A stretch of DNA of 64,000 nucleotides from an uncultured Alphaproteobacteria bacterium (GCA_963730645.1 CAVSSN010000012.1:242853-306852), one strand, 5' to 3'. Positions 1 through 64,000 are shown, counted from the stretch's first letter. Numbers and translations are program-made. The notes: generated by a model not told the origin, from the letters alone.

Positions 1-428
1 AGCGACGACGGCGACGGGATCGTCATCTTCGGCGTCTGTTTGGTGTGCGCCTGCACGAACTTGAAATGCTCGATCATCGGATGCGGCTTGTAGCCGCCGA
101 GCTTGCCGACCACGCGCAGCATCATCGGCTTCGGCTGCCGGCCCTGGAACTTGATCTTGCGCTCGCCGAGATAGGCCTCGACGCCGTCGAGCTCGCCGAG
201 GAAATCGTAGTTCCAGAACGCGCGGCGATATTCGCCGTCGGTGATGGACTTGAGGCCGACCTCTTCCTGCTTCTTGATGATCTTTTCGATCTCGCGATCC
301 TCGACGGCCTTCAGTTCGGCCGCCGTGATCTCGCCGCGCTCGCGCTTGGCGCGCGCGTCCTTGAGCGGCGCCGAGCGCAGGATGCTGCCGACGTGATCGG
401 CGCGGAAGGGCGGTGTGGTGCGGAGCAT
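1..428 (-). CDS. MetE-like (cobalamin-independent methionine synthase II family, ~370 aa) paralog 1; 5' part only, gene runs off the window start
   Basis: Own translation from ATG (cat at 426-428): MLRTTPPFRADHVGSILRSAPLKDARAKRERGEITAAELKAVEDREIEKIIKKQEEVGLKSITDGEYRRAFWNYDF... It aligns with the N-termini of the two paralogs downstream. Absent from the ORF track because it is truncated by the window edge. Confidence 0.85.
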   Translation of the reverse strand, partial: MLRTTPPFRADHVGSILRSAPLKDARAKRERGEITAAELKAVEDREIEKIIKKQEEVGLKSITDGEYRRAFWNYDFLGELDGVEAYLGERKIKFQGRQPKPMMLRVVGKLGGYKPHPMIEHFKFVQAHTKQTPKMTIPSPSS

Positions 429-454
429 TGGATTTCTTTCCCGTCTTTTTCATT

Positions 455-558
455 GTCATGCCCGCGAAGGCGGGCATCCAGTAAACGCAACCGTGGAGGT
501 CAATACGTTGCGCTCGAATGCGGTGACGACCGGATCATCCGCCTTCGCGGATGATGAC
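455..558. repeat. REP/MITE-like palindromic element, family A (hairpin GTCATGCCCGCGAAGGCGGGCATCCAGT ... hairpin ACTGGATCATCCGCCTTCGCGGATGATGAC)
   Basis: Two GC-rich stem-loops bracketing a variable core. The same architecture recurs at 1721, 3066, 8580, 40419, 41161 and 57807. Confidence 0.85.
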
Positions 559-586
559 CGCTGCCGCGGATGATGGCAGTCTGGTG

Positions 587-1693
587 TTACTTCCCCCACA
601 CTTCCTCGGCCAACTCCACGATCATCCTCAGCTTCGCCCATTGCTCGTCCTCGGCCAGCACGTTGCCCTCCTCGGTCGAGGCGAAGCCGCATTGCGGGGA
701 GAGGCAGAGCTGGTCGAGCGCGATGTATTTGGTCGCCTCGTCGATGCGGCGCTTGATGTCGTCTTTCTTTTCCAGCTTGCCGCTCTTCGAGGTGACGAGG
801 CCGAGCACGAGCTGCTTCTTGCCCTTCGGAAAAAACCGCAGCGGCTCGAAGCCGCCGGCGCGCTCGCTGTCGTATTCGAGGAAATAGCCGTCGAGATTGG
901 TGTGGCCGAGCAGTTGCTCGGCGACGAACTCGTAGCCGCCCGAGGCGATGAAGGTGGAGCGGAAATTGCCGCGGCACGAATGCATGGTGATGGTCATGTC
1001 GGCCGGCTTGCCTTCGAGCGCGGCGTTGGTGAGCTTCGCATAGCGCTTCGGCAGCGTGTCGGGATCGTCGCCGCGCTCCTTGGAATGCGCGCGCTCGCTC
1101 GGATCGCACACCATCGCCCAGGCGGTGTCGTCGAGTTGCAGATAGCGGCAGCCGGCGTCGTAGAAGGCGCGGATCGCCTTGCGGTAGGCGGCGGCGAGAT
1201 CGTCGAAGAACGGATCGAGGTCGGGATAGACCTGCCTGCTGATCGCAGCGCGGCCCTGGCGGAAGTGGAACGTCGACGGCGCCGGGATCGTCATCTTCGG
1301 CGTGACGCGCGTGTGCGCCTTGAGGAATTTGAAATGCTCCAGCATCGGGTGGCCGGAGAAGCCGAGCCTGGCGTCGATCTTGATGGCCTCGGCCTTGGTC
1401 TGCACGCCGGCGAACTGGATGCCATGGTCGGTGGTGTACAAGGTCACGCCATCGAGGCCGCGGAAGAAATCGAAGTGCCACCATGAGCGGCGGAACTCGC
1501 CGTCGGTCGCGAGCTTGAGGCCGATGTCTTCCTGCTTCTTGATGACCTTCTCGATCTCGCGGTCTTCGATTTCCTTGAGCTGCGCCGGCGTGATCGCGCC
1601 GCTGGCGCGCTTCTCGCGCGCCTCCTTGAGCGGCGCAGGGCGCAGCAGGCTGCCGACGTGGTCGGCGCGGTAGGGCGGCGTGGTGCGTTGCAT
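587..1693 (-). CDS. MetE-like (cobalamin-independent methionine synthase II family) paralog 2
   Basis: ORF 587..1768. Start trimmed to MQRTTPPYRADHVGSLLRP (cat at 1691-1693) to match the paralog N-termini. C-terminus ...LSPQCGFASTEEGNVL... is typical of the family. Confidence 0.9.
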   Translation of the reverse strand: MQRTTPPYRADHVGSLLRPAPLKEAREKRASGAITPAQLKEIEDREIEKVIKKQEDIGLKLATDGEFRRSWWHFDFFRGLDGVTLYTTDHGIQFAGVQTKAEAIKIDARLGFSGHPMLEHFKFLKAHTRVTPKMTIPAPSTFHFRQGRAAISRQVYPDLDPFFDDLAAAYRKAIRAFYDAGCRYLQLDDTAWAMVCDPSERAHSKERGDDPDTLPKRYAKLTNAALEGKPADMTITMHSCRGNFRSTFIASGGYEFVAEQLLGHTNLDGYFLEYDSERAGGFEPLRFFPKGKKQLVLGLVTSKSGKLEKKDDIKRRIDEATKYIALDQLCLSPQCGFASTEEGNVLAEDEQWAKLRMIVELAEEVWGK

Positions 1694-1720
1694 TGTTTCT
1701 CTCCCGTCTTTCTTGTCATT

Positions 1721-1828
1721 GTCATGCCCGCGAAGGCGGGCATCCAGTAAACGCAAACGGTGCGGCAATTTCGCAGCGCCGCCGATGCGCCTGCGTTTAC
1801 TGGATCATCCGCTTTCGCGGATGATGAC
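1721..1828. repeat. REP/MITE-like element, family A
   Basis: GTCATGCCCGCGAAGGCGGGCATCCAGTAAACGC ... GTTTACTGGATCATCCGCTTTCGCGGATGATGAC. Confidence 0.85.
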
Positions 1829-1851
1829 AATTTAACGATGACAATTCAGTG

Positions 1852-2958
1852 CTACTTCCACACCTCGTCGGCCAGTTCCACGACCATGCGCAGCTTCGCC
1901 CATTGCTCCTCTTCGGCGAGCACGTTGCCCTCCTCGGTCGAGGCGAAGCCGCATTGCGGCGACAGCGCGAGCTGATCGAGCGCGACGAATTTCGTCGCCT
2001 CCTCGATGCGGCGCTTGATGTCGTCCTTCTTTTCCAGCGCGCCGCTCTTGGTGGTGACGAGGCCGAGCACCACGATCTTGTTGCCCTTGGGCAGGAACCG
2101 CAGCGGCTCGAAGCCGCCGGCGCGCGCGCTGTCGTATTCGAGGAAATAGCCGTCGTAGTTCAGTTTGCCGAGCATGGTATCGGCGACCGGCTCGTAGCCG
2201 CCTTCGGAAATCCAGGTCGAGCGGAAATTGCCGCGGCAGACGTGCGTCGTGATCACCATGTCGGCCGGCTTGCCTTCGAGCGCCTGGTTGATGACGCGCG
2301 CATAGTCCTGCTGCAGCCGATCGGCGTTGAGCCCGCGCTCGCGCGCCTTTTTCAGCTCGGCCTGCGAGCACAGATAGGCCCACGCGGTGTCGTCGAATTG
2401 CAGATAGCGGCAGCCGGCATCGTAGAAGCCCTTGATGGTCTGCCGGTAGGTGTTCGCCAGATCGTCGAAGATGGCATCGCGGTCCTTGTATTCCTTGGTG
2501 GTGACCGCGTTCGGCTCGAGGCGGAAATGCAGCGTGGCCGGGCTCGGGATGCACATTTTCGGCGTGACGTGGGTGTGCGCCTTGAGAAACTTGAAATGCT
2601 CCAGCATCGGATGACTGGAAAAGCCGAGCTTGCCGTGGATGCGGATGCTGCGCGGCTTGGTCTGCACGCCCTGGAACTGGATGCCGTGATCGAGCTCGTA
2701 GATTTCGACGCCGTCGAGCATGCCGTAGAAATCGAAGTGCCACCACGAGCGGCGGAATTCGCCGTCGGTCGCGACCTTGAGGCCGACATCCTCCTGCTTC
2801 TTGATGATCGTCTCGATCTCGCGGCCCTCGACCTCCTTGAGCTGCGCGGCGGTGATCTCGTTCTTCTCGCGCTTCGCCCGCGCCTCCTTCAGCGACGCGG
2901 TGCGCAGAATGCTGCCGACCACGTCGGCGCGGTACGGCGGCTTTGTTCTTGCGGTCAT
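1852..2958 (-). CDS. MetE-like (cobalamin-independent methionine synthase II family) paralog 3
   Basis: 368-aa ORF MTARTKPPYRADVVGSILRT...LSPQCGFASTEEGNVLAEEEQWAKLRMVVELADEVWK, roughly 70% identical by eye to paralog 2. Confidence 0.9.
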   Translation of the reverse strand: MTARTKPPYRADVVGSILRTASLKEARAKREKNEITAAQLKEVEGREIETIIKKQEDVGLKVATDGEFRRSWWHFDFYGMLDGVEIYELDHGIQFQGVQTKPRSIRIHGKLGFSSHPMLEHFKFLKAHTHVTPKMCIPSPATLHFRLEPNAVTTKEYKDRDAIFDDLANTYRQTIKGFYDAGCRYLQFDDTAWAYLCSQAELKKARERGLNADRLQQDYARVINQALEGKPADMVITTHVCRGNFRSTWISEGGYEPVADTMLGKLNYDGYFLEYDSARAGGFEPLRFLPKGNKIVVLGLVTTKSGALEKKDDIKRRIEEATKFVALDQLALSPQCGFASTEEGNVLAEEEQWAKLRMVVELADEVWK

Positions 2959-3065
2959 TGTTGCGTTCCTCCTCGGAATTTCTCGGCGCGAGCCAACCGG
3001 GCGCAGGGCGTCTCGTCAACCACAAAGATCGCAGATGCCGATGGGCTACGTCCCATACACCAACT

Positions 3066-3176
3066 GTCATGCCCGCGAAGGCGGGCATCCAGTAAACGCA
3101 GGCAATAGGGGCATTGGCTCGGTGCTTGTCCTCGTCGTCGGCGTTTACTGGATCGTCCGCCTTCGCGGACGATGAC
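3066..3176. repeat. REP/MITE-like element, family A
   Basis: Same two hairpins. Overlaps the last ~10 codons and the stop of the livF-like gene. Confidence 0.85.
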
Positions 3177-3924
3177 GGTCGAAGATCACTGCTTCCCCCG
3201 CGCCACGCGGCGCGGGCCGGATGTCGGTGACGCCGAGGTGGGTCTCCAGCATGGCGCGGTCGGCGAGCAGCGCGGCGCTGTCGCCCTCGTGCACCACGCA
3301 GCCGCGCTCGATGATGATGGCGCGGTCGGTGACGCCGAGGATTTTCTTGGCGTTCTGCTCCACCAGGATCGCCGACAGGCCCTCGTCGCGGATGAGGCGG
3401 CGCAGCGCCGCCAAAAGTTCGTCGACGATGATCGGCGCCAGCCCTTCGAGCGGCTCGTCGAGCAGCATGATGCGCGGATTGAGCCCGAGCGCGCGGCCGA
3501 CCGCGAGCATCTGCTGCTCGCCGCCGGAAAGCTGGTTGCCGAGGTTGCCTTTGCGCTCGGCGAGCCGCGGGAACAGCGCATAGATCTTGTCGGTGGTCCA
3601 CGGACCGGGCTGCGCCACCGCGGTGAGGTTCTCGTGCACGGTGAGCGACTTGAAGATGTTGCGCTCCTGCGGCACCCAGCCGACGCCGATGTGCGCGCGC
3701 TGGTCGGGCCGCAGCCTGGTGATGTCCTTGCCGTCGAGCATGATGGTGCCGCCGAAAAAATGCGTGACGCCGACGACCGTGTTGACCAGCGTGGTCTTGC
3801 CCATGCCGTTGCGGCCAAGCAGCGCGAGCGAATGGCCTTCGGCGAGCGACAGCGACACGTTCGAGAGCACCACGGCTTCGCCGTAGCCCGCGCACAGCCC
3901 TTCGATCGTCAACAGGTCAGGCAT
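3145..3924 (-). CDS. livF: branched-chain amino acid ABC transporter ATP-binding protein (LivF type)
   Basis: MPDLLTIEGLCAGYGEAVVL...LLGRNGMGKTT (Walker A) ...LSGGEQQMLAVGRAL...MLLDEP. The tail reads into the family A repeat. Confidence 0.9.
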   Translation of the reverse strand: MPDLLTIEGLCAGYGEAVVLSNVSLSLAEGHSLALLGRNGMGKTTLVNTVVGVTHFFGGTIMLDGKDITRLRPDQRAHIGVGWVPQERNIFKSLTVHENLTAVAQPGPWTTDKIYALFPRLAERKGNLGNQLSGGEQQMLAVGRALGLNPRIMLLDEPLEGLAPIIVDELLAALRRLIRDEGLSAILVEQNAKKILGVTDRAIIIERGCVVHEGDSAALLADRAMLETHLGVTDIRPAPRGAGEAVIFDRHRPRRRTIQ

Positions 3925-4667
3925 CGAGCTCCTCGCCCAGATAGACCGCCTTGACGCGCGGATCGCGCGCGACTTCGTCCGGCGCGCCCTCGACGAACAG
4001 CGAACCGTTGACCAGCACCGAGATGCGGTCGGCGAACGAGAACACCAGATCCATGTCGTGCTCGATCAGCAGCACCGTGACGTCGGCCGGCAATGCCGCG
4101 ATGGTGGCGAGCAGGTCGTGGCGCTCGGCTTCCGGCACGCCCGCCGCCGGCTCGTCGAGCAGCAGCACGTGCGGGCGGCACGCGAAGGCGAGCGCGATTT
4201 CGAGCAGGCGCTGCTTGCCGTAGGGCAGGATCGCGGTGCGCTCGTGCATCACGTCGGCGAGGCGGAAGCGCTCGACGATCTCCACGATCTCGTCGATCAC
4301 CGCCGGCCGGCTGCCGACGAGGCGCCACCAGTCGTGGCCGGCGCCGAGGCGTTCGGACACCGCGAGCCCGATCGTTTCCAGCGGGCGTCAGATCGGCGAA
4401 CAACTGGTTGATCTGGAAGGTGCGCGCCATGCCGAGCCGCACGCGCTCGTGCGGCTCCAGCGCGGTGATGTCCTTGCCGTCGAGCATGATGCGGCCGGCG
4501 GTCGGCTTGAGCACGCCGGTCAGCAGATTGATCACGGTGGTCTTGCCGGCGCCGTTCGGGCCGATCAAAGCGTGGCGCGCGCCCTTCTCGATGCGCAGCG
4601 TCACGTCGTGCGCCGCGATGATGCCGCCGAAGCGCTTTTCGAGACCCACCGCTTCGAGGATCGGCAT
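3917..4667 (-). pseudogene. livG: branched-chain amino acid ABC transporter ATP-binding protein (LivG type); frame interrupted as assembled
   Basis: N-terminal part MPILEAVGLEKRFGG...GPNGAGKTT...RTFQINQLFADLTP lies in the frame of ORF 3909..5189. The continuation LETIGLAVSERLGAGHDWW...LLLDEPAAG... lies in ORF 3917..4360. Length 751 = 3n+1, and the extra base fits the run ggg at 4383-4385. Confidence 0.9.
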
Positions 4668-4669
4668 GG

Positions 4670-5713
4670 TCAGCGGCCCTCGGGCGCGGCGCTTTGCACC
4701 GCCGCCGGGGTGGCGCGTCGCCACGTCGTGAGGCGATCGGCAAAGGCGCGAAACGGCGCCAGCCATTGCGAGATGCGGTCGCGGCCGACCAGCACGATGG
4801 TGATGAGCAGGAGGCCGATCCAGAACTGCCAGTATTGCGGCGTCAGCGTCGCGATATAGTCCTGCATGAATTTGTAGATCACCGCGCCGATCAGCCCGCC
4901 ATAGAGATAGCCGGTGCCGCCGATGATGAGGACGAGCAGGAGATCGGCCGATCGCTCCAGCGACAGCACGTCGAGCGAGCAGAACGCCGTGGTCTGCGTC
5001 AGCAACGCACCGGCGATGCCGGCAAAGAACGCCGAGATGGTGTAGACCGCGACCAGCCGGCCGTTGACCGAAATGCCGACCGCGGCGGCGCGCAGTGCAT
5101 TGCCCTTCACCGATTGCAGCGACAGGCCGAACGGCGAATGCACGATGCGCCGCATGATCAGGAAGCAGACGAACAGCACGATGAGGCAATAGGTGTAGGC
5201 GGTGTGGCCGAACAGATCGAACCGGAACATGCCGAGGATCGGCTGCATGGTGATGCCCTGCAGGCCGTCGGCGCCGCCGGTGAGGTCGGAAAAGCGGTTG
5301 GCGAGTTCGCGCAGCAGCAGCGAGACGCCGAGCGTCACCATCAGCCGCGTCAGGTCGGAGCCGCGCAGCACCAGAAAGCTGGTGACGAAGCCAAGCACTG
5401 CGGCGGCGAGCCCCGCCAGCACCAGCGCAATGACCGGCTCGTTGATGATGGCGTACTTGGCGACAAGGCCGGCGAAATATCCGGCAAATCCGAAGAACGC
5501 CGCATGGCCGAGCGAGATGATGCCGGCATAGCCGAGGATGAGGTCGAGCGAGAGCGCGAACAGCGCGAGGATCGCGGTCTCGGTGAGGATCAGGTGTTTG
5601 CCGGGGAACAGCCAGATGGTGGCGAAGGCGAAGACCCAGAACGCGATTTCGAGCGGCGACCAGCGCGCGCGCCGCGCGAGGTAGCCTTTGACTTCGGTTT
5701 CCAGCGCCGCCAT
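4670..5713 (-). CDS. livM: branched-chain amino acid ABC transporter permease (LivM type)
   Basis: 347-aa polytopic ORF ...SLDLILGYAGIISLGHAAFFGFAGY..., adjacent to livG and livH. Confidence 0.9.
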   Translation of the reverse strand: MAALETEVKGYLARRARWSPLEIAFWVFAFATIWLFPGKHLILTETAILALFALSLDLILGYAGIISLGHAAFFGFAGYFAGLVAKYAIINEPVIALVLAGLAAAVLGFVTSFLVLRGSDLTRLMVTLGVSLLLRELANRFSDLTGGADGLQGITMQPILGMFRFDLFGHTAYTYCLIVLFVCFLIMRRIVHSPFGLSLQSVKGNALRAAAVGISVNGRLVAVYTISAFFAGIAGALLTQTTAFCSLDVLSLERSADLLLVLIIGGTGYLYGGLIGAVIYKFMQDYIATLTPQYWQFWIGLLLITIVLVGRDRISQWLAPFRAFADRLTTWRRATPAAVQSAAPEGR

Positions 5714-5717
5714 CGCG

Positions 5718-6578
5718 TCACCGCGCCGCGCTGCGGGCGAACAGGCCCTGCGGACGCCAGATCAGGACGACGATCATGATGGTGTAGATGACGAAGGCGC
5801 CGAGCTTCGGCACGTAATACTTGCCGGCGACGTCGCCGATGCCGAGCACGATCGAGGCGAGGAACGGCCCGGTGATGCTCGTCGTGCCGCCGACCGTCAC
5901 CACGATCAGAAAGTAGATCATGTACTTGAGCGGGAAGGTCGGATCGAGGCCGAGGATTTCCGCACCGAGCGCGCCGCCGAGCCCGGCGAGGCCGGAGCCG
6001 AACGCGAACGTCACGCCGAACACCGCGCCGACATTGATGCCGAGCCCGCGCGCGACGCGCTGATCGTCGACCGCGGCGCGCAGCCGGCTGCCGAACCGCG
6101 TCCTGGCGAGGATGAGCTGCAGCGCGATCGTGAGCACGCCGCACACCGCGATGATGAGCAGCCGATAGCGGCCCATGCCGATGCCGAACACATTGAACTG
6201 GCCCTGCAGCGCATTCGGAATCTGCACGAACTGCTGCGACGAGCCCATGAAATAGTCGACGCCCGCCACCGACATGAAGACGAGGCCGATGGTGAACAGC
6301 ACCTGGTCGAGATGGCTGCGGGCGTAGACGTGGACGTAGAGCGTGCGCTCCAGGATGCCGCCGATCAGGGCCGACACCAGGAACGCGATCGGCAACCCGA
6401 GCAGGAACGGCACGCCCATGCGGTTGACCAGCACGACCGTGACGTAGCCGCCCGCCATGGCGAACGAGCCGTGGGCGAGATTGATGAAATTCATCAGGCC
6501 GAGCGTGACGGACAATCCGCACGCCAGCACGAACAGCAGCATGCCGTAGGCGACACCGTCGAACAGGATGGTCAGCAT
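5718..6578 (-). CDS. livH: branched-chain amino acid ABC transporter permease (LivH type)
   Basis: ORF 5718..6635. Start trimmed to MLTILFDGVAYGMLLFVLACGLSVTLGLMNFINLAHG (cat at 6576-6578). Confidence 0.88.
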   Translation of the reverse strand: MLTILFDGVAYGMLLFVLACGLSVTLGLMNFINLAHGSFAMAGGYVTVVLVNRMGVPFLLGLPIAFLVSALIGGILERTLYVHVYARSHLDQVLFTIGLVFMSVAGVDYFMGSSQQFVQIPNALQGQFNVFGIGMGRYRLLIIAVCGVLTIALQLILARTRFGSRLRAAVDDQRVARGLGINVGAVFGVTFAFGSGLAGLGGALGAEILGLDPTFPLKYMIYFLIVVTVGGTTSITGPFLASIVLGIGDVAGKYYVPKLGAFVIYTIMIVVLIWRPQGLFARSAAR

Positions 6579-6695
6579 GGCCGGCCGTACGCTCCCCTGG
6601 CGCAGGCTATGATAGCAACGAAACGAAGTCGTCACCTACTTTCGTTGCGCGAAATGACGCATCAGACATCAACGCCGCGCCTTCGGCTCGGCGCG

Positions 6696-6823
6696 CTCCC
6701 TCTCCCCGCGTGCGGGGAGAGGGTTGGGGTGAGGGGGCCTATCCGCTTGGCTCAGAATCGCGGAGACGCCCCCTCACCCGCCTGCGCTTCGCGCGACGAC
6801 CTCTCCCCGCGCGCGGGGAGAGG
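6696..6823. repeat. REP/MITE-like element, family D (CTCTCCCCGCGnGCGGGGAGAGG hairpins flanking GGGTGAGGGGGCC...GCCCCCTCACCC)
   Basis: Nested palindromes. A near-identical copy lies at 42891-43020, with relatives at 13621 and 63883. Confidence 0.85.
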
Positions 6824-6833
6824 TGAAGAAACA

Positions 6834-8012
6834 TCACTTCTTCTCCGCGGCCTTCACGGGATCCTTGACGTCCTTGAAGGTGGCGAATTCGACGTTGTAG
6901 AGCTCGCCGTTCTTCTTCTCGACCTTGCGGATGTAGACGTTCTGGATGATGTCGCGCGTGTCCGGATCGATCGAGATCGGGCCGCGCGGGCTTTCCCAGC
7001 TCATGCCCTTCATGGCGGCGACCAGCGAATCGCCGTCGGTCTTGCCGCCGTTCTTTTTCAGCGCCTCGTACATCAGGTGCATGCCGTCGTAGCCGCTGAC
7101 CGCCATGAAGTTCGGCCGCAGGTTGTTGTTCGCCTTCTTGAACGCCTCGACGAAGGCCTTGTTGGCCGGCGAGTCGTGGTCGGCCGAGTAGAAGTGCGCC
7201 GTCACGGTGCCGATGATCTGGTCGCCCATGTTGTTGAGCAGGTCGTCGTCGGTGACGTCGCCCGGGCCGATGATCTTGATGCCGGCCTTGTCGAGGCCGC
7301 GCTCGAGGAACTGCTTGGCGAACGCGCCACCCTGGCCGGACGGCACGAACACGAAGATGGCGTCGGGCTTGGCGTCGGCGGCGCGCTGCAGGAACGGCGC
7401 GAAGTCCGGGTTCGCCAGCGGGAAGCGGATGGCTTCGATCACCTGCCCGCCCTTCTTGGCGAATTCGCCCCCGAAGGACTTCTCGGCGTCGGTCCCCGGC
7501 GCGTAGTCGGACACCATGGTGACGACCTTCTTGATGCCGTTGTCGGCCGCCCAGTCGGCGATCGGCACGCTCGACTGCGCCAGCGTGAAGCTGGTGCGCA
7601 CGATGTAGGGCGACTTCTCGGTGATGATCGAGGTGCCGGCCGCGGTGACGATCTCCGGAACCTTGGCTTCGGTGGCGATCGGCGCGACCGCGAGCGCCGC
7701 CGGCGTCACGCCGAAGCCGGCGAGGAACGTCACCTTGTCGTTGACGACGAACTCCTGCGCGATGCGCTTGGTGTTGTCGGGAACGGCGCCGTCATCCTTG
7801 ATGATGACTTCGACTTTCTTGCCGGCGACGGTGTCGCCGTTCTGCGCCTGGAACAGTTTGATGGCGGCGGAAATCTGCTTGCCGGTCGAGGCCTGCGGGC
7901 CGGTCATCGGCAGGATGAAGCCGATCTTGACCGTGCTCTGCGCGAACGCGCCGCCGGCCGCGAAAGTGCCGAGCGCGAGCGCGGTCCCGGCGAGGAAGTA
8001 CCTGCGCAACAT
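6834..8012 (-). CDS. ABC transporter substrate-binding protein (LivK / branched-chain amino acid-binding family)
   Basis: 392-aa ORF with signal peptide MLRRYFLAGTALALGTFAAGGAFA followed by QSTVKIGFILPMTGPQASTGKQ. Confidence 0.9.
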   Translation of the reverse strand: MLRRYFLAGTALALGTFAAGGAFAQSTVKIGFILPMTGPQASTGKQISAAIKLFQAQNGDTVAGKKVEVIIKDDGAVPDNTKRIAQEFVVNDKVTFLAGFGVTPAALAVAPIATEAKVPEIVTAAGTSIITEKSPYIVRTSFTLAQSSVPIADWAADNGIKKVVTMVSDYAPGTDAEKSFGGEFAKKGGQVIEAIRFPLANPDFAPFLQRAADAKPDAIFVFVPSGQGGAFAKQFLERGLDKAGIKIIGPGDVTDDDLLNNMGDQIIGTVTAHFYSADHDSPANKAFVEAFKKANNNLRPNFMAVSGYDGMHLMYEALKKNGGKTDGDSLVAAMKGMSWESPRGPISIDPDTRDIIQNVYIRKVEKKNGELYNVEFATFKDVKDPVKAAEKK

Positions 8013-8131
8013 GGATTTTCTCCTTGAACCTGTGGGGCTTTAACGGGCGTTTTGGACGCCATTAGTTCGTATACCAACATTCCGGATTGGGGTTTGTCCA
8101 GAGTGCCGATTGTCCCATGAGTTTGCCTCTC

Positions 8132-8250
8132 GTCATTCCGGGGCCGAGCGAAGCGAGGAGCCCGGAATCCATAGCCACAGTGTCGAGCGAACTCAGTGCC
8201 AGTTTGTGGTTATGGATTCCGGGCTCGCGCTACGCGCGCCCCGGAATGAC
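8132..8250. repeat. REP/MITE-like element, family B (GTCATTCCGGGGCCGAGCGnAGCGAGGAGCCCGGAATCCATAGCCACA ... ATGGATTCCGGGCTCGC...GCGCCCCGGAATGAC)
   Basis: Terminal inverted GTCATTCCGG/CCGGAATGAC. Copies at 17993 and 22544, half copy near 41091. Confidence 0.85.
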
Positions 8251-8258
8251 GGCAGAGG

Positions 8259-8584
8259 TTACCCGCCGCCGCTGCGGACGTAGGCCCACAGCGCGTTGAC
8301 ATCCTCAGCGCTGACCTTGTCGCGCCACGGCGGCATGCCGTTGCCTTTGCCGTTGAGCACCGAGGTTGTGAAGCGCTCGGCGGCGTCCTTCGGAAATTTG
8401 CGCAGGTCGAAGGTGAGCGTGCTGGTGTTGACCATGTCGCGGCCATGACACGGCGAGCAGACATCGTTGAAGAGGTCGCGGCCCTGATCGATGAGGTCGT
8501 CATCGGCAGCGTGGGCGCAATCGGGGCGAATACCAAAACTGCAAATGCGGTAACAAGCAAACACTTTGCAATGCAGACTGTCAT
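8259..8584 (-). pseudogene. small periplasmic monohaem cytochrome c; frame interrupted as assembled
   Basis: Signal peptide MTVCIAKCLLVTAFAVLVFAPIAP lies in the frame of ORF 8210..8584. The mature part AHAADDDLIDQGRDLFNDVCSPCHGRDM...GMPPW... (CxxCH) lies in ORF 8259..8618. Length 326 = 3n+2, a net -1 near 8515. The start codon sits inside the family A repeat. Confidence 0.75.
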
Positions 8585-8660
8585 GCCCCGCGAAGGCGGG
8601 GCATCCAGTACTCACCACATTGCGGCGAGTCTACTGGATCGTCTCGCGCTTCGCGAACGC
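8580..8660. repeat. REP/MITE-like element, family A variant
   Basis: GTCATGCCCCGCGAAGGCGGGGCATCCAGTACTC ... CTACTGGATCGTCTCGCGCTTCGCGA. Confidence 0.8.
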
Positions 8661-8720
8661 CCTACTCGACAGCCGCAGGGGGGCGGGAGTCGACCCGCTC
8701 ACACCTTCTTGGTGCGCAGG

Positions 8721-10682
8721 CTACGCGACCTGGAGCGGCGGGACCCACGGCTTGTCGGCCCACGCCACACCTTTGCGCGCGACCTGGACGTCGAGCAGGT
8801 AGGGCTTGCCCTCCACCGTGTGCTGGCGCGCGCGAGCGAGCGCTTCGCGCAGTTGCGCGGGATTCTCCACCACTTCGCCGTCGACGCCGAAACCCTTGGC
8901 GATCGCCGCCATGTTCATGTCGGGGCTGCCGAGATAGTCGTGATAGAATTGCCGCGTCTGCACCATGCGGCCGCTCGGCACGTTGTTGATCACGCGCGAG
9001 TGCGGGCCGCCATAGGCGTGGTTGTTGTAGACCACGACGATGACCGGCAGTTCGAGCCGCGCCATGTTCCACAGCGCCGTCGGGCCGAAGGTGAACGAGC
9101 CGTCGCCGACCATGCAGATGACCTGCTGGTTCGGCCGCGCGAGCTTGACGCCCGCCGACGTGCCGACGCCCGAGCCGAGGTGTGCGCCGTAGTAGAAGAA
9201 CAGCTCGCGGCCGCCGACCGGATTGAAATCGAAACTGTGCAGGTTCACCGAGCCGGCCTCGTGCACGATGATGGCGTCGGGATCGGCGAACTGTGCGATC
9301 TCCCAGGTCAGGCGGTCGGCGATGATCGGCGCCTCGTCCCAGTCCGGGCCATTGACGATTTGCGCGCGGGCGTCCTTCGCCCATTCGCTGAACTTGCGCA
9401 CCTCGACGGCGCGGTCGGTCGCCTTCTGCTTGAGCGAGGCCGTCATCAATTGCCCGACCGCCAGGATCAGATCGTCGAGCCCGTAGCCGACGTCGGCCAC
9501 CAGCGGGACTTCGGTGAGCATCACGTTGCCCATGCTGTTGAAGTCGATGCGCATGTCGATGAATTTCGGCCCGCGCGGCACCAGCGGCGTCGGGCCGCTA
9601 TGCTGGAACTTGTTGCCGATGTTGATCACCACGTCGGGGTTCTTCGGGAAGGTCAGCTTGCCGAGCGTGTTGCCGGCGAGGTTGCCGACCCAGAGCGGAT
9701 GGTTTTCCGGGAAATTGGCGTAGAGCTGGCGCACCTGCGTCACCGGCATGCCGAGCATTTCGGCGAGCTTGATCGCCTTGGCGGTGGCCTTCGCCTTGTA
9801 GATCTCGTCGCCGACGACCATCAGCGGCATCTTGGCTTCGACCAGAAGCTTCGCGGCGCGCTGCACCTCGTCCGGGTTCGGACCGCACGCGCATGCGCGG
9901 ATCGATCTGCACCTGATCGATGATCTCGGTGCGCACACGTTCGTCGTTGTAGTCGGAATGCCAGGAGATGTAGGCGGGACCGTAAGGCGGCGTCCACGCC
10001 GCCTTGTAGGCGCGTCGCACGGTCTCCGGGATCATGTCGGGGCGTTGCGCCAGCCAGGTGTACTTGGTGATCGGCTGGACCATCTGTTCCTGGTAGGCGA
10101 CCTCCTCGAAGCCGTCGCGTCCGGCGCGGCGCGACTGGTCGGTGCGGTAGGAGTAGAACGACGAGCGGCGTCTGCTCCTTGAACGCGTTGAACATCTGGC
10201 CGATGGCGTTGGCCATGCCGACGACGCCCGCCTGCATGACCATGGCGGGCTCGCCCGAGGCCTTGACGTAGCCGGCAGCCATGGCGGCGCCGGGTCCTTC
10301 GTGCGGCGTGAGGATGTATTTGAGCTGCGGACGATCGACCAGCGCCTCATAGAACTGCGCATCTTCGCTGGCCGAATTGCCGAACACGTATTTCACGCCC
10401 GAGGCGATGAGCTGCTCGGCGAAGCACGCGCCGCCTGGCCCTGGAATGCTTTCACGCCGGCGACGGCGGCGCGGCACTCGCTGCGGCAGGCGCTGCCGGC
10501 GCAGCGGCGGCGGGCGCGGCGGGCGGGGGAGTCGGGCCGGCGCCTTGCGCGTAGCTCACCGAAGTGACCGCGCTGAGCACGGATTGCGCCGCGGTCGCGG
10601 TGAGGCCGGCCTTGGTCAGGCCGCTCACGAAGCCGCGCCGGGAAATGGAATGCGACAGGTATTTGACGACCAGCTCTCTCAT
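8721..10682 (-). pseudogene. thiamine-diphosphate-dependent enzyme (acetolactate synthase / pyruvate oxidase superfamily) with N-terminal twin-arginine signal; three frame interruptions as assembled
   Basis: Tat signal MRELVVKYLSHSISRRGFVSGLTKAGLTATAAQSVLSAVTSVSYA plus a Pro/Ala linker (ORF 10452..10682). Pyr domain ...KYVFGNSASEDAQFYEAL...TPHEGPGAAMAAGY (ORF 9821..10477). Middle part ...FYSYRTDQSRRAGRDGFEEVAYQEQMVQPITKY... (ORF 9598..10362). Central and PP domains with GDGSFTFGPTALWNMARLELPVIVVVYNNHAYGG (ORF 8721..9938). Frames step 2>1>0>2, giving three +1 shifts near 10455, 10160 and 9892. Confidence 0.85.
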
Positions 10683-10710
10683 CGTTCGCTCCCTGAAATC
10701 CGTTGCATCG

Positions 10711-11029
10711 TCACGCTGGACGCACTTGCTCTTTTGCTATTTCGCCGCCAGCCGGCTTCACGTTCGGCCCGAAGTCGGTGCCGAGGTAGTCCGCCATCAA
10801 CTTGACCTCGTCCGGCGTCCACAAACCGCCGCGGCCGATCATGCGATAGATCGTGGCTTCCCAGCCGCGCCGTTCCTGGCGGTGATCGCGGAACATCGCG
10901 TCGGTGTGGCACTGGAAACATTTGCCCATCACCAGCGCGCGGCCCGGAAGCTCCGGTTGCTGCGCCGATGCCGGCGCGGCCAGCGCCAAGCGGCGCACAG
11001 GCCAGCAGAATTTTTGGCCAGATCGTCAT
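10711..11029 (-). pseudogene. small periplasmic monohaem cytochrome c; frame interrupted as assembled
   Basis: ATG at 11029 sits behind GGGGAG and starts MTIWPKILLA.... The mature part ...LALAAPASAQQPELPGRALVMGKCFQCHTDAMFRDH... (CxxCH) lies in ORF 10711..10998. Length 319 = 3n+1, with the shift near 11000. Confidence 0.7.
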
Positions 11030-11215
11030 TGCATCTCCCCCGTTTGGCGTGCGTCGCGCGCGTCGTGCGCTCACGGCCGGATCGATTGAACGGCATGGTA
11101 GTCCAACGCCCGCCTAGGCGCCAGACGAGCGAGCGACTTCGCAGCCGCGCGAAGCGTGCTAACATTGACGAAAATAGGCGAAGATCTGAAGACACGAAAC
11201 AGGAGGAGGCACCCG

Positions 11216-12217
11216 ATGGCCAAGATCGTGCTCGGGCTCGGATCATCCCACACGCCGATGCTGCTCGCGTCCGACGAGACGCTGCCGCTCTTTCTCGAGA
11301 CCGATCAGAAGATCAAGCACCGCGACAAGGAGGGCCGGCCCGCCACCTACGCCGAGCTTCTGGAAAAGGCCGACCCGAAGATGGCCGATATGGTGGCGCC
11401 GGCGCAGCTCGCCGCACGGCAGAACAAGGCGCGCGACGCGACTGCGCGTCTGGGCAAAACGCTCAACAGCGCCAAGACTCGATGCGCTCATCGTTTTGAG
11501 TGACGACCAGGACGAAGCCTATCTGGAAGACGCCCGGCCGACCTTTGCGATCTATTACGGCGATACGATCATCAACAGCAACGAGCAGCACGAGCAATAC
11601 CACCAGCGCTTCCCGGAATGGTACGTGAAGAACCGGCAGGCCTTTTTCGAGGACAACAAGCCGCGCGCCTATCCGGTCGACAGCAAGCTTGCCGTTCATC
11701 TCATCGATTGGCTGATGGACAACGGCTTCGACCCGGCGTCCTCGAAGCGCATGCGCGAGGGCGAAGGCGAAGGCCACGGCATGGCCTATGTGCACCGCCG
11801 CCTGATGGAGGGGAAAAACCCGATCCCCATCGTGCCGGTGTTCCTCAACACCTATTTTGCGCCGAACCAGCCGCGGCCGAAGCGCTGCTATGAATTCGGC
11901 CAAGGCCATCCGCAAAGCGGTCGAGAGCTACGCCGGCGATGCGCGCGTCGGCATCATCGCGTCGGGCGGCTTGAGTCACTTTCTGGTGGACGAGGATTTC
12001 GACCGCGCGATTTTGAAAGCGTGCGCCGACAAGGACGCGACATTTCTGCAGAACCTGCCGCGCAACAAGCTCAATGCCGGCAGCTCGGAAATCCTCAACT
12101 GGGTCGGCATCGCCGGCGCGCTGCGAGCATCTCGACCTGAACTGGTTCGAATACGTGCCCGGCTATCGCACGCCGGCCGGTACCGGTACCGGATTGAGCT
12201 TCGCAAGCTGGGCGTAA
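11216..12217 (+). pseudogene. class III extradiol ring-cleavage dioxygenase (LigB family); three frame interruptions as assembled
   Basis: MAKIVLGLGSSHTPMLL... (ORF 11156..11503), then LDALIVLSDDQDEAYLEDARPTFAIYYGD...GHGMAYVH... (ORF 11496..12140), then [34 protein letters not shown]... (ORF 11857..12234), then EHLDLNWFEYVPGYRTPAGTGTGLSFASWA stop. Frames step 2>0>1>2, with +1 shifts near 11477, 11900 and 12124. Confidence 0.8.
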
Positions 12218-12414
12218 ACATCACGAAATTTTGATCCGATTCATCGCCGGAATTTTCGTTCGGGGCAATTGTGTTTTAGTCCCGGCGAGCCGGCGCAATT
12301 TAGAGTGATTGGCGGCGGCCAATGGCGATTCCTACCTGTGCGTGGCTGGTCACATGTCGTGACCGGGGAGGTCGAATATTGATCTCTTCAAATGCCATTC
12401 GACAGGAGTGTCTC

Positions 12415-12633
12415 ATGCTTCGCTATTCGACGATTATCGCTGCGCTCATTCTTGCCGGCAGCGCCGTTACGGCGTCCGCGGCGTCAAAGACCGCGCACCA
12501 CCGCTATCACGGGCTCTACATGCAAGCGCCCACGCCCGGCCCGACGTACAATCGCGCGCCGCAGTACTACGCGCCGAATATGCAGGACGACTCCATGACG
12601 GATCACGCCAAAGGTTCCGTCAAGGACGACTGA
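12415..12633 (+). CDS. small secreted hypothetical protein (72 aa)
   Basis: AGGAG lies 8 nt upstream of the ATG. Signal peptide MLRYSTIIAALILAGSAVTASA. Followed by a hairpin terminator. Confidence 0.6.
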   Translation: MLRYSTIIAALILAGSAVTASAASKTAHHRYHGLYMQAPTPGPTYNRAPQYYAPNMQDDSMTDHAKGSVKDD

Positions 12634-12654
12634 TCGCATTCAGGTTTCCGGCAG

Positions 12655-12694
12655 ACAAACGGGTCCCGGTCACGATCGGGGCCCGTTTGTTGCG
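12655..12694 (+). terminator. putative intrinsic terminator
   Basis: ACAAACGGGTCCC-N10-GGGGCCCGTTTGT stem (1 mismatch) followed by TGTTG. Confidence 0.5.
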
Positions 12695-12728
12695 ATGTGT
12701 CGCCGGACGATGTTACCGCGTTGGCCCG

Positions 12729-13613
12729 TTACGGCGCGAAGCCGTAAAGCCGCGCCGGGTTGTCGACCAGAATGCGCTGTCGCGTCGCCGCGTCCGGCGT
12801 CCAGTCATGGAACAGCTCGTAGAGATGCCCGACATCCGGCATCTCGGCTTCCATGCGCGGATGCGGCCAGTCGCCGCCCCAGACCAGACGCTCCGGATTC
12901 TCCGCGACCAGCGCCTGATGGAACGCGCGCACTTCGGGATAATCCGGCGCGTTGTCGCTCAATCGGTGCGCGCCCGAGACCTTGACCCAGCAGCCGCCCT
13001 GGCCGAGCAGGCGCAGCATGCTCTGGAAACCCGCCGTGCCGATGCCGGCGCGCGCGTCGGTGCGGCCCATGTGGTCGATCATGATGGGCAGGCCGATCGA
13101 TTGCACGATCGGGATCGTCTCCGGCAAATCCTTGACGTCGATCCAGAGCTGCAGGTGCCAGCCGAGTTCTTTCATGGCCGGCGCATGCACGCGCGCGGCT
13201 TCGAGCGGAACGCCGCCGCGATAGTGCAATTGTCCGCCGCGGAAGAAATGATTGAAGCGCAGGCCGCGCACGCCGAGCGCATGCCAGCGACGCAATTCCG
13301 CGGCCGGGACATCGGCATCCGCCACCGCAACGCCGCGCAGCCGCGCCGGCGTGCGCGCGAGCGCGTCGAGCATCGCGGAATTGTCGTTGCCGTGGGCGCT
13401 GCCCTGCACCAGCACGCCGCGATCGAAGCCGACGGTGTCGAGCATGCGCAGATATTTTTCCAGCGGCGCGTCCGGCGGCGTGTAGCTGCGATCCTCCGCG
13501 TAGGGAAATTTCGACGCCGGGCCGAACACGTGCGCATGCGTGTCGCACGCGTTGCGCGGCGGCGGAAATTTCGGCCGCGTCGGCTCGCGCGGCGGCGGGC
13601 AGCCGGGGATCAT
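12729..13613 (-). CDS. amidohydrolase-2 family protein, LigI (2-pyrone-4,6-dicarboxylate lactonase)-like paralog
   Basis: ORF 12729..13721 trimmed to MIPGCPPPREPTRPKFPPPRNACDTHAHVFGP.... Also ...VQGSAHGNDNSAMLDAL..., ...MIDHMGR... and ...VWGGDWPHP.... Confidence 0.8.
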   Translation of the reverse strand: MIPGCPPPREPTRPKFPPPRNACDTHAHVFGPASKFPYAEDRSYTPPDAPLEKYLRMLDTVGFDRGVLVQGSAHGNDNSAMLDALARTPARLRGVAVADADVPAAELRRWHALGVRGLRFNHFFRGGQLHYRGGVPLEAARVHAPAMKELGWHLQLWIDVKDLPETIPIVQSIGLPIMIDHMGRTDARAGIGTAGFQSMLRLLGQGGCWVKVSGAHRLSDNAPDYPEVRAFHQALVAENPERLVWGGDWPHPRMEAEMPDVGHLYELFHDWTPDAATRQRILVDNPARLYGFAP

Positions 13614-13620
13614 GGCGGCA

Positions 13621-13735
13621 CTCCCTCCCCCCTTGCGGGGGAGGGTGGGGGGGGGGTCGGAGGTGAAGGAAGCGCGTCGACGATTGCGTATCACCTCGCG
13701 ACCCCCCCCTGCCCCCCCCACAAGGGGGAGGGGAA
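13621..13735. repeat. REP/MITE-like element, family D relative (CTCCCTCCCCCCTTGCGGGGGAGGG ... CCCCACAAGGGGGAGGGG)
   Basis: Palindromic G/C-run hairpins at both ends. Confidence 0.7.
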
Positions 13736-13739
13736 TAGC

Positions 13740-14709
13740 TCACTGCGGCTGGATGCCGGCGGCCTTGAGCACCGGGCCCCACTTCTCGTACTCGTCGTGA
13801 ATGAGCTTGGCGAACTCGTCCGGCGTCGAGCCGATCGGCGATGCGCCGAGCTGGAGCATGCGCTCCTTCACGTTCGGCAGCTTCGCGACTTCGGCGCAAT
13901 CCTTGGCGAGCTTGTCCTTCACCGCAGCCGGAATGTGCGCGGGCGCAAGAAAGCCCCACCACACGCCGGTGTCGTAGCCCGGCAGCGTCTCGGCGATGCT
14001 CGGCACATCCGGCAGCACCGGCGAGCGCGCCGCGGTCGTCACGCCGAGCGGGCGCACCGCGCCGGCTTTGACCTGCGCGATCGATTCCGGAATGTTGTTG
14101 ATCGACATCGGAATGTGGCCGCCGAGCAGATCGTTGAGCGTCGGCGCGCCGCCTTTGTAGGGCACCGGCGTGATGTCGACCTTGGCCATGTACTTGAGCA
14201 GTTCGCCGGCGAGATGCGGCGAGGTGCCGTTGCCGGGATGGCCGTACGACAGTTTGCCGGGCGCCGCGCGCGCCGCATCGATCACGTCCTTGACCGACTT
14301 GTACGGCGAGTCGGCGCGCACCAGCAGCATGTTCGGCGAAGTGCCGATCAGCGAGATCGGCGTGAAATCGTTGAACGGGTCGTACGGCAGCTTGGCGTAG
14401 AAATGGCCGTTGAGCGCGTGGCCGGTGGCGACGACGATCAGCGTGTAGCCATCGGGCGGCGACTTCGCCAGCGCTTCCTCGGCGATGATGCCGCCGGCGC
14501 CCGGCTTGTTCTCGATCACGATCGACTGGCCCCAGCGCTTCGACAATTCGTCGCCGAGCGTGCGCGCCACGATGTCGACCGCGCCGCCGGGCGGATAGGG
14601 CACGAGGATGCGGACGGAGCTGGGAGGGGTAGGCGTCCTGGGCGAGCGCATCGGCAGCGCCGAGTACCGTGAACGCGGCGGCGACGCAGATCCGAATCCA
14701 GACGATCAT
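13740..14709 (-). pseudogene. Bug/TctC-family tripartite tricarboxylate transporter substrate-binding protein; frame interrupted as assembled
   Basis: Signal peptide MIVWIRICVAAAFTVLGAADALAQDAYP lies in the frame of ORF 12805..14709. The mature part SSVRILVPYPPGGAVDIVARTLG... lies in ORF 13740..14651. Length is 3n+1, and the extra base fits the run gggg at 14627-14630. Confidence 0.88.
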
Positions 14710-14753
14710 GGATGTCCTCCCAAATTATTGCTGCTGCAGCCGCTCGTTCGACT

Positions 14754-15305
14754 TTAGTGATGCATCGGATGATGAGGCGCGCTATCGCCTGCTCCATAGC
14801 CTCTCAAGCCGCGATATCGCGCAATCTGATCCGGCGACAGCACATTCATCATGGCCAGATGGTATTTCAGGTGCGCCTGGCGCAGACGGCCTTGGGTCAG
14901 TGCGATCGCTTCGGTTGCCGCGCTCAGGCTCGCCGGGGTGATCTCTCGACTCGCGAACTGGCGGTCGAGATTTGTTTCCTGTTCGATCAACCGTTCGCCC
15001 AGCGGCACCGCTTCCGCCTTCATGGCTTCGAACAAGGCCGTGGTGCGCTCGCGCTGGTCAACGTTCAAATCCAGCGCGTCGGCATTCTCCAGGACGTGCA
15101 CGGGACCGGGATACCCGTTGAGCTCGGCAGGAAGCGCAAGGCCCATTCCGCGACCGGCCCGAAGGTCGGCGATCTGTTGTTCCGAAAGCGCCTTCACGGC
15201 GCGCTGATCCAGCCCTGCGTACGGCCGAGGATTCTGTGCCAGCGCGGTCGCAGCGCAGGCCGTGAATGTGACGGCGGCGATGGTGGCGCGGAGCCAGACA
15301 GTCAT
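14754..15305 (-). CDS. periplasmic Spy/CpxP-family (LTxxQ-motif) protein with His-rich C-terminus
   Basis: Signal peptide MTVWLRATIAAVTFTACAATALA, LSEQQ and LSPDQ motifs, tail PHHPMHH. Confidence 0.6.
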   Translation of the reverse strand: MTVWLRATIAAVTFTACAATALAQNPRPYAGLDQRAVKALSEQQIADLRAGRGMGLALPAELNGYPGPVHVLENADALDLNVDQRERTTALFEAMKAEAVPLGERLIEQETNLDRQFASREITPASLSAATEAIALTQGRLRQAHLKYHLAMMNVLSPDQIARYRGLRGYGAGDSAPHHPMHH

Positions 15306-15325
15306 TCGCGTCCTCCCCTATTCTC

Positions 15326-15432
15326 GTCATGCCCGGGCTTGACCCGGGCATCCATGCGGCATTGCCGCACGGACGCGGTGCCGCGCACTCAGCGAAGTGC
15401 AGATGGATTGCCGGGTCAAGCCCGGCAATGAC
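15326..15432. repeat. REP/MITE-like element, family E (GTCATGCCCGGGCTTGACCCGGGCATCCATG ... GGATTGCCGGGTCAAGCCCGGCAATGAC)
   Basis: Terminal hairpins with a GTCAT/ATGAC frame. Confidence 0.8.
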
Positions 15433-15460
15433 GAAAGGAGCGTGAATGCGCGCAGCCGCG

Positions 15461-16417
15461 CTACGCGTGCGCCTTGCGCTGCGGGTCGATGATCTTTTCG
15501 AGCTTGCCGAGCACGTGCATGCAGGGCAGCACCTGGGCGAGGCTGCCGTTCGGCTCGCGCTTTTCCTTGATGGCGGCGATGAACTCGCGGTCTTCGAGCT
15601 CGATGCCGTCCATCGACACGTCGACCTTGGAGACGTCGATCTTGTTGTCCTTGCCGTCGGACAGGTCGTCGTAGAACGCCTTGTAGGTGCCGTTGTCGCA
15701 GATGTAGCGGAAGAACGAGCCGAGCGGCCCGTCGTTGTTGAACGACAGCGACAGCGTCAGCATCGCGCCCGACGGCACGCGCGCGACGATGCCCATGTCC
15801 ATCGCGATGTTGAGCTGCGGATGGATCGGGCCCTGCACGGCGTAGCAATCCGAAATGGTTTCGCCGGCCTGATACTGGAACAGGTCGACGGTGTGCGCGG
15901 CGTGATGCCAGAGCAGGTGATCGGTCCAGCTCCGCGCATTGCCGGCGGCGTTGATGTTCTTCCTTCGGAAGAAATAGGTCTGCACGTCCATCTGCTGGAT
16001 TTTCAGCTCGCCCTTGACGATCTTCTTGTGGACGTACTGGTGGCTGGGATTGAAGCGCCGCACGTGGCCGCCCATGGCGGTGACGCCGGTTTCCTTGGCG
16101 ATCTGCACCAGCTTGTCGGCATCCTCGACCGAATCCGTCACCGGAATTTCGACCAGCACGTGCTTGCCGGCGCGCATCACCTGCTCGCCCTGGCGGAAGT
16201 GCATCTTGGTCGGCGTGGTGAGGATCACCGCGTCGGCGCGCTTGATGCCTTCGGACAGGTCGCCGGTCCAATGCTTGATGCCGTATTTCTTCGCCACCTC
16301 GGCGGTGGAGTCCTGATTGCCGCCGACCAGCGACGTCACCTCGACATCGGGAATGCGCTTGAGCGCGTCGAGATGTTTCTGACCGAAGGCCCCCTGCCCG
16401 GCTACGCAAATTTTCAT
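15461..16417 (-). CDS. ligC: 4-carboxy-2-hydroxymuconate-6-semialdehyde dehydrogenase (Gfo/Idh/MocA family, LigC type)
   Basis: MKICVAGQGAFGQKHLDAL...FNPSHQYVHKKIVKGELKIQQMDVQTYFFRRKNINAAGNARSWTDHLLWHHAAHTVDLF... closely matches my recollection of Sphingobium LigC. Adjacent to ligAB. Confidence 0.85.
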   Translation of the reverse strand: MKICVAGQGAFGQKHLDALKRIPDVEVTSLVGGNQDSTAEVAKKYGIKHWTGDLSEGIKRADAVILTTPTKMHFRQGEQVMRAGKHVLVEIPVTDSVEDADKLVQIAKETGVTAMGGHVRRFNPSHQYVHKKIVKGELKIQQMDVQTYFFRRKNINAAGNARSWTDHLLWHHAAHTVDLFQYQAGETISDCYAVQGPIHPQLNIAMDMGIVARVPSGAMLTLSLSFNNDGPLGSFFRYICDNGTYKAFYDDLSDGKDNKIDVSKVDVSMDGIELEDREFIAAIKEKREPNGSLAQVLPCMHVLGKLEKIIDPQRKAHA

Positions 16418-16444
16418 TGCTTACCTCCAAATGTCATGGACTTC

Positions 16445-16523
16445 GTCATTGCGAGCGCAGCGAAGCAATCCAGCGCAGCGGCGAGAGGCTGGATTGCTTC
16501 GTCGCTGCGCTCCTCGCAATGAC
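16445..16523. repeat. REP/MITE-like element, family F (GTCATTGCGAGCGCAGCGAAGCAATCCAG ... CTGGATTGCTTCGTCGCTGCGCTCCTCGCAATGAC)
   Basis: Long imperfect palindrome with a GTCATTGC/GCAATGAC frame. Confidence 0.8.
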
Positions 16524-16528
16524 ACGGC

Positions 16529-17953
<1,425 letters not shown>

Positions 17954-17992
17954 ATATAGCGCAGCGGATGCTTGGCAACGTAAGCTCGTGCC

Positions 17993-18092
17993 GTCATTCC
18001 GGGGCCGAGCGCAGCGAGGAGCCCGGAATCCATAGCCACAGGTCAGCGAATATGGATTCCGGGCTCGCCCCTTCGGGGCGCCCCGGAATGAC
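17993..18092. repeat. REP/MITE-like element, family B
   Basis: GTCATTCCGGGGCCGAGCGCAGCGAGGAGCCCGGAATCCATAGCCACA...ATGGATTCCGGGCTCGCCCCTTCGGGGCGCCCCGGAATGAC. Confidence 0.85.
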
Positions 18093-18105
18093 AAGTCGAA
18101 TTAGA

Positions 18106-19022
<917 letters not shown>

Positions 19023-19040
19023 TCAAATCCGGCTGGCCCG

Positions 19041-19577
19041 TCAAACCAGCGAACGCAGCGCGCCGACGGGGGCGGCTCTGCCGACGCGGTATTGCAGCCA
19101 CACCAGCACGAAGCCGAATACCGGAATGAGAAGGTCCGTGTAGAAGATCACGCCGGCGTTGCCGGGAGCGAAATTGTGGGCGGTCACCATCTGATAGACG
19201 TGGCCGCCAGCCGCGCCCCACAGGAACAGCGCCGGACCGACAACCGCAGCGAGGCGTAGATCGAAACCGCGCCAGCAGGCCAAAAAGCCGACGACCGCGA
19301 AGCCGAGACTGGCGAACCCGACTTCGGCCTGAAACGGACTGTCCGCCCAGCCGATCATCCGCGCCGCCACCGCGCCGAAGAACGTGTGGACGACGAAATT
19401 GTAGAGAAAGCTGAAGCCGACCGAGAACAGCAGAAAATAGAAAAACAGCGCCTCGATGATCACGGGCGCGGTCAGCGGCTTCGGCGCGCGCAAGAGCGAG
19501 ATCGCCGTTGCGAGAAACCCGATCACCAGAAATGTCAGGGTGAAGTTGCCGAGAATGAAGCGGATCGCGCTTTCCAT
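19041..19577 (-). CDS. hypothetical integral membrane protein (about 5 TM segments)
   Basis: 178-aa hydrophobic ORF MESAIRFILGNFTLTFLVIGFLATAISLL.... No family recognised. Confidence 0.6.
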   Translation of the reverse strand: MESAIRFILGNFTLTFLVIGFLATAISLLRAPKPLTAPVIIEALFFYFLLFSVGFSFLYNFVVHTFFGAVAARMIGWADSPFQAEVGFASLGFAVVGFLACWRGFDLRLAAVVGPALFLWGAAGGHVYQMVTAHNFAPGNAGVIFYTDLLIPVFGFVLVWLQYRVGRAAPVGALRSLV

Positions 19578-19598
19578 CGATTGACCTTCGACAGGGAC

Positions 19599-20804
<1,206 letters not shown>

Positions 20805-20815
20805 GGTGATTGATC

Positions 20816-21594
20816 CTAATTGGCCGCGCCATGCGCGCGGGCGGTGCGCGCGTGGAGTTCGCGCAAGGTTTCGAGTTCTGTGTGCGGTCGGCGGCGGCGT
20901 CTCCGCAACCTTCGCTGGCGTAGCGCACCGGCCAGCCGGTCGCCTCCGCGATCTGCTCGCGCGTGACGCCCGGATGGATGCTGACCACGGTCATTTCCCT
21001 GGTCTCGGGATCGGGCTCCAGCACGCAGAGGTCCGTCATCAATTTCGTCGGCCCCTTGGTCTTGAGGCCGAGCCGCGCGCGATTGTCGCCGCCGGTGCCG
21101 TGGCCGAACGAGGTGATGAAATCGAGCTTCGGCGCAAAGCTGCGTTTGCTCTGCGCCATGATGATGAAGATTTCCGCGCACGAGGACGAAATCTCCGGCG
21201 CGCCGCCGCCGCCCGGCAGCCGCACCTTCGGCTTGTCGTAGGCGCCGACCACCGTGGTGTTGAGGTTGGCGAACTTGTCGATCTGCGCGCCGCCGATGAA
21301 GCCGACCGAAATGCGCCCGCCCTGCAGCCAGTAACGGAACATCTCCGGCACCGACACCGTCGTCAGCGCGGTCTCGCACAATTCGCTGTCGCCGATCGAG
21401 AGCGGCAGCACGTCCGGCTTGGTGGCGAGCGTGCCGGATTCGTAGATCAGCGTGATGCCGGGCGCGTGCGTGAGCCGCGCCAGGTTCGACGCCGCCGACG
21501 GCGCGCCGATGCCGACGAAGCAGATGTCGTCGTTGCGCAGTGCGCGCGCCGCGGTGACGGTCATCATTTCGTTGGGCGTGTAGCTTTGCGCCAT
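20816..21594 (-). pseudogene. pcaJ: 3-oxoadipate CoA-transferase subunit B; two frame interruptions near the 3' end as assembled
   Basis: MAQSYTPNEMMTVTAARALRNDDICFVGIGAPS...SESGT... to ...[10 protein letters not shown] lies in the frame of ORF 19015..21942. [11 protein letters not shown] follows in a second frame, and [20 protein letters not shown] stop in the frame of ORF 20816..22462. Length is 3n+2, with shifts near 20913 and 20880. Confidence 0.85.
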
Positions 21595-21599
21595 GCTCG

Positions 21600-22462
21600 T
21601 CACTCGGCCGCGACTTTGAACGGGCGCACATGCGCGGCGAACACGTCGGGACCCTGCTCCAGCACGTTCGCTTTGATCCACGCGCGGAAAGCTGTCGCGC
21701 TCGCGCGAGATTGCGTCCCAGGATTTGTAGAAGGAATTGTCGCGTTTGTAGTAGCCCTGCGCGTAGGAGGGATACGCGCCGCCCGGCACCACCGCGATGG
21801 CGCCGATTGTCCACGACGGCAGGATCACCGTGTTGAAGCTGCGCTCGCCGAAATCCTCGACCACCTCTTCGACGGTGACCAGCGTGCGCTTCGAGGCCAG
21901 CACCACTTCCTTCTGCACGCCGACGATGCCGTCGAACATCACGTTGCCGGCGCGGTCGGCGCGTCTGCGCGTGGACGATGCCGACGTCGGGCCGCAGCGA
22001 CGGCACCACCGCGAGCGTCTCGCCGCTGAACGGGCACGTCATCGACTTGATGTTCGGATTGACCTTCGGCAGGTCGACGCCGATGTAGCCGCGGAACACG
22101 GCGCACGGCAGCCCCGCGGCGCCGGCCTCGTAGGCGTTGGCCATGGCGGCGTGCGAGTGCTCCTCGATCGCGAGCGGGCTCGGCCAGCCGTTCTCGACCG
22201 CATCGCGGAAGCGGTGCAGCGAGCCGACGCCCGGATTGCCGCCCCAGGAGAACACCACCTTCTCGGCGCAGCCCATGCCGATGAGCTGGTCGTAGATCAG
22301 GTCCGGCGTCATGCGGATCAGCGTGAGCCGCTTGCGGCCCTGGCGGATCACTTCGTGGCCGGCCGCGTGCGGGATGAGATGGGTGAAACCCTCCATCGCC
22401 ACGCTGTCGCCATCGCGGACGGTCGCTTCCACAGCCTCGGCAAGGGAGAGAAAACGCGGCAT
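21600..22462 (-). pseudogene. pcaI: 3-oxoadipate CoA-transferase subunit A; two frame interruptions as assembled
   Basis: MPRFLSLAEAVEATVRDGDSVAMEGFTHLIPHAAGHEVIRQ...GIVHAQ (ORF 20816..22462), then ..VMFDGIVGVQKEVVLASKRTLVTVEEVV...YKSWDAISRERDSF (ORF 19015..21942), then RAWIKANVLEQGPDVFAAHVRPFKVAAE stop (own translation). Shifts near 21965 and 21689. Confidence 0.85.
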
Positions 22463-22543
22463 CAGGGACGCTTCCCGAACGTCTGCCGGGTTATTTAGGG
22501 GCCATGCGCGGGGCGGTCAAATGTCCGTTCCGACCTTCAATTC

Positions 22544-22646
22544 GTCATTCCGGGGCCGAGCGCAGCGAGGAGCCCGGAATCCATAACCACAGGTCAGCGA
22601 ATATGGATTCCGGGCTCGCGGGCAAGAGCCCGCGCCCCGGAATGAC
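22544..22646. repeat. REP/MITE-like element, family B
   Basis: Near-identical to the copy at 17993. Confidence 0.85.
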
Positions 22647-22652
22647 GAGCCG

Positions 22653-23618
22653 TCACTCCGGCTCGATCCCGGCGTCCTTGATCATCTTGCCCCACTTGCC
22701 GAGCTGGACCTTGACGAAGTCGCCCATCTCCTGGGGCGAGCTTGAGAACGCCTCGAAGCCCACGTTGCGCGAGCGTCGACTTCACCTCGTCGCTGTCGAT
22801 GATCTTGCGCAGCGGCGCGTTGAGCGTCGCGATGATCTCCGGCGGCGTGTTGGCCGGCGCGAACAGGCCGCACCACGAGTCCATGTCGAATCCGGTGACA
22901 CCGGCCTCGTCCATGGTCGGCAACTCGGGAAACAGCGAGCTGCGCTGGAGCCGCGTCACCGCGAGCGCGCGCAGCGTGCCGGCCTTGACGTGCGGCAGGC
23001 CGCTGGTGAGGTCGACGAACATCATCGACACCCGGCCGCCGAGCACGTCGTTGAGCGCCGGCGGCGTGCTCTTGTACGGCACGTGCAGCATGTCGATGCC
23101 GGCCCAATGCTTGAGCGTCTCGCCGGCGACGATGCCCGATGAATTGCCGCTGGCAAACGACAGCTTGCCGGGATTGGCCTTGGCGTAGGCGATCAGTTCC
23201 GTAACGCTCTTGATCGGCAACTGCGAATTGACCACCAGCATCAGCGTGAAACTTCCGACGCGCGTGATCGGCGTAAAATCCTTCACCGCATCGTAGGAGG
23301 GATTCTTGGTCATGAACGGGACGGCCGAGTGCGGAGAGTTGGTGCTCATCAGCAGCGTGTAGCCGTCCGGCGCGGCGCGCGCGACGTACAAGCGCCGCAA
23401 TCGCACCATTGGCGCCCGGCCGCGTCTCGGACACGAACGCTCTGCTTGAGCGCCTCCCCGAGCTTGAGCGCGACGACGCGGGTGACCGTATCGGTGGCGC
23501 TGCCGGGCCCGAACGGAACCATGATGGTGACCGTCCGCGCCGGATAGGTTTGGGCATTGGCCGCAAATGCCAGCAACGTTGCGGCGCCAGCGACGGCAAT
23601 GCGAACAAGAGCGTTCAT
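22653..23618 (-). pseudogene. Bug/TctC-family substrate-binding protein; three frame interruptions as assembled
   Basis: GGGAGGA RBS. MNALVRIAVAGAATLLAFAANAQTYPARTVTIMVPFGPGSATD...KQS (ORF 23349..23798), then FVSETRPGANGAIAA (ORF 22682..23608), then YVARAAPDGYTLLMSTNSPHSAV...TLAQRG (ORF 22594..23736), then FEAFSSSPQEMGDFVKVQLGKWGKMIKDAGIEPE stop (own translation). Frames step 2>1>0>2, with shifts near 23440, 23389 and 22759. Confidence 0.85.
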
Positions 23619-23763
23619 GCGACATTCCTCCCTGCTGGTGGCGTTGCGAGTTTTTTGTTTTTTTGTTTGTCTGCCGGTTGCGCGGCTCGCGCCCGGCTTG
23701 ACCTGTGCGCGATGACAGCGAACATAGCAGACGCAACCGAAGCGGGCATCAGGCCATAGACCC

Positions 23764-24222
23764 ATGAGTCTCCATTCCGCCGAGCCGATCTTCCACATCC
23801 GCGCCGAGCTTGGCGAAATGCAGCACTTCGGCCAGACGCCCTATGGCGAGCGCCGCGTCATCGACATCACCGGCGGGACCGTCGAGGGGCCGCGCGTCAA
23901 GGGCCGTATCCTGCCCGGCGGGGCGGATTGGCAGATCGTACGCGCCGACGGCGTGATCGATCTCGATGCGCGCTACACCATCGAATGCGAGGGCGGCGGG
24001 CGGATCCTGGTGGTCAGCCAGGGCATGCGGCACGGCCCGCCGGAGGTGTTGGCCGCGCTGCATCGCGGCGAAACAGTAGACGCCTCGCGCTATTATTTCC
24101 GTACCATGATGCGGTTCGAGACCTCGGACGCGAGCCTTGCGTGGCTCAACCGCATGCTGGCGCTCGGGCGCGGCGCGCGCGACCAGCTTGCCGTGCGGCT
24201 CGACGTGTACGAGGTGTTGTGA
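23764..24222 (+). CDS. DUF3237-family protein
   Basis: 152-aa ORF ...ITGGTVEGPRVKGRILPGGADWQIVRADGVIDLDARYTIECEGGGRILV..., the pattern I associate with DUF3237/UPF0311. Confidence 0.65.
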   Translation: MSLHSAEPIFHIRAELGEMQHFGQTPYGERRVIDITGGTVEGPRVKGRILPGGADWQIVRADGVIDLDARYTIECEGGGRILVVSQGMRHGPPEVLAALHRGETVDASRYYFRTMMRFETSDASLAWLNRMLALGRGARDQLAVRLDVYEVL

Positions 24223-24256
24223 GAAAACTGCCGCATTCGCCAACAAGGATTCAGGC

Positions 24257-25064
24257 GTGGCAAAGACCTCATCGGCCGGCAAATTTCCCGATCTGCCGCC
24301 GTCGCTCAAGGCGGAGCGGCAGGGCGACATCGCCGTGCTGCGGCTGGCGCGCGCCGCGAAGCGCAACGCGCTCGACGATACGACCGTCGAGGGCATCGAG
24401 AAGTTCTTCAGCGCGCTGCCGGATCGACGTTCGCGCCGTGGTGCTGCACGGCGAGGGCGAGCATTTCTGCGCCGGGCTCGACCTCAACGAGCTGACCGAG
24501 CGCGACGTTTTCGAGGGCATCGAACATTCGCGCAACTGGCACCGCGCGTTCGACCGCATCCAGTACGGCAAGGTGCCGGTCGTCGCGGTGCTGCACGGCG
24601 CCGTGATTGGCGGCGGGCTCGAGCTTGCGGCCGCGACGCACATCCGCGTCGCCGAGCGCTCGGCGTTCTACGCGCTGCCGGAAGGCAGCCGCGGCATCTA
24701 TATCGGCGGCGGCGGCTCGGTGCGTTTGCCGCCGCTGCTCGGCGTGCCGCGCATGACGGACATGATGCTGACGGGGCGCACGCTCAGCGCCGAGGACGGC
24801 CAGGCGATCGGCCTGACGCATTATCTCGTCGAGCCCGGCGCGGGCTTGGCAAAGGGCATCGAGCTCGCCAAGCGCATCGCCAGCAATGCGCCGTTCACGA
24901 ATTTTGCCGTCATGCACATGCTGCCGCGCATCGCGGCGAGCGACCCTGCCGCCGGATTTTTGACCGAGGCGCTGACCGCTGCCATCGCGCAAGGCGACGA
25001 AGAGGCGAAGGCGCGGCTGAAGGCGTTTCTGGACAAGCGCGCCCCCAAGGTCGCGCGCAGCTAG
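24257..25064 (+). pseudogene. enoyl-CoA hydratase/isomerase (crotonase) family protein; frame interrupted as assembled
   Basis: GTG start behind AAGGA. ...GDIAVLRLARAAKRNALDDTTVEGIEKFFSALP lies in the frame of ORF 24137..26080. IDVRAVVLHGEGEHFCAGLDLNEL...GGGLELAAATHIRVA... lies in ORF 23928..25064. +1 shift near 24421. Confidence 0.85.
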
Positions 25065-25153
25065 GGCGCAAGCTCCTCGCCGAACTCGGTCGGGAATTCC
25101 GGTTAGACTTGGGCGCAGCGTCGCAGAACGCCAATTGTCAGGGAGGCATCTTC

Positions 25154-26080
25154 ATGACCATCAGGACCGCAGCAGCCGCAGCAGCATTGATCACGGTCGC
25201 CGGAATTGTGACGGGCGCGCCCGCGTTTGCGCAGGATCTCGGCCCGCAGTTCATGAAGTTCGGCGACGGCATCTACGCCTATGTCGGAAAGAACTTCAAA
25301 TCCAACACCGGCATCATTCTCACACAGGACGGCGTGGTGCTGATCGACAGCGGGCACGAGCCGACCGACTCGCGCGCGGTGATGGACGCCGTCAAGAAGC
25401 TCACGCCGATGCCGGTGCGCTTCCTCATCGACACCGAGCCGCATCCCGATCATACGACCGGACATTTCCTTTTCTCCCCGCCCGCGACCATCATCGCGGC
25501 GGCCGGCGCCGGCGAGTCGATGCGCAACCGCGAACGCCAGACTCCGGACCGGATTGCAAAGCTCGCCGCCACGTCACCGGAAATGAAAGCCGCGCTGGAA
25601 GGCTACAAATTCATTACGCCGCAGGTCGAATACAGCGACAAGATGACATTGTATGCCGGCGAACGGACCTTAGAGCTGCGGTACATGAAAGGCGTTCACA
25701 GCGAAGCCGACACCGCCATCTGGCTGCCGAAAGAGCGCGTGCTGTTTTCGGCGTCCGCATTCGTGTCCGAGCAGATCAACATCTTCCGTCCGTTCGTCAC
25801 TATTCCCGACATTCTGGCGGCCGGGAAGATGCTGAAGGCCCTGAATCCGGAGCACGTCATTCCGGGCCACGGTCCTCCCACCACGGCAAAGCTGTTTGAC
25901 GACGGCGAAAAATATTATGCGCTGCTCGTCGAGCGGGTTGCCGCCAAGGTAAAAGAGGGCAAGTCGCTCGACGACATCCAGAAAGAAGTAAAAATGCCGG
26001 AGTATGCGAGCTGGGCCAGCCAGGATCGCATGCCGACCAACATCGACGCGGCCTACCGGATGGTCACCGCAAAGAAATAG
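25154..26080 (+). CDS. MBL-fold metallo-hydrolase with signal peptide
   Basis: GGGAGG RBS. MTIRTAAAAAALITVAGIVTGAPAFAQ, ...LIDSGHEP..., ...DTEPHPDHTTGH..., ...IPGHG.... Confidence 0.8.
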   Translation: MTIRTAAAAAALITVAGIVTGAPAFAQDLGPQFMKFGDGIYAYVGKNFKSNTGIILTQDGVVLIDSGHEPTDSRAVMDAVKKLTPMPVRFLIDTEPHPDHTTGHFLFSPPATIIAAAGAGESMRNRERQTPDRIAKLAATSPEMKAALEGYKFITPQVEYSDKMTLYAGERTLELRYMKGVHSEADTAIWLPKERVLFSASAFVSEQINIFRPFVTIPDILAAGKMLKALNPEHVIPGHGPPTTAKLFDDGEKYYALLVERVAAKVKEGKSLDDIQKEVKMPEYASWASQDRMPTNIDAAYRMVTAKK

Positions 26081-26110
26081 CGAAGCGATCGAAGCATCGC
26101 GGCGACCATC

Positions 26111-28006
26111 ATGGCGAACACGCTCCGCGATACGCGATCCGCCCACATCACGCCGCCGCTGCGGCCGGTGCGGCTTGCGGCGCCCGATGTCGTGGTCGAG
26201 CGCAGGCCGGACGGCGCGATCCTGATGCGCTCGCCGCATCCGCTGCCGCCCTACCCCGACACGCTGACCGAGCGGCTTGTCCATTGGGCCAAGGCTGCGC
26301 CGGAGCGGATTTTTCTGGCGCAGCGCGACGCGGCCGGCGGCTGGCGCACGCTGACCTACGCGGCGGCGCTGGCGCAGATGCGCGCCATCGCGGCGGCGCT
26401 GCTGCAACGCGAGCTTTCGGTCGAGCGGCCGATCGCCATTCTCTCCGGCAACGACATCGAGCATGCGCTGTTCGGTCTCGCCGCGATGCATGTCGGCATT
26501 CCCTACGCGCCGATCTCGGTGCCCTACTCGCTGATGTCGCAGGATTTCGGCAAGCTGAAATCGATCATCGCCAGTCTGACGCCCGGTCTCGTCTTCGCGG
26601 CCAACGGCAAGATCTTTTCGCGCGCGATCGATGCCGCGGTGCCGGCTGGAATCGAAATCGTTGTCGCGGCGAATCCGCCGGACAGCCGACCGGCGACACT
26701 GTTCTCGACGCTCGCGGCCACGCAGCCGATCGCCCGCCGTCGATGCCGCGCACGCCAAAGTCGGCCCCGATACGATCGCGAAAATCCTGTTCACCTCGGG
26801 CTCGACCGGCCAGCCGAAGGGCGTCATCAACACCCAGCGCATGCTGTGCTCGAACCAGGCGATGATCCGCTCAAGCCTTGCCTTCATCGCCGACGAGCCG
26901 CCGGTGCTGGTCGACTGGCCGCCGTGGAACCACACCTTCGGCGGCAACCACGATTTCGGCATGGTGCTCGACAATGGCGGCTCGTTCTATATCGACGAGG
27001 GCAAGCCGCTGCCGGGCGCCATCGAGGCCACCGTGCGCAATCTGCGCGACATCGCGCCGACCATCCACCTCAACGTGCCCAAGGGCTTCGAGATGCTGCT
27101 GCCCTATCTGCGCAGCGACGCGGCGTTGCGCGAGACGCTTCTTCAGCCGGCTCAAGGTGCTGTTCTACGCCGGCGCGGGGCTTGCACAGCATGTCAGGGA
27201 CGAATTGCAGGAGCTCGCCATCGCCACGACAGGCGAGCGCATCATCTTTCTGTCGAGTCTCGGTTCGACCGAAACCGCGCCCGCGGCGCTCGCTTGCACC
27301 TGGGAATCCGAGCGCACCGGCAATATCGGGCTGCCGATGCGGGGCGTGGAGCTGAAGCTCGTGCCGGCCGGGGGCAAGTTCGAAGCGCGGCTCAAAGGGC
27401 CGAACATCACGCCCGGCTACTGGCGCGCGCCCGAAGCTCACGGCCGACGCGTTCGACGACGAAGGCTTCTACAAGATCGGCGACGCGCTGAAATTCGACG
27501 ATCCGGACGATCCGGCGAAAGGCCTCATGTTCGACGGCCGCATCGCCGAAGATTTCAAGCTCGCGACCGGCACCTGGGTCAGCGTCGGGCCGTTGCGCGC
27601 GCAATTCATTGCGCATCTGCGCGCCGCTGGTGCGCGACGTCGTGATCGCCGGCCTCGACCGCAATGACGATCACCGCGCTGGTCTTTCCCGATCTCGACG
27701 CCTGCCGCACGCTCGCGGCCGGTCTTGCGGCCGATGCGCCCTTGGCCGCCGTGCTCGGCCATGCCGGCGTGCGCGAGGAGTTCGCGCGGCGGCTCGACAA
27801 CGCTGGCGCGCACGAGCACCGGCAACTCCGAACGCGTGTGCCGCGCCGTCCTGCTCGCCGATCCGCCATCGCTCGACGTCGGCGAAGTCACCGACAAGGG
27901 CTCGATCAACCAGCGCGCGGTGCTGGCGCATCGCGCCGCGCTGGTGGAGAAACTGTATTCAGGCGAGCCGTACGACGCGGCGATCCTCGCAACACCAAAG
28001 AGCTGA
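26111..28006 (+). pseudogene. AMP-dependent acyl-CoA synthetase, feruloyl-CoA-synthetase-like (~629 aa); six frame interruptions as assembled
   Basis: Homology continues through ORFs 26111..27355, 26631..27491 (ILFTSGSTGQPKGV), 26878..27645 (FYAGAGL...GSTET), then [22 protein letters not shown]...[15 protein letters not shown] (own translation), then 27609.., 27664.. and 27725..28006. Frames step 2>0>1>2>0>1>2, with shifts near 26733, 27140, 27436, 27622, 27669 and 27802. Confidence 0.8.
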
Positions 28007-28009
28007 CGC

Positions 28010-28772
28010 ATGGATATCAAGGGACACGCCGCGATCGTCACCGGGGGAGCGTCCGGGCTTGGCGCCGCCACGGCCGGAAATGCTGGCCGGCGCGGGCGCG
28101 AAGGTCGCCGTCTTCGACGTCAATCTCGATGGCGCGCGCGCGACGGCGCAGAAGATCGGCGGCGTCGCCGTGCGCTGCGATGTCACCGACGGCGACGGCA
28201 CCGCAGCCGCGGTCGCCGAGGCGCGCGGCAAGCATGGCGCGGCGCGAATTCTCATCAACTGCGCCGGCATCGGGCCGGCAAAGCGCATCGTCGGCCGCGA
28301 CGGGCCGATGCCGCTCGCCGATTTCGAGCGCGTCATCAAGATCAACCTGATCGGCACCTTCAACGCGCTGCGGCTTGTTGCCGCCGACATGCAGAGCCTC
28401 GCGCCGCTCCAGGACGGCGAGCGCGGCCTCATCGTCTGCACCGCCTCGGTCGCCGCCTATGAAGGCCAGATCGGCCAGGCCGCCTATGCGGCGTCGAAGG
28501 GCGGCGTGGTCGGCCTCATCATGCCGGCGGCGCGCGAATTCGCGCAGTTCGGCATTCGCGTCATGGGCGTCGCCCCCGGCATATTCTCGACGCCGATGCT
28601 CAAGGCGCTGCCGCAGGAGGCGCAAAACAGTCTCGCCGCCGCGGTGCCGTTCCCGAAACTGCTCGGCCAGCCGGAGCAATACGCCGCGCTGGTGCGCCAC
28701 ATGATCGAGAACCGCTATCTCAACGGCGAGGTGATCCGCCTCGACGGCGCGCTGCGCATGGCGCCGCGGTAA
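28010..28772 (+). pseudogene. SDR-family 3-hydroxyacyl-CoA dehydrogenase (type II-like); frame interrupted as assembled
   Basis: MDIKGHAAIVTGGASGLGAATA (ORF 28010..28462), then EMLAGAGAKVAVFDVN...NCAGI...SVAAYEGQIGQAAYAASKGGV... (ORF 27609..28772). +1 shift near 28075. Confidence 0.85.
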
Positions 28773-28780
28773 ATGTCCGC

Positions 28781-29213
28781 ATGCTCACCAACACCCGCAA
28801 TCACCGCATCGAATGGTGCGACTGCGATCCGGCCGGGATCGTGTTCTATCCGCGCTATTTCGAGATGTTCGACACCTCGACGACGCTGCTGATCGAGCGC
28901 GCGCTCGGCATGAGCAAATACGATTACCTCAAGGCCTACGATTTCTTCGGCCATCCGCTGGTCGAGACCCGCGCGCGCTTCCTGGTTCCGACGCGGTTCG
29001 GCGACGCCGGTGACGATCGAGAGCACGCTCAGCGAAACCGGCCGGTCGAGCTTCAAGATCGTCCATCGCCTGATGAAAGGCGCAGCGCTGGCGGTCGAGG
29101 GCTTCGAGACCCGCGTCTGGGTCGCGCGCCATCCCGACGATCCTGCGCGCATGAAGGCCCGCCCGATCCCGCCGGAGGTTCTGGCGCGGTTTGGTGCGAC
29201 GGAAAGCGCCTAG
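28781..29213 (+). pseudogene. 4HBT/YbgC-type acyl-CoA thioesterase; frame interrupted as assembled
   Basis: MLTNTRNHRIEWCDCDPAGIVFYPRYFEMFD...VPTRFGD (ORF 28781..29518), then VTIESTLSETGRSSFKIVHRL... (ORF 29010..29213). +1 shift near 29010. Confidence 0.8.
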
Positions 29214-29267
29214 TAGCCACATTTGCCGGATGTGCTAGAAGCCACCCCATAAACCAGGAGAAGAACC

Positions 29268-30287
29268 ATGCGCATCGACGCGTACACGCACTTTTTCCCG
29301 AAAAAATTCTTCGACAAGCTCAACGAAGTCGCCGGCGACTACAAGGACATGGGCAAGCGCATCCGCTCGCTGCCGGCGCTGTTCGATCTCGACGTGCGCA
29401 AGAAGATCGTCGACGGCCACAAGGATTATCAGCAGGTGCTGTCCTACCCGCAGCCGCCGATCGAGCGCTTTGCCAAGACGCCGAAGGACATCGACGAATT
29501 CTGCCGCATCATCAATGACGGCTTCGCCGAACTGTGCGCGAAGGAGAAGGACCATTTCCCCGCCTGGGTGGCGCACCTTTCGCTGGCGGCGCCCGACGCC
29601 GGCGCCGCCGAGGCGGAGCGCGCGATCAAGAACGGCGCGCTCGGCGTGCAGATCTACACCAACGTCGCCGGCAAGCCGCTCGACCGTCCGGAATACGCAC
29701 CGTTCTGGAAGAAGATGAACGAGCTCGGCAAGCCGATCTGGCTGCATCCCGCGCGCGGCGCGGAGACGCCGGACTACGTCGACGAAAAGAAATCGCTCTA
29801 TGAAATCTGGTGGACGCTCGGCTGGTCCTACGAGACCGCCTGCGCCATGATGCGCCTCGTCTACTCCAAGATCATGGACAACAATCCGAACCTGAAGATC
29901 ATCACGCACCATTTCGCCGGCATCGTGCCGATGCTGGAAGGCCGCCTCGGGCCGGGCAACGACGTGATGGGACAGCGCACGACGGACGAGGATTACGTCG
30001 CGCTGCGCAAGAGCCTCAAGAAGCGCCCGCTCGATTATTTCAAGAAGGATTTCTGGGCCGACACCGCCGCCTTCACCGCGGTGCCGGCGACCAAGGCCGG
30101 CATGGAATTCTTCCCGATCGACAAGATCGTGTTCGCCTCCGACTGCCCGTTCGATCCCGAGGGCGGCACGATGTATCCGCGGGTAACGCTGCAGATTCTC
30201 GAATCGCTCAACCTGTCCAAGGCGGACCAGGACAAGATTTATTTCAAGAACCTCGAAGCAGTGACCGGAAAAAAGCTGGTGAAGTAA
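29268..30287 (+). CDS. amidohydrolase-2 family protein (ACMSD / non-oxidative aromatic acid decarboxylase-like)
   Basis: 339-aa intact ORF MRIDAYTHFFPKKFFDKL...GALGVQIYTNVAGKPLD...WLHPARG...ITHHFAG...FASDCPFDPEGG. Confidence 0.8.
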   Translation: MRIDAYTHFFPKKFFDKLNEVAGDYKDMGKRIRSLPALFDLDVRKKIVDGHKDYQQVLSYPQPPIERFAKTPKDIDEFCRIINDGFAELCAKEKDHFPAWVAHLSLAAPDAGAAEAERAIKNGALGVQIYTNVAGKPLDRPEYAPFWKKMNELGKPIWLHPARGAETPDYVDEKKSLYEIWWTLGWSYETACAMMRLVYSKIMDNNPNLKIITHHFAGIVPMLEGRLGPGNDVMGQRTTDEDYVALRKSLKKRPLDYFKKDFWADTAAFTAVPATKAGMEFFPIDKIVFASDCPFDPEGGTMYPRVTLQILESLNLSKADQDKIYFKNLEAVTGKKLVK

Positions 30288-30311
30288 AGTTTTCGCGCCG
30301 TAATTCGCGGA

Positions 30312-30340
30312 GAGGCGGCCTGACCCGACAAGGCCGCCTC
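30312..30340 (+). terminator. putative terminator hairpin after the amidohydrolase gene
   Basis: GAGGCGGCC-N11-GGCCGCCTC perfect 9-bp stem with no clear T-tract. Confidence 0.4.
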
Positions 30341-30410
30341 AACTGCCCCTGTTGATACTGTGCAAAAGTCTATTATGTCGTGTAGGATCGTCCCAGTTGA
30401 GGGCGTGACC

Positions 30411-30830
30411 ATGCGTACGTTTTTGGCTGCAGTACTGGTTGCCGCCTGGTTCGGCCCGGCGAACGCCGCCTGTCGTTGTCAATGCATCGACGGCAAAGCC
30501 GAGGCCAAGTGCACCTCGAGAAGCGAGACGCCCCCCGCCTGCGCGGCCAACGTTTGTGCGGCCAATACGCCAGCCGCTGTCGCGCCGCGGCAGTTTCAGG
30601 TGCCGTACGCGCCGGCCGAAATCACGACGACCGTCCCGCCCTCGACGACCACTCCGGAATCGCAGTCGCCCGCGCCCTATCCGCCGAGCCCGCTTCCACC
30701 TCGGGCGCGAACCGATTCACAGGCCGATATTGTGCCCGCGCCAACCACGCGCGCGCTCACCGCCGTCGCCACAGCCGCTTCCGCAGTCGACCAATCGGCC
30801 AGATATCCCCATTACCCAGCCGCCCAATAG
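30411..30830 (+). CDS. small secreted Cys-rich / Pro-Thr-rich hypothetical protein (first gene of the low-GC islet)
   Basis: GAGGG RBS. Signal peptide MRTFLAAVLVAAWFGPANA, then ACRCQCIDGKAEAKCTSRSETPPACAANVCAAN and a Pro-rich region. A +1 frame continues to 30906 and encodes ...PITQPPNSKSLCYERQVFNPNTFEYEWQQSCD, so the true 3' end may be 30906. Confidence 0.55.
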   Translation: MRTFLAAVLVAAWFGPANAACRCQCIDGKAEAKCTSRSETPPACAANVCAANTPAAVAPRQFQVPYAPAEITTTVPPSTTTPESQSPAPYPPSPLPPRARTDSQADIVPAPTTRALTAVATAASAVDQSARYPHYPAAQ

Positions 30831-31162
30831 CAAGTCGCTATGCTATGAACGCCAAGTATTCAATCCAAATACATTCGAATATGAGTGGCAGCAGTCCTGC
30901 GACTAGCCAAATTGTCCCATTTTGGGATGTTGTATACTGTTGTGGCCGCAATGTGTTGCTGTGCCGACACACTTATGGTTAATCCTGCCCATCCCCTTGT
31001 ACCACAACGCCGTATGGTTAACCCTTGTGGTTAACGCTCGTTAAGGACTGCTTACTTGGCGAGCGTGAGTGTGGTGGGTACATCAGAGCAGTTGCGTGAA
31101 AACGTAAACTCTCCGAAACGTTGCCGCCGCGCTCGTGTGAAATTCACCGGGCGGGGGAAATC

Positions 31163-31511
31163 ATGTCCAGGTTTCGAATTGCGCTTTACACGGCGGTGCT
31201 GGTGGCATCTGCCGCTCTGAATGCGACTGCCCAAGCGACCGACGCGGCTCATGCTTGGGGAACCATCAGCAGCCCAGGTGAGGTTTTGCGTCAACTCTGC
31301 GGTAACGCATCTGCAGGGCAGCGAAGCTGCGCAAATCGTGTCGCAGGGCTCGGGCTCCGGGACGACGACGACGAGTGGATTCCCGGCGGTCACATCGTGC
31401 GGCACCTGCACCACAATCACCATCCAGGGCGATCAGAATTCCATCTCGGGAACCAGCATCACAAGCTCCAACCAGGGCGTGGTGACCTCAAACGGCTTCT
31501 TCAATCAGTAA
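31163..31511 (+). pseudogene. small secreted curlin/HfaA-like repeat protein; frame interrupted as assembled
   Basis: GGGGGA RBS. Signal peptide MSRFRIALYTAVLVASAALNATAQA (frame of ORF 31121..31534), then ...SAAQVRFCVNSAVTHLQGSEAAQIVSQGSGSGTTTTSGFPAVTSCGTCTTITIQGDQNSISGTSITSSNQGVVTSNGFFNQ (ORF 31221..31511). +1 shift near 31255. Lies directly upstream of the CsgG/HfaB-like gene. Confidence 0.6.
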
Positions 31512-31568
31512 GAGCGCGATCGCTGTCGATATAGTTTGCGTTCGGGCGTTGCGTATCAGAGGTAAGAA

Positions 31569-32426
31569 ATGAAGCGTCAGATCACTGTTGTGTTGCTCGC
31601 ATCCGTCGTGCTCGGTGGCTGCAGCTTCGGCTGGTGGGACTCCTACAACGGCGTCACGAAAGCGATCCCGCCGCGCGCCAGCGCACCGTCTTCGAACATT
31701 GTTGCGGCGCTGTCCTGCATCAAGGATTCAGGTGCGTTGCGCAATACCAAGATCGCGGTTGCGATCCATGCCGACGGCACCGGCAAATACAATCACATCG
31801 CGGACGGCGCGACCGGCAATTATCTGCCGCAAGGGACCACCGCGACCTACGCGTCCGACGCGGTGCTGATGGCCGGCGCCAGGGCCTACAACTACTACGA
31901 ACTGAATACCGAACGGGCGATGCGTGCGTTCGCCGGCGCCGACGAGCAAAAGGTGCTGTCGGACAAGCAGGATGCGACGCTGCCGAACTACATTCTCTCG
32001 ACCTCGTTCACGGCGCTCGATTTCATCGGCGGCCCCGACATCGACGTGCAGATCGCCGGGATCGGGCCGTACTGGACCGGCCGCGGCGCGTCGGTCGAGG
32101 CGGTCGCGGAAATCTACCAGCCGGGCAACCGCGCGATCCTCAAGATGAGCTCGATCCAGCGCTACGTCGCATTCCGCCAGGGCGGCGTCACCGTCAACAA
32201 GTTTTTCGGCGGCGGCAGCGGAACGTTGGTGACCGGCGGCGCCTTGTATTCCGACCAGCAGCGGCTGCAGGAGGCGACGCGGGACGTCGTGGCGCTGTCG
32301 GTCGCCGACGTGCTGTCGCGCTTCCACCGTATCCCGACGGACTGCCGCGCCATGGTCGAGGCGTTGCTCGCCGGCGCGCAGCCCGACGTGGCGGTGCCGC
32401 AAACTTATGTGCAAACCAGAGGCTGA
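31569..32426 (+). CDS. CsgG/HfaB-family outer-membrane lipoprotein (curli-type secretion channel family)
   Basis: Lipobox VVLGGC at residues 13-18. By-eye alignment to E. coli CsgG: TKIAVAIHADGTGKY...YLPQGTTATYASDAVLMAG versus GKIFVSVYNIQDETGQF...AVPQSATAMLVTAL, and ILSTSFTALDF...AGIGPYWTGRGASVEAVAEIYQPGNRAILKMSSIQRYV versus IMVEGSIIGYES...FGIGADTQYQLDQIAVNLRVVNVSTGEILSSVNTSKTI. Confidence 0.75.
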   Translation: MKRQITVVLLASVVLGGCSFGWWDSYNGVTKAIPPRASAPSSNIVAALSCIKDSGALRNTKIAVAIHADGTGKYNHIADGATGNYLPQGTTATYASDAVLMAGARAYNYYELNTERAMRAFAGADEQKVLSDKQDATLPNYILSTSFTALDFIGGPDIDVQIAGIGPYWTGRGASVEAVAEIYQPGNRAILKMSSIQRYVAFRQGGVTVNKFFGGGSGTLVTGGALYSDQQRLQEATRDVVALSVADVLSRFHRIPTDCRAMVEALLAGAQPDVAVPQTYVQTRG

Positions 32427-32478
32427 CGCCAGAAACGGGAAGCTGCCCCTGAAATTTCGCCGGCGCTGTGCCGGCATA

Positions 32479-32509
32479 TAAAAAAGGCCGGGCGCGAGCC
32501 CGGCCTTTT
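32479..32509. terminator. bidirectional intrinsic terminator between convergent csgG-like and ialB-like genes
   Basis: AAAAAAGGCCGGGC-GCGA-GCCCGGCCTTTT: a perfect stem flanked by an A-run and a T-run. Confidence 0.85.
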
Positions 32510-32538
32510 GCATTCGTGATTGGCTTGGAGCCCGGCTG

Positions 32539-33250
32539 TTACGACCGTACGGCAGCGACGGCCTTGTCGATGCCCGCGAGCGGGAATTTGAAATGGACGT
32601 CGCGACCGTCCTTGGCATGGATGGTGATGACCATCGTGGACGCCGCCTCGATCTTCTTCATCGACGGCTCTTCCAGGGCACCGGTCGCCTCGCAATTCTG
32701 CGGAACACAGGCGGCATAGTCGAGCTTGCCGACCGGCGCATCGCCAATCATGAGGTCGACGCCCTTCTGCACCATCACGCCGGTTGGCGTCTGCATGATC
32801 GCATGGATCTTGCCGTCCTTGGCGCGCGCAATCTCCCACAGGATTACGAGCTGCTGCTCGTTGTTCGTGATCCGCAGCGCGGCGGAGCAGGTCTTCTGGG
32901 AATCGGCGCCGACCACTTCATGGCAGGTGACGGTCCAGCGGTCATAGACCGTGGTTTCGATCCGCATCGGCGCAGCGTCGGCTGGTTGCTCTGCAACCTG
33001 CTGCTTCTTCGGCGTCAGGCTTCGCCTTGCCGCGTTGAACGACGTGCTTGGTCGTCGCCTTGCGGGCCTGCTGTTGCTGCTGCCACACCGGCCGGAAGCC
33101 GTCGTCGGGCGCTGCCGCCGCGGAATCCTCGAGGTATTCGGCGCCGTCGTCGACCTTCTGCGCTCTCGCGTCGTGCGCAAACAGAAACAGGGCGGCAAGT
33201 GCAACGGCACCAAACAGGCTGGTCGTCCCGAAGCAAGAGCGAGATGTCAT
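32539..33250 (-). pseudogene. invasion-associated locus B (IalB)-family periplasmic protein; frame interrupted as assembled
   Basis: Signal peptide MTSRSCFGTTSLFGAVALAALFLFAHDARA... (ORF 32942..33307), then ...KKQQVAEQPADAAPMRIETTVYDRWTVTCHEVVGADSQKTCSAALRI...CVPQNCEA... (ORF 32539..33213). +1 shift near 33010. Confidence 0.75.
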
Positions 33251-33392
33251 GTGGAGTGGCCTTTCGTTTTGGGATTTCGCTTCACATTGTAGCAAGAACT
33301 TCGCCATTTTTCCGCGCAGGCGAATAAATATGCGCGATTTCGGTTAATGCAGCCGGTCGTATCAGCTCAATACAACCGGAACGCAAACGACT

Positions 33393-33420
33393 TCGACGGC
33401 GGGCTTTCGCCCGCCGTCGA
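33393..33420 (-). terminator. putative terminator hairpin downstream of the 446-aa repeat protein gene
   Basis: TCGACGGCGGGC-TTTC-GCCCGCCGTCGA, a perfect 12-bp stem. Confidence 0.55.
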
Positions 33421-33464
33421 GAACCATTCGTGCAGACTCGGCTGCGACAGCCGAAGTCCCGGCA

Positions 33465-34802
33465 TTAGTTGTGCACGTTGTTGATGTGCTGCGTGATCGT
33501 CGCGCCAGCCAGCGAACCGATCGCCTGCGCGGTGATCGAGTTGCCGACGCCGCTGGTGATGCTGGTGGTGCTTGTGGGCTGACCCATGATGTTGAGGGTC
33601 GCAGTCACCGGCGCATTGTTTCCATTGGTCGAGGTGATGTTCTTGGCAATGGTCACGGTATTGGACGGCATCGTCGAGACGTTCATCGCTCCAGAGGTGC
33701 CGAACGAGGCGGTCTGGTTGATGCTCGCCAGGGCGCTGGCGCCGATAGCCGACGCCGTGATGCTGTTGGCTACGCCGCCCGAGATCGTCGTCGTGTTGAC
33801 GTTGGCACCCTTGCCAAGCTCAGTGTCGGCCGTAACTTTGCCGGTGTTGTGGGCCACCACCTGGTTGGCGCTGACCTTGTTGGACCGACCGCCAGTGGCT
33901 ACCCGTGGTCACGTTCAAGAACTGAGAGGAGATCGACGCGCCAGCGGACGCGCCAACCGCCTGCGAGCCGATCGTGTTCTCAACGCCGCACCAATGGCAG
34001 CGCTGAGACCCGACGACCCGACGATGGTCTGGGTCGCGGCGATATTGGCGGTGTTCCGGGCGGTGATGTTGTTGACTTTGACCGTGTTGTCCGGAAGCTG
34101 CGTCGGGTTGAAGGCCGACGAATTCGAGACAGACTGCGTGATGCTGGCAGACGCAGTGGCGCCGATGGCCGTAGCAGTGATGCTGTTGCTCACGCCGTCC
34201 GAGATCGCCGCCGAAGCCGTGATCTTGTCAGCGCCAGCGCCATTGGCCGTCACCGCTGCAGTGTTCTTGGCAAAAAGATTCTTGTCGACCGTGACCTTGT
34301 TGTCACCGCCGGCAGTGTTGTTGCCCGTCACGACATTTTCGAAACGCGAGGAAATGCCGGCCGCCGCGGATGCGCCAATCGCCGTCGAGGTGATTGAATT
34401 GGCAATTCCGTTAGCGATGCTCGCGCCCACCGAAGTGAAGTGCGAGTCGACCGTGGCGGTGTTTCGTCCGGTAACCGAGCCATTCACGTGCACGGTGTTG
34501 TCCGGAATCTGACTCAGATCGAGACCCGGCGCCCCGGCGTTGGAGACGGACTGATCGATGCTGGCAACGCCCGATGCGCCGATGCCGGTGGCGCCGATCG
34601 TCGAAGACACGGTGTTGACGCCGCTGATCAAGGCCTGACCAGGAACAGTGATAGACGCATTGACCTTGCTGTGGTTGACCGCAGTCACGCCCGTATTGCC
34701 CTGAACTTTGATGACGTTCTGTGCCAGCGCCGGGCTGACGAGGAACGTCGTTCCGAGCAGGAGTGAAGTGTAGACAGCTTTCTTCGCGATAGAGTAACGC
34801 AT
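33465..34802 (-). pseudogene. secreted 446-aa protein built of six ~70-aa Ser/Thr/Asn/Gly/Ala-rich repeats (beta-solenoid-like); compensating -1/+1 pair as assembled
   Basis: Signal peptide MRYSIAKKAVYTSLLLGTTFLVSPALA. The recurring block is N(T/K)V-V...NT...I-x-x-GV-x-NSIT-x-x-AIGA-x-A-x-ASI-x-Q. ORFs 33915..34802 and 33465..33860 share one frame. The about 85 nt between 33988 and 33900 read as GVENTIGSQAVGASAGASISSQFLNVTTG only in another frame. Confidence 0.7.
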
Positions 34803-34900
34803 TACTTAACGCTCCCGTGCTCCGACGCCAGCCACCGGCATCATTGGGTTAATAGTTTGTTGGCCTCTGTGGCGATGTGCAGAAAATCGAAGCGAAAAAG

Positions 34901-34916
34901 TTAAGTCAATCTTAAG
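34901..34916. promoter_or_regulatory. TTAA-N7-TTAA site (CtrA-box-like) in the divergent promoter region
   Basis: TTAAgtcaatcTTAAg. The alphaproteobacterial CtrA consensus is TTAA-N7-TTAAC. Confidence 0.3.
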
Positions 34917-34938
34917 TTCCCCTTACGGTTGCTTAACC

Positions 34939-34953
34939 TTAAGTTATGGTTAA
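34939..34953. promoter_or_regulatory. second TTAA-N7-TTAA site (CtrA-box-like)
   Basis: TTAAgttatggTTAA. It contains one of three TATGGTTAA 9-mers found in the islet's intergenic DNA. Confidence 0.3.
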
Positions 34954-35136
34954 TACGGAACAATTAAACAGATTTGCAGTGCGCTTTTTCTGCGACGTTG
35001 CTTTGTGAATTCTTTCTCGCGCCACCACCTCGATTAACGATGTCTTTACTTTCGAATTGCTCACGCACTGCATTTGAAATCATTGTCGTGGCCCGCCGTG
35101 CTCGCTCCCGATGCCGGCGCCTGAAAGGATCACATC

Positions 35137-35585
35137 GTGAATCAGTTTGCGATTGCGCTCGCCTTGGCCACAGCATGTGCAGTCACTCCCGCTTTCGCGG
35201 ATTCGATCACTGCAAGCAGCACGACCGGCGGCAGCACCGTCGCTGGCACCACGGTGACTTCATCCAACGCCGGCAGTGTGACCGCGACTGGCAATTTCGG
35301 GCACACAGCGATCCGCGGCGGCAAGCAACAACTTCATCGGTGTGACCTCGACCGGCGCCGCCGTCACCGTTCAAATTCTCGAAAGACGGCGTCGATCCGA
35401 ATGTCCCGACCAGCGATTCGATCGCCGTTTCGTCGATCAACACGTCGAACACGGGCACCGTCACCGCGACCGGAAGATTCCAGGGCGCGATCGCCAGCAG
35501 CAACGCGCAAAGCTCGTCCAGCGGCAACAGCATCGGCGTTTCGGCTGCCGGCACATCGGTCAACATCACGATCTCGCACAAATAG
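35137..35585 (+). pseudogene. small secreted Ser/Thr/Gly/Asn-rich two-repeat protein (~148 aa); two frame interruptions as assembled
   Basis: GTG start behind AAAGGA. MNQFAIALALATACAVTPAFADSITASSTTGGSTVAGTTVTSSNAGSVTATGNFGHTAIRG (ORF 35137..35682), then ASNNFIGVTSTGAAVTVQ (ORF 35342..35617 frame), then FSKDGVDPNVPTSDSIAVSSINTSNTGTVTATGRFQGAIASSNAQSSSSGNSIGVSAAGTSVNITISHK stop (own translation). +1 shifts near 35320 and 35374. Confidence 0.65.
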
Positions 35586-35633
35586 CGGCGCGCCTACGCG
35601 GGCGCGGCTCTTGCTGATCGCACGCGGCGCAGC

Positions 35634-36707
35634 TTACCCCGTCTTTCCGGCGAGCCCCGCGATCTCCAGCGCGGCCAGGTGATCCTGCAAAATCCGCGGC
35701 ATCTCGCCTGGCGGCGTGCGGCCGAAGCCGCAATAGGCGGCCAAGCCGAAATCCGGAAGGAATTTGCGCGCGACATCGAGGCGCTGCTTGAGCGTCGCCA
35801 TGTTGTGGATCGCGCCGAGGTAGACCCGCGCGCCTCTGGCGTCGAGCTGACGCAACGGCGCGTAGAATTTTTCATCGACGCGGTCGAGCGTCGGGATGTG
35901 CACCCAGTCGACGCGGCGGCCGGTGCTGGCGACCGCCGCGTTGATCAGCTCGACCGGGCGCGCGAGATCGTCCGGCGCAAACGCCGGCCAGCCGCCGAAC
36001 GTGCCGAAGCAGAAATGGAAGCCGAGCTGCGACGTCCTGCGGAATCGACTTTCGACAGCCGGCCGATCGGCGGCACATGCGTTTCCACTTCAAGTTCCTG
36101 CGGCACGGCTTTGCCGGCGCCGCAGACCGCCTGCAATTCCCAGGCGCAGTCCCACTGGATGGCCAAATCCTCGATGCGGGATTTTTTCGACGATGGCCGC
36201 CACTTCGGCCGCCAGCGCCGCCTCGAAGCCCGGGCGGATGCGCGCCAGATCCTGCGGGTCGGGAAAATACAGCGGCCTGATGACGCTGTTGACCATCGGG
36301 ATCGAGATCTGGAACCGTAAGCCGTCCGGCAAAATTCCTTTCTCGCGCAGCGTGCGGAAAACGAAATAGGAATTGACCGCATCCCTGGCGTAGCCGAGCC
36401 GCGACCCCGGATTGCCGAAGCGCACGCGCTCGACGCCCGGCCTGACCCTGAATTGCCAGGCGTCGTCGCGCGAGCGCGGCAGCAATTGCTCGACGCCATC
36501 GACCGGCTTCGGCCGCTTGAGGGTCTCGAGATCGGGATGGCCGTTGAAAATCTGGTACGACAGCCGGTTGACCCACGAGCGGCGCTCGCCGACCTCGCCG
36601 TCCGGCAGCGCGGGCAAGTGCCGCGCCAGCGCGCCGCCGAAGGTGCGCATCACGTCCTCGACGGTGTCCAGCGGCACGCTGCCCACAAGCAGAAGATTAT
36701 TGCCCAT
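35634..36707 (-). pseudogene. conserved-looking hypothetical protein (~357 aa, family not recognised); at least 2 frame interruptions as assembled
   Basis: [25 protein letters not shown]...AAIVEK (ORF 36090..36707), then SRIEDLAIQWDCAWELQAVCGAGKAVPQELEVETHVPPIGRLSK (ORF 35945..36499), then QLGFHFCFGTFGGWPAFAPDDL...VDWVHIPTLDRVDEKFYAPL...AAYCGFGRTPPGEM... (frame of ORF 35634..35903). The first shift fits the T6 run at 36182-36187, and the second lies near 36020-36045. Confidence 0.55.
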
Positions 36708-36751
36708 CGAATCGACCCTTTCCTGCGCGTTTTTTGCTAGCGTGCCCCGCC

Positions 36752-39503
36752 ATGGATGCCGCGCGCCCCATCATGTCCGACGATTCCGGCCCGCCGGTCG
36801 AGGCCGGCCGCGTCACCCCCAAAGCGGCCGACGACGTCGGCCGCGTAACCCCGATGATGGAGCAATATATCGAGATCAAGGCCGCCAATCCGGATTGCCT
36901 GCTGTTCTACCGGATGGGCGACTTCTACGAAATGTTCTTCGACGACGCCGAAATCGCCTCGCGCGCACTCGGCATCATGCTGACCAAGCGCGGCAAGCAC
37001 ATGGGCCGCGACATTCCGATGTGCGGCGTGCCGGTCGAGCGCGCCGACGAATATCTGCATCAGCTCATCGCGCTCGGCCATCGCGTCGCCGTGTGCGAGC
37101 AGCTTGAAGACCCGGCCGAGGCGCGCAAGCGCGGCAACAAGAGCGTGGTGCGCCGCGACGTGGTGCGGCTGGTGACGCCCGGCACGCTGACCGAGGATTC
37201 GCTGCTCGACGCGCGGCGCAACAATTTTCTCCTCGCCATCGCGCGGGCGCGCACCTCCTCGACCGACGACGACAGCCGCTTCGCGCTCGCCTGGATCGAC
37301 ATTTCCACGGCCGAATTCCGCCTGCTCGAGTGCGACCGCAGCGCGCTCGCCGCCGAGATCGCGCGGCTCGAGCCCGGCGAAATCATCGTCTCCGACGCGC
37401 TCTATTCGGATGCCGAGCTTGCGCCGTACTTCCGCTCGCTGCCAGCCGTGACGCCGCTCGCGCGCGACGTGTTCGACGGCGCGACGGCCGAGCGGCGGCT
37501 CGCGTCGTTCTTCGGCGTCGCCACCACCGCGGCGTTCGGCGCGCTGTCGCGCGTCGAGCTGACTGCGGCAGCCGCGATCATCACCTATGTGGAGCGCACG
37601 CAGATCGGCAAGCGGCCGCCGCTGTCGCCGCCGCTGCGCGAGGCCGCCGGCGCGACGCTCGCGATCGACCAGGCGACGCGCGCCAATCTCGAACTGATCC
37701 GCACGCTCGCGGGCGAGCGGCGCGGCTCGCTGCTGGCCGCCATCGACCGCACCGTGACGTCGGCCGGCTCGCGGCTGCTGGCGCAGCGGCTCGCCGCGCC
37801 GCTCACCGATCCGCAGGAGATCGCGCGCCGGCTCGACGCCGTCGCGGTGTTCGCGAGCGACAGCGGCTTGCGCGCCGAAATGCGCGAGCGGCTCAAGGCG
37901 GCGCCCGATCTCGCCCGCGCGCTGGCGCGGCTTGTCGTCGGCCGCGGCGGGCCGCGCGATCTCGCCGGCGTCCGCGACGGCATCACGGCCGCGGCCGAGC
38001 TTGCGACACGGCTCGCGGCGCTTGCGATCGTGCCGGACGAGATCGCGCAGGCGGCGACCGCATTGCGGCGGCCCGATCCTGCCATCGCGGCCGAGCTTGC
38101 CGGCGCACTCGCCGACGAACTGCCGGCGTTCAAGCGCGACGGCGGCTTCGTGCGCGCGGGCTGCGAGGGCGCGCTCGACGAGGCGCGCGCGCTGCGCGAC
38201 GAATCGCGCCGCGTCATCGCCGCGCTGCAGGTGCGCTACGCCGAGACGACCGGCATCCGCTCGCTGAAGATCCGGCACAACAACGTGCTCGGCTATTTCG
38301 TCGACGTCACGGCGCAGCACGGCGAGAAGCTGCTCACTGCGCCGCTCAACGCCAGCTTCATCCATCGCCAGACGCTCGCCGGCCAGGTGCGCTTCACCAC
38401 GACGGAGCTCGGCGAGCTTGAGGCCAAGATCGCCAATGCGGCCGACCGCGCGCTCGGGCTGGAACTCGAAATCTTCGAGCGCCTCGCCGCAACCGTCACG
38501 GCCGCGAGCGCAGAGATCAAGGCGGCAGCCGAAGCGCTTGCCGTGATCGATGTCGCCTCCGCGCTGGCCACACTCGCGATCGAGCGCGATTATGTGCGGC
38601 CGGAGGTCGATGCCGGTCTCGACTTCGTCATCGAGGGCGGCCGTCATCCGGTGGTCGAACCGGCGCTCGCGCACGACGGCGGCCCGTTCGTCGCCAACGA
38701 TTGCGATCTCTGCGGCGGCCGGCCGCATCTGGCTGATGACCGGCCCCAACATGGCGGGCAAGTCGACGTTCCTGCGGCAGAACGCGCTCATCGCCGTGCT
38801 GGCGCAGATGGGCAGTTTCGTGCCGGCGCGCCGCGCGCATATCGGCGTGGTCGACCGGCTGTTCTCGCGCGTCGGCGCCGCCGACGATCTCGCGCGCGGC
38901 CGCTCGACCTTCATGGTCGAGATGGTCGAGACCGCCGCCATCCTCAATCAGGCCGGCGAGCGCGCGCTCGTCATCCTCGACGAGATCGGGCGCGGCACTG
39001 CGACCTTCGACGGCCTCTCGATCGCCTGGGCGACGATCGAGCATCTGCACGAACGCAACCGCTGCCGCGCGCTGTTCGCCACGCATTTCCACGAGATGAC
39101 CGCGCTCGCCGCCAAGCTGCCGCGGCTCCACAACGCGACGATGCGCGTCAAGGAATGGCAGGGCGAGGTCGTGTTCCTGCACGAGGTCGTGCCGGGCGCG
39201 GCCGACCGCTCCTACGGCATCCAGGTGGCGAAGCTCGCCGGCCTGCCGGCGAGCGTGATCGAACGCGCCAAGGTGGTGCTGGCGCAGCTCGAAGCCGAGG
39301 ACCGCACTTCGCCGGCGCGCCGGCTGATCGACGACCTGCCGCTGTTTTCCGCGCGCGCGGCGCCCGCACCGCAACGCGACGCCGCGCTCACCGCGCTGGT
39401 CGAGGCGCTCGCGGCGCTGCATCCCGACGAGATGTCGCCGCGCGATGCGCTGGAAGCGCTTTATGCGCTCAAGACGAAACTGGCGCAGGTGAAGAAAGAA
39501 TAG
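36752..39503 (+). pseudogene. mutS: DNA mismatch repair protein MutS; frame interrupted just upstream of the Walker A motif as assembled
   Basis: ...[34 protein letters not shown]... through ...GGRHPVVE...FVANDCDL lies in ORF 36734..39811. ..[27 protein letters not shown]...[16 protein letters not shown]... lies in ORF 38550..39503. Length is 3n+1, with the shift near 38711. Confidence 0.92.
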
Positions 39504-39505
39504 AT

Positions 39506-39573
39506 GTAGCCCGCATGAGCGTAGCGATATGCGGGACCGCCGCCCCGGATATCGCTCCGCTCATCCGGGCTAC
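39506..39573. repeat. REP-like long hairpin, family C (GTAGCCCGCATGAGCGnAGCGATATGCGGGAC...CCGGATnTCGCTCCGCTCATCCGGGCTAC)
   Basis: Begins 3 nt after the mutS stop. A second copy lies at 62215. Confidence 0.85.
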
Positions 39574-39593
39574 GAAGAAGACGGCTACGAAAC

Positions 39594-40394
39594 CTACGAC
39601 AAAATTTTGCGGGCGCGAAATACCCACAGCACACCGTTCCAGGCGATGCAGACCGAAAGGCCGATCGCGAGGCCCCACCACGAGCCGAGCGGTTCGGCCA
39701 GATAGTGCAGCGCCAGGAAGCCGAGGCACAGTCCGACAAAAGCGATTTGCGCATGCGCCAGTACGCTGGCGGATGCCTTGCCGCCGATGCGCGGATGCAA
39801 AATCACGATGAAGCTGCCGAGCACGATCGGAAATACCGCAAACATGCCCGATGCAAACGAGCCGATGCGGTAGCTCGCCGTCGTCACGACGGCGACCAGA
39901 ACCGCGGCCGTAATGGCGCGCAGCGGGATATCGAATGGCGTCCGCGCCACTTTCGGCGGCGTTCCGGACGTGCGGTAGCTCCAGCTCAGCGGGATCGTGA
40001 AGGCAAAAGTCGCAATCACGAGCGCCATCGCGGTCAGCGGCGTCCAATCGACGAAGCGCAGCGCGGCGGCGATCGCAAACCACAGCACGGTCGCGACGCT
40101 CAGACTCAGCAGCAACCCGTGCCGCTGCGCCAGAATGGCGTAGCTCAGCGCAAAGACCGACACCGCGGCGTTGGTGGCGAGGCTGCCGATCGCGCTCGCG
40201 GCGATGAAGCTCGGCGGATGCTCCATGGCGAGGATGATGTAGGCCGCGCCCGCCGCCGTCGGCAGCGCGGCGATCAGCGCGCCGATGAACGGCCCGCTGC
40301 GCTCGACCGCAACCGAGGCGATGACGACGATCGCCGCCGTCATCGCCATCTTGAGCGCGAGCTCGAACCAGAACAGGAGTTCGGGGGAGATCAT
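39594..40394 (-). CDS. hypothetical polytopic membrane protein (~266 aa)
   Basis: Part of ORF 39594..41138, trimmed to [30 protein letters not shown].... About 8 hydrophobic segments. No family recognised. Confidence 0.6.
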
Positions 40395-40418
40395 GCGATT
40401 ACTAATTGCACCCAAATT

Positions 40419-40515
40419 GTCATGCCCCGCGAAGGCGGGGCATCCAGTAAACACGGCGTCACCGCAATTTAATACCAACGCCGAGGATACTGGATCATCC
40501 GACCTTCGCGGACTG
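40419..40515. repeat. REP/MITE-like element, family A
   Basis: GTCATGCCCCGCGAAGGCGGGGCATCCAGTAAAC ... ACTGGATCATCCGACCTTCGCGGA. Confidence 0.8.
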
Positions 40516-40546
40516 CATGGCGGTGAGACGAGGTGACAGCGAGTGA

Positions 40547-41056
40547 TTACTTTCGCTTCAAGCTCACCTCCACCGGCGGGCCGCTCTTGATGGTCTGGTA
40601 GACGACGCAATAGCGCTCGGTGAGCTTGAGGAGCTGATCGAGCTTTTCCTGCTCCACGTCGGTGTCGACATCGAAGCGCAGGCGGATTTGCGCGAAGCCG
40701 ACCGGCGCGTCCTTGGCGACGCCGAGCGTGCCGCGGAAATCGAGATCGCCTTCGGCCGACACCGTGCCGGACTTGAGCGGAATGTCGATCGCGGTCGCGA
40801 CCGCCTTGATGGTCACGCCGGCGCAGGCGACCAGCGCTTCGAGCAGCATGTCGCCGGAGCACAGTTCGAGCCCGCTGCCGCCCGTCGCCGGATGCAGGCC
40901 CGCGACCGCGAGCGCGCGGCCGGTCTCGACCTTGCAGGCGATGTTCTGGTCGTCGAGCGTGCCCTTGGCCTTGAGCGTGATGAAGGCGGCCTTGGGGTCG
41001 CCCTTGTAGCGCTCCTTGATCGGGGCCTGCATCGCGCGCAGTCCGGCAGCGTCCAT
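40547..41056 (-). CDS. OsmC/Ohr-family peroxiredoxin-like protein
   Basis: ORF 40547..41128 trimmed to MDAAGLRAMQAPIKERYKGDPKAAFITLKAKGTL...LCSGDMLLEALVACAGVT...LTERYCVVYQTI. Confidence 0.8.
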   Translation of the reverse strand: MDAAGLRAMQAPIKERYKGDPKAAFITLKAKGTLDDQNIACKVETGRALAVAGLHPATGGSGLELCSGDMLLEALVACAGVTIKAVATAIDIPLKSGTVSAEGDLDFRGTLGVAKDAPVGFAQIRLRFDVDTDVEQEKLDQLLKLTERYCVVYQTIKSGPPVEVSLKRK

Positions 41057-41078
41057 GGAATTCTCCTTGCAACTCATT

Positions 41079-41196
41079 GTCATTGCCACACGCATTCCGG
41101 CGCGCAGGCGAGCGGAATCCATAGCCACCGACGGTCAAGTCATGTCCATCGCGCGGCGGTGATTACTGGATCGTCCGCCTTCGCCGGCACGATGAC
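41079..41196. repeat. composite or degenerate REP element (half family B plus half family A)
   Basis: CATTCCGGCGCGCAGGCGAGCGGAATCCATAGCCAC followed by GATTACTGGATCGTCCGCCTTCGCCGGCACGATGAC. Confidence 0.65.
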
Positions 41197-41213
41197 AGGA
41201 TTGTAGTACGGAA

Positions 41214-42005
41214 TTACCACCACATCGCGGCGCCGGCGCCGGTCTTGACCTCGCCTTCGGCGGTGCGCACGGCGCGGTCGAGCGAGCGGTCGAGCGCGGC
41301 GAGCACGCGGCGCTTGACGAAATCGAACGCGGCGGACTGGCGGTCGCGCGGGCGCGGCAGGTCGTCCTCGATCTCGTCGAAGATGCGGCCGGGGCGCGGA
41401 CGCATCACCATGATGCGGTCGGCGAGCACGATCGCCTCGTCGACATCGTGCGTGACCAGGATCAAGGTCGGCTTGGCGTCGGCCCACAGATCGAGCAGGT
41501 GGTCCTGCAGATCGACGCGCGTGAACGCGTCGAGCGCCGAGAACGGCTCGTCGAGCAGCAGCACCTGCGGCCGCGGCACCAGCGCGCGCGCGATGGCGAC
41601 ACGCTGCGCCTGTCCGCCGGAGAGTTCGCGCGGCCACATCGTCGCCTTCTCGCTCAGCCCGACGCGCATCAGCGCCCGCGCGACGCGCTCCGCCCGTTCC
41701 GCCTTCGGCCGATCCTCCAGTCCGAAACCGACATTGTCTGCGACCGAGAGCCACGGCAGCAGCCGCGGCTCCTGGAAGATGATGCCGATGTTCTCGTGCG
41801 GCGCGGTGATGGTCACGCCGTCGAGCACGACGCGGCCCTGGCTCGGGGTGTCGAGGCCCGACACCGCGCGCAGCAGCGTGGACTTGCCGCAGCCCGAGCC
41901 GCCGACGATGGCGACGATCTCGCCCGGCGCGACCTCGAAGGTGACGCCGTCGAGCGCGTGCACGCCGTTCGGATAGGTCTTGCCGACGCGTTCGAGGGCC
42001 AGCAT
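41214..42005 (-). CDS. ABC transporter ATP-binding protein (NitT/TauT: nitrate/sulfonate/taurine type)
   Basis: MLALERVGKTYPNGVHALDGVTFEVAPGEIVAIVGGSGCGKSTLLR...LSGGQAQRVAIARAL...LLLDEPFSALD. Confidence 0.9.
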   Translation of the reverse strand: MLALERVGKTYPNGVHALDGVTFEVAPGEIVAIVGGSGCGKSTLLRAVSGLDTPSQGRVVLDGVTITAPHENIGIIFQEPRLLPWLSVADNVGFGLEDRPKAERAERVARALMRVGLSEKATMWPRELSGGQAQRVAIARALVPRPQVLLLDEPFSALDAFTRVDLQDHLLDLWADAKPTLILVTHDVDEAIVLADRIMVMRPRPGRIFDEIEDDLPRPRDRQSAAFDFVKRRVLAALDRSLDRAVRTAEGEVKTGAGAAMWW

Positions 42006-42007
42006 CG

Positions 42008-42839
42008 TTAACGTTCCTCGGCGCGGCCGAAGTGGTCTTCCCAGCGCAGGAACGGCGCGGCGGCGATGACGATCAGCCAGTCGGTCAGCTTGCCGATGAT
42101 GGCGAAAGCGACGATCGCGGTGACGATCTGTGCCGGCTTGCCGAGCTGCTGGCCGTCGATCAGGAGATAGCCGAGGCCCTCCGACGCGCCGAGCAGTTCG
42201 GCGGCGACCACGAACATCCAGCCGAGACCAAGGCCGGAGCGCAGCGAAACCACGTAGGCCGGCAGCACCGCGGGGAGCAGAATGCGCCGGACCATGGCGG
42301 CGCCGGACAGCCGGAAGGCGCGGCCGACTTCGACCAGCTTGCGGTCGACCGACATGATCGCAGCCATCACGCCGAGATAGACCGGGAAGAACACGCCGAC
42401 CGCGATCAACGTGATCTTCGACGTCTCGAAAATCCCGAACCAGAGAATGAAGATCGGCACCCAGGCGATCGACGGGATCGCGCGCAGCGCCTGCAGGCTC
42501 GGGTCGAGCAGGCGGCGCAGCAGCGCGGAGTAGCCGCAGATCGCGCCGGTCAGCGTGCCGGCCACGACGCCGATGGCAAAGCCGGCGGCGACGCGAGCGG
42601 ACGTCACCAGCACGTGCCGCTGCAGTTCACCGGCGCGCGCGAGGTCGACGAAGGTTTTGAAGATCACCGAGGGCGGCGGCACCAGCCGGCCCGAGGCCAG
42701 GCCGAAGTGCACCACGAGTTCCCAGCCGAGCCCAAGCACGACCGGCAGCACCAGCGCCGATCGCCGGCCACGCCAGGCGCGACAAGCGGCGCTTCGGTGC
42801 GGTCCGTTCGGCCGGGGCCGTTTCGGCGGCGATGGTCAT
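42008..42839 (-). pseudogene. ABC transporter permease (NitT/TauT type); frame interrupted near the 5' end as assembled
   Basis: MTIAAETAPAERTAPKRRLSRLAWPAI (ORF 42627..42890), then ALVLPVVLGLGWELVVHFGL...IPSIAWVPIFILWFG... (ORF 42008..42751 and upstream in the same frame). +1 shift near 42758. Confidence 0.85.
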
Positions 42840-42890
42840 CTGAATAAGAGACATGACGCGGCCGCGAAATGCAATGCGCCAAGTAATCAC

Positions 42891-43020
42891 CTCTCCCCGC
42901 GCGCGGGGAGAGGTCGACGTCGAGCGCAGCGAGGGAGGGTGAGGGGGCCTGTCCGCGATTCTGAGCCCAGCGGATAGGCCCCCTCACCCCGACCCTCTCC
43001 CCGCACGCGGGGAGAGGGAG
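42891..43020. repeat. REP/MITE-like element, family D
   Basis: Inverted-orientation relative of 6696-6823. Confidence 0.85.
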
Positions 43021-43027
43021 GAGATCG

Positions 43028-44023
43028 TCAGTTGCTGACGCCGTCACGTACTTGTCGTCGATCAGGTCATCGACCGCCTTCTTGACGTCCACGTCGGCGG
43101 GAAGCACGCCGGCCTTCTGCAGGGCGATGCCGGCCTGCAGGATCGAGTCACGCTGCTCCGGCGCCGATCTTGTTGTAATGGATGTCGGTGCGCTCCTTGA
43201 GCTGCTTGTCGGCGACGGCGTCCGACAGCTTGGTGGCGGCCTGGAACGCGTGCTTCTCCTCAGCGTAATTGGCAAGCGAGAACTTGCGCGCTTCCTCGTA
43301 GACCGCGAGCACGCGCTTCACCAGATCGGGATGATCCTTGAGGAACTCGATGCGGGTCGAAAGGATGCCCCAGGTGTTGGCGGCCTTGTTGCGATAGAAC
43401 AGCCGCGCGCCGTCGTCGATCTCCACCTGCGCCATCATCGGATCGAGGCCGGCCCAGGCATCGACGTCGCCGCGGATCAGCGCGGTCGCGCCGTCCGGAT
43501 GCTGCAGCAGCACCGGCGTAATGTCCTTTTCGGTCAGGCCGACTTTCTGCAGCGCGCGCACCAGGAAGATGTGCGGGTCGGTGCCGCGCGTCACCGCGAC
43601 GCGCTTGCCCTTGAGGTCCTCGATCTTGTTGATCGCGGTGTCCTTGCGGGTGACGAGCGCGGTCCATTCCGGCTGCGAATAGACATAGATCGACTTGATC
43701 GGATTGCCGTTGATCTTCGACACCAGCGCGGCGGCGCCCGCCGACGAGCCGAAGTCGATCGAGCCGGCGTTGAGGAATTCCAGCGCCTTGTTGGAGCCGA
43801 GCGTCTGCACCCAGCGGATGCCGATGCCGTCCTTGGCGAATTCCTTTTCGAGCAGGCCCTTCTCCTTGAGCACCATCGAGACCGGATTGTAGGTGGCCCA
43901 GTCGATGTTGATGGTCTTCGGCTTGTCGGCCGCGAATGCGGCGGTCGCCGGCACCAGGCCGGCGGCAAGCGTGGACAAGATGAGGCTGCGACGTGAGAGC
44001 TTGGTCGTGAAGAGCTTGGTCAT
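43028..44023 (-). pseudogene. ABC transporter substrate-binding protein (NMT1/SsuA/TauA-like); frame interrupted, 3' end uncertain
   Basis: GGGAGG RBS. MTKLFTTKLSRRSLILSTLAAGLVPATAAFA DKPKTINIDWATYNPVS...TDIHYNKI (ORF 43148..44149), then APEQRDSILQAGIALQKAGVLPADVDVKKAVDDLIDDKYV... (ORF 42664..43275). +1 shift near 43163. As assembled the second frame has no stop before 42664 and runs through the family D repeat, so a further indel near 43030-43100 is likely. Confidence 0.8.
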
Positions 44024-44363
44024 AGCGACCTCCCAGCGTTGGGCCGCATCGACGCTCTCACGCGCTAACACGACCGGTTGATGGAGGCGGGATTTGTTCG
44101 GCCCGCCATCAGCGTGGCGCTGGGGCAGGCCCCGGCGTTTTAGCTGCATTTGTTACGCGCCCGCAAGCTGCTCGCTCAAATCGGCGCTAGTTTTATTCTT
44201 TAGACAAGCTCGGAAATCCGGTCAATGGAAATTTATTCTACAATATCGCGCATATTGGTAGATATTTCTAGCGATGCCGCCGTTGTCTTTGACCGTTTTC
44301 CAGCGATCGTGCCGCCTGCCGGGCGGTGACAGCGCCAAGCGCCTCCGCTATGCCGTTGACGTC

Positions 44364-47175
44364 ATGCTCGACCCGCAACATGCCGCGCCCGCGACCGCCG
44401 AACTGATCGATGTCGCGGCAATCGCCGCCGATCTCGACAAGCTCGCCGACATCCATTCCGGGCACGAGCGCGAATTGCGCACCGCGGTCGCGCAGCGCCT
44501 GAAGGCGGCGTTGACGCAGGCGCGCACGCAGGCCGAGCAGCTGCTGCTCAAGGACCGGCACGGGCGGCGCTGCGCCGAGCGGCTGTGCCAGGTGCAGGAC
44601 GAGATCATCCGCATCCTGTTCGAATTCGCCGGCACGCAGCTCTACCCGTCGCAGAACCCGTCGGAAGCCGAGCGCATGGCGGTGATCGCCACCGGCGGCT
44701 ACGGCCGCGGCCTGATGGCGCCGGGCTCCGACATCGATCTGTTGTTTCTGCTGCCGTACAAGCAGACCGCCTGGGGCGAATCCGTCGCCGAGGCGATCCT
44801 CTATTGCCTCTGGGACATGGGGCTCAAGGTCGGCCACGCCACGCGCTCGGTCGACGAGTGCATCCGCCAGGCCAAGGCGGACATGACCATCCGCACCGCG
44901 CTGCTCGAAGCGCGCTACCTGTTCGGCGACGCCAAGCTCTACGACGAGCTGACCACGCGTTTCGACAAGGACATCGCGCAGGGCACCGCGGCGCAATTCG
45001 TTGCCGCCAAGCTCGCCGAGCGCGAGGAGCGCCATCGCCGCGCCGGACAATCGCGCTATCTGGTCGAGCCCAACGTCAAGGACGGCAAGGGCGGGCTACG
45101 CGACCTGCACACGCTGTTCTGGATCGCCAAGTACGTCTACCGCGTGCGCGAGCCCGAGGAGCTGATCGAGCGCGGCGTGTTCGACCGGGACGAATACAAT
45201 CTGTTCCGGCGCTGCGAAAGTTTCCTGTGGTCGGTGCGCTGCCACATGCATTTCGTCACCGGCCGCGCCGAGGAGCGCCTGTCGTTCGACATCCAGCGCG
45301 AGATCGCGGTGCGGCTCAACTACACCGAACATCCGGGGCAGAAGGACGTCGAGCGGTTCATGAAGCATTACTTCCTGACCGCCAAGCACGTCGGCGATCT
45401 CACCGCCATCCTGTGCGCCGGCCTCGAGGAGAGCCAGGCGGTGCCGGCGCCGGTGCTCAGCCGCGTCATCGCGCGGCTGCGCCCCGGGCGCGCAAAACGG
45501 CCGCTCACCGAGAGCGACGATTTCGTCGTCGACAACAACCGCATCAACATCGCCGATCCGGACGTCTTCAAGCGCGATCCGGTCAATCTGATCCGGCAGT
45601 TCCACCTCGCGCAGAAGCACAATCTCGCCTTCCATCCCGACGCCATGCGGGTCGCAACGCGCTCGCTCAGATTGATCGATCAGGAATTGCGCCGGAACGA
45701 AGAGGCGAACCGCCTGTTCTTCGAAATCCTGACCTCGACCAACGATGCCGAAACGGTGCTGCGGCGCATGAACGAGGCTGGCGTGCTGGGCGCCTTCGTT
45801 CGCGCGTTCGGCCGCATCGTGGCGATGATGCAGTTCAATATGTACCACCACTATACGGTGGACGAGCATCTGCTGCGCTGCATCGGCGTGCTCAGCGAAA
45901 TCGAGCGCGGCGAAAATCCCGAATTCCAGTTCGCCAACGAACTCATGCGCACGATCCGGCCGGAGCATCGCGCGGTGCTCTACGTCACGCTGTTTCTGCA
46001 CGACATCGCCAAGGGCCGCCCCGAGGACCATTCGATCGCGGGCGCGCGCGTCGCGCGGCGCTTCTGTCCGCGTCTCGGATTTTCGGCGGCCGATACCGAA
46101 CTCGTCGCCTGGCTGGTCGAAGTGCATCTGGTGATGTCGACGGTGGCGCAATCGCGCGACCTTTCCGACCGCAAGACGATCGAGAACTTCGCCGCCGTCG
46201 TGCAGTCGCTGGAGCGCATGAAGCTTCTCACCATCCTGACCACCGCCGACATCCGCGCGGTCGGGCCCGGCGTGTGGAACGGCTGGAAGGCGCAGCTTCT
46301 TCGCACGCTTTATTACGAGACCGAGCCGGTGCTCACCGGCGGCTTCTCCGAGGTCAACCGCGCGCAGCGTGTGGCGATGGCGCAGGCCGAGTTCCGCGCC
46401 GAAATGAAGGACTGGCCACCCGAACGGCTGGAGGCCTTCATCGCGCGGCAATATCCGGCCTATTGGCTCAAGGTCGACCTGCCGCACAAGGTGGCGCAGG
46501 CGCATTTCGTGCATGCGACCGAGTCGGCGGACAAGACGCTCGCGACCAGCGTCGGCTTCGACGCCGTGCGCGGCGTCACCGAACTGACCGTGCTCGCGCC
46601 CGACCATCCGTGGCTGCTTTCGATCATCGCCGGTGCGTGCGCGGTCGGCGGCGCCAACATCGTCGATGCGCAGATCTACACCACGACCGACGGGCTTGCG
46701 CTCGACACCATCTCGCTGTCGCGCGAATTCGAGCGCGATGAGGACGAAGCGCGCCGCGCCGCGCGCATCGGCGATGCGATCGAGACGCGCGGTGCGCGGC
46801 CAGCTTCGGCTGCCGGACGTCATCGCCAAGCGCGCGGCGCCGAAGGGTCGGATCAAGGCCTTCGCGGTCGAGCCGGAGGTCTCAATCAACAACCAGTGGT
46901 CCAATCGCTACACCGTGGTCGAAGTCACCGGCCTCGACCGGCCGGGCCTGCTCTACGAACTCACCACCACGTTGTCGAAACTCAACCTGAACATCGCCTC
47001 CGCCCACGTCGCCACTTTCGGTGAGCGCGTGGTCGACGTGTTCTATGTCACCGATCTTTTGGGCGCGCAGATCACGACGCCGACCCGTCAGGCGGCGATC
47101 AAGCGCGCGATCATTCCGCTGTTCACCGCAGCCGCCGCCGACGCCAAAATGGCGACGGAAGCGGCCGCGAGTTGA
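44364..47175 (+). pseudogene. glnD: [protein-PII] uridylyltransferase/uridylyl-removing enzyme GlnD; frame interrupted before the ACT domains as assembled
   Basis: ...ATGGYGRGLMAPGSDIDLLFLLPYK... with the HD domain ...HHYTVDEH...LFLHDIAKG... lies in ORF 44274..47024. ...RGQLRLPDVIAKRAAPKGRIKAFAVEPEVSINNQWSNRYTVVEVTGLDRPGLLYEL... lies in ORF 46633..47175. +1 shift near 46785-46792. The start could also be the ATG at 44274. Confidence 0.92.
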
Positions 47176-47208
47176 TCCGGAATTTGGCTGAGCAGTTTGC
47201 CGGAGTTA

Positions 47209-47421
47209 CTACTTCGGCGCACCAGCCGGCGTCTTCCACGCGTCGGCGCCGACCTGGAACATCTTGACGGTATCCTGACAGCACATCATCGACGCAGCCG
47301 GAGCTGGCTCAGACATGGCCGCAGCAGCCGCGGGCTTCTTCGCCTTCTTCTTCGCGGCGAGCGCCATCGACGGCGCGGTTACGATCATCACGGAAGCGAG
47401 CAGAAATGCGATCTTGCGCAT
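47209..47421 (-). CDS. small secreted hypothetical protein with CCQDT motif (70 aa)
   Basis: GGGGGA RBS. MRKIAFLLASVMIVTAPSMALA AKKKAKKPAAAAAMSEPAPAASMMCCQDTVKMFQVGADAWKTPAGAPK. Confidence 0.6.
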   Translation of the reverse strand: MRKIAFLLASVMIVTAPSMALAAKKKAKKPAAAAAMSEPAPAASMMCCQDTVKMFQVGADAWKTPAGAPK

Positions 47422-47604
47422 GCAGTCCCCCAGTAAGCGCCCCCCGGTGGACATCACCGGTATCGCCATGATCGTCTGAAACTGGGGACAATGGAAGTTG
47501 CTTTCTGCGGACAGGCCACTGCCCGCAGATCATCAAGCCTGCAACAGGTCACGCCGGAGCGTTTACGTTCCAGTTACGCGCCTACGATGCGCGCAAGACG
47601 GACG

Positions 47605-47882
47605 TTACTTCTTCGCCGCGTACGGCTTCGCCAACCCGTCGTTCAGGATCCAGAACATGTGGAGCGTATCCTGGCAGCACGGCTGCGGAGCAGTGTAGGC
47701 CACCGCCGCCGGAGCGACGTAAGGCTTCCACGTATTCTGCTTCGCCAATCCGTCGTTCAGGATCCAGAACATGTGCAGCGTATCCTGGCAGCACGGCTGC
47801 GGAGCCGCGCTGGCAGCCCGCGCCAGACGACGACGCCAGCGCGACGAACGCAACCGCAGTCAAAAGTGCAGCTCGTACCCAT
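47605..47882 (-). pseudogene. small secreted hypothetical protein with two CCQDTLHMFWILNDGLAK modules; N-terminus split over frames as assembled
   Basis: ORF 47605..47853 carries ...AASAAPQPCCQDTLHMFWILNDGLAKQNTWKPYVAPAAVAYTAPQPCCQDTLHMFWILNDGLAKPYAAKK. A signal-like segment LLTAVAFVALASSSGA lies in the frame of ORF 47582..47863. The ATG behind GGGGGGA at 47882 lies in the third frame. Length is 3n+2. Confidence 0.5.
47625..47805. repeat. tandem direct duplication (two 67-nt copies, 114-nt period) inside the CCQDT gene
   Basis: Copies at 47625-47691 and 47739-47805 differ at 2 positions (GCTTCGCCAAnCCGTCGTTCAGGATCCAGAACATGTGnAGCGTATCCTGGCAGCACGGCTGCGGAGC). Confidence 0.9.
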
Positions 47883-48120
47883 CAATCCCCCCTATGTCGC
47901 TTCCGGAAAAGTTTCCGGAAAATTTATGATGTCCCTAAACGGGACGATATGGAAGCCGAAATCGTTGCGGCCAAACCACACTTCGCACAGATTTTTTCGG
48001 AGGTGTGCCATCAGTGCATCGGGGCCGGCCAGGACTGCGGCCCGAGCCCGGCGGGCCAAGCGGTAACCACCCCTTAAATCGCGCTCTCTACCGTGCCGGC
48101 GGGGCGCAATCGCGCTCCCC

Positions 48121-50268
48121 ATGGGGTCGGGGGATATGGCGTCGGGACGGACCAGCCGGACAATTCCGCTCGACCCTCCGAGCCCTGACCTCCGATTACG
48201 ACCGGCCGACCGGCCCGGAGCCTCCCCATCTGCTCGCGATGAGCGCTCCGGCAGCGACGGCGGCCGGCGCGCGCGCCGGAGCCGCCGCGAAGACGCCCCA
48301 GCCCGCGCGCCGCGCAAGCGGCGGGGCCGCGGCGGCGGCAACCGCCGTACCGGCTTTGCGCGAATCTTCTACTGGGGCGCCGTGCTCGCCTTGTGGGCGG
48401 TGATCGCCGTCATCGGCGCGCTGATCTGGATCGGCGCCCATCTGCCGCCGATCCAGTCGCTCGAAATCCCCAAGCGCCCGCCTTCGATCCTGATCCTCGG
48501 CGCGAACGGCGCAACGCTCGCGACGCGCGGCGACATGGGCGGCGCCGCGGTGCCGCTCAAGGAACTGCCGGCCTACGTGCCGAAGGCCTTCATCGCCATC
48601 GAGGATCGCCGCTTCTACGCCCATCACGGCGTCGACCCGTGGGGAATCAGCCGCGCCGTCGTCGCCAATGTGCTGCACCGTGGCGTGGCGCAGGGCGGAT
48701 CGACCATCACGCAGCAGCTCGCCAAGAACCTGTTCCTGACGCAGGAGCGCACGCTCAGCCGCAAGCTGCAGGAAGTCGTGCTGGCGCTCTGGCTCGAACA
48801 CAAGTTCAGCAAGGCGCAGATCCTCGAAATGTATCTGAACCGCGTCTACTTCGGCGCCGGCGCCTACGGGGTGGAAGCGGCGACGCAACGCTATTTCGGC
48901 AAGTCGGCGCGGCAATTGACGCTCGCCGAAGCGGCGCTGCTCGCCGGCCTGGTCAAGTCGCCGTCGCGGCTGGCGCCGAGCCGCAATCCCGACGGCGCCG
49001 AGCGCCGCGCCCAGATGGTGATCGCGGCGATGGCCGACATGAAGATGATCACCGAGAGCGCCGCGAAGGTTGCGCTGGTGCATCCGGCCGAAGCGGTGAA
49101 GCCCGCCGGCGCCGGCTCGCTCAATTACGTCGCCGATTGGGTGATGGACGCGATCGACGATCTCATCGGCCGCGTCGAGCAGGACATCGTGGTGGAGACC
49201 TCGATCAATCCCGCGCTGCAGACGGCGGCGGAGAAGGCCCTGGTCGACGAGCTGGCGCAGAAGGGCGACAAGTTCGGTGTCGGCCAGGGCGCCATCGTTT
49301 CGATGACGCCGGACGGCGTCGTGCGCGCGCTGGTCGGCGGCCGGAATTATTCCGAGAGCCAGTTCGACCGCGCCATTGCGGCACGACGCCAGCCCGGATC
49401 GGCGTTCAAGCCGTTCGTCTATCTCACCGCGCTCGAACACGGCCTCACGCCGGACACCGTGCGCGACGACAAGCCGATCACCGTCAAAGGCTGGAAGCCG
49501 GAGAACTACGGTCACGAATATTTCGGCCCGGTGACGCTGACCCAGGCGCTGGCGCATTCGCTCAACACCGTCTCGGTGCGGCTGACGATGGAGTTCGGCC
49601 CGATGGCGGTGGCGCGCACCGCCTACCGGCTCGGCATCACCTCGAAGCTCGAGCCCAACGCCTCGATCGCGCTCGGCACGTCGGAGGTTTCGCCGCTTGA
49701 GCTCGTCTCCGCCTATGCGCCGTTCGCCAATGGCGGCCTCGCGGTCATACCGCACGTCGTCGAGCGCGTGCGCACCGCCGACGGCAAGACGCTCTACACG
49801 CGCCCGACGCAAGGTCTCGGCCGCATCGTCGATGGCCGCTATGTCGCGATGATGAATGCCATGATGCAGCAGACGCTTGTCGCCGGCACCGCGCACACCG
49901 CCTCGCTGCCCGGCTGGCAGGCGGCGGGCAAGACCGGCACCAGCCAGGATTTCCGCGACGCCTGGTTCATCGGCTACACCGCGCATCTCGTCACCGGCGT
50001 GTGGCTCGGCAACGACGATTCCTCACCGACCAAAAAGGCGACCGGCGGCGGCCTTCCGGTCGAAATCTGGAGCCGGTTCATGAAGACTGCGCACCAGGGC
50101 GTCGCACCCATCGGCCTGCCCGGCCTCATCGGCGGCGCACCGATCGCCACCGCGCCGACGCCGCCGGCGAATATCCCCGGACCGGTCGCCGCAAACGGGC
50201 GCGCGCAGCCGCCGGACAACGGCGGCATGGACTTCTGGCTGCTCGACAAGCTGCTGGGCCGGCGCTGA
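48121..50268 (+). CDS. class A penicillin-binding protein (PBP1A family: GT51 transglycosylase plus transpeptidase)
   Basis: 715-aa intact ORF. EDRRFYAHHGVD, GGSTITQQLAKN, RKLQE, then SAFK (SxxK), SLN and KTGT. Confidence 0.9.
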   Translation: MGSGDMASGRTSRTIPLDPPSPDLRLRPADRPGASPSARDERSGSDGGRRARRSRREDAPARAPRKRRGRGGGNRRTGFARIFYWGAVLALWAVIAVIGALIWIGAHLPPIQSLEIPKRPPSILILGANGATLATRGDMGGAAVPLKELPAYVPKAFIAIEDRRFYAHHGVDPWGISRAVVANVLHRGVAQGGSTITQQLAKNLFLTQERTLSRKLQEVVLALWLEHKFSKAQILEMYLNRVYFGAGAYGVEAATQRYFGKSARQLTLAEAALLAGLVKSPSRLAPSRNPDGAERRAQMVIAAMADMKMITESAAKVALVHPAEAVKPAGAGSLNYVADWVMDAIDDLIGRVEQDIVVETSINPALQTAAEKALVDELAQKGDKFGVGQGAIVSMTPDGVVRALVGGRNYSESQFDRAIAARRQPGSAFKPFVYLTALEHGLTPDTVRDDKPITVKGWKPENYGHEYFGPVTLTQALAHSLNTVSVRLTMEFGPMAVARTAYRLGITSKLEPNASIALGTSEVSPLELVSAYAPFANGGLAVIPHVVERVRTADGKTLYTRPTQGLGRIVDGRYVAMMNAMMQQTLVAGTAHTASLPGWQAAGKTGTSQDFRDAWFIGYTAHLVTGVWLGNDDSSPTKKATGGGLPVEIWSRFMKTAHQGVAPIGLPGLIGGAPIATAPTPPANIPGPVAANGRAQPPDNGGMDFWLLDKLLGRR

Positions 50269-50286
50269 CGGCGCTCGGCAATCTCA

Positions 50287-52450
50287 TCACATCGTCTTGC
50301 GCAGGTCGTGGTGCTTCAGCGGCAGCGAGCGGATGCGCTTGCCGGTGGCGGCGAACACGGCGTTGCACACAGCGGGCGCCAGCGGCGGCAGCGGCGGCTC
50401 GCCGATGCCGCCCCAGAAACCACCGCTCGGCACCAGCACGGTGATCACCTCCGGCATGTCGGCCATCTTCAGCATCTCGTAGTCGCTGAAGTTCGATTGC
50501 TCGACGGCGCCGTCCTTGACGGTGATCTCGCCGTAGAGCGCCGCGGTGAGACCGTAGACGATCGCGCTCTGGACCTGCATTTCGATCGACAGCGGGTTGA
50601 CGACGTAGCCGCAGTCGATCGCCACGACCACCCGGTGCACACGCACCTTGCCGTCGCTGCCGACCGATATCTCGGCCACGTGCGCGCAGATGCTGTTGCC
50701 GCCTTCGTTGATCGCGATGCCGCGGAATACGCCCGGCGGCAGCGCGCCGTCCCAGTCGGCCTTGTTCGCCGCGGCGTCGAGCACGGCGAGATGTTTGGGC
50801 TGCGTCCGCAACAGTTTGCGCCGATAGCGATAGGGGTCCTGGCCCGCCGCATGGGCCATCTCGTCGATGAAGCTCTCCTTGAAGAAGGCGTTCTGCGTGT
50901 AGTTGACAGCGCGCCAGACGCCGATCGGCACATGCGTCGGCCGCGTGGAAAAATCGAGCAGAATATTCGGCACGTCGTAGGCAAATTCCTCGAGCAGGCC
51001 CTGAAGGAAGTTCCTGTCGATGAAGCCCTTGAGCATGCCCGGCACCATCGACGACACGATCGGTGGACCCGAAAGCCGCATTTTCAATGCGACCGGCAGG
51101 CCGGCCGCATCGAGGCCGGCGCTGAAGCGGGCCATGACCGCCGGACGATAAAAATCGTGCTGGATGTCCTCCTCGCGCGTCCACACCAGCTTGACCGGCT
51201 GGCCAACCGCTTTGGCGATGATGACGGCCTCGCGAATGTATTCCTGCACCGAGCCGCGCCGGCCGAAGCCGCCGCCGAGCATCATCGCGATGGACCACGG
51301 CGTTGCTGTTCGGCAGACCGGCGGCGGCGGCGGCCGTCGCAAGCGCCGTTTCGGCGTCCTGCGTCGGCACCCAGACCTCGACCCGTCCGGGCGTGACGTG
51401 CGCGGTGCAGGTCTGCGGCTCCATGGTCGCGTGCGCGAGGAACGGAACGCTGTATTCGGCCTCGATCCGCTGGGCGGCGCCGGCGAACGCCGCGGCGACA
51501 TCGCCGGTCGATTGCGCAACAGGCGCATCGGCCGCATCGAGGCCAGCGCGAATGTATGCGCCGATCGATTCGCTCGACACCTGGCCGTTGCCGCAGTCGT
51601 CCCAGATGACCGGCAGCGCGTCGGCCGCGCGTTTGGCCCGCCACCAGCTATCGGCGACGACGGCGACGGCATCCGGCAAGCGCACGATGTGCCGGACGCC
51701 CTTCATGTCCTTGACCGCTGTTTCGTCCACCGCCTTCAACCGGCCCTTGAAGACGGGGCAGTGGACGATCGCCGCGTAAAGCATGTCCGGCAACCGGACG
51801 TCGATGGCGTAGATCGGCTTGCCGGTGACTTTGTCGGCGATCTCCAGCCGCCGGCGCGGGGTGCCGGCAAGCTTCCAGTCCTTGGGGTCTTTGAGCTTCA
51901 CCTCTTTCGGCGGCGCCATCCTGGCGGCGTCTTCGGCGACCTCGCCGAACGTCAAGCGCCGCTCGCTCGGGGCGTGGGTGATGACGCTGTTGGCGGCAAT
52001 GCATTGCGTCGCCGCCACGCCCCAGCGCGCGGCAGCCGCCGCAATCAGCATTTCACGCGCGGCGGCGCCGGCCTCACGCAAGTCGTGTTGCGATGCAGAG
52101 ATCGAGCGGCTGGCGCCGGTCGACATGTCGCCCCAGACGCGCTGGCGGAGCGCGTTCGCCTCCGGTGCGACGAATTCCAGCCGGACCTTGTTCCAGTCGC
52201 ATTCAAGCTCTTCGGCGACCAGCATGGCGAGGCCGGTGGACGCGCCCTGCCCCATCTCGGCGCGGGCGACCCGGACGATCACGGCGTCGTCCGGCTGGAT
52301 CACGACCCAGCAGTTGATTTCGGGCGGGCCTTCGTCGGTACTCGCCGGCGCGGGACTGCGCGCAATGGCAATTCCCAGTGCAAGCCCGCCACCCGCGGCG
52401 CCTGCACCAACCAGGAACGTTCGGCGACTAAGCTGGCCGCCGGACCTCAT
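50287..52450 (-). pseudogene. molybdopterin-binding oxidoreductase subunit (IorB / aldehyde oxidase-xanthine dehydrogenase family) with Tat signal; frame interrupted as assembled
   Basis: MRSGGQLSRRTFLVGAGAAGGGLALG...VVIQPDDAVIVRVARAEMGQGASTGLAMLVAEELECDW...GLPNSNAVV (ORF 50126..52477), then IAMMLGGGFGRRGS...VVAIDCGYVVNPLSIEMQVQSAIVYGL... (ORF 50287..51672). +1 shift near 51294. Confidence 0.85.
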
Positions 52451-52730
52451 GCTGACCCCCTGTAGCCCACAATACAATTATGCCAGGCAGCGGTCGCTGG
52501 CATAGCGTGAAATAGCGTTTCAGACCGGGCTGATGCCAGCCATTCGTTCTGCGCATCGGCGAGACCGGCGGTCAACGCGCAGCACAGCGCGAAAACCGCC
52601 GACCGCGTAGCCGATCGTATTGCCGAGCCCGAGCCCGCGACCATGGTGCCCGCCGAATGGCCGTCCCTCACACCCGTGATAGTGTACATCCATCGTTCCC
52701 CACCGCAGATCAAAAATTAGGGAAGTCGTC

Positions 52731-53276
52731 ATGGCTCAGGACAACCGCACGCTGGAACAGCGCATCCGCGCCATCGAGGACCGGCTGGAAATCTACAATC
52801 TCATCGCCGGCCACCCGCCAAGCGCCGATACCGGCGCCGACTATTATGCCCGTGCGGTCTACACCGAGGACGGCGTGTTCGACCGCGGCGAGAACCTGTC
52901 GGGCGCCAGCGGCAACGAAGCCATCGGCGCGAGCCTCAAGCATCCGCAGCATCAGGCCGCGATCGCGGGCGGGCTCGCGCATTTCGCCGGCCTGCCGCAC
53001 ATCGCGCTCGACGGCGACAAGGCTGTGGTTACGTCGTACCTGCAAATCCTGACGCCGAACAAATCCGGCGAGATGGTCGAGGTGCCCAACCATGGCGGCT
53101 CGCGCGGCTACCACATCCACCGGGTGGTGACGAACCGCTGGGAACTTGTTCGCGCGTCCGACGGCTGGAAGATCAAGCGCCGCTCCATCCGCCTCGTCGA
53201 CGGCACGGAGCCCTCGCGCGAAATCTTGCGCGGCGCGCTGAAGGCGTATGAGGCGACCAATCCGCCCTCATCCTGA
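52731..53276 (+). CDS. SnoaL-like / NTF2-fold protein
   Basis: 181-aa ORF MAQDNRTLEQRIRAIEDRLEIYNLIAGHPPSADTG...WKIKRRSIRLV. This pattern is typical of SnoaL_4-type proteins. Confidence 0.6.
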   Translation: MAQDNRTLEQRIRAIEDRLEIYNLIAGHPPSADTGADYYARAVYTEDGVFDRGENLSGASGNEAIGASLKHPQHQAAIAGGLAHFAGLPHIALDGDKAVVTSYLQILTPNKSGEMVEVPNHGGSRGYHIHRVVTNRWELVRASDGWKIKRRSIRLVDGTEPSREILRGALKAYEATNPPSS

Positions 53277-53360
53277 GGAGCGGCCGAAGGCCGCGTCTCG
53301 AAGGATATTGCGGCGACATGGTTCGAGACGCGTTGCTTCGCAACGCTCCTCACCATGAGG
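53267..53360. repeat. REP-like element, family G (CTCATCCTGAGGAGCGGCCGAAGGCCGCGTCTCGAAGGAT...TTCGAGACGC...CGCTCCTCACCATGAGG)
   Basis: Nested inverted repeats, including a perfect GCGTCTCGAA/TTCGAGACGC pair. Overlaps the stop of the SnoaL-like gene. Confidence 0.7.
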
Positions 53361-53373
53361 CGGGAGGTTGAAA

Positions 53374-54540
53374 TCACGCTCGAACCAGCTTGTCCTCGAA
53401 CCAGTCCCACATCACGGCGGTGCCGAGCGAGAGGTAGTCGCGCTGGCAATGCTGGGCGCCGCCCTCCTCGGCGGTGAAGACGCGCAGCGTCTTGTCGGCC
53501 GAGCCTGAGGCGTCGTAGAGCGACTGCGCGTCCTTGAGCGGAATCTGTTCGTCGTCCTCGCCGTGCACCACCAGGAACGGGCAGCGCATCTTCTGCACCA
53601 CGCCGTCGAGCCGGAACGGTTCGAGCTTCTTGAGCGCCGCGTCGAGCGTGTCGACGCCGAGAATCCACATGATGTGATGGCCCGGCACCGACATGGAGGC
53701 CTTGAAGCCGGCATCGATGCGTTTCTTCCACGTGCCGTAATAGTCCCAGATCGCGCCCCAGGCGATGCAGGCGGCGAAGCGCGGCTCGAGCGCGGCGCAG
53801 CGCGGCGCGTAATAGCCGCCGAGGCTGATGGCGACGATGCCGATGCGCTTCGGATCGACGTCGGCGCGCTTTTCGAGGAAATCGATGCAGGCGCCGCCGG
53901 CCTTCTCGTAGTCGTGGCGCAGCGGCATGTCGCGGAAGCGGATCGCCTCGCCGGTGCCGGGGCCGTCCATCACCAGCACCGAAATGCCGCGCTTGACGAG
54001 GTCCGGCACGCCGCGCAGGAACTGGATCTCCTTGGTGATGTCGAGGCCGTCGAAGAACACGACGCACGGCGTGCGCCCCGATTTCGCATTCTGAGCCGGC
54101 ACGAAATAGCCGGGCAGTTTCTTGCCCTCGAACGGCACGTCGACGATCTCGATTTTGCTGCCCGCGAGCGCGGCGTAGTGATGGAAGCACTCGACCGAGG
54201 TGCGATAGGCGTCGAGCGCGCGCTTGTCCTTCGGCGTGCGGAAGCGCTCGCCCATCTGGTAGTAATGGCAGGCGCGCAGATAAAACGATGCCGCCGACAC
54301 CGGATGATGCGAGGCGCGGAATTTCTCCGCCTGGCCGCGCACCGTATCGGCAACGCTGACGCAGGCGTCGAACCACGCCTCGTCGTCCTCGCCGCCCTTG
54401 CCTTCGAGCATGCGGCCGATCTTGTGCAGCTCGCTCATGTCGACGCCGCCGAACGGCGCCGTGCCCAGCATGTTCACGAACGCCGCCGACCAGCGGTAAT
54501 TGCCGGGGAAGTACATGAAATATTTCGGCGCCTTGGACAT
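53374..54540 (-). CDS. alpha/beta hydrolase family protein
   Basis: ORF 53374..54936 trimmed to MSKAPKYFMYFPGNYRW.... Nucleophile elbow AISLGG, then ...VVHGEDDEQIP.... Confidence 0.75.
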   Translation of the reverse strand: MSKAPKYFMYFPGNYRWSAAFVNMLGTAPFGGVDMSELHKIGRMLEGKGGEDDEAWFDACVSVADTVRGQAEKFRASHHPVSAASFYLRACHYYQMGERFRTPKDKRALDAYRTSVECFHHYAALAGSKIEIVDVPFEGKKLPGYFVPAQNAKSGRTPCVVFFDGLDITKEIQFLRGVPDLVKRGISVLVMDGPGTGEAIRFRDMPLRHDYEKAGGACIDFLEKRADVDPKRIGIVAISLGGYYAPRCAALEPRFAACIAWGAIWDYYGTWKKRIDAGFKASMSVPGHHIMWILGVDTLDAALKKLEPFRLDGVVQKMRCPFLVVHGEDDEQIPLKDAQSLYDASGSADKTLRVFTAEEGGAQHCQRDYLSLGTAVMWDWFEDKLVRA

Positions 54541-54550
54541 TCGGTGCTCC

Positions 54551-55403
54551 TTACACATCCCACGCCGGTGCGCGGCCGGCCGGATTGGCGATGCGGCTGT
54601 TGGGCCGCTTGAGCGCGCTGATGCGGCGCATGTCGTCGTCGCTGAGCTCGAAATCGAATACGGCGAGGTTTTCGGCGATGCGTTGCGGGTTTGACGAGCG
54701 CGGAATCGGTGCGATGATTTTCTGCTGGATGAGCCAGCGCAGCGCCACCTGCGCGAAGGTCTTGCCGATACGGCTGCGCGATGTCGGCGAGCACCGGATC
54801 GTTGTTGAGCCGGCCGCGCGCCAGCGGGCAATACGCGGTGAGCACCAGCCCGCGCTGTCGGCATGCCGCGATCAGCCTGGTCTGGTCGAGATAGGGGTGA
54901 CATTCGGCCTGCAGCGTCACCAGAGGCTCCGGGCACAGCCGGATCGCCTCATCGACCATCGCGATGTTGAAGTTGGCGACGCCGATGTGGCGCGCGAGGC
55001 CGCCGCGCTTGGCCTTGGCGAGCGCGCCCATGGTCTCGGCGAGCGGTGTGTTTTTCTCCGGCCAGTGCACCAGCAGCAGATCGACGTAGTCGACGCCGAG
55101 CGTCGTCAGGCTTTCGTCGACCGAGCGGGCAAAATCATCGGCGTGCAGATATTCGTGCGACACCTTGGTGCACAGGAAAATCTCCTGGCGCGGGACGCCG
55201 GAGGCGCGCATGCCTTCGCCGACGGCGCGCTCGGAGCCGTATTTCCGGGCCGTATCGATGTGGCGGTAGCCGGCCTTCAGCGCGGCGGCGACGTGCTCGG
55301 CGTGCACCTCGCCGCCCAGTTCGGACGTGCCATAGCCGATCGCGGGAATTTCGGCGCCGTGCGCCGCGAGCTTTGGGGCAAGGCTTTTGGGAGCGAGGAT
55401 CAT
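54551..55403 (-). pseudogene. aldo/keto reductase; frame interrupted as assembled
   Basis: MILAPKSLAPKLAAHGAEIPAIGYGTSELG...GYRHIDTARKYGSE...LLLVHWP...ADIAQPY (ORF 54474..55403), then [46 protein letters not shown]... (ORF 54551..54748 frame). +1 shift near 54766. Confidence 0.88.
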
Positions 55404-55487
55404 GCCGGCATCCTAGACCGCGTCATCGTGAGGCGTGCTATGTTTTATCGGGTTCGAAACGGACTTGCACGCCGGGGAGGACACACG

Positions 55488-56583
55488 ATGACGCAATCGC
55501 TCCAATCCGATGGCCCGCGGCCGCGGCAAGAGCTGATCGACGGCGCGTTCGTGCGCAATGCCTGGTACGTGGCGGCATGGTCGGACGACATCGGCGACGG
55601 CCAGCTCGTCGCCCGCACCATCATGGACGAGCCGATCGTGCTCTATCCGCAAGGCCAATGGCGATGTTGCGGCGATCGAGGACCGCTGCGCGCACCGCTT
55701 CGCGCCGCTGCACATGGGCAAGATCGTCGGCGGCGATCGCATCCAGTGCGCCTATCACGGCCTGGAATTCGACGGCACCGGTGCATGCGTGCGCAATCCC
55801 CACGGCAGCAAGAACATTCCGCCGCGGGCGCGCGTGAAAAGCTACCCGGTCATCGAGAAGCACAAGGCGATCTGGATCTGGATGGGCGCCGCGCCGGCCG
55901 ATGCCGCCAAGGTGCCGGACTTCGGCGTGCTCGACAACGTGCCCGAGCTGCACACCACCAAGCGCGACAGCATCGTGATCCGCGCCAATTACCAGCTCAT
56001 CATCGACAACCTGCTCGACCTCAGCCACACCTCGTATCTTCACGAGGGCATTCTCGGCAATGCAGACACCGTGGAATCGGAGATCAAGGTCGAACAGGAC
56101 GGCGACGACGTGGTGGTGGAGCGGCACGCCACCAATTCGGCTCCGCCCGGCATGTTCGCGCAGTTCTGGCCGGATCATCCGCCGCGCGTCGACAAGTTCA
56201 CCAACATGCGCTGGATGGCGCCGAGCACGCTGCGACTGGTCACCGGCATCTGCAAGATGGGCGCGCCGCCCGACAGCGGCACCGGCTATCACGCGATCCA
56301 CATGCTCACCCCGGAGAACGGGCGCTCGACGCTCTATCATTTCACCGCGGTGCGCTTCGGCGTCATGACGACCGACGAGAAGCTCAATCGCGAGCTGCAG
56401 GACAAGGTCGGGAAGATGCGCCGTTTCGCGTTCGAGGAGCAGGATGCGCCGGTGATCGAAGCGCAGCAGCGCGTCATCGAGAGCGCAACGACAACGCTCG
56501 ATCCGCTGGTGCTGGCCATCGATGTCGGGCCGGTGCGCTACAAGCGCATCCTCGGCAAGATGCTCGAAGCCGAGCAGCGCTGA
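55488..56583 (+). pseudogene. Rieske [2Fe-2S] aromatic oxygenase, VanA/phthalate-family oxygenase component; frame interrupted as assembled
   Basis: GGGGAGGA RBS. MTQSLQSDGPRPRQELIDGAFVRNAWYVAAWSDDIGDGQLVARTIMDEPIVLY (frame of ORF 54585..57236), then RKANGDVAAIEDRCAHRFAPLHMGKIVGGDRIQCAYHGLEFD...NLLDLSHTSYLH... (ORF 55558..56583). +1 shift near 55647. Confidence 0.85.
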
Positions 56584-56588
56584 CCCGT

Positions 56589-57788
56589 TCAGTGGTCGTG
56601 TTTGCGCACGCCGCGCGTCAGCGCCCAGATCAGCAAGGCGAGGCAGCCCATCGCGGCGACGACGCCCGCGACCGGCCATGCCGATTGGCCCAGATAGGCG
56701 CCGATCGCGGCGGCGGCGATGGCGGCGCAGCCCTGCTGCGTGAATCCCATGACGGAGGATGCGGTGCCGGCACGATCCGGAAACGGCGTGAGCGCGCCCG
56801 CCATGGTCTGCGGCAGCACCAGGCCCATGCCGGCGAGATAGATCGTCATGGCGCCGACCAGCCACGCGACATGGGCGAGGCCGAGCGCCACGACGGCAAC
56901 CATTGCCAGCCCGCCGATCGCGAGCGCCACCGCGCCGATCCCGATGGTGCGATCGAGGCCGAGCCGCATGACGATGCGCGCCGCGGTATGCGTCCCCAGC
57001 ATGTATCCGACCGCGCCCACCGCGTAGGTCGCGCCGAATTCGACCGGCGAAAGTCCGTAGACGCCCTGCATCACGATCGACGCGGCCGAGACCCAGGACA
57101 ACAGGCCCGTGAAGGTCGTGGTCAGAATGCCGAGATAGGCGAGGAAGCCGCGATGCTGCAGCACCGAACGATAGAGCCGGCCCATGCTGACAAGCGAAAA
57201 CGGCCCGGGCGTTCGCTGGCGCAGCGTCTCCGGTAGGTAACGCGCCGCGGCTGCGGCGGAGACCGCGGCGAAGATCACCAGCAGGTAGAAACTCGCGCGC
57301 CAGCCGAACGCGGTCTGCAGCACGCCGCCGATCACCGGCGCGACGATCGGCGCGAACGCCGTGATCGAGCCCATCAACGACAATTCGCGCCCCGCGCGCA
57401 CGCCGGAATAGAGGTCGCGCACCACGGCGCGCGCCAGGACGATCGAGCCCGCCCCGCCGAACGCCTGCACGAAACGCACCGCCATCAGCGTCTCGATCGA
57501 TTGCGTCGTCGCGCAAACGATGCTGGCCACACCATAGAGCACGAGCGCCACCAGCATCACCGGCTTGCGGCCGAAGCGGTCGGAGATCGGCCCATAGACG
57601 ATCTGGCCAACGGCAAAGCCGATCAGGTAGGTCGAAATGGTGAGTTGCGTCTGCGCAGTCGAGGCATTGAGCGCCTGCCCGATCGCGGGCAGCGACGGCA
57701 GATACATGTCCATCGACAGCGGCCCGAGCCCCGTCAACAGCGCCAGCAGCAGGGTGAGCGCGAACGTATCGGGACGCAGCATCGGCAT
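56589..57788 (-). CDS. MFS transporter, Bcr/CflA drug-resistance subfamily
   Basis: 399-aa intact ORF MPMLRPDTFALTLLLALLTGLGPLSMDMYLPSLPAIGQAL...GPISDRFGRKPV.... Confidence 0.88.
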   Translation of the reverse strand: MPMLRPDTFALTLLLALLTGLGPLSMDMYLPSLPAIGQALNASTAQTQLTISTYLIGFAVGQIVYGPISDRFGRKPVMLVALVLYGVASIVCATTQSIETLMAVRFVQAFGGAGSIVLARAVVRDLYSGVRAGRELSLMGSITAFAPIVAPVIGGVLQTAFGWRASFYLLVIFAAVSAAAAARYLPETLRQRTPGPFSLVSMGRLYRSVLQHRGFLAYLGILTTTFTGLLSWVSAASIVMQGVYGLSPVEFGATYAVGAVGYMLGTHTAARIVMRLGLDRTIGIGAVALAIGGLAMVAVVALGLAHVAWLVGAMTIYLAGMGLVLPQTMAGALTPFPDRAGTASSVMGFTQQGCAAIAAAAIGAYLGQSAWPVAGVVAAMGCLALLIWALTRGVRKHDH

Positions 57789-57806
57789 TTCCGAAAATTC
57801 AGAATT

Positions 57807-57921
57807 GTCATCATCCGCGAAGGCGGATGATCCAGTATTCCGTGCAGATCAGGTGTAGCACCACGGTGCGAGAAGGAAGAGCGCGGTGATTACTGGATGC
57901 CCCGCCTTCGCGGGGCATGAC
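57807..57921. repeat. REP/MITE-like element, family A (hairpins in swapped order)
   Basis: GTCATCATCCGCGAAGGCGGATGATCCAGTATTC ... GATTACTGGATGCCCCGCCTTCGCGGGGCATGAC. Confidence 0.85.
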
Positions 57922-57945
57922 AAGCATAGTTGTTATGCAATGGGC

Positions 57946-58719
57946 TCAGTGCTGCGCGCCGTTGTCGTCCGGCAGACCGTAGCGGTGCAGATCGGCGCCG
58001 TGCACGTCGAGCCACACTTTTGCGCGCTCGTGCGCGGGGCACAGCCGGCTGACCAGCCGCCAGAATTTCGCCGAATGGTTCATCTCGACGAGATGGGCGA
58101 CCTCGTGCGCCGCGAGGTAATCGAGCACGAACGCCGGCGCGAGAATGAGCCGCCACGAGAACGACAACGAGCCGGTGGTCGAGCACGAGCCCCAGCGGCT
58201 CGACTGATCGCGTACCGCGACTTTCTTGACGGTGACACCGAGCTCGGCGCCGAACCGGCGGCTGGCGATCTCAAGCTCGCGCCTGGCCTCGCGGCGCAGA
58301 AAGTCGGAGATGCGGCGATCGACATGCGGCGCCTCGCCGGCGACGCAGAGCAGGCGCTCGCCGTCCTCGCCGGTTTCGCTCCACACCGTGCCGCGCGCGC
58401 CGCGGCGATGCACGATGCGATGCTGCACGCCGCGCAACGGCACCACGATGCCTTGTGCGAACGGCGCCGCCTTCGGCAGCCGTCCGAGCCGCGCCGCGAT
58501 CCAGCTGCCGTGCTTCTGCGCGAACTCGCGCGCTTCCTTCAGGCTGCCGCGCGGCGGAATGGTGAGCACGACCTCGCGCGTCGCCGCCTGGATGCGCAGC
58601 GTGTAGCGGCGCGCCTGACGATGCCGGCGCATGCGCACGAGATAGATCGCGCGGTCGAAGACGATTTGAATCGTCCGCGGTTCGCTCGGGCGACGATAGA
58701 GCAGCGCGCGCAGCGGCAT
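57946..58719 (-). CDS. YgjP-like (DUF45) M48-type metal-dependent hydrolase
   Basis: ORF 57946..58767. ...RWGSCSTTGSLSFSWRLILAPAFVLDYLAAHEVAHLVEMNHSAKFWRLV... contains HExxH. Start is M17 (58719) or M1 (58767). Confidence 0.8.
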   Translation of the reverse strand: MPLRALLYRRPSEPRTIQIVFDRAIYLVRMRRHRQARRYTLRIQAATREVVLTIPPRGSLKEAREFAQKHGSWIAARLGRLPKAAPFAQGIVVPLRGVQHRIVHRRGARGTVWSETGEDGERLLCVAGEAPHVDRRISDFLRREARRELEIASRRFGAELGVTVKKVAVRDQSSRWGSCSTTGSLSFSWRLILAPAFVLDYLAAHEVAHLVEMNHSAKFWRLVSRLCPAHERAKVWLDVHGADLHRYGLPDDNGAQH

Positions 58720-59045
58720 GATGACGTCTTGTTCCCACCCAACCCGGGGAAATAGTGCCATATCCATTTTCCGGCGCAGCCCCCTTCGGTGCGGCCTCGT
58801 CGACCTACAAGATATTGTGGCCTGTCGGTTGATAAAGGGCTAAGTCGTGAACTGGAACAACTGAATGCAACTTCATATTTTTTGATTTCAATCGAGTCGA
58901 AAATCGACTCCGAAGCAGCCGAAAATACCAAACGCGATTCAATCGCTTATGAACGAACGTCGGTGTTCAGGCCGGTTTTATTGAGAAATATGACAATCAG
59001 GCCGCGCACGACCCGGGGAGGGCCGCGCCAAGACCGGCGCCGCAA

Positions 59046-60339
59046 TCAGGCTCGCTGCAGAGCCGTCACGTTGCGGGCGCGCGAGACCGTCGCGCCTTGA
59101 TTATGCGACAGCACGAAATCGGCGATGCGCGGCGCGATCTCGGAACGGAAGCGCGAGCCGTTGAACACGCCGTAATGGCCGACGCCGTGCTGCATCCAAT
59201 GCACCTTGTTCTCGGCCGGAATGCCGGTGCACAGCCGATGCGCCGCTTCGGTCTGGCCGAGACCGGAAATGTCGTCGTGCTCGCCCTCGATGGTGAGCAG
59301 CGCAACGCGCTTGATCTTGGCCGGCGCGATCAGCCGGCCGCGATGCGTCATCTCGCCTTTCGGCAGATCGTGGCGCACGAACACGACATCGACGGTCTGC
59401 AGATAGTATTCGGCCGCGAGGTCCATCACGGCGAGATACTCGTCGTAGAATTCCTTGTGCTTGTGCGCGCTATCGCCGTCGCCCTGCACCAGTTCCATGA
59501 ACAATTGCTTGTGCGCCTCGATGTGGCGATCGAGGTTCATGCTGACGAAGCCGTTGAGCTGCAGGAAGCCCGGATAGACATCGCGCATGAAGCCCGGATG
59601 CGGGAACGGCACCTTGGTGATGACATTGCGGCGGAACCAGTCGCTGCCGCGCTGTTCCGCCAGCGTGTTGACGACGGTCGGATTGACGCGGGTATCGATC
59701 GGGCCGCCCATCAGCACCATGGAATGCGGCACGCAGGGGTCGTGGTCCGCCTCCATGAGCGAGACGGCCGCCATCACCGGCACCGACGGTTGACACACGG
59801 CGACGACGTGCGTGCCGCCACCGAGGTGGTGAAAAATGGAGATCAGATAGTCGACGTAGTCGTCGAGATCGAAGCGCCCTTCCGCCAGCGGCACCATGCG
59901 CGCGTCGGCCCATTCGGTGATGTAGACATCGTGATTGGGCAGGAACGCCTCGACCGTGCCGCGCAGCAAGGTGGCGTAATGGCCCGACATCGGCGCGACG
60001 ATGACGAGGCGCGGCTGCGGGCGCTTCGGCGGATGCTCCAGCACGCGCTCGAAATGCAACAAGCCGGCAGAAGGGCCGCTCCCACACGGTCTTGATTTCG
60101 ACCGGCACGCGCTCGCCGCCGACCAGCGTGGTGTCGATGCGCCATTCCGGCCGGCTGTAGCGGCGCGTCGAGCGCTCGAACAACTCGGCCGCGGCCGCGA
60201 CCGTCTTGCCGTAGGTCGTGAACGACAGCGGATTGACCGGATTGCGGAAGAACAGCCGCGTGGCGTCAGCCCATATGCGCGACGGGTTTAGCGCCGCCTG
60301 GCCCATTTCGTAGAACCAGTACATCGGCGTCGAGAGCAT
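59046..60339 (-). pseudogene. phaZ: intracellular polyhydroxyalkanoate (PHB) depolymerase; frame interrupted as assembled
   Basis: ...MLSTPMYWFYEMGQAALNPSRIWADATRLFFRNPVNPLSFTTYGKTVAAAAELFERSTRRYSRPEW...VWERPFCR (ORF 59470..60450), then LLHFERVLEHPPKRPQPRLVIVAPMSGHYATLLRGTVEAFL... (ORF 59046..60062). +1 shift near 60064. The start (60339 or 60324) is uncertain. Confidence 0.85.
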
Positions 60340-60534
60340 GACGCCGCCCTCGACCGGCAAGGCCGGCGCGGCGCCGAATTGCCCGATTGCCATGGATTGC
60401 TGCGCAGGCCCAGCTTGCTGCATTGCAGCAATGTGGCGTTTGTCAGTCATTTAGTCAACATACACGTGAAAGTTTCGCCAATTGTTACATAGGGAAAAGC
60501 ACGCATATCCGCGCCGCTGTGGCGCGCATGGCGG

Positions 60535-61379
60535 CTATTCGCCGCTCTGCAACAGCGAGCCGTGCCGGCGCGCGCTCTGCAACAGCTTGAGGAAGCCGAA
60601 CACGCCGAGGCTGAACAGCACGGCATTGAGCGCCAGCGCGTCAAGCATCAGGTCGGCGCGGAACACCTTGTCGATCAGCAGCGACCGCATGCCCTCGAAC
60701 ACGTAGGTCGGCGGCAGCAGCCAGGCCACCGGCTGCAGCCAGGTCGGCAAGGTGGTGACCGGGTAGTAGACGCAGGTCAGCGGCATGAACAGGAACATGA
60801 TCGACCAGGCGAGGTTCTCCGCGCCCATGCCGTTGCGCAGGATCAGGCCGGACACGAAGATGCCGATCGCCCAGCTCGTCAGCATCAGGTTGATGAAAAA
60901 CGCCACCAGCGCGAAGCCGAGCCCGTAGAGATTGAAGCCGAAGAACGCGATGGCGAGGATCGTCACCGGGATGACGCCGACCAGCAGCCGCACCACGCTC
61001 ATCACCATCAGCGCCGCGATGAACTCGAACGGCCGCAGCGGGCTCATCATCAGGTTGCCGATGTTGTGCGACCACATCTCCTCCAGAAACGAGATCGAGA
61101 ATCCGAGCTGGCCGCGAAACAGGATGTCCCACAGCAGGACGGCGCCGATGAGGGTGCCGCCGGCACGCGCGAAGAAGCCGGCATTGGTGCTGATGTAATA
61201 TTGCAGGAAGCCCCAGGTGATCATCTGCACGGTCGGCCAGTAGATGAGGTCGAGCAGCCGCGGCCACGACGAGCGCAGCAGATACCAGTAGCGCAGCATC
61301 ATCGCCGAGACGCGCTGGGGCGAGAACGAACGCCCTCCGGTCGCTGGCCCGCCGGCGCGGAAGGGTGAGATAGGACCGC

Positions 61380-61383
<4 letters not shown>
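60535..61383 (-). CDS. ABC-2 type transporter permease
   Basis: GTG start overlaps the stop of the upstream ATPase gene (GTGA). ...MMLRYWYLLRSSWPRLLDLIYWPTVQMITWGFL... with about 6 TM segments. Confidence 0.8.
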
Positions 61384-62210
<827 letters not shown>

Positions 62211-62214
62211 CTAT

Positions 62215-62282
62215 GTAGCCCGCATGAGCGGAGCGATATGCGGGACCGCCGCCCCGGATGTCGCTCCGCTCATCCGGGCTAC
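62215..62282. repeat. REP-like long hairpin, family C
   Basis: Matches 39506-39573 in all but 2 positions. Confidence 0.85.
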
Positions 62283-62309
62283 GAAATAAGAGATGCCGAA
62301 AAACACGCC

Positions 62310-62804
62310 ATGCCCAACATCACCCTTGCCCAGGCCGACCGCATCATCGACGCCATCATCAAGCGCGGCGTCGAGCTCGAATGCCGGCCGATCAGCGTCA
62401 TCGTGGTCGAGCCCGGCTGCAAGGTGAAGGCCTTCAAGAAGGAGGACGGCGCGTCCATGATCCGGTTCGAGATGGCGTTCGGCAAAGCCTATGCGGCGCT
62501 GTCGCTCGGGCGCTCGTCGAGCCTCGTTCGCGTGCGGGCGCACGAGAAGCCGATCTTCATGGACTATCTGATCGGCGCCAGCGACGAGCAGATTTTCCCC
62601 GAAGGCGGCGGCATGCTGATCCGCGACGATGGCGGCGAAGTCATCGGCGCGGTCGGCGTCACCGGCGACACCGAGGATCGCGACGAGGAACTCGCCGAGC
62701 ACGGCATCCACGCCGCGGGGCTCAAGACCGACGAGGATTGCCGCCACATGGGGCGCCGCATCGGACTGCGGGACGAACCGAACGCCAAAAAACGCAAAAA
62801 GTAA
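62310..62804 (+). CDS. GlcG/HbpS-like (DUF336) haem-binding-type protein
   Basis: ORF 62160..62804 trimmed to MPNITLAQADRIIDAIIKRGVELECRPISVIVVEPGCKVKAF...GAVGVTGDTEDRDEELA.... Confidence 0.7.
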   Translation: MPNITLAQADRIIDAIIKRGVELECRPISVIVVEPGCKVKAFKKEDGASMIRFEMAFGKAYAALSLGRSSSLVRVRAHEKPIFMDYLIGASDEQIFPEGGGMLIRDDGGEVIGAVGVTGDTEDRDEELAEHGIHAAGLKTDEDCRHMGRRIGLRDEPNAKKRKK

Positions 62805-62821
62805 CGCAACACAGAGGCATC

Positions 62822-63874
62822 ATGAAAATCGGACTGTTCGACCACATCGAGGACGATGGACGCCCGCTTTCCACCCTGTTCGACGAGCGGCTCACTTTCA
62901 TCAAGGCCGCCGACGAGGCCGGGCTCTATTGCCTGCATCTCGCCGAGCATCACGCCACGCCGCTCAACATGGTGCCGGTGCCGGGCGTGTTTCTCGGCGC
63001 GGTGGCGCGCGCGACCAAGCGCATGCGGCTCGGCCCGCTGGTCTATCTGCTGCCGCTTTATTCGCCGCTGCGGCTGATCGAAGAGATCGCGATGCTCGAT
63101 CATATGAGCCTCGGCCGGCTCGACATCGGCGTCGGCCGCGGCGTGTCGCCGTACGAACTGAAATATCACAAGGTCGAGCACGACGACTCGCGCGACATTT
63201 TCATCGACGCGTTCGATTGCCTCACCGCCGGATTGACCAGCGACACGCTCAATTACGAAGGCCCGCACTACAAATACAAAGACGTGCCGATCGCGATGCG
63301 TCCGCTGCAGCAGCCGCATCCGCCGTTCTGGTACGCCTCGTCCAACACCATCGGCTCGACCTGGGGCGGCGAGCATGGGCTGCACTTCGTCACGCTCGGC
63401 CCCATGGCGACGGCGAAGACCAACATCAATGCGTTCAAGGAAGCGTTCGCGAAACGCGGCCGCGCCGCGCAGCCGAAGGCCGAATTTCCCGGCGGCGTGG
63501 TGGTCGGCGTGCAGCGCCACGTCTTCGTCGCCGATACCGACGAGGAGGCGAAGCGCTTCGCCAAGCCGGCGATGGACCTGCATCTGAAAAATCTGAACTG
63601 GCTGCGCGAGAAGCACGGCGTGACCGGCGCCTCTTCGCTCGCCACGCGCCTCAACGTGCCGCGCGGCGCGACCTACGAGGAATGCGTCGCCGACGGCACG
63701 GTGATCTCCGGCAATCCCGAGCACGTTCGCGCCGAGATCGAGCGGCAGGTCGCCGAGCTCGGCGTCAATTATTTCCTGACGTACCTGTTCCTCGGCTCGA
63801 TGTCGCTCGCGCAGGCGCTGCGCTCGCTCAGCCTGTTCAGCACCGAAGTGATGCCGAAGCTGGGGAAGTTGTAA
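62822..63874 (+). CDS. LLM-class (luciferase-like) flavin-dependent oxidoreductase
   Basis: Part of ORF 62258..63874, from MKIGLFDHIEDDGRPLSTLFDERLTFIKAADEAGLYCLHLAEHHATPLNMVP...GRLDIGVGRGVSPYE.... Confidence 0.85.
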   Translation: MKIGLFDHIEDDGRPLSTLFDERLTFIKAADEAGLYCLHLAEHHATPLNMVPVPGVFLGAVARATKRMRLGPLVYLLPLYSPLRLIEEIAMLDHMSLGRLDIGVGRGVSPYELKYHKVEHDDSRDIFIDAFDCLTAGLTSDTLNYEGPHYKYKDVPIAMRPLQQPHPPFWYASSNTIGSTWGGEHGLHFVTLGPMATAKTNINAFKEAFAKRGRAAQPKAEFPGGVVVGVQRHVFVADTDEEAKRFAKPAMDLHLKNLNWLREKHGVTGASSLATRLNVPRGATYEECVADGTVISGNPEHVRAEIERQVAELGVNYFLTYLFLGSMSLAQALRSLSLFSTEVMPKLGKL

Positions 63875-63882
63875 TGCCTTGT

Positions 63883-64000
63883 CCCTCCCCCTGCAAGGGG
63901 GAGGACGGTCCGAGCGCAGCGAGGATCAGGGTGGGGAAGTAGTCCTGCGCGCGTTGCGCAGTCGAATACGGCCCCACCCTGATCCTCGCTTCGCTCGCCT
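63883..64000. repeat. REP/MITE-like element, family D relative; truncated by the window end
   Basis: CCCTCCCCCTGCAAGGGGGAGGA ... GATCAGGGTGGGG ... CCCCACCCTGATCCTCGCTTCGCTCGCC. Confidence 0.7.

Follow-up and report, generated by a model that had tools for sequence, protein, structure and literature searches.

In bacteria that have recently become host-restricted, such as Mycobacterium leprae or Sodalis, genomes decay through frameshifts, deletions and nonsense mutations, biased towards deletion and under relaxed selection. Mutation-accumulation lines lacking mutS show mainly transitions and single-base indels in homopolymer runs, at a rate that scales with run length and with no strong insertion bias (PMC5854121). 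Disrupted frames can also be a property of the assembly: assembler, platform and coverage commonly give rise to spurious pseudogenes (PMC11017572), and indels in long-read consensus sequences lead to frameshifted gene calls, bins below ~40-fold depth needing polishing (PMC9262707). Raw errors of PacBio continuous long reads are dominated by insertions, with ~8% insertions versus 3% deletions (bioRxiv 10.1101/2021.08.23.457338); the typical error of a Nanopore consensus is the homopolymer indel (PMC9262707).

The stretch of DNA analysed here (the window, 64,000 nucleotides) lies in a 335-kb public metagenome contig and comes from a Xanthobacteraceae-like alphaproteobacterium with 65% GC. Codon-usage frame tracking, profile searches and alignments to relatives reveal ~45-50 frame disruptions in ~29 genes between 4.4 and 60.1 kb, of which at least 40 consist of one extra base each. 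An earlier note on this DNA had claimed about 45 events in about 30 genes, which is close to these figures, and of its two readings had preferred assembly consensus error, which all evidence obtained favors, over genuine pseudogenisation.

Extent and direction of the frame disruptions

The path of a 7-state codon-usage Viterbi model switches frame on the same strand 57 times, 42 times in the 'one extra base' class and 15 times in the other, counts that take in ordinary gene boundaries; in the segment translations, family-typical sequence is carried on past the switches. The total of ~49 events, close to the ~45 claimed before, comprises 35-36 that are confirmed base by base in alignments to close relatives (16.9-55.6 kb) and ~14 based on profiles, on relatives of ~85% identity or on coding potential (one in livG, two in cytochromes c, four in the ThDP enzyme, three in the LigB-family dioxygenase, one in the first Bug gene, two in the 446-aa repeat protein and one in phaZ). 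Beyond 16-57 kb, profiles or more distant relatives are the sole basis of these events; both events in the 446-aa repeat protein were called from coding potential alone.

Of 45 listed events, the frame step is +1 in 39, +2 in one and of the -1 class in four, with one left undecided (binomial p = 2e-8); the strong insertion bias that had been claimed appears as a ratio of 40:4 between insertions and deletion-class events. These putatively spurious bases have an overall density of ~0.7 per kb, rising to ~2 per kb where they are most crowded; the unevenness of this density, also claimed before, is mildly supported (variance-to-mean ratio 1.65-1.95, p ~0.014; six events in the 1.9 kb of the fcs gene, p = 0.003). 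The disruptions exceed chance: a tblastn junction detector yields 0.28 per kb in the window, 0.96 per kb in the ENA sister contig and 0 in most Illumina or isolate relatives. The counts per gene given in the earlier note hold for fcs (six), the second Bug gene (three), ligI, pcaJ and pcaI (two each), and fall one short for the ThDP enzyme (four) and for the hypothetical gene at 35.6-36.7 kb (three).

Comparison with close relatives

Four independent contigs of close relatives at 89-97% DNA identity (L163, L164 and L165 from JGI, L166 from ENA) were compared, together with the ENA sister contig L081/L162. They are not of the same strain, and what they show, strictly, is the normally intact state of genes in the lineage and not in the window's own population. 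The extra base is absent from relatives at all 35-36 covered gene-breaking sites, the genes being full length there, and most are missing from every reference that covers the site. In 8.8 kb aligned to L164, the closest JGI contig (96% DNA identity), 19 single bases are extra in the window and none in L164; two JGI contigs compared as a control give 3 versus 4. L081/L162 (94-95% identity) has its own fragmented genes and a different set of 40 extra single bases, at positions where the window is in frame; relative to L164 it, too, has only insertions (15 of one base and 4 of two), and L164 has no extra single base in return.

The ligB gene (protocatechuate 4,5-dioxygenase beta-like; 16545..17539, minus strand) has two extra bases (CA) at 16876-16877 that are absent from L162 and L163, the LigB of L163 being intact at 299 aa; the ligI-like amidohydrolase gene (18122..18966, minus) has extra bases at 18715 (A) and 18739-18741, absent from L081/L162 and from L163, where the gene is intact at 289 aa. 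The genes for the pcaJ-like and pcaI-like CoA-transferase subunits (20830..21601 and 21602..22462, both minus) have two sites each: 20879 (T) and 20915/6 in pcaJ, absent from L163 and L164, with intact JGI genes of 257 aa; and 21688 (A) and 21961-21964 in pcaI, absent from L081, L163 and L164, where removal of the extra bases gives a 295-codon open frame, the JGI genes coding for 286 aa. Comparison with relatives places three extra bases in the second Bug/TctC gene (22654..23618, minus), at 22768-22770, 23390-23393 and 23435-23438; its JGI versions are intact at 353 and 368 aa, and the repaired frame here has 319 codons. Outgroup ORFs match the enoyl-CoA hydratase (ECH) gene (24250..25061, plus) in two different frames, and its single extra base (24422-24427, context CCGGATCGACG) is absent from L163 and L164, both with an intact ECH of 268 aa.

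The fcs-like acyl-CoA (feruloyl-CoA) synthetase gene (26111..28006, plus) is the most heavily affected, with six extra bases (26728 G, 27135 A, 27430 C, 27616 T, 27669 G and 27798 C), which in a four-way alignment (A1) form six columns filled in the window only, between conserved flanks. Deleting just these window-extra bases gives a 639-codon open frame and a protein of 629 aa, exactly the length of the JGI proteins, to which it is 96%, 93% and 91% identical. The SDR gene that follows (28007..28772, plus) has an inserted C at 28074 that L081, L163 and L164 lack; deleting this C gives a 254-codon open frame, the JGI gene coding for 253 aa; the 4HBT thioesterase gene (28781..29215, plus) has one extra base at 29006 (G), absent from L081 and L163, in both of which it is intact at 143 aa. 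In the gene for an hfaA-like small secreted protein (31121..31534, plus), one extra base at 31290 (G), absent from L163, leaves the signal peptide and the C-terminal part in different frames, and in ialB (32539..33250, minus) one at 33014 (G) is absent from L081 and L163, the IalB of L163 having 236 aa.

For the 446-aa repeat protein (33466..34810, minus), the Viterbi path and three-frame translation suggest two compensating shifts at ~33880-34017; this stretch has no alignment to relatives, and both events are unconfirmed. In the gene for the 148-aa repeat protein (35137..35582, plus) the frame path steps by one, twice, and extra bases at 35323-35328 and 35376-35381 are absent from L081, L163 and L166, of which L163 and L166 encode the intact protein of 147-148 aa. 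The conserved hypothetical gene at 35637..36720 (minus), intact in L166 at 356 aa, has extra bases at 36031 (G), 36046 (C) and 36173 (G), a net +3 that leaves its outer parts in one frame; the T6 run at 36182-36187, which had been offered as an example of an extended run, is the wrong site, the extra base being the G at 36173.

In mutS (36830..39500, plus), one extra G at 38711/38712 (CTCT[G]CGG) lies directly upstream of the Walker A motif, within the GC-only palindrome GCGGCCGGCCGC; the frame is also broken in L081 and in L166, by a different lesion in each, within ~15 nt of this loop, and relatives at ~80% amino acid identity have mutS in frame. The SsuC/TauC-like ABC permease gene (42008..42870, minus) carries a single additional base at 42755/6 that L165 and L166 lack, with an intact JGI gene of 276 aa; the gene for the SsuA-family substrate-binding protein (43040..44030, minus), which L165 and L166 have in intact form (330 aa), has an extra G at 43163 and two extra bases (GA) at 43037-43038, adjoining the stop region. 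In glnD (44340..47160, plus), one extra A at 46785 (ATCGAG[A]CGCGCGG) is absent from L165 and L166, and the intact 936-aa GlnD of relatives, at 97% (JGI) and 99% (ENA) identity, reads ...GDAIERAVRGQ... over the site. In the gene for a small, internally duplicated secreted protein with a CCQDT motif (47605..47890, minus), there is an additional G at 47875 and two bases differ at 47825; for a gene so short and variable, this evidence is weak. Single extra bases further occur in the genes for the iorB-like molybdopterin subunit (50287..52450, minus; C at 51288, absent from L165 and L166, both intact at 720 aa), the aldo/keto reductase (54552..55403, minus; G at 54778, absent from L166, intact at 283 aa) and the Rieske/VanA-like oxygenase (55480..56583, plus; A at 55645, absent from L166, intact at 364 aa).

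Five insertions are common to the window and the ENA sister contig, base for base: 20879 (the T in pcaJ), 23435 (second Bug gene), 24426 (ECH), 31290 (the G in the hfaA-like gene) and 36046 (the C in the hypothetical gene), that is, 5 of ~30 comparable. These five, and the breakage of the mutS loop in three assemblies, are not predicted by purely random consensus noise.

Profile evidence and the outer genes

Single profile matches bridge the conceptual junctions in livG, the ThDP enzyme, the LigB-family dioxygenase, ligB, the iorB-like subunit, the aldo/keto reductase, fcs, glnD, mutS, phaZ, the Rieske oxygenase and the SsuA-like binding protein. In ligB, the Pfam LigB model is matched over positions 5-268 of 269; in fcs, NF009232 runs over model positions 9-621 of 624 in one stretch, with all six sites inside (817 bits); in glnD, NF003467 matches in one stretch (1469 bits); and in mutS, NF003810 covers 2-793 of 793 over the junction (992 bits). 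Junctions are likewise crossed by TIGR01728 in the SsuA-family protein (10-288 of 290), by Pfam MoCoBD_1 in the iorB-like subunit (residues 275-507, junction 349), by Pfam Aldo_ket_red in the aldo/keto reductase (2-289 of 291) and by NCBIfam NF052579 in the Rieske oxygenase (residues 25-213, junction 54). In the intracellular PHA depolymerase gene (phaZ; 59047..60450, minus), where the Viterbi path puts one +1 shift at ~60067, tblastn junctions from three queries have an offset of +1, and TIGR01849 covers 2-403 of 406 over junction 107 (603 bits).

At the other end, the livG-like ABC ATPase gene (3918..4692, minus) has one shift of the extra-base class near 4386 (Viterbi switch 4385/6), at a site outside the reach of all close relatives, which ABC_tran bridges (residues 28-181, junction 101 inside). 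Three-frame translation against JGI homologues suggests a -1-class shift near 8515-8540 in a cytochrome c gene (8262..8640, minus), where the signal peptide alone lies upstream, in the other frame, making the evidence weaker, and one +1 shift at ~10985-10995 in a second cytochrome c gene (10741..11020, minus), at the border of signal peptide and mature part. The gene for the Tat-signal ThDP enzyme (8724..10690, minus) between them has four events: +1 at ~9880 and ~10150, a one-base deletion at ~10440, where DNA alignment shows GGGCC-CAGG in the window against GGGCCCCGG in relatives, and, within an Ala/Pro linker at ~10480-10510, another shift of the -1 class; tblastn with JGI ORFs of ~85% identity finds four collinear pieces in frames -3, -1, -2 and -3, with the Pfam N, M and C domains in order. 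In the LigB-family (class III extradiol) dioxygenase gene (11214..12210, plus), the Viterbi path has three +1 shifts, at ~11475, 11897 and 12125; the C-terminal continuation sits in the next frame, and NCBIfam NF009901 (residues 89-318) and NF009913 (residues 68-256) both extend over junctions. In the first Bug/TctC receptor gene (13743..14710, minus), the Viterbi path has one +1 shift at ~14615-14630, between the signal peptide and the TctC domain; Pfam TctC (residues 46-317) lies entirely downstream of it, and no profile spans this junction.

Origin of the extra bases

The extra bases had been read as +1 extensions of short mononucleotide runs, and this part of the earlier note does not hold: 37 of the 45 inserted bases inside genes differ from both neighbors, as compared to the 51% expected of random insertion; they are not over-called homopolymers. 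They have a genome-like composition and stand in non-repetitive, otherwise perfectly conserved contexts, with no enriched sequence motif; insertion-only errors outside homopolymers are unlike the consensus error described for Nanopore. Coding sequence on both sides of the shifts is conserved, with pN/pS between window and L081 of 0.03-0.3 (fcs 0.036/0.055/0.034, SDR 0.039, mutS 0.162/0.169, ECH 0.118/0.098), and no in-frame stop codon was seen in 14 conceptually repaired proteins.

Because the contigs of close relatives carry every affected gene intact, the disruptions are very probably extra bases added by the assembly and not mutations of the bacterium. They are present in the deposited sequence but would not belong to the living genome, the consensus of the metagenome assembly carrying spurious bases, nearly all single insertions with few one-base deletions, that fall in important and unimportant genes alike, among them mutS and glnD. 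Every insertion shifts the frame, such that ORF callers split or mis-extend ~29 genes, and at 65% GC the out-of-frame tails stay open for long, giving chimeric 'proteins'. The fragmentation that the earlier note expected of naive ORF calling is already visible: a 916-aa chimeric GlnD ORF from the window is an existing public protein entry, and database users should be aware that chimeric products of this contig are already deposited. From the Flye-style names of the window's contig and the second ENA contig, and from the drop in error density from a 25-kb over the 335-kb to a 788-kb contig, we infer that a low-depth or poorly polished consensus of noisy long reads would be the cause.

It is improbable, though the best of the alternatives, that a minority of true mutations or polymorphisms (the five shared insertions, the mutS-loop lesion, or both) hides among mostly consensus errors. 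Such a mixture would account for the exact sharing of 5 of ~30 comparable insertions between assemblies 5% apart and for three different frame-breaking lesions within ~15 nt of the mutS loop, one of them in the otherwise nearly frameshift-free L166. However, the window is at least as close to L164 (96%) and L166 (97%), both without the shared insertions, as to the ENA sister (95%), so that common descent is not the simple reading, and purifying selection acts on ECH both upstream and downstream of the insertion it shares (13 synonymous versus 4 non-synonymous changes). The three ENA contigs L081/L162 and L166 probably share platform and pipeline, as may the window's contig, and a context-dependent systematic error would do equally well, the mutS loop being a GC-only palindrome.

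Genuine recent pseudogenisation, by which real insertions in ~29 genes would follow from loss of mismatch repair through the mutS frameshift or from genome decay, is very unlikely. The mutS frameshift just before the Walker A motif, the breakage of the same short loop in three related assemblies, and a ratio of ~2 indels to ~50 substitutions per kb between window and L081, which is within natural ranges, would fit it. Against it, mutS-deletion lines show transitions and homopolymer indels (PMC5854121), whereas here 37 of 45 inserted bases lie outside runs; the 40:4 ratio is the opposite of that expected from natural decay or mismatch-repair loss; no nonsense codons occur among the ~49 disruptions; core housekeeping-type genes such as glnD are struck; and relatives are intact, the sister contig having non-overlapping lesions of the same odd type. 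Selection persists downstream of the shifts, the mutS ATPase half included (pN/pS 0.17, versus 0.16 upstream); the mutS lesion, which had been proposed as a possible cause, is itself an insertion of the artefact class, and the mutator reading is rejected on spectrum, absence of nonsense codons and constraint on this half. Selection and spectrum tests thus strongly disfavor pseudogenisation. That real insertions are bypassed by programmed +1 frameshifting, transcriptional slippage or editing would explain purifying selection on both sides of the shifts if products are still made, but is scarcely credible, as the sites lack a slippery run, a shared motif or a stop-codon context and are not conserved, relatives simply being without the base, and as ~49 different contexts would have to be bypassed, for which we know of no general mechanism in bacteria.

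Relation to known systems

With host-restricted decay, as in Mycobacterium leprae and Sodalis, the window shares the large fraction of interrupted genes; it differs in that its lesions are all insertions, stop codons are absent, purifying selection is strong and orthologues at 96-99% identity are intact. The mutS-deletion lines (Dillon et al., PMC5854121) resemble it in that single-nucleotide indels dominate among indels, and the window does have a mutS lesion, but their indels are concentrated in homopolymers and accompanied by a large excess of transitions, hence by nonsense codons, neither of which is seen here. Assembly-error pseudogenes (Cooley & Wright 2024, PMC11017572; Sereika et al. 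2022, PMC9262707; proovframe, 10.1101/2021.08.23.457338) share with it many frameshift 'pseudogenes' in one assembly with near relatives intact. The indels of a Nanopore consensus are usually linked to homopolymers, whereas those of the window are nearly all insertions, mostly outside homopolymers and of genome-like composition; as in the assembly-error systems, the density differs between related assemblies, gene calls are fragmented or over-extended, and homologue-guided, frameshift-aware repair works.

Frame disruptions in the window

The GC content is 65% across the whole window, and the N-terminal part of its MutS is at most 81% identical at the amino acid level to Xanthobacteraceae/Pseudolabrys-like MAGs (genome contig scan with mutS); the organism is thus an uncultured member of that group. 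Frame tracking along a seven-state codon-usage Viterbi path, trained on the window's long intact ORFs, yields 57 same-strand frame switches, ordinary gene boundaries included: 42 belong to the class produced by one extra base and 15 to the other class. The tracker also takes REP-like intergenic elements (16416-16544, 39496-39657 and 53277-53383; their translation reads CHCEERSDEAIQ / LDCFAALAMT and similar) for short pseudo-coding segments. Segment translations show family-typical sequence resuming in the next frame, for instance in livG (around 4386), in mutS (36830-39500, +; around 38710), and in glnD before the ACT domains (44340-47160, +; around 46785).

Profile searches, run on the conceptually joined proteins, carry across the junctions. 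The model NF009232 covers the joined feruloyl-CoA synthetase-like protein (fcs, 26111-28006, +) from position 9 to 621 of 624 over all six junctions, with 817 bits and thus above the family cut-off. Matches in one stretch are likewise obtained for GlnD (NF003467, 1469 bits), MutS (NF003810, 992 bits) and PhaZ (TIGR01849, 603 bits); Pfam-type alignments run unbroken for ABC_tran (livG), TPP_enzyme_N, LigB (two genes), MoCoBD_1 and Aldo_ket_red, and further junctions are spanned by a Rieske model, by SsuA TIGR01728 and by models of class III extradiol dioxygenases. ORFs of relatives, drawn from 80 mutS loci of other genomes and 80 JGI contigs around the gene for the Tat-signal ThDP enzyme (8724-10690, -), match adjacent window pieces lying in different frames, with offsets almost always congruent to +1. 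In a control run with the same junction detector, most loci from Illumina assemblies or isolates have 0 junctions; the density is 0.28 per kb for the window and 0.96 per kb for a sister contig from ENA. Junction density is also raised at one long-read MAG locus of this run (MFD04212.bin.3.74 contig_1560), with 6 junctions in 12.7 kb (4 insertion-class, 2 deletion-class).

In all, about 49 events affect about 29 genes, and a list of 45 of them holds 40 insertions against 4 of the deletion class. The earlier note, which had counted about 45 disruptions in about 30 genes with a bias to insertions, was essentially right on both points: the disruptions are confirmed by the Viterbi path, the segment translations, the junction-spanning profiles and the ORFs of relatives. 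Events are mildly over-dispersed along the window (variance-to-mean ratio 1.65-1.95, p about 0.014), both ends (0-4 kb and 60-64 kb) being quiet. Positions 1-2941 (-) encode three tandem MetE C-terminal-domain-like paralogues, all intact.

Base-by-base comparison with close relatives

The ENA sister contig (ERZ25039457:contig_5979, 25 kb; L081), found through an exact match to the intact amidohydrolase protein, is 94-95% identical to the window over 15.5-39.1 kb, and its own genes are fragmented too, at other places. Compared pairwise, the window has 42 single extra bases and the sister contig 40; the frame switches of the window coincide with window-extra bases at which the sister contig stays in frame, and the converse is also true. 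Blind removal of all window-extra bases over-corrects, as it breaks mutS at 37340, where the difference is really a deletion in L081; events were therefore polarised one by one. The relatives from the mutS genome-contig scan, at 81% amino acid identity or less, are usable as outgroups but too distant for base-level polarity.

Rebuilding the fcs protein by removal of the six window-extra bases, and using it as a query, retrieves JGI proteins of exactly 629 residues at 96%, 93% and 91% identity. In the JGI metagenome contigs L164 (96% DNA identity) and L163 (89-91%, in synteny with window positions 16.3-36.2 kb) every gene is intact. In an 8.8-kb comparison with L164, 19 single bases are extra in the window and 0 in L164; the ENA sister contig has 15 single and 4 double extra bases against L164, with 0 single bases extra in L164, and its sites differ from those of the window. 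In the control comparison of one JGI contig with the other, the extra single bases number 3 versus 4. A four-way alignment of fcs shows six window-only columns, with flanks that are invariant in the three relatives.

The glnD-based search leads to the JGI contig L165 (GlnD 97% identical) and to the 788-kb ENA contig ERZ25039534:contig_43068 (L166; GlnD 99%, DNA 96-97% identical); in the latter, glnD, iorB and the genes for the AKR, the Rieske oxygenase and the SsuA-family substrate-binding protein (SBP; 43040-44030, -, in the window) are intact. Compared with these two contigs, the extra base is found in the window alone at 42755, 43163, 46785, 51288, 54778 and 55645. In the span covered by relatives, 16.3-57.2 kb, 35-36 gene-breaking events are confirmed, 34 of them single extra bases, those in ligB (16876-7) and SBP (43037-8) being double; all are missing from L163, L164, L165 and/or L166.

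This part of the window has further features. A SAM-II riboswitch (SAM_alpha, RF00521; 44120-44197, -; 41 bits, gathering score 36) lies directly upstream of an operon at 41.2-44.1 kb for the SsuA-like SBP, an SsuC-like permease and an ATPase; the arrangement suggests an ABC importer under SAM control, related to sulfur or methionine. Positions 47209-47469 and 47605-47890 (-) encode a pair of small secreted paralogues with a CCQDT motif. In the second, a stretch of about 29 residues is duplicated in tandem, and PQPCCQDTLHMFWILNDGLAK is present twice.

For about 14 events, which apart from those in one repeat protein lie outside 16.3-57.2 kb, the support comes from profiles, coding potential or relatives of about 85% identity. 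Among them are four in the ThDP gene (two +1, a one-base deletion in a C/G run around 10440, and one further shift of the -1 class) and a -1-class shift in a cytochrome c gene at 8.5 kb; in metagenome contigs scanned around the former gene, synteny is limited to a three-gene cassette at 8.2-11.0 kb. The events in the repeat-rich secreted protein beside ialB also belong here, since this gene lies inside the 16.3-57.2 kb span yet has no alignment to the relatives over 33572-34710. The protein has about 446 residues in the window (33466-34810, -) versus 1039 in its JGI relative (L163, 17385-20504), perhaps because the number of repeats varies or because the assembly collapsed a repeat.

Shared insertions and the mutS loop

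Five extra bases, at 20879, 23435, 24426 (in the enoyl-CoA hydratase gene, 24250-25061, +), 31290 and 36046, are identical in the window and the ENA sister contig, and are missing from the JGI contigs as well as from L166 where it covers them. Such sharing is not expected from random consensus noise. Contigs without these insertions are no less similar to the window than the sister contig is, and the hydratase is constrained on both sides of its insertion; for these reasons we favor a putative context-dependent systematic error over inheritance.

The mutS loop at 38700-38730, a GC-only palindrome (GCGGCCGGCCGC), is frame-broken in three related assemblies by three different lesions: an extra G at 38711/2 in the window, a separate lesion about 8 nt away in the sister contig (about 20560-20600 of L081), and a loop 2 nt shorter than that of the repaired window in L166 (about 4340-4370), a contig otherwise nearly free of frameshifts. 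In relatives at about 80% amino acid identity the loop is in frame. The extra G at 38711/2 belongs to the artefact class of lesions, and the half of mutS that follows it is under constraint. The simplest reading is that the loop is an error hot spot. It is very improbable that a small subset of the lesions is real, with the loop hypermutable and phase-variable-like, making mutator subpopulations, and/or with the five shared insertions inherited and tolerated.

Real mutation or artefact

The earlier note had preferred a consensus error to genuine pseudogenisation, conceivably linked to the mutS lesion, and the comparison comes down on the same side: judged from sequence, the frame disruptions are best read as an assembly artefact, as relatives are intact, selection acts on both sides of the shifts, stop codons are missing and the lesion sets are independent. 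The pN/pS between window and sister contig is 0.03-0.3 on both sides of shifts (0.036/0.055/0.034 in fcs, 0.039 in SDR, 0.162/0.169 in mutS), the fragments with values near 1 being those to which the Viterbi path gave the wrong frame. No internal stop codon occurs in 14 conceptually repaired proteins. Under natural decay or in a mutator, substitutions would be expected to far outnumber indels, and some nonsense codons should therefore appear (an estimate, not a computed value). Lesions of the same unusual type form largely non-overlapping sets in two assemblies of related populations, and are absent or very rare in independent assemblies.

Genuine pseudogenes or genome decay are thus rejected on the stop codons, the excess of insertions and the lack of relaxed selection, in fcs for example; old pseudogenes are ruled out by pN/pS. 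The link to mutS is not supported, on grounds of selection, stop codons, independence and also spectrum: delta-mutS lines show transitions and single-base indels in homopolymers, at a rate that rises with run length and with no strong insertion bias (PMC5854121), so that indels concentrate in homopolymer runs, and those of the window do not.

Homopolymer slippage or over-calling of the 454, Ion Torrent or Nanopore type, by which the earlier note had explained the extra bases as run extensions, does not hold either: 37 of 45 inserted bases in gene events match neither neighbour, i.e. have a run length of 1 after insertion (random expectation 51%), and the flanks are conserved and non-repetitive. 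The inserted bases have a genome-like composition, and no sequence motif was found enriched at the insertion sites. Programmed frameshifting or transcriptional slippage is contradicted by sites without a slippery motif, by relatives without the base, and by the sharing of only five sites, with one sister assembly only. Retention of both SNP alleles in the consensus is at odds with the invariant flanks of the six fcs insertions in three relatives. A methylation or restriction-type motif is dismissed because GATC, CCGG, GGCC, GCGC and CGCG occur around the sites at the expected frequency.

As to other comparisons, the window has no tRNA or rRNA genes that could serve as an independent indel check; a megablast of 25 kb against plasmids returned only pcaIJF, at about 75% identity, and exact-protein searches with five window ORFs found no match.

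Consequences for annotation

The disruptions carry no biological meaning: the genes for aromatic degradation (lig, pca, fcs) and for transport, mutS and glnD are to be treated as intact. About 40% of the genes in the stretch are mis-called, as the earlier note had estimated for naive ORF calling. At 65% GC, out-of-frame tails stay open, and chimeric proteins result. One such ORF of 916 residues (44274-47024, +) consists of GlnD residues followed by an 80-residue out-of-frame tail, and is 100% identical over all 916 residues to a public protein that is listed in NCBI and ENA for a contig of 335,106 bp; a chimeric 'GlnD' with a nonsense tail is thus already in protein collections derived from these databases. 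Pseudogene counts, metabolic reconstruction or dN/dS analyses on the MAG need frameshift-aware correction or polishing beforehand, and an insertion-only, non-homopolymer error signature would slip past homopolymer-focused polishing heuristics.

Probable origin of the artefact

The ENA contigs of relatives have Flye-style names (contig_N), and the accession numbers of their assemblies, ERZ25039457 and ERZ25039534, differ by 77. Among the nearest GTDB representatives are many Nanopore MAGs from one large soil project, assembled with Flye and one Medaka round (PMC12313526), which is not necessarily the project of the window. Related contigs differ in error density. The 25-kb contig has about 2 errors per kb; the 335-kb contig of the window averages 0.7 per kb and reaches about 2 per kb in its worst part; for the 788-kb contig, the few L166-extra bases inside genes give an estimate of roughly 0.2 per kb. 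A dependence on depth would fit these differences.

Spurious pseudogenes arising from assembler, platform and coverage have been described before (PMC11017572), as have gene calls broken by frameshifts in long-read MAGs with a depth of less than about 40-fold (PMC9262707), and the pattern in the window is that of both. Raw PacBio continuous-long-read error comprises about 8% insertions versus 3% deletions (bioRxiv 10.1101/2021.08.23.457338); the insertion bias of the window is nearer to this than to the homopolymer indels reported for Nanopore consensus.

Follow-up and report, generated by a model that had tools for sequence, protein, structure and literature searches.

To our knowledge, the thiamine diphosphate (ThDP)-dependent enzymes of the POX/ALS/BFDC superfamily are cytoplasmic proteins. 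What, then, is a member with a twin-arginine leader doing between two genes for small c-type cytochromes? The question is raised by a 64-kb stretch of DNA from an uncultured alphaproteobacterium (the window), in which three co-oriented genes lie on the minus strand in the order cytA, ThDP enzyme gene, cytB. The original prediction had recognized the three genes at these positions and suggested that a 2-oxoacid or aldehyde-type oxidation or cleavage takes place in the periplasm with coupling to cytochrome c. The genes are present as it described, with boundaries that we refine here, and the idea of a cytochrome-coupled oxidation survives as the most economical reading; however, the core of the proposed system does not include cytB.

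Gene anatomy and frame disruptions

The first gene, cytA (10737–11029, minus strand), begins with the ATG at 11029, carries a CFQCH haem motif, and ends at a true stop at 10739–10737. The enzyme gene (8699–10682, minus strand) runs from the ATG at 10682 to a true stop at 8701–8699 and encodes about 660 residues in Pyr, middle, and PP domains. The last gene, cytB (8259 to about 8584, minus strand), encodes a class-I c-type cytochrome with CSPCH and MPPW motifs; its stop lies at 8259, and its start is uncertain, with indels in the signal-encoding region. A promoter and terminator scan of positions 7900–11400 gave no signal above the shuffled background.

All three genes are broken in this assembly, as had been noted before, but more often than the three disruptions in the enzyme gene and one in each cytochrome gene that were first counted. 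Pairwise alignment with L087, a metagenome contig that is 96–97% identical (97% over 5.3 kb) and carries all three genes intact, places ten frame-disrupting single-base indels within 2.8 kb (8528–10989). Two fall in cytA (~10989, 10746), about three in the 5' part of cytB (8573, 8531, 8528), and five in the enzyme gene (~10467, 10435, 10160, 9886, 8720), which is thereby split over several frames and, at 8720, acquires a premature stop.

Such a density of indels, premature stop included, is what a decaying pseudogene cluster with no current function in this genome might look like; several observations make that reading very improbable. The adjoining LigB gene carries indels of a similar kind at the same density, and runs of ORFs in overlapping frames recur elsewhere in the window. 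The stitched enzyme protein is 98% identical to an intact 660-residue relative (P0001), against which its nonsense codons arise from frameshifts alone, and the indels themselves are isolated single bases, mostly insertions, outside homopolymer runs. Since the genes are intact in L087 and LigB is broken in the same manner, the frame breaks more likely reflect general sequence noise than targeted decay of the module. A GC3 frame plot for frameshifts across the window was suggestive only.

A branch of a cytoplasmic superfamily with a predicted export signal

The enzyme is a member of the ThDP-dependent POX/ALS/BFDC superfamily—it has the three domains, the GDG...NN motif, and the catalytic Glu. 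Fragments encoded in the window score above the gathering thresholds of PF02776 (TPP_enzyme_N, Pyr), PF00205 (TPP_enzyme_M, middle), and PF02775 (TPP_enzyme_C, PP), and residues E129, D527, G528, N553, and N554 are invariant in our alignment (A1). The ThDP/Mg2+-binding motif GDGSFTFGPTALWNMARLELPVIVVVYNN (9021–9107, minus strand), read from the sequence, was rightly recognized earlier, but its spacing is GDG-X24-NN and not X26. An AF2 model (pLDDT 88, pTM 0.84) superposes on BFDC-type structures; the closest folds are (4-hydroxy)benzoylformate decarboxylases (1BFD, 7ORX, 6QSI) at 22–24% identity (Foldseek E ~1e-38, target-normalised TM-score 0.85–0.87), with benzaldehyde lyase and HKA synthase also among the closest relatives, and CDH and AHAS among the structural and sequence matches.

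Kinship of fold does not extend to a family name. In a HMMER alignment with BFDC, E129, S106, and H328 correspond to Glu47, Ser26, and His281, but His70 is replaced by A152, leaving the set of BFDC catalytic residues (Ser26, His70, His281) incomplete. The enzyme also falls under every NCBIfam cutoff, including those of its best model, PRK08327 (256 vs 456), and of the BFDC equivalog, PRK07092 (236.3 bits vs 493). Public databases label these proteins 'benzoylformate decarboxylase' or 'acetolactate synthase-like', names that are not supported, given the score under the BFDC cutoff and the loss of His70. BFDC is moreover cytoplasmic and non-oxidative, and it has neither the Tat leader and linker, nor the C-terminal tail conserved in this clade, nor the pairing with a cytochrome c.

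The leader (residues 1–46; 10545–10682, minus strand) can be read directly as MRELVVKYLSHSISRRGFVSGL...SYA/QG, where the slash marks the predicted cleavage site; it consists of an n-region (MRELVVKYLSHSI), the motif SRRGFVSGL, an h-region, and a c-region ending in SYA/QG. The consensus of 59 aligned orthologues from five phyla is MRELVxxYLSxxISRRGFLKGL...AxAQ, most of them reading SRRGFLKGL...AHA/QE. These leaders combine the S/T-R-R-x-F-L-K-type motif, the moderately hydrophobic h-region (mean hydropathy 0.9–1.1; the Sec signal of cytA reaches 2.1), and the AxA site that characterize Tat substrates in sequence terms. More than 1,300 full-length homologues span 100% of the query, residues 1–80 included, and the leader is retained in paralogues at 30–47% identity, a range in which about 27 clusters share both the leader and the C-terminal tail.

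Might the enzyme nevertheless be cytoplasmic, its RR motif being fortuitous or its true start lying downstream? Other known members of the superfamily are cytoplasmic, and the leader of the window enzyme reaches 8.5 bits with the Tat-signal model TIGR01409, under the cutoff of 16.7; one orthologue (21.8 bits) and one paralogue (22.6 bits) exceed that cutoff, and a second paralogue gives no match. However, we regard a cytoplasmic location as extremely improbable, given that five phyla and the divergent paralogues share SRRGFLKGL and the AxA site in a leader that is in frame with Met1, that the N termini of leaderless relatives coincide with the start of the mature domain, and that the leader co-varies with a partner found only in the periplasm, a c-type cytochrome. 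The twin-arginine leader first proposed for this protein is real; conserved in frame across phyla, it excludes a start further downstream. The AF2 model renders the leader helices with high confidence, which is unusual for a cleaved signal.

Between the cleavage site and the Pyr domain lies a Pro/Ala-rich linker of about 30 residues (10455–10544, minus strand), which holds two of the indels and is modelled with pLDDT below 50 at residues 47–70. The linker is there as originally described, but at this length it is confined to the alphaproteobacterial lineage; orthologues from Burkholderiales, Binatia, Verrucomicrobiia, and Acidobacteriota have only about 10 residues. At the other end of the protein is a clade-specific tail, W-x-P-P-x-Q-V-A-S-L-R-T-K-K-V (8699–8747, minus strand), cut short in the window by an inserted T at ~8720 and seen in orthologues as ...PWVPPLQVASLRTKKV, with the ending ...QVASLRTKKV. 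Two of its residues, W646 and A653, are kept in 81–89% of leader-bearing clusters and in at most 6% of leaderless relatives, and an RxRKV ending recurs in paralogues at 30–40% identity.

The cytochrome partner

After correction, cytA encodes about 96 residues, matching an intact 96-residue orthologue in L087: a Sec-type signal (MT.WPKILLACAPL.LAAPASA/QQ), a single haem motif, and a probable Met ligand in YRMIGRGG. The family lies outside Pfam coverage (no precomputed domains), and similarity is detectable only to haem domains that form part of periplasmic dehydrogenases: the alpha subunit of QH-amine dehydrogenase and SorB. The best match, to the N-terminal haem domains of QH-amine dehydrogenase alpha (1JMX; PF09098), covers the whole domain (CxxCH ... 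R..GW ... M ... YL) but stays under the curated threshold (E = 0.0056, 16.8 vs 25.2), and in that enzyme the haem domain is a periplasmic module fused to a much larger subunit, where it serves a quinone cofactor. NCBIfam SorB is matched at E = 1.9e-4 (21.4 bits vs a cutoff of 93), and PDB profiles 1jmx and 2blf_B at E = 0.019 and E = 0.09. The CxxCH motif and the signal are present, but with both family models below their cutoffs the likeness to SorB and QH-amine dehydrogenase is weak and should be read as resemblance only. A Foldseek search with the cytA model returned no meaningful match, which is unsurprising for a haem protein whose model lacks the cofactor.

The position of cytA is far more constant than its sequence affinities. 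It lies directly upstream of the enzyme gene, co-oriented, at 72 of 82 orthologous loci; nine of the other ten have no upstream flank, which leaves 72 of 73 usable loci and a sole exception (L054). These loci belong to Alpha- and Betaproteobacteria, Binatia, Verrucomicrobiia, and Acidobacteriota, all of them MAGs or metagenome contigs, and, apart from cytA and the ThDP enzyme, every gene cluster is restricted to at most a small minority of the 82 loci. A cytA-type HMM finds a single match in the whole window; the adjacency is far beyond chance.

The pairing also reaches into the paralogues. Four of eight sampled paralogues have a cytA-type cytochrome with one, two, or three haems next to them, and in one subclade (that of P0133) such a cytochrome adjoins the enzyme at 64 of 80 loci; the metagenome scan used a 6-sequence alignment (A3). 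Flanked paralogous loci without an adjacent cytochrome also occur (L084, L123, L124, L144, L148). In all, the association persists to about 35% identity, with the cytochrome upstream or downstream and with one to three haems. The two informative leaderless relatives, by comparison, are surrounded by acyl-CoA and other cytoplasmic genes and lack a cytochrome neighbour (the contig of a third is too short to judge).

The second cytochrome has a different distribution. By PF13442 (Cytochrome_CBB3-type; 54 bits vs a cutoff of 27, E = 2e-14) cytB is a class I cytochrome c, with weak NCBIfam similarity to c6, PedF, and SorU, but it occurs downstream only in the alphaproteobacterial subset and at three Burkholderiales loci (L047, L048, L071). 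Where both cytochromes had been expected to be conserved neighbours, cytA alone is found across phyla, cytB is lineage-specific, and the conserved unit is one of two genes.

A catalytic gene with a Tat signal beside a co-oriented gene for a small Sec-exported cytochrome is the layout of the SorAB sulfite:cytochrome c oxidoreductase (2BLF), seen here at the 72 orthologous and 64 subclade loci counted above. The mono-haem cytochrome and the proposed architecture are common to both systems; in SorAB, however, the catalytic subunit is a molybdoenzyme unrelated to ThDP enzymes, and the similarity of cytA to SorB is slight (21 bits vs 93). We read cytA and the ThDP gene as a two-component periplasmic dehydrogenase, in which a Tat-exported, ThDP-loaded enzyme would pass electrons to a SorB-like cytochrome c—a reading that we hold to be somewhat better than an even bet.

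Gene adjacency alone does not prove electron transfer, and the enzyme could instead be a periplasmic decarboxylase, lyase, or carboligase that acts without redox chemistry on an imported compound, the cytochrome serving another enzyme (for example, one oxidising an aldehyde product) or having a regulatory or structural role. The nearest relatives are indeed non-oxidative (BFDC, 4-hydroxybenzoylformate decarboxylase, benzaldehyde lyase, HKA synthase), the equivalents of BFDC Ser26 and His281 are retained, and a flavin site is not evident. We nevertheless consider this unlikely, if the most serious of the alternatives: in a set of over 150 loci no gene other than the cytochrome recurs as a constant neighbour and no second dehydrogenase is conserved, the pairing outlasts deep divergence, changes of gene order, and changes in haem number, and the group has lost BFDC His70 to Ala.

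Proposed electron transfer, candidate substrates and context

Would such a dehydrogenase need a flavin? The known oxidative members of the superfamily—POX, PoxB, and CDH—use FAD, and in FAD-binding members such as AHAS and POX the first strand of the middle domain leads into a Gly-rich GxG or GGG loop. In the window enzyme this loop is PLMVVGDEIYKA (VVGDEIY), whose GDEI aligns with the GPDV of PAIVLGPDVDAA in FAD-free BFDC; in that alignment with BFDC, no Gly-rich FAD loop is seen in the middle domain. A flavin-mediated variant of the same periplasmic dehydrogenase, working like PoxB or pyruvate oxidase with ThDP and FAD but reducing cytochrome c where those enzymes reduce quinone or O2, would fit the matches to CDH and AHAS and the suitability of Tat export for multi-cofactor enzymes. 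It is a doubtful proposition all the same, since the best matches are FAD-free enzymes, the loop aligns with that of one of them, BFDC, and acidic residues stand where FAD binders have GxG or GGG.

For the flavin-free dehydrogenase that we favour, the following course can be proposed. While still cytoplasmic, the ~70-kDa protein would fold, bind ThDP-Mg2+, and dimerise (in these enzymes ThDP is bound where two subunits meet) before export by the Tat system through the conserved SRRxFLK leader, with predicted cleavage after AxA; cytA would cross unfolded by the Sec route and receive its haem in the periplasm. There, the enzyme may form a covalent hydroxyalkyl-ThDP (enamine) intermediate, for which the candidate substrate classes are 2-oxo acids (which would be decarboxylated), aldehydes, and 1,2-dicarbonyls. 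No aldehyde would be released; the haem of cytA, possibly docked as a subunit in the way of SorB, would oxidise the intermediate in two one-electron steps, and hydrolysis of the acyl-ThDP would yield a carboxylic acid. Electrons would then pass to soluble cytochromes (cytB in Xanthobacteraceae) and on to a terminal oxidase.

Parts of this scheme have precedents. PoxB (pyruvate:ubiquinone oxidoreductase, EC 1.2.5.1), of the same superfamily, oxidises hydroxyethyl-ThDP to feed the respiratory chain and has a functionally important C-terminal peptide, a feature that recalls the conserved tail of this clade; however, PoxB requires FAD and reduces quinone at the cytoplasmic face of the membrane, whereas the window enzyme has an export signal and a predicted c-type haem acceptor. 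Flavin-free, stepwise one-electron oxidation of a ThDP intermediate by a metal centre, as proposed here, is known from the 2-oxoacid:ferredoxin oxidoreductase family, namely from pyruvate:ferredoxin oxidoreductase (PFOR), whose ThDP enamines are oxidised by Fe-S clusters, and from oxalate oxidoreductase, but these oxygen-sensitive cytoplasmic enzymes have another ThDP fold and low-potential [4Fe-4S] acceptors. The ThDP enamines of PDC, transketolase, and E1 enzymes can likewise be oxidised by one-electron acceptors such as ferricyanide. We know of no precedent in this superfamily for a flavin-free route from ThDP to c-type haem, and access of the haem is uncertain because the active sites of these enzymes are buried.

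It is conceivable, though we put it forward tentatively, that the clade is a new enzyme class—flavin-free ThDP dehydrogenases that would be exported by Tat as folded, ThDP-loaded oligomers and, in the periplasm, would hand enamine electrons straight to haem in a cytochrome c subunit of their own. Such a clade would be large (at least some 27 clusters at 50% identity) and widely distributed among uncultured bacteria of soils and sediments, with an unusually conserved leader (MRELVxxYLxxxISRRxF...). Bicupin enzymes that co-cluster with the module are headed by the same leader; a dedicated factor for recognition or proofreading, common to the two kinds of protein, would account for this.

The gene neighbourhoods place the module in varied company. 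In the window and in the near-identical L087 it is flanked by LigB, Amidohydro_2, TctC, and a GFO/IDH/MocA oxidoreductase, a setting seen only in these two sequences, and it is on this setting that the lignin-fragment substrate once suggested rests. Other Xanthobacteraceae have the module after plsX-fabH-IHF-MerR, and in other phyla TonB receptors or SsuA-like binding proteins adjoin it. Burkholderiales combine a TonB receptor with a D-2-hydroxyacid dehydrogenase and a dienelactone hydrolase, Binatia have the SsuA-like proteins together with a cytoplasmic paralogue, and the P0133 clade has a TonB receptor, a bicupin, CoA-transferase III, and UbiD. The neighbours vary by lineage and single out no substrate. 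TonB-dependent receptors adjoin the module at seven orthologous and 35 of 80 paralogous loci, a periplasmic catabolic context that we take in favour of the periplasmic dehydrogenase. A link to Xsc and sulfonates was considered and rejected, as the adjacent second ThDP genes match PRK08327 and not Xsc.

The searchable full-text literature, including a lead on the 2,5-diketogluconate decarboxylase of Gluconobacter, yielded no characterised Tat-exported or periplasmic ThDP enzyme, and none paired with a cytochrome c, in line with what was said when the locus was first described. If the favoured reading is true, an exported, cytochrome c-wired clade would extend ThDP enzymology to another cellular compartment, another electron acceptor, and perhaps a redox mechanism that dispenses with flavin. 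The periplasmic dehydrogenases that feed respiration, so far a short list of PQQ, molybdenum, flavin, and haem enzymes, would gain a ThDP type. The conserved, shared leader would offer a concrete handle on Tat substrate recognition; and, given how abundant the clade is among the uncultured Xanthobacteraceae, Burkholderiales, Binatia, and Acidobacteriota of soil, its substrate may matter for carbon turnover there.

Gene organization and reading frames

Three co-oriented genes occupy the minus strand from 11029 to 8259—a c-type cytochrome (cytA), a ThDP enzyme, and a second c-type cytochrome (cytB). This is the order given in the original prediction, and it is confirmed by the ORFs and by Pfam matches for the enzyme and cytB. 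cytA starts at an ATG at 11029 preceded by GGGGAG; its small product has a Sec-type signal and one CFQCH haem site. The enzyme gene starts at an ATG at 10682, preceded by AGGGAG and 28 nt past the as-read cytA stop; its pieces across the broken frames match TPP_enzyme_N, TPP_enzyme_M, and TPP_enzyme_C. Its N-terminus reads MRELVVKYLSHSISRRGFVSGLTKAGLTATAAQSVLSAVTSVSYA followed by QG, and then by ~30 Pro/Ala-rich residues. The predicted cofactor motif is present at 9107-9021, with a spacing of GDG-X24-NN rather than X26. cytB, with its stop at 8259, carries a CSPCH site and matches PF13442 at 54 bits (cutoff 27).

Immediately downstream of cytB (8132-8250) is an intergenic palindrome of ~100-120 nt, with copies at 17993-18092 and 22544-22646. 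Its arms are GTCATTCCGGGGC and GCCCCGGAATGAC, with inner CCGGAATCCATA...TATGGATTCCGG in the cytB-downstream copy; the arm sequence occurs 7 times in the window against 0.13 expected, and the element looks like a REP- or MITE-type repeat.

All three genes are broken, as had been noticed, but by more disruptions than the three in the enzyme gene and one in each cytochrome gene first counted. Indels were called by comparison with L087, a metagenome contig that aligns colinearly, with 97 % nucleotide identity, to window 13154-7820, and on which LigB, cytA (96 aa), the enzyme, and cytB are all intact. Relative to L087, the enzyme gene has five isolated single-base indels (~10467, 10435, 10160, 9886, and 8720), cytA has two (10989 and 10746), and the 5' part of cytB has about three; the indel at 8720 accounts for the stop as read at 8721, and the gene really ends with the stop at 8701-8699. 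Stitched across frames, the protein matches P0001, the intact 660-aa orthologue encoded on L087, at 98 % identity from end to end. The divergent LigB-type dioxygenase gene next door (~11209-12230, plus strand) carries several single-base insertions relative to L087, an indel density similar to that of the module, and runs of overlapping ORFs in shifted frames occur elsewhere in the window, including about 16.5-18.1 kb and 26.1-28.8 kb; together these suggest indel noise across the whole window. Because LigB is equally hit and shifted-frame runs occur elsewhere, we read the indels in the module as sequence noise rather than decay. That the cluster consists of true pseudogenes in this genome seems to us very unlikely, and would be compatible with any functional reading.

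Conservation of the enzyme and its cytochrome

Orthologues were sought in one genome per GTDB species; the 82 loci recovered, MAGs without exception, are from Xanthobacteraceae, other Hyphomicrobiales, Burkholderiales (including Usitatibacter and Limnohabitans), Acidiferrobacterales, Binatia, Verrucomicrobiia, and Vicinamibacterales. By tblastn, cytA lies on the same strand and directly upstream of the enzyme gene in 72 loci; nine of the ten negatives lack upstream sequence, and L054 alone is negative with its flank present. All-against-all ORF clustering identified cytA as the sole neighbour kept in more than a small minority of the 82 loci. Outside the alphaproteobacterial subset cytB occurs only in L047, L048, and L071, so the expectation of two conserved cytochrome neighbours holds for cytA and not for cytB. 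The Pro/Ala linker is down to ~ten residues outside Alphaproteobacteria, and the aromatic neighbourhood of LigB, Amidohydro_2, TctC, and GFO/IDH/MocA oxidoreductase is common only to the window and L087. The conserved unit is two genes, cytA and the ThDP enzyme, because cytA is constant while cytB, the linker, and the aromatic neighbourhood are lineage-limited; the idea of a lignin-fragment substrate, drawn from the aromatic cluster, gains no support from conservation. In other Xanthobacteraceae plsX-fabH-IHF-MerR lies upstream of the module, in Burkholderiales a TonB-dependent receptor is often nearby, and in Binatia-type loci SsuA-like binding proteins and a leaderless paralogue are found near the module.

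In the window, genes at 12729-16417 and 4670-8012 flank the module on both sides. Taken with LigB, the upstream, divergent ones (for Amidohydro_2, a TctC binding protein, and a GFO/IDH/MocA oxidoreductase carrying OxRdtase_C) look like a meta-cleavage cluster for protocatechuate or gallate; downstream, a Peripla_BP_6 binding protein and two permeases make up an ABC transporter of the branched-chain type. At other loci a leaderless ThDP paralogue lies immediately upstream of cytA (L020:3839-5578, L035:3763-5511, and L055:3813-5585, in each flanked by SsuA-family binding proteins) or a few kb downstream (L022, L023 at 6557-8323, and L026). These same-locus paralogues, of 579-590 aa, occur in Binatia, Verrucomicrobiia, and Deltaproteobacteria MAGs, and their best model is PRK08327, as for the exported enzyme; the two versions, one cytoplasmic and one periplasmic, may have related substrates.

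Searching 1.84 billion cluster representatives exhaustively yielded 647 matches below 1e-30. Some 27 of the full-length representatives with top scores have lengths of 606-659 aa and 29-65 % identity to the query; nearly all have the twin-arginine (RR) leader, and most have the C-terminal tail W-x-P-x-x-S-[VL]-A-x-x-R-x-[RK]-K-V. Next in score are leaderless proteins of 540-585 aa, starting exactly at the mature-domain onset. The leader-bearing and leaderless proteins are separated by the leader, G82, Q520, position 561 (Arg in the clade, His in P0001), and the tail including W646.

Among eight distant paralogues whose contigs were examined for neighbours, four (L083, L089, L085, and L088) adjoin a cytochrome of one, two, or three cytA-type domains, two are on contigs too short to judge, and on L084 no adjacent cytochrome was found. 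An HMM of the cytA-type domain, with a single match in the 64-kb window, was run against 80 metagenome loci from the P0133 subclade (46-78 % identity to P0133, a distant leader-bearing paralogue itself 38 % identical to the query). A cytA-type gene lies on the same strand, upstream or downstream of the enzyme gene, in 64 of these, with few exceptions no more than ~300 nt away; flank is missing from most of the 16 negatives, and 35 of the 80 also encode a TonB-dependent receptor. Control loci of leaderless relatives (two informative, a third contig being too short) had no cytochrome and no cytA-HMM match; the two informative relatives sit among acyl-CoA dehydrogenase, HMGL-like, MaoC, and DAO genes.

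L083:1-3630 holds tandem ThDP genes—leader-bearing P0131 and, upstream of it, a paralogue cut off by the contig edge—and then one cytA-type cytochrome; the tandem raises the possibility of hetero-oligomers in some lineages.

The persistent one-to-one pairing of enzyme and cytochrome across deep divergence is best explained by two proteins working together, and no conserved partner other than the cytochrome was found in the loci examined. Set beside this pairing, a non-redox periplasmic decarboxylase or lyase, with the neighbouring cytochrome serving something else, is unlikely, though we give it some weight.

The leader, the active site, and the cytochrome

The leader (residues 1-46) is conserved from Met1 across five phyla as MRELVxxYLSxxISRRGFLKGLTxAG..AAxS.LxS....AxA followed by Q, a textbook SRRxFLK motif preceding a weakly hydrophobic h-region (mean hydropathy 0.9-1.1, against 2.1 for the cytA Sec signal). 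This conservation bears out the predicted RR Tat signal and argues against a start further downstream. TIGR01409 (cutoff 16.7 bits) scores a Binatia-type orthologue and a distant paralogue at 21.8 and 22.6 bits, and the FVSGL leader variant of the window at 8.5 bits. That the enzyme is cytoplasmic and its RR motif fortuitous is hardly credible beside conservation of this extent.

The n-region is conserved as strongly as the enzyme proper, which is unusual for a signal peptide. AlphaFold2 models residues 1-46 (window 10545-10682) as three helices with pLDDT 80-90, against <50 for the cytA Sec signal; such high-pLDDT helices are unusual for a cleaved signal peptide. One possibility is that a dedicated leader-binding factor lies behind these features. 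A similar leader heads bicupin proteins (Cupin_2 / Cupin_1), unrelated to the enzyme, whose genes neighbour distant Tat-ThDP paralogues (L085:2596-3879; L126:2305-3546, with a degenerate leader; L112:1728-3119, a variant form; and L100, from 5967); one example reads MRDLIAKLYHGLISRRELSKRL...ESILSSV, and in one form the signal is followed by a His-rich stretch. A leader common to different enzyme families suggests a common recognition factor.

The AlphaFold2 model of the enzyme has pLDDT 88 and pTM 0.84. Its closest structures, at 22-24 % identity, are 4-hydroxybenzoylformate decarboxylase, BFDC, formolase variants, HKA synthase, CDH, and benzaldehyde lyase, and BFDC is the best PDB sequence match (1e-35). 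Every NCBIfam model falls far under its cutoff (PRK08327, the best, 256 vs 456; BFDC 236 vs 493). In a HMMER alignment, Glu47, Ser26, and His281 of BFDC are kept as E129, S106, and H328, whereas the catalytic His70 is lost, its equivalent being A152. An FAD-binding middle domain had been left as a point to check; no Gly-rich loop is apparent there in the enzyme-BFDC alignment. Since the first middle-domain loop, VVGDEIY, aligns with GPDV of BFDC where FAD-binding superfamily members have a glycine-rich loop, a canonical FAD site is unlikely. We likewise consider it quite improbable that a flavin mediates electron transfer in the proposed cytochrome-linked dehydrogenase.

None of the 967 homologues of cytA carries a precomputed Pfam domain. 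Two weak similarities of cytA span the whole domain: one to the alpha subunit of quinohemoprotein amine dehydrogenase, in its haem domain (PF09098, E = 0.0056; PDB 1jmx, E = 0.019), and one to SorB, the sulfite:cytochrome c oxidoreductase cytochrome subunit (NCBIfam, E = 1.9e-4; PDB 2blf_B, E = 0.09); no relatives beyond these two were detectable. Both are built into periplasmic dehydrogenases and are not free carriers.

A proposed periplasmic oxidation

c-type cytochromes function only outside the cytoplasm. Because ThDP is available only in the cytoplasm and binds at dimer interfaces, Tat export of the folded oligomer would be needed. From export onwards we infer the following course: a hydroxyalkyl-ThDP intermediate would form from a 2-oxo acid, aldehyde, or 1,2-dicarbonyl and undergo two one-electron transfers to cytA; the acyl-ThDP would be hydrolysed to the acid; and the electrons would pass to cytB (where present) or other cytochromes, and on to an oxidase. 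Oxidation by cytA is proposed because ThDP-bound enamines are strong reductants: one-electron acceptors oxidise them in vitro, and Fe-S clusters do so in PFOR. The TonB receptors next to the module hint at a substrate taken up across the outer membrane, and the resemblance of the active site to that of BFDC hints at a 2-oxo acid of the aryl- or alkyl-glyoxylate type; neither is decisive.

Public records give merely generic or automatic names to these proteins, which are of MAG or metagenome origin throughout. Full-text literature searches found no exported ThDP enzyme, and we know of no EC entry for a ThDP enzyme that has cytochrome c as its acceptor. Fold and cofactor are already known; the predicted location and the partner are new. 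The redox mechanism is probably new as well, and there is a substantial chance that the module represents a new enzyme class.

Follow-up and report, generated by a model that had tools for sequence, protein, structure and literature searches.

A divergent CsgG-superfamily lipoprotein encoded beside three families of secreted repeat proteins: a candidate type-VIII-like export and surface-assembly module

Introduction

CsgG-type channels carry unfolded proteins over the outer membrane with no evident energy source. In Caulobacterales, HfaA, HfaD and HfaE anchor a polar polysaccharide adhesin on the cell envelope. Experimental work on CsgG-type channels in searchable papers concerns two systems, curli and Hfa. 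In Caulobacter, surface localisation of HfaA and HfaD needs HfaB, and the two proteins form SDS-resistant multimers (PMC6707917; bioRxiv 10.1101/2022.07.20.500906). Here we analyse a block of six genes at 30411-35585 of a 64-kb window, i.e. the whole 64,000-nt stretch of DNA from an uncultured alphaproteobacterium. A sequence-only reading of this window had proposed a CsgG/HfaB-family lipoprotein together with a distinct family of secreted repeat-protein substrates. This core claim is supported by a chain of profile comparisons, by Foldseek and by synteny, and our literature search found no description of the module. Judging from sequence, structural models and analogy, we propose, with a probability of roughly 0.6, that it is a type-VIII-like (curli- or holdfast-anchor-like) export and surface-assembly module whose substrates are a new family.

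Results

All six genes were found at the positions given by the sequence-only reading (Table 1), although most of them need correction of the reading frame. Indels were placed against the intact ortholog locus L001; the genes for the Cys/Pro-rich, small and IalB-family proteins carry one frameshift each, those for the large and two-repeat proteins carry two each, and the lipoprotein gene carries none. The tblastn alignment of the Cys/Pro-rich protein to its L001 ortholog shifts frame between 30743 and 30790, the small protein is interrupted by a 1-nt insertion, and the large repeat protein shifts near 33985 and 33905. Because the flanking ECH, AMP-binding, adh, 4HBT and mutS genes are likewise frameshifted, these changes are sequence noise across the window and not decay of the module block; pseudogenisation was rejected, as the indels are spread over the window.

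The AT-richer intergenic DNA reported earlier is present (GC 0.52 and 0.48, compared with 0.653 for the window). Calling the block a "low-GC islet" is justified only weakly: the intergenic dips are there, but the block overall stands at 0.606 and the lipoprotein gene is host-like (GC 0.65, GC3 0.857). The dip arises from the intergenic DNA and from S/T/N-rich coding sequence. A horizontally acquired low-GC island was rejected as its main cause, since coding GC3 is host-like and the chromosomal context is the same in L001. Two hairpins had been taken for the block's own terminators. The one at 32479-32509 (GGCCGGGCGCGAGCCCGGCC) is real, being GC-rich, flanked by A/T runs that give T-runs on both strands, and called on the minus strand by a terminator scan, whereas that at 33393-33420 was not called by the scan.

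Table 1 Features of the module block (positions counted from the first letter of the window)
Feature	Position	Strand	Remarks
Cys/Pro-rich secreted protein	30411..30906	+	~164 aa after one frameshift fix; tblastn vs L001
AT-rich promoter region	30907..31162		5' of small-protein and lipoprotein genes; GC 0.52
Small secreted subunit	31163..31511	+	~115 aa; one frameshift near 31292
Outer-membrane lipoprotein	31569..32426	+	285 aa; lipobox LGG/C18; divergent CsgG/HfaB-superfamily channel candidate
Bidirectional terminator hairpin	32479..32509		between convergent lipoprotein and IalB genes
IalB-family periplasmic protein	32539..33250	-	one frameshift; Pfam PF06776
Perfect 11-bp hairpin	33393..33420	-	3' of large repeat gene; no T-run
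Large secreted repeat protein	33465..34802	-	446 aa; six ~70-aa repeats; two frameshifts fixed
AT-rich divergent promoter region	34803..35136		GC 0.48; two TTAA-N7-TTAA sites
Two-repeat secreted protein	35137..35584	+	~148 aa; two frameshifts

Direct comparison of the lipoprotein with curated models was negative, an outcome that the sequence-only reading had named as a refutation. It has no match to Pfam CsgG (PF03783) or NCBIfam CsgG (NF011731) even at E<=1, its L001 ortholog has no match to the Pfam and NCBIfam CsgG models even at E<=5, and neither protein matches the HfaB equivalog (NCBIfam NF037935). Searching PDB sequences with the family profile gave no match, CsgG included, hhalign of the family against a single E. 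coli CsgG sequence gave a probability of 1.5%, and no named HfaB occurs among the names of cluster members. Deeper profile evidence leads to the superfamily nonetheless. When 1.84 billion (1.84e9) proteins were searched with profile A1, which represents the lipoprotein family (hmmsearch, E<=1e-3), just 131 representatives were retrieved. Among the distant representatives, 59/84 match Pfam CsgG and 63/84 match the HfaB model (best E 8.6e-69), compared with just nine of the 84 for the CsgG equivalog. By hhalign, A1 aligns with these distant relatives at a probability of 100% (E 2.6e-50, 259 columns) and with P0099, an HfaB-like member of Pfam CsgG, at 98% (E 1e-13), while the profile of the distant relatives reaches solved CsgG of E. 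coli with an E-value of 7e-20.

The AlphaFold monomer model of the lipoprotein (pLDDT 77.8, pTM 0.71) contains two long hairpins, 141-184 and 189-228, that align with the TM1 and TM2 regions of CsgG. Searched against the PDB with Foldseek, the model returned CsgG as all 13 of its 13 best matches (E down to 2.7e-9, TM 0.49/0.55), with HpaA, PelC, LptE and FlgT ranked lower (E 1e-6 to 1e-3). The N-terminal lipid anchor can be read from the lipobox LGGC, as had been noted, and the D-x-T-G-(Q/K) and P-Q motifs align with CsgG. Conservation does not extend to Y51, N55 and F56, the constriction residues of CsgG, which align with I77, A81 and T82; the invariant motif of the family in this region is G80-x-T82-G83. 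A Cys pair, C50/C259, is common to the lipoprotein and its HfaB-like relatives and missing from E. coli CsgG. Because of the profile search, the typing of distant relatives, hhalign and Foldseek, we assign the lipoprotein, on sequence and predicted fold, to the CsgG superfamily as a very divergent member, despite the failure of the direct models; by sequence, its nearest branch is HfaB-like and not curli CsgG.

The six genes were scanned against Pfam and NCBIfam in two forms, the fragments of the window and the intact orthologs of L001; the scans matched IalB only and left the three repeat-protein families without a hit. The signal peptides described earlier are confirmed by AXA-type sites read directly from the sequence. 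The family motifs of the small protein are AWGT after the signal peptide, followed by LLNSAxxH, CGxC and a single repeat unit (I.G..NSI.G..I...N.G.VT..G.F), and the family (alignment A2) counts 84 clusters, all unnamed and with no Pfam domain. By hhalign (96%, E 3.2e-9) the small protein is a paralogue of the two-repeat protein, each repeat of which reads N.G.VTA.G.F ... NSIGVSAAG.SVNI, and the two-repeat protein is homologous to the repeat unit of the large protein (94%, E 1.1e-7). P0100, which comes from another assembly and is 99% identical, confirms that the large protein, once corrected, has 446 aa and six repeats. Its L001 ortholog has 1033 aa and ~14 repeats, and across related loci the period is ~70 aa and the repeat number varies widely, from 4 to 15. 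A homolog search with the large protein, limited by low-complexity candidates, gave at least three hits. AlphaFold predicts an all-beta structure for P0100 (pLDDT 74.9, pTM 0.74); Foldseek gave no significant match to this model, only beta-solenoids at E>0.4, and the top, non-significant match was curli CsgA (E 0.48). Autotransporter, RTX and TPS domains were absent from the large protein. All three repeat proteins are S/T/N/G/A-rich, and two of the three lack Cys; the CxxC pair of the small protein is a poorer fit to unfolded export.

The description of the small protein as curlin- or HfaA-like could not be established, since it has no Pfam or NCBIfam match and hhalign was negative. The three substrate families compared with E. 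coli CsgA, CsgB, CsgE and CsgF gave hhalign probabilities below 2%, and compared with profiles of the neighbours of HfaB-like genes, which served as HfaA- and HfaD-like proxies, they gave probabilities of <=1.3%; an NCBIfam search of the substrates for HfaA and HfaD also found no match. The earlier statements that CsgE and CsgF homologs are lacking and that the repeats are not canonical curlin repeats agree with these Pfam and hhalign results. The sole feature in common between the substrates and these curli proteins is an 'LLNSA' stretch in CsgF, and it is not significant.

Gene linkage is conserved. The large repeat protein adjoins the lipoprotein in 20/20 related loci with usable flank, and the two-repeat and small proteins accompany them in nearly all; the expected synteny of repeat proteins and lipoprotein was found in every informative locus, in Alpha- as well as Gammaproteobacteria. 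The linkage holds, with differing gene orders, in four lineages: the window's clade, Sphingomonadales, the gammaproteobacterium Methylobacter and a Rhodobacteraceae MAG. Cultured Novosphingobium species, among them N. fuchskuhlense and N. huizhouense, carry the module. The small-then-lipoprotein order, which had been likened to hfaA-hfaB, is present in the window with a gap of 58 nt between the genes, extends to a small, lipoprotein, two-repeat order in the farther lineages L028 and L030, and has a parallel in HfaB-like, Pfam-positive loci (including L029, L033 and L034), where small, lipoprotein and larger protein follow one another. Within the loci inspected, the surroundings of the module showed neither another conserved outer-membrane exporter nor genes for making or exporting polysaccharide.

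Two further genes had been counted as part of the islet, and both are present but are not part of the conserved core. The IalB gene (33250-32539) agrees with its earlier family assignment (Pfam PF06776, E 8.9e-24, 84.5 bits vs a cut-off of 22.1) and is embedded in the module only within the window's clade (L001-L006). The Cys/Pro-rich protein has no match in Pfam or NCBIfam, and among the related loci its homologs occur only in L001, L002, L004 and L005. These two genes may be clade-specific accessories.

Exact CtrA-type boxes, following the published motif definition (PMC3692519), occur in the 64-kb window only in the two AT-rich promoter regions of the module. Upstream of the small-protein gene, where the motif searches were run with shuffle controls, there are two exact half-sites TTAACCAT of the minus strand (30975-30982, 31014-31021) and, at 31028-31034, a third motif, TGGTTAA; the location of these sites is conserved in L001, L002 and L003. 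In the divergent promoter region, 34901-34915 and 34939-34953 are the window's only TTAA-N7-TTAA sites, the second of which contains TTAACCAT; the expected numbers of matches in the motif searches were 0.01 and 0.17, and the sites are conserved in L001 and L005. A literature search on CtrA control of hfaA found nothing usable.

Discussion

We propose a mechanism in which, by homology and fold, the lipoprotein would be lipidated at Cys18, sorted to the outer membrane and oligomerised as a CsgG/HfaB-type ring, with the two long beta-hairpins of each subunit contributing to a transmembrane barrel and the invariant loop HADGTGK...G(A/S)TG..LPQGT replacing the constriction loop of CsgG. The likely substrates are the three Sec-exported paralogous proteins, whose synteny and paralogy are observed and which would cross the pore, probably in an unfolded state. 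Outside the cell, the large protein, with six repeats here and 4-15 elsewhere, would adopt an elongated all-beta repeat structure, and the one-repeat (~115 aa) and two-repeat (~150 aa) proteins could act as its envelope-proximal anchor or template, by analogy to CsgB/CsgF-CsgA and HfaA/HfaD. The repeat proteins may form a fibre. The promoter motifs suggest that CtrA probably drives transcription of the module in alphaproteobacterial hosts.

The module resembles curli in its predicted channel fold, as indicated by the Foldseek ranking and the profile chain to solved CsgG, in having a lipoprotein as the channel, and in paralogous repeat subunits that are G/S/N/Q/A-rich and differ in role or size, with a module subunit predicted to be all-beta. 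It differs from curli in having no Pfam CsgG or Curlin_rpt match, in the absence of homologs of CsgE and CsgF and of an adjacent regulator gene of the CsgD type, in a repeat period of ~70 aa against ~22 aa, in a widely varying repeat number, and in a constriction loop of G(A/S)TG in place of Y..NF.

The likeness to Hfa is of another kind. In both systems an outer-membrane lipoprotein of the CsgG superfamily is encoded between small and larger secreted proteins, an order that matches hfaA-hfaB-hfaD (PMC6707917); the nearest recognisable relatives of the module lipoprotein match the HfaB model far more often than the CsgG equivalog and have the same Cys pair; the host is likely alphaproteobacterial, the promoter boxes are of a cell-cycle regulator type that suggests cell-cycle or polar-development control, and the Cys-rich secreted neighbour recalls HfaE. 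These points would suit a holdfast-type anchor specifically, whose exported proteins would keep a polar polysaccharide adhesin attached to the envelope and form no free-standing fibre. We regard this as unlikely, given that the lipoprotein fails the HfaB model altogether, that no homology could be detected between the three substrate families and the proteins encoded next to HfaB-like genes, that the large 4-15-repeat protein has no described Hfa counterpart, that the inspected loci show no polysaccharide genes beside the module, and that the gammaproteobacterium Methylobacter has the module as well. Its occurrence in Sphingomonadales is a further difference from the Caulobacter system. The lipoprotein could, alternatively, be a periplasmic or outer-membrane-associated scaffold of the ancient PelC, LptE, HpaA and FlgT fold and no translocon, with the repeat proteins periplasmic or brought to the surface by another route; the shared core alpha/beta fold and lipoprotein nature, the unconserved CsgG constriction residues and the missing CsgE-like energy or chaperone component would be in line with it. 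This is improbable, as CsgG chains top the Foldseek ranking above those proteins, the sequence-profile chain reaches CsgG and HfaB but not PelC or LptE, the two long predicted hairpins, which those proteins lack, fall at the positions of the CsgG transmembrane hairpins, and the repeat proteins have Sec signals only, with no other conserved outer-membrane exporter nearby. Least probable of all is that the block has lost its function in this organism and is decaying: seven frame changes within roughly 5 kb affect five of the six genes, but mutS and other housekeeping genes on the flanks carry frameshifts at a similar rate, the independent assembly has the large protein intact and the lipoprotein (P0098) as the frameshifted gene, and the close ortholog locus L001 is entirely intact.

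Several observations count against the export and surface-assembly module that we favour: the direct CsgG and HfaB models do not match and the constriction residues of CsgG are not conserved; CsgE, CsgF, CsgA and CsgB homologs are not detectable by Pfam or hhalign; the substrates have no detectable homology to proteins of HfaB-like loci; and the large-protein model has no significant structural match. We tentatively suggest, at somewhat less than even odds, that the module may represent a third type-VIII-like class, next to curli and the holdfast anchor of Caulobacter, in which a deeply divergent HfaB/CsgG-type channel would export its own three-tier paralogous beta-repeat subunits (one, two and 4-15 repeats) to build a CtrA-timed surface fibre or adhesin, with a fast-evolving repeat number tuning the length of the large subunit and all four families currently unannotated.

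Curated HMMs overlook an entire branch of the CsgG superfamily, and four protein families now termed 'hypothetical' would gain names through the module. Its presence in cultured Novosphingobium makes the hypothesis directly testable. The module has a different pore loop and neither CsgE nor CsgF, its candidate substrates reach ~1,100 aa, and it would serve as a natural experiment in substrate recognition and passage by such pores.

The lipoprotein and its remote homologues

The lipoprotein of the module was matched neither by the Pfam CsgG model, even at E<=1, nor by the NCBIfam models for CsgG and for HfaB (NF037935), the Caulobacter holdfast anchor channel. A search of PDB sequences with the family profile returned no match, and hhalign of the family against a single E. 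coli CsgG sequence gave nothing. At 90% identity the family falls into 99 clusters, each of them named 'hypothetical' and lacking a Pfam domain, and it escapes current curated models. It is rare, with 23 loci among 185,579 species (one genome each), and its carriers are alphaproteobacterial MAGs, Novosphingobium species, other Sphingomonadales, Methylobacter and one Rhodobacteraceae MAG. Cultured carriers include Novosphingobium fuchskuhlense, N. huizhouense, N. percolationis and N. cyanobacteriorum.

The sequence-only reading had assigned this protein to the CsgG/HfaB family, and although direct model matches fail, membership of the CsgG superfamily holds through intermediates. An exhaustive hmmsearch of 1.84 billion representatives with the family profile recovered 131 proteins at E<=1e-3, from which 84 full-length distant relatives were taken for typing with Pfam and NCBIfam; 59 of the 84 are members of Pfam CsgG. 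The lipoprotein family aligns with these relatives over 259 columns (hhalign probability 100%, E 2.6e-50), and the relatives' profile in turn aligns with the solved E. coli CsgG over almost its full length (E 7e-20). The AlphaFold model of the lipoprotein (pLDDT 77.8, pTM 0.71) contains two long hairpins, at residues 141-184 and 189-228, and in a structural search its best 13 of 13 PDB matches were CsgG chains (E to 2.7e-9, TM 0.49/0.55), with HpaA, PelC and LptE scoring below them. Alignment through the intermediates superimposes two motifs, D-x-T-G-(Q/K) and P-Q, and the two hairpin regions on CsgG. Residues Y51, N55 and F56 of the CsgG constriction pair with I77, A81 and T82, and the lipoprotein family instead carries an invariant G-x-T-G there. 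Two cysteines, C50 and C259, are conserved without exception in the family and in the 84 HfaB-like relatives, but E. coli CsgG lacks them; they probably form a disulfide that ties the N-terminal to the C-terminal helices and mark the HfaB-like branch. These remote homologies place the lipoprotein as a divergent sister to the HfaB-like branch within the CsgG superfamily. The comparison with curli CsgG made in the sequence-only reading is corrected accordingly, as the HfaB model matches 63/84 of the relatives (best E 8.6e-69) and the CsgG equivalog only 9/84, making the predicted channel HfaB-like rather than curli-like.

Three families of candidate substrates

All three secreted families carry Sec signal peptides, and none was matched in Pfam and NCBIfam scans. 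Profile-profile comparison links the small to the two-repeat protein (96%, E 3.2e-9) and the two-repeat protein to the unit repeated in the large protein (94%, E 1.1e-7); the small protein compared directly with that repeat unit gave no significant result (probability 12.9%). Through these two links the three candidate substrates group as paralogues. The unit recurs every ~62-80 aa with the consensus gGigNSISAaAVGASASaSisq ... N.V.vG...itAtNsG.Vta, and its number ranges from 4 to ~15 across lineages. The large protein has 6 repeats (446 aa) in the window and ~14 (1033 aa; L001:9902-13003) in L001, the intact syntenic reference locus from a metagenome, despite lipoproteins that are 91% identical; comparison of these sequences indicates that repeat number changes fast in evolution.

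A model of the large protein, built from only five sequences, is all-beta (pLDDT 74.9, pTM 0.74) and has no significant neighbour among known structures; its weak matches are all beta-solenoids, headed by curli CsgA at a non-significant E of 0.48. Searching with the profile of the small family gave 84 clusters, none of them named. Two automated source names, 'trimeric autotransporter adhesin' on a large-protein homologue and 'opacity protein-like surface antigen' on a small-protein homologue (P0101/P0159), come without any domain match. Within ~10 residues of the mature N-terminus lies a Trp motif, seen in the large proteins of L009-L025 and the small proteins of L028, L029 and L032-L034: it reads AWGT in small proteins, QVADTW.I in sphingomonad large proteins and DW..(W/Y) in small proteins encoded at HfaB-like loci. 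This recurrent motif may be a targeting signal.

Conserved gene neighbourhood

The L001 proteins served as queries against 25 related loci, 20 of which had usable sequence beside the lipoprotein gene. The repeat proteins proved syntenic with the lipoprotein, as had been proposed: the large protein (about 300-1160 aa) is present in 20/20 usable loci, and the two-repeat (~150 aa) and small (~115 aa) proteins are present in almost all of them. In the window's clade the small and lipoprotein genes are followed by IalB and the large gene in opposite orientation and then by the two-repeat gene; Sphingomonadales have lipoprotein, large, two-repeat and small on a single strand; Methylobacter has two small genes, the lipoprotein, two mid-size repeat proteins and the two-repeat gene; and the Rhodobacteraceae MAG has lipoprotein, large, two-repeat-like and small. 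That the order depends on the lineage speaks for selected co-occurrence, not for an arrangement passed down by descent. The IalB and Cys/Pro-rich proteins, listed among the genes of the islet in the sequence-only reading, turned out to be clade-specific, occurring among the searched loci only in L001-L006 and in L001, L002, L004 and L005, respectively. From gene content, the core module is four genes, the lipoprotein and its three paralogous candidate substrates, and these are four unannotated families. One related locus, L003 (DASXQB010000361.1), is a 1.9-kb contig with the small gene, a 92% identical lipoprotein gene and IalB; although binned in a MAG labelled 'Polyangia bacterium', it probably comes from an alphaproteobacterium and was mis-binned.

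Genes, reading frames and composition

ORF listing and direct reading confirmed all six genes of the sequence-only reading.

Genes of the block and exact CtrA-type boxes, in window coordinates
Feature	Position	Strand	Motif	Basis
Cys/Pro-rich secreted protein	from 30411	+		ORF listing and direct reading
Small secreted protein	from 31163	+		ORF listing and direct reading
Lipoprotein	31569-32426	+	lipobox LGG/C	ORF listing and direct reading
IalB-family protein	33250-32539	minus		ORF listing and direct reading
Large repeat protein	34802-33465	minus		ORF listing and direct reading
Two-repeat protein	from 35137	+		ORF listing and direct reading
Exact CtrA-type boxes	30975-30982, 31014-31021, 34901-34915, 34939-34953		TTAACCAT / TTAA-N7-TTAA	motif search

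The gene order in L001, which served as frame reference, is Amidohydro_2, 164 aa, 115 aa, 288 aa, IalB, 1033 aa, 157 aa, 360 aa and MutS. Against it, many single-base indels run throughout the window, with two frameshifts in the large gene, two in the two-repeat gene and a single one in each of the Cys/Pro-rich, small and IalB genes. Frame changes (e.g. 24239-29204, 30743-30790, about 31292, 33905-33985, 35327-35407 and, in mutS, 36734-39811) hit most genes of the window, housekeeping genes included, at roughly one per 0.5-1 kb compared with intact orthologues. We rejected decay of the block, because mutS and the flanking metabolic genes are frameshifted at a similar rate and because a near-identical independent assembly breaks elsewhere: its large protein (P0100) is unbroken at 99% identity and its lipoprotein (P0098) is broken instead. 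The frame changes thus look like those of an error-prone assembly, not of pseudogenes. A methyltransferase gene that lies between the 4HBT thioesterase and amidohydrolase genes in L001 (L001:4800-5606) is absent from the window (29205-29267).

The description of the block as a low-GC islet was overstated. Its intergenic DNA is AT-rich (GC 0.52 and 0.48 against 0.653 for the whole window), but over its full length the block lies little below the window's value (0.606), and GC3 of the lipoprotein gene is host-like at 0.857. Of the two proposed terminators, that at 32479-32509 is a convincing bidirectional hairpin, and that at 33393-33420 is a perfect hairpin that lacks a T-run.

Promoter motifs

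The motif TGGTTAA occurs four times in 64 kb (expected 0.58) and the exact CtrA half-site TTAACCAT three times (expected 0.17), all within the module's two AT-rich promoter regions, while TTAA-N7-TTAA occurs twice (expected 0.01), both times in the divergent region 34803-35136; they correspond to the full-site and half-site consensus of CtrA in PMC3692519. Because the shuffle controls matched the composition of the whole window, the contrast is somewhat exaggerated by how AT-rich these regions are, and the stronger argument is positional conservation, with CtrA-type sites at matching positions in L001, L002, L003, L005, L006, L012 and L014. Since the putative boxes are confined to the module's promoters and recur in orthologous loci, they suggest that the module is under the cell-cycle regulator CtrA.

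Proposed mechanism and relation to Hfa and curli

The overall reading, a CsgG/HfaB-type channel with its own repeat substrates, is supported with these corrections. We propose as the most likely mechanism, with a probability of about 0.6, that the repeat proteins would pass unfolded through a CsgG/HfaB-type pore and then assemble on the cell surface. The main rival is a holdfast-type role, in which the module would anchor a polysaccharide. In Caulobacter, surface localisation of HfaA and HfaD requires HfaB, both form SDS-resistant multimers, and HfaE is a Cys-rich secreted anchor protein (PMC6707917; bioRxiv 10.1101/2022.07.20.500906). The module's architecture fits this logic, with candidate substrates beside a predicted channel.

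Two distant lipoprotein relatives, P0190 (E 1e-53) and P0195 (E 5e-36), lie in three-gene units of small, lipoprotein and two-repeat genes; their small proteins are homologous to that of the window (hhalign 95% and 83%), and their two-repeat proteins are more weakly linked (71% and 19%). The HfaB-like, Pfam-positive loci L027, L029, L033 and L034 share this order of small, lipoprotein and larger protein (the L032 contig stops just past the lipoprotein gene). Their small proteins share a Trp motif at the N-terminus, a stretch that looks helical and, at the C-terminus, an I.I.G..N.V segment, and their larger proteins carry N.G.V.AS.. motifs at both ends; profile-profile comparison of both with the window's families was not significant (probability <=1.3%). 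E. coli CsgA, CsgB, CsgE and CsgF showed no similarity to the three secreted families in hhalign. A 'LLNSA' stretch of the small protein (31260-31300, ...GEVLLNSA...) also occurs, about equally far from the mature N-terminus, in the N-terminal part of CsgF that lodges within CsgG, a likeness that is not significant (hhalign probability 1.7%) and serves only as a lead. Likewise only a lead is a loose, statistically unsupported resemblance of the C-terminus of the Cys/Pro-rich protein (30790-30903), ...LCYERQVFNPNTFEYEWQQ(S/A)CD, to CNERSLLR, a motif reported to be conserved in HfaE.

The occurrence of the module in cultured Novosphingobium makes its proposed role testable.
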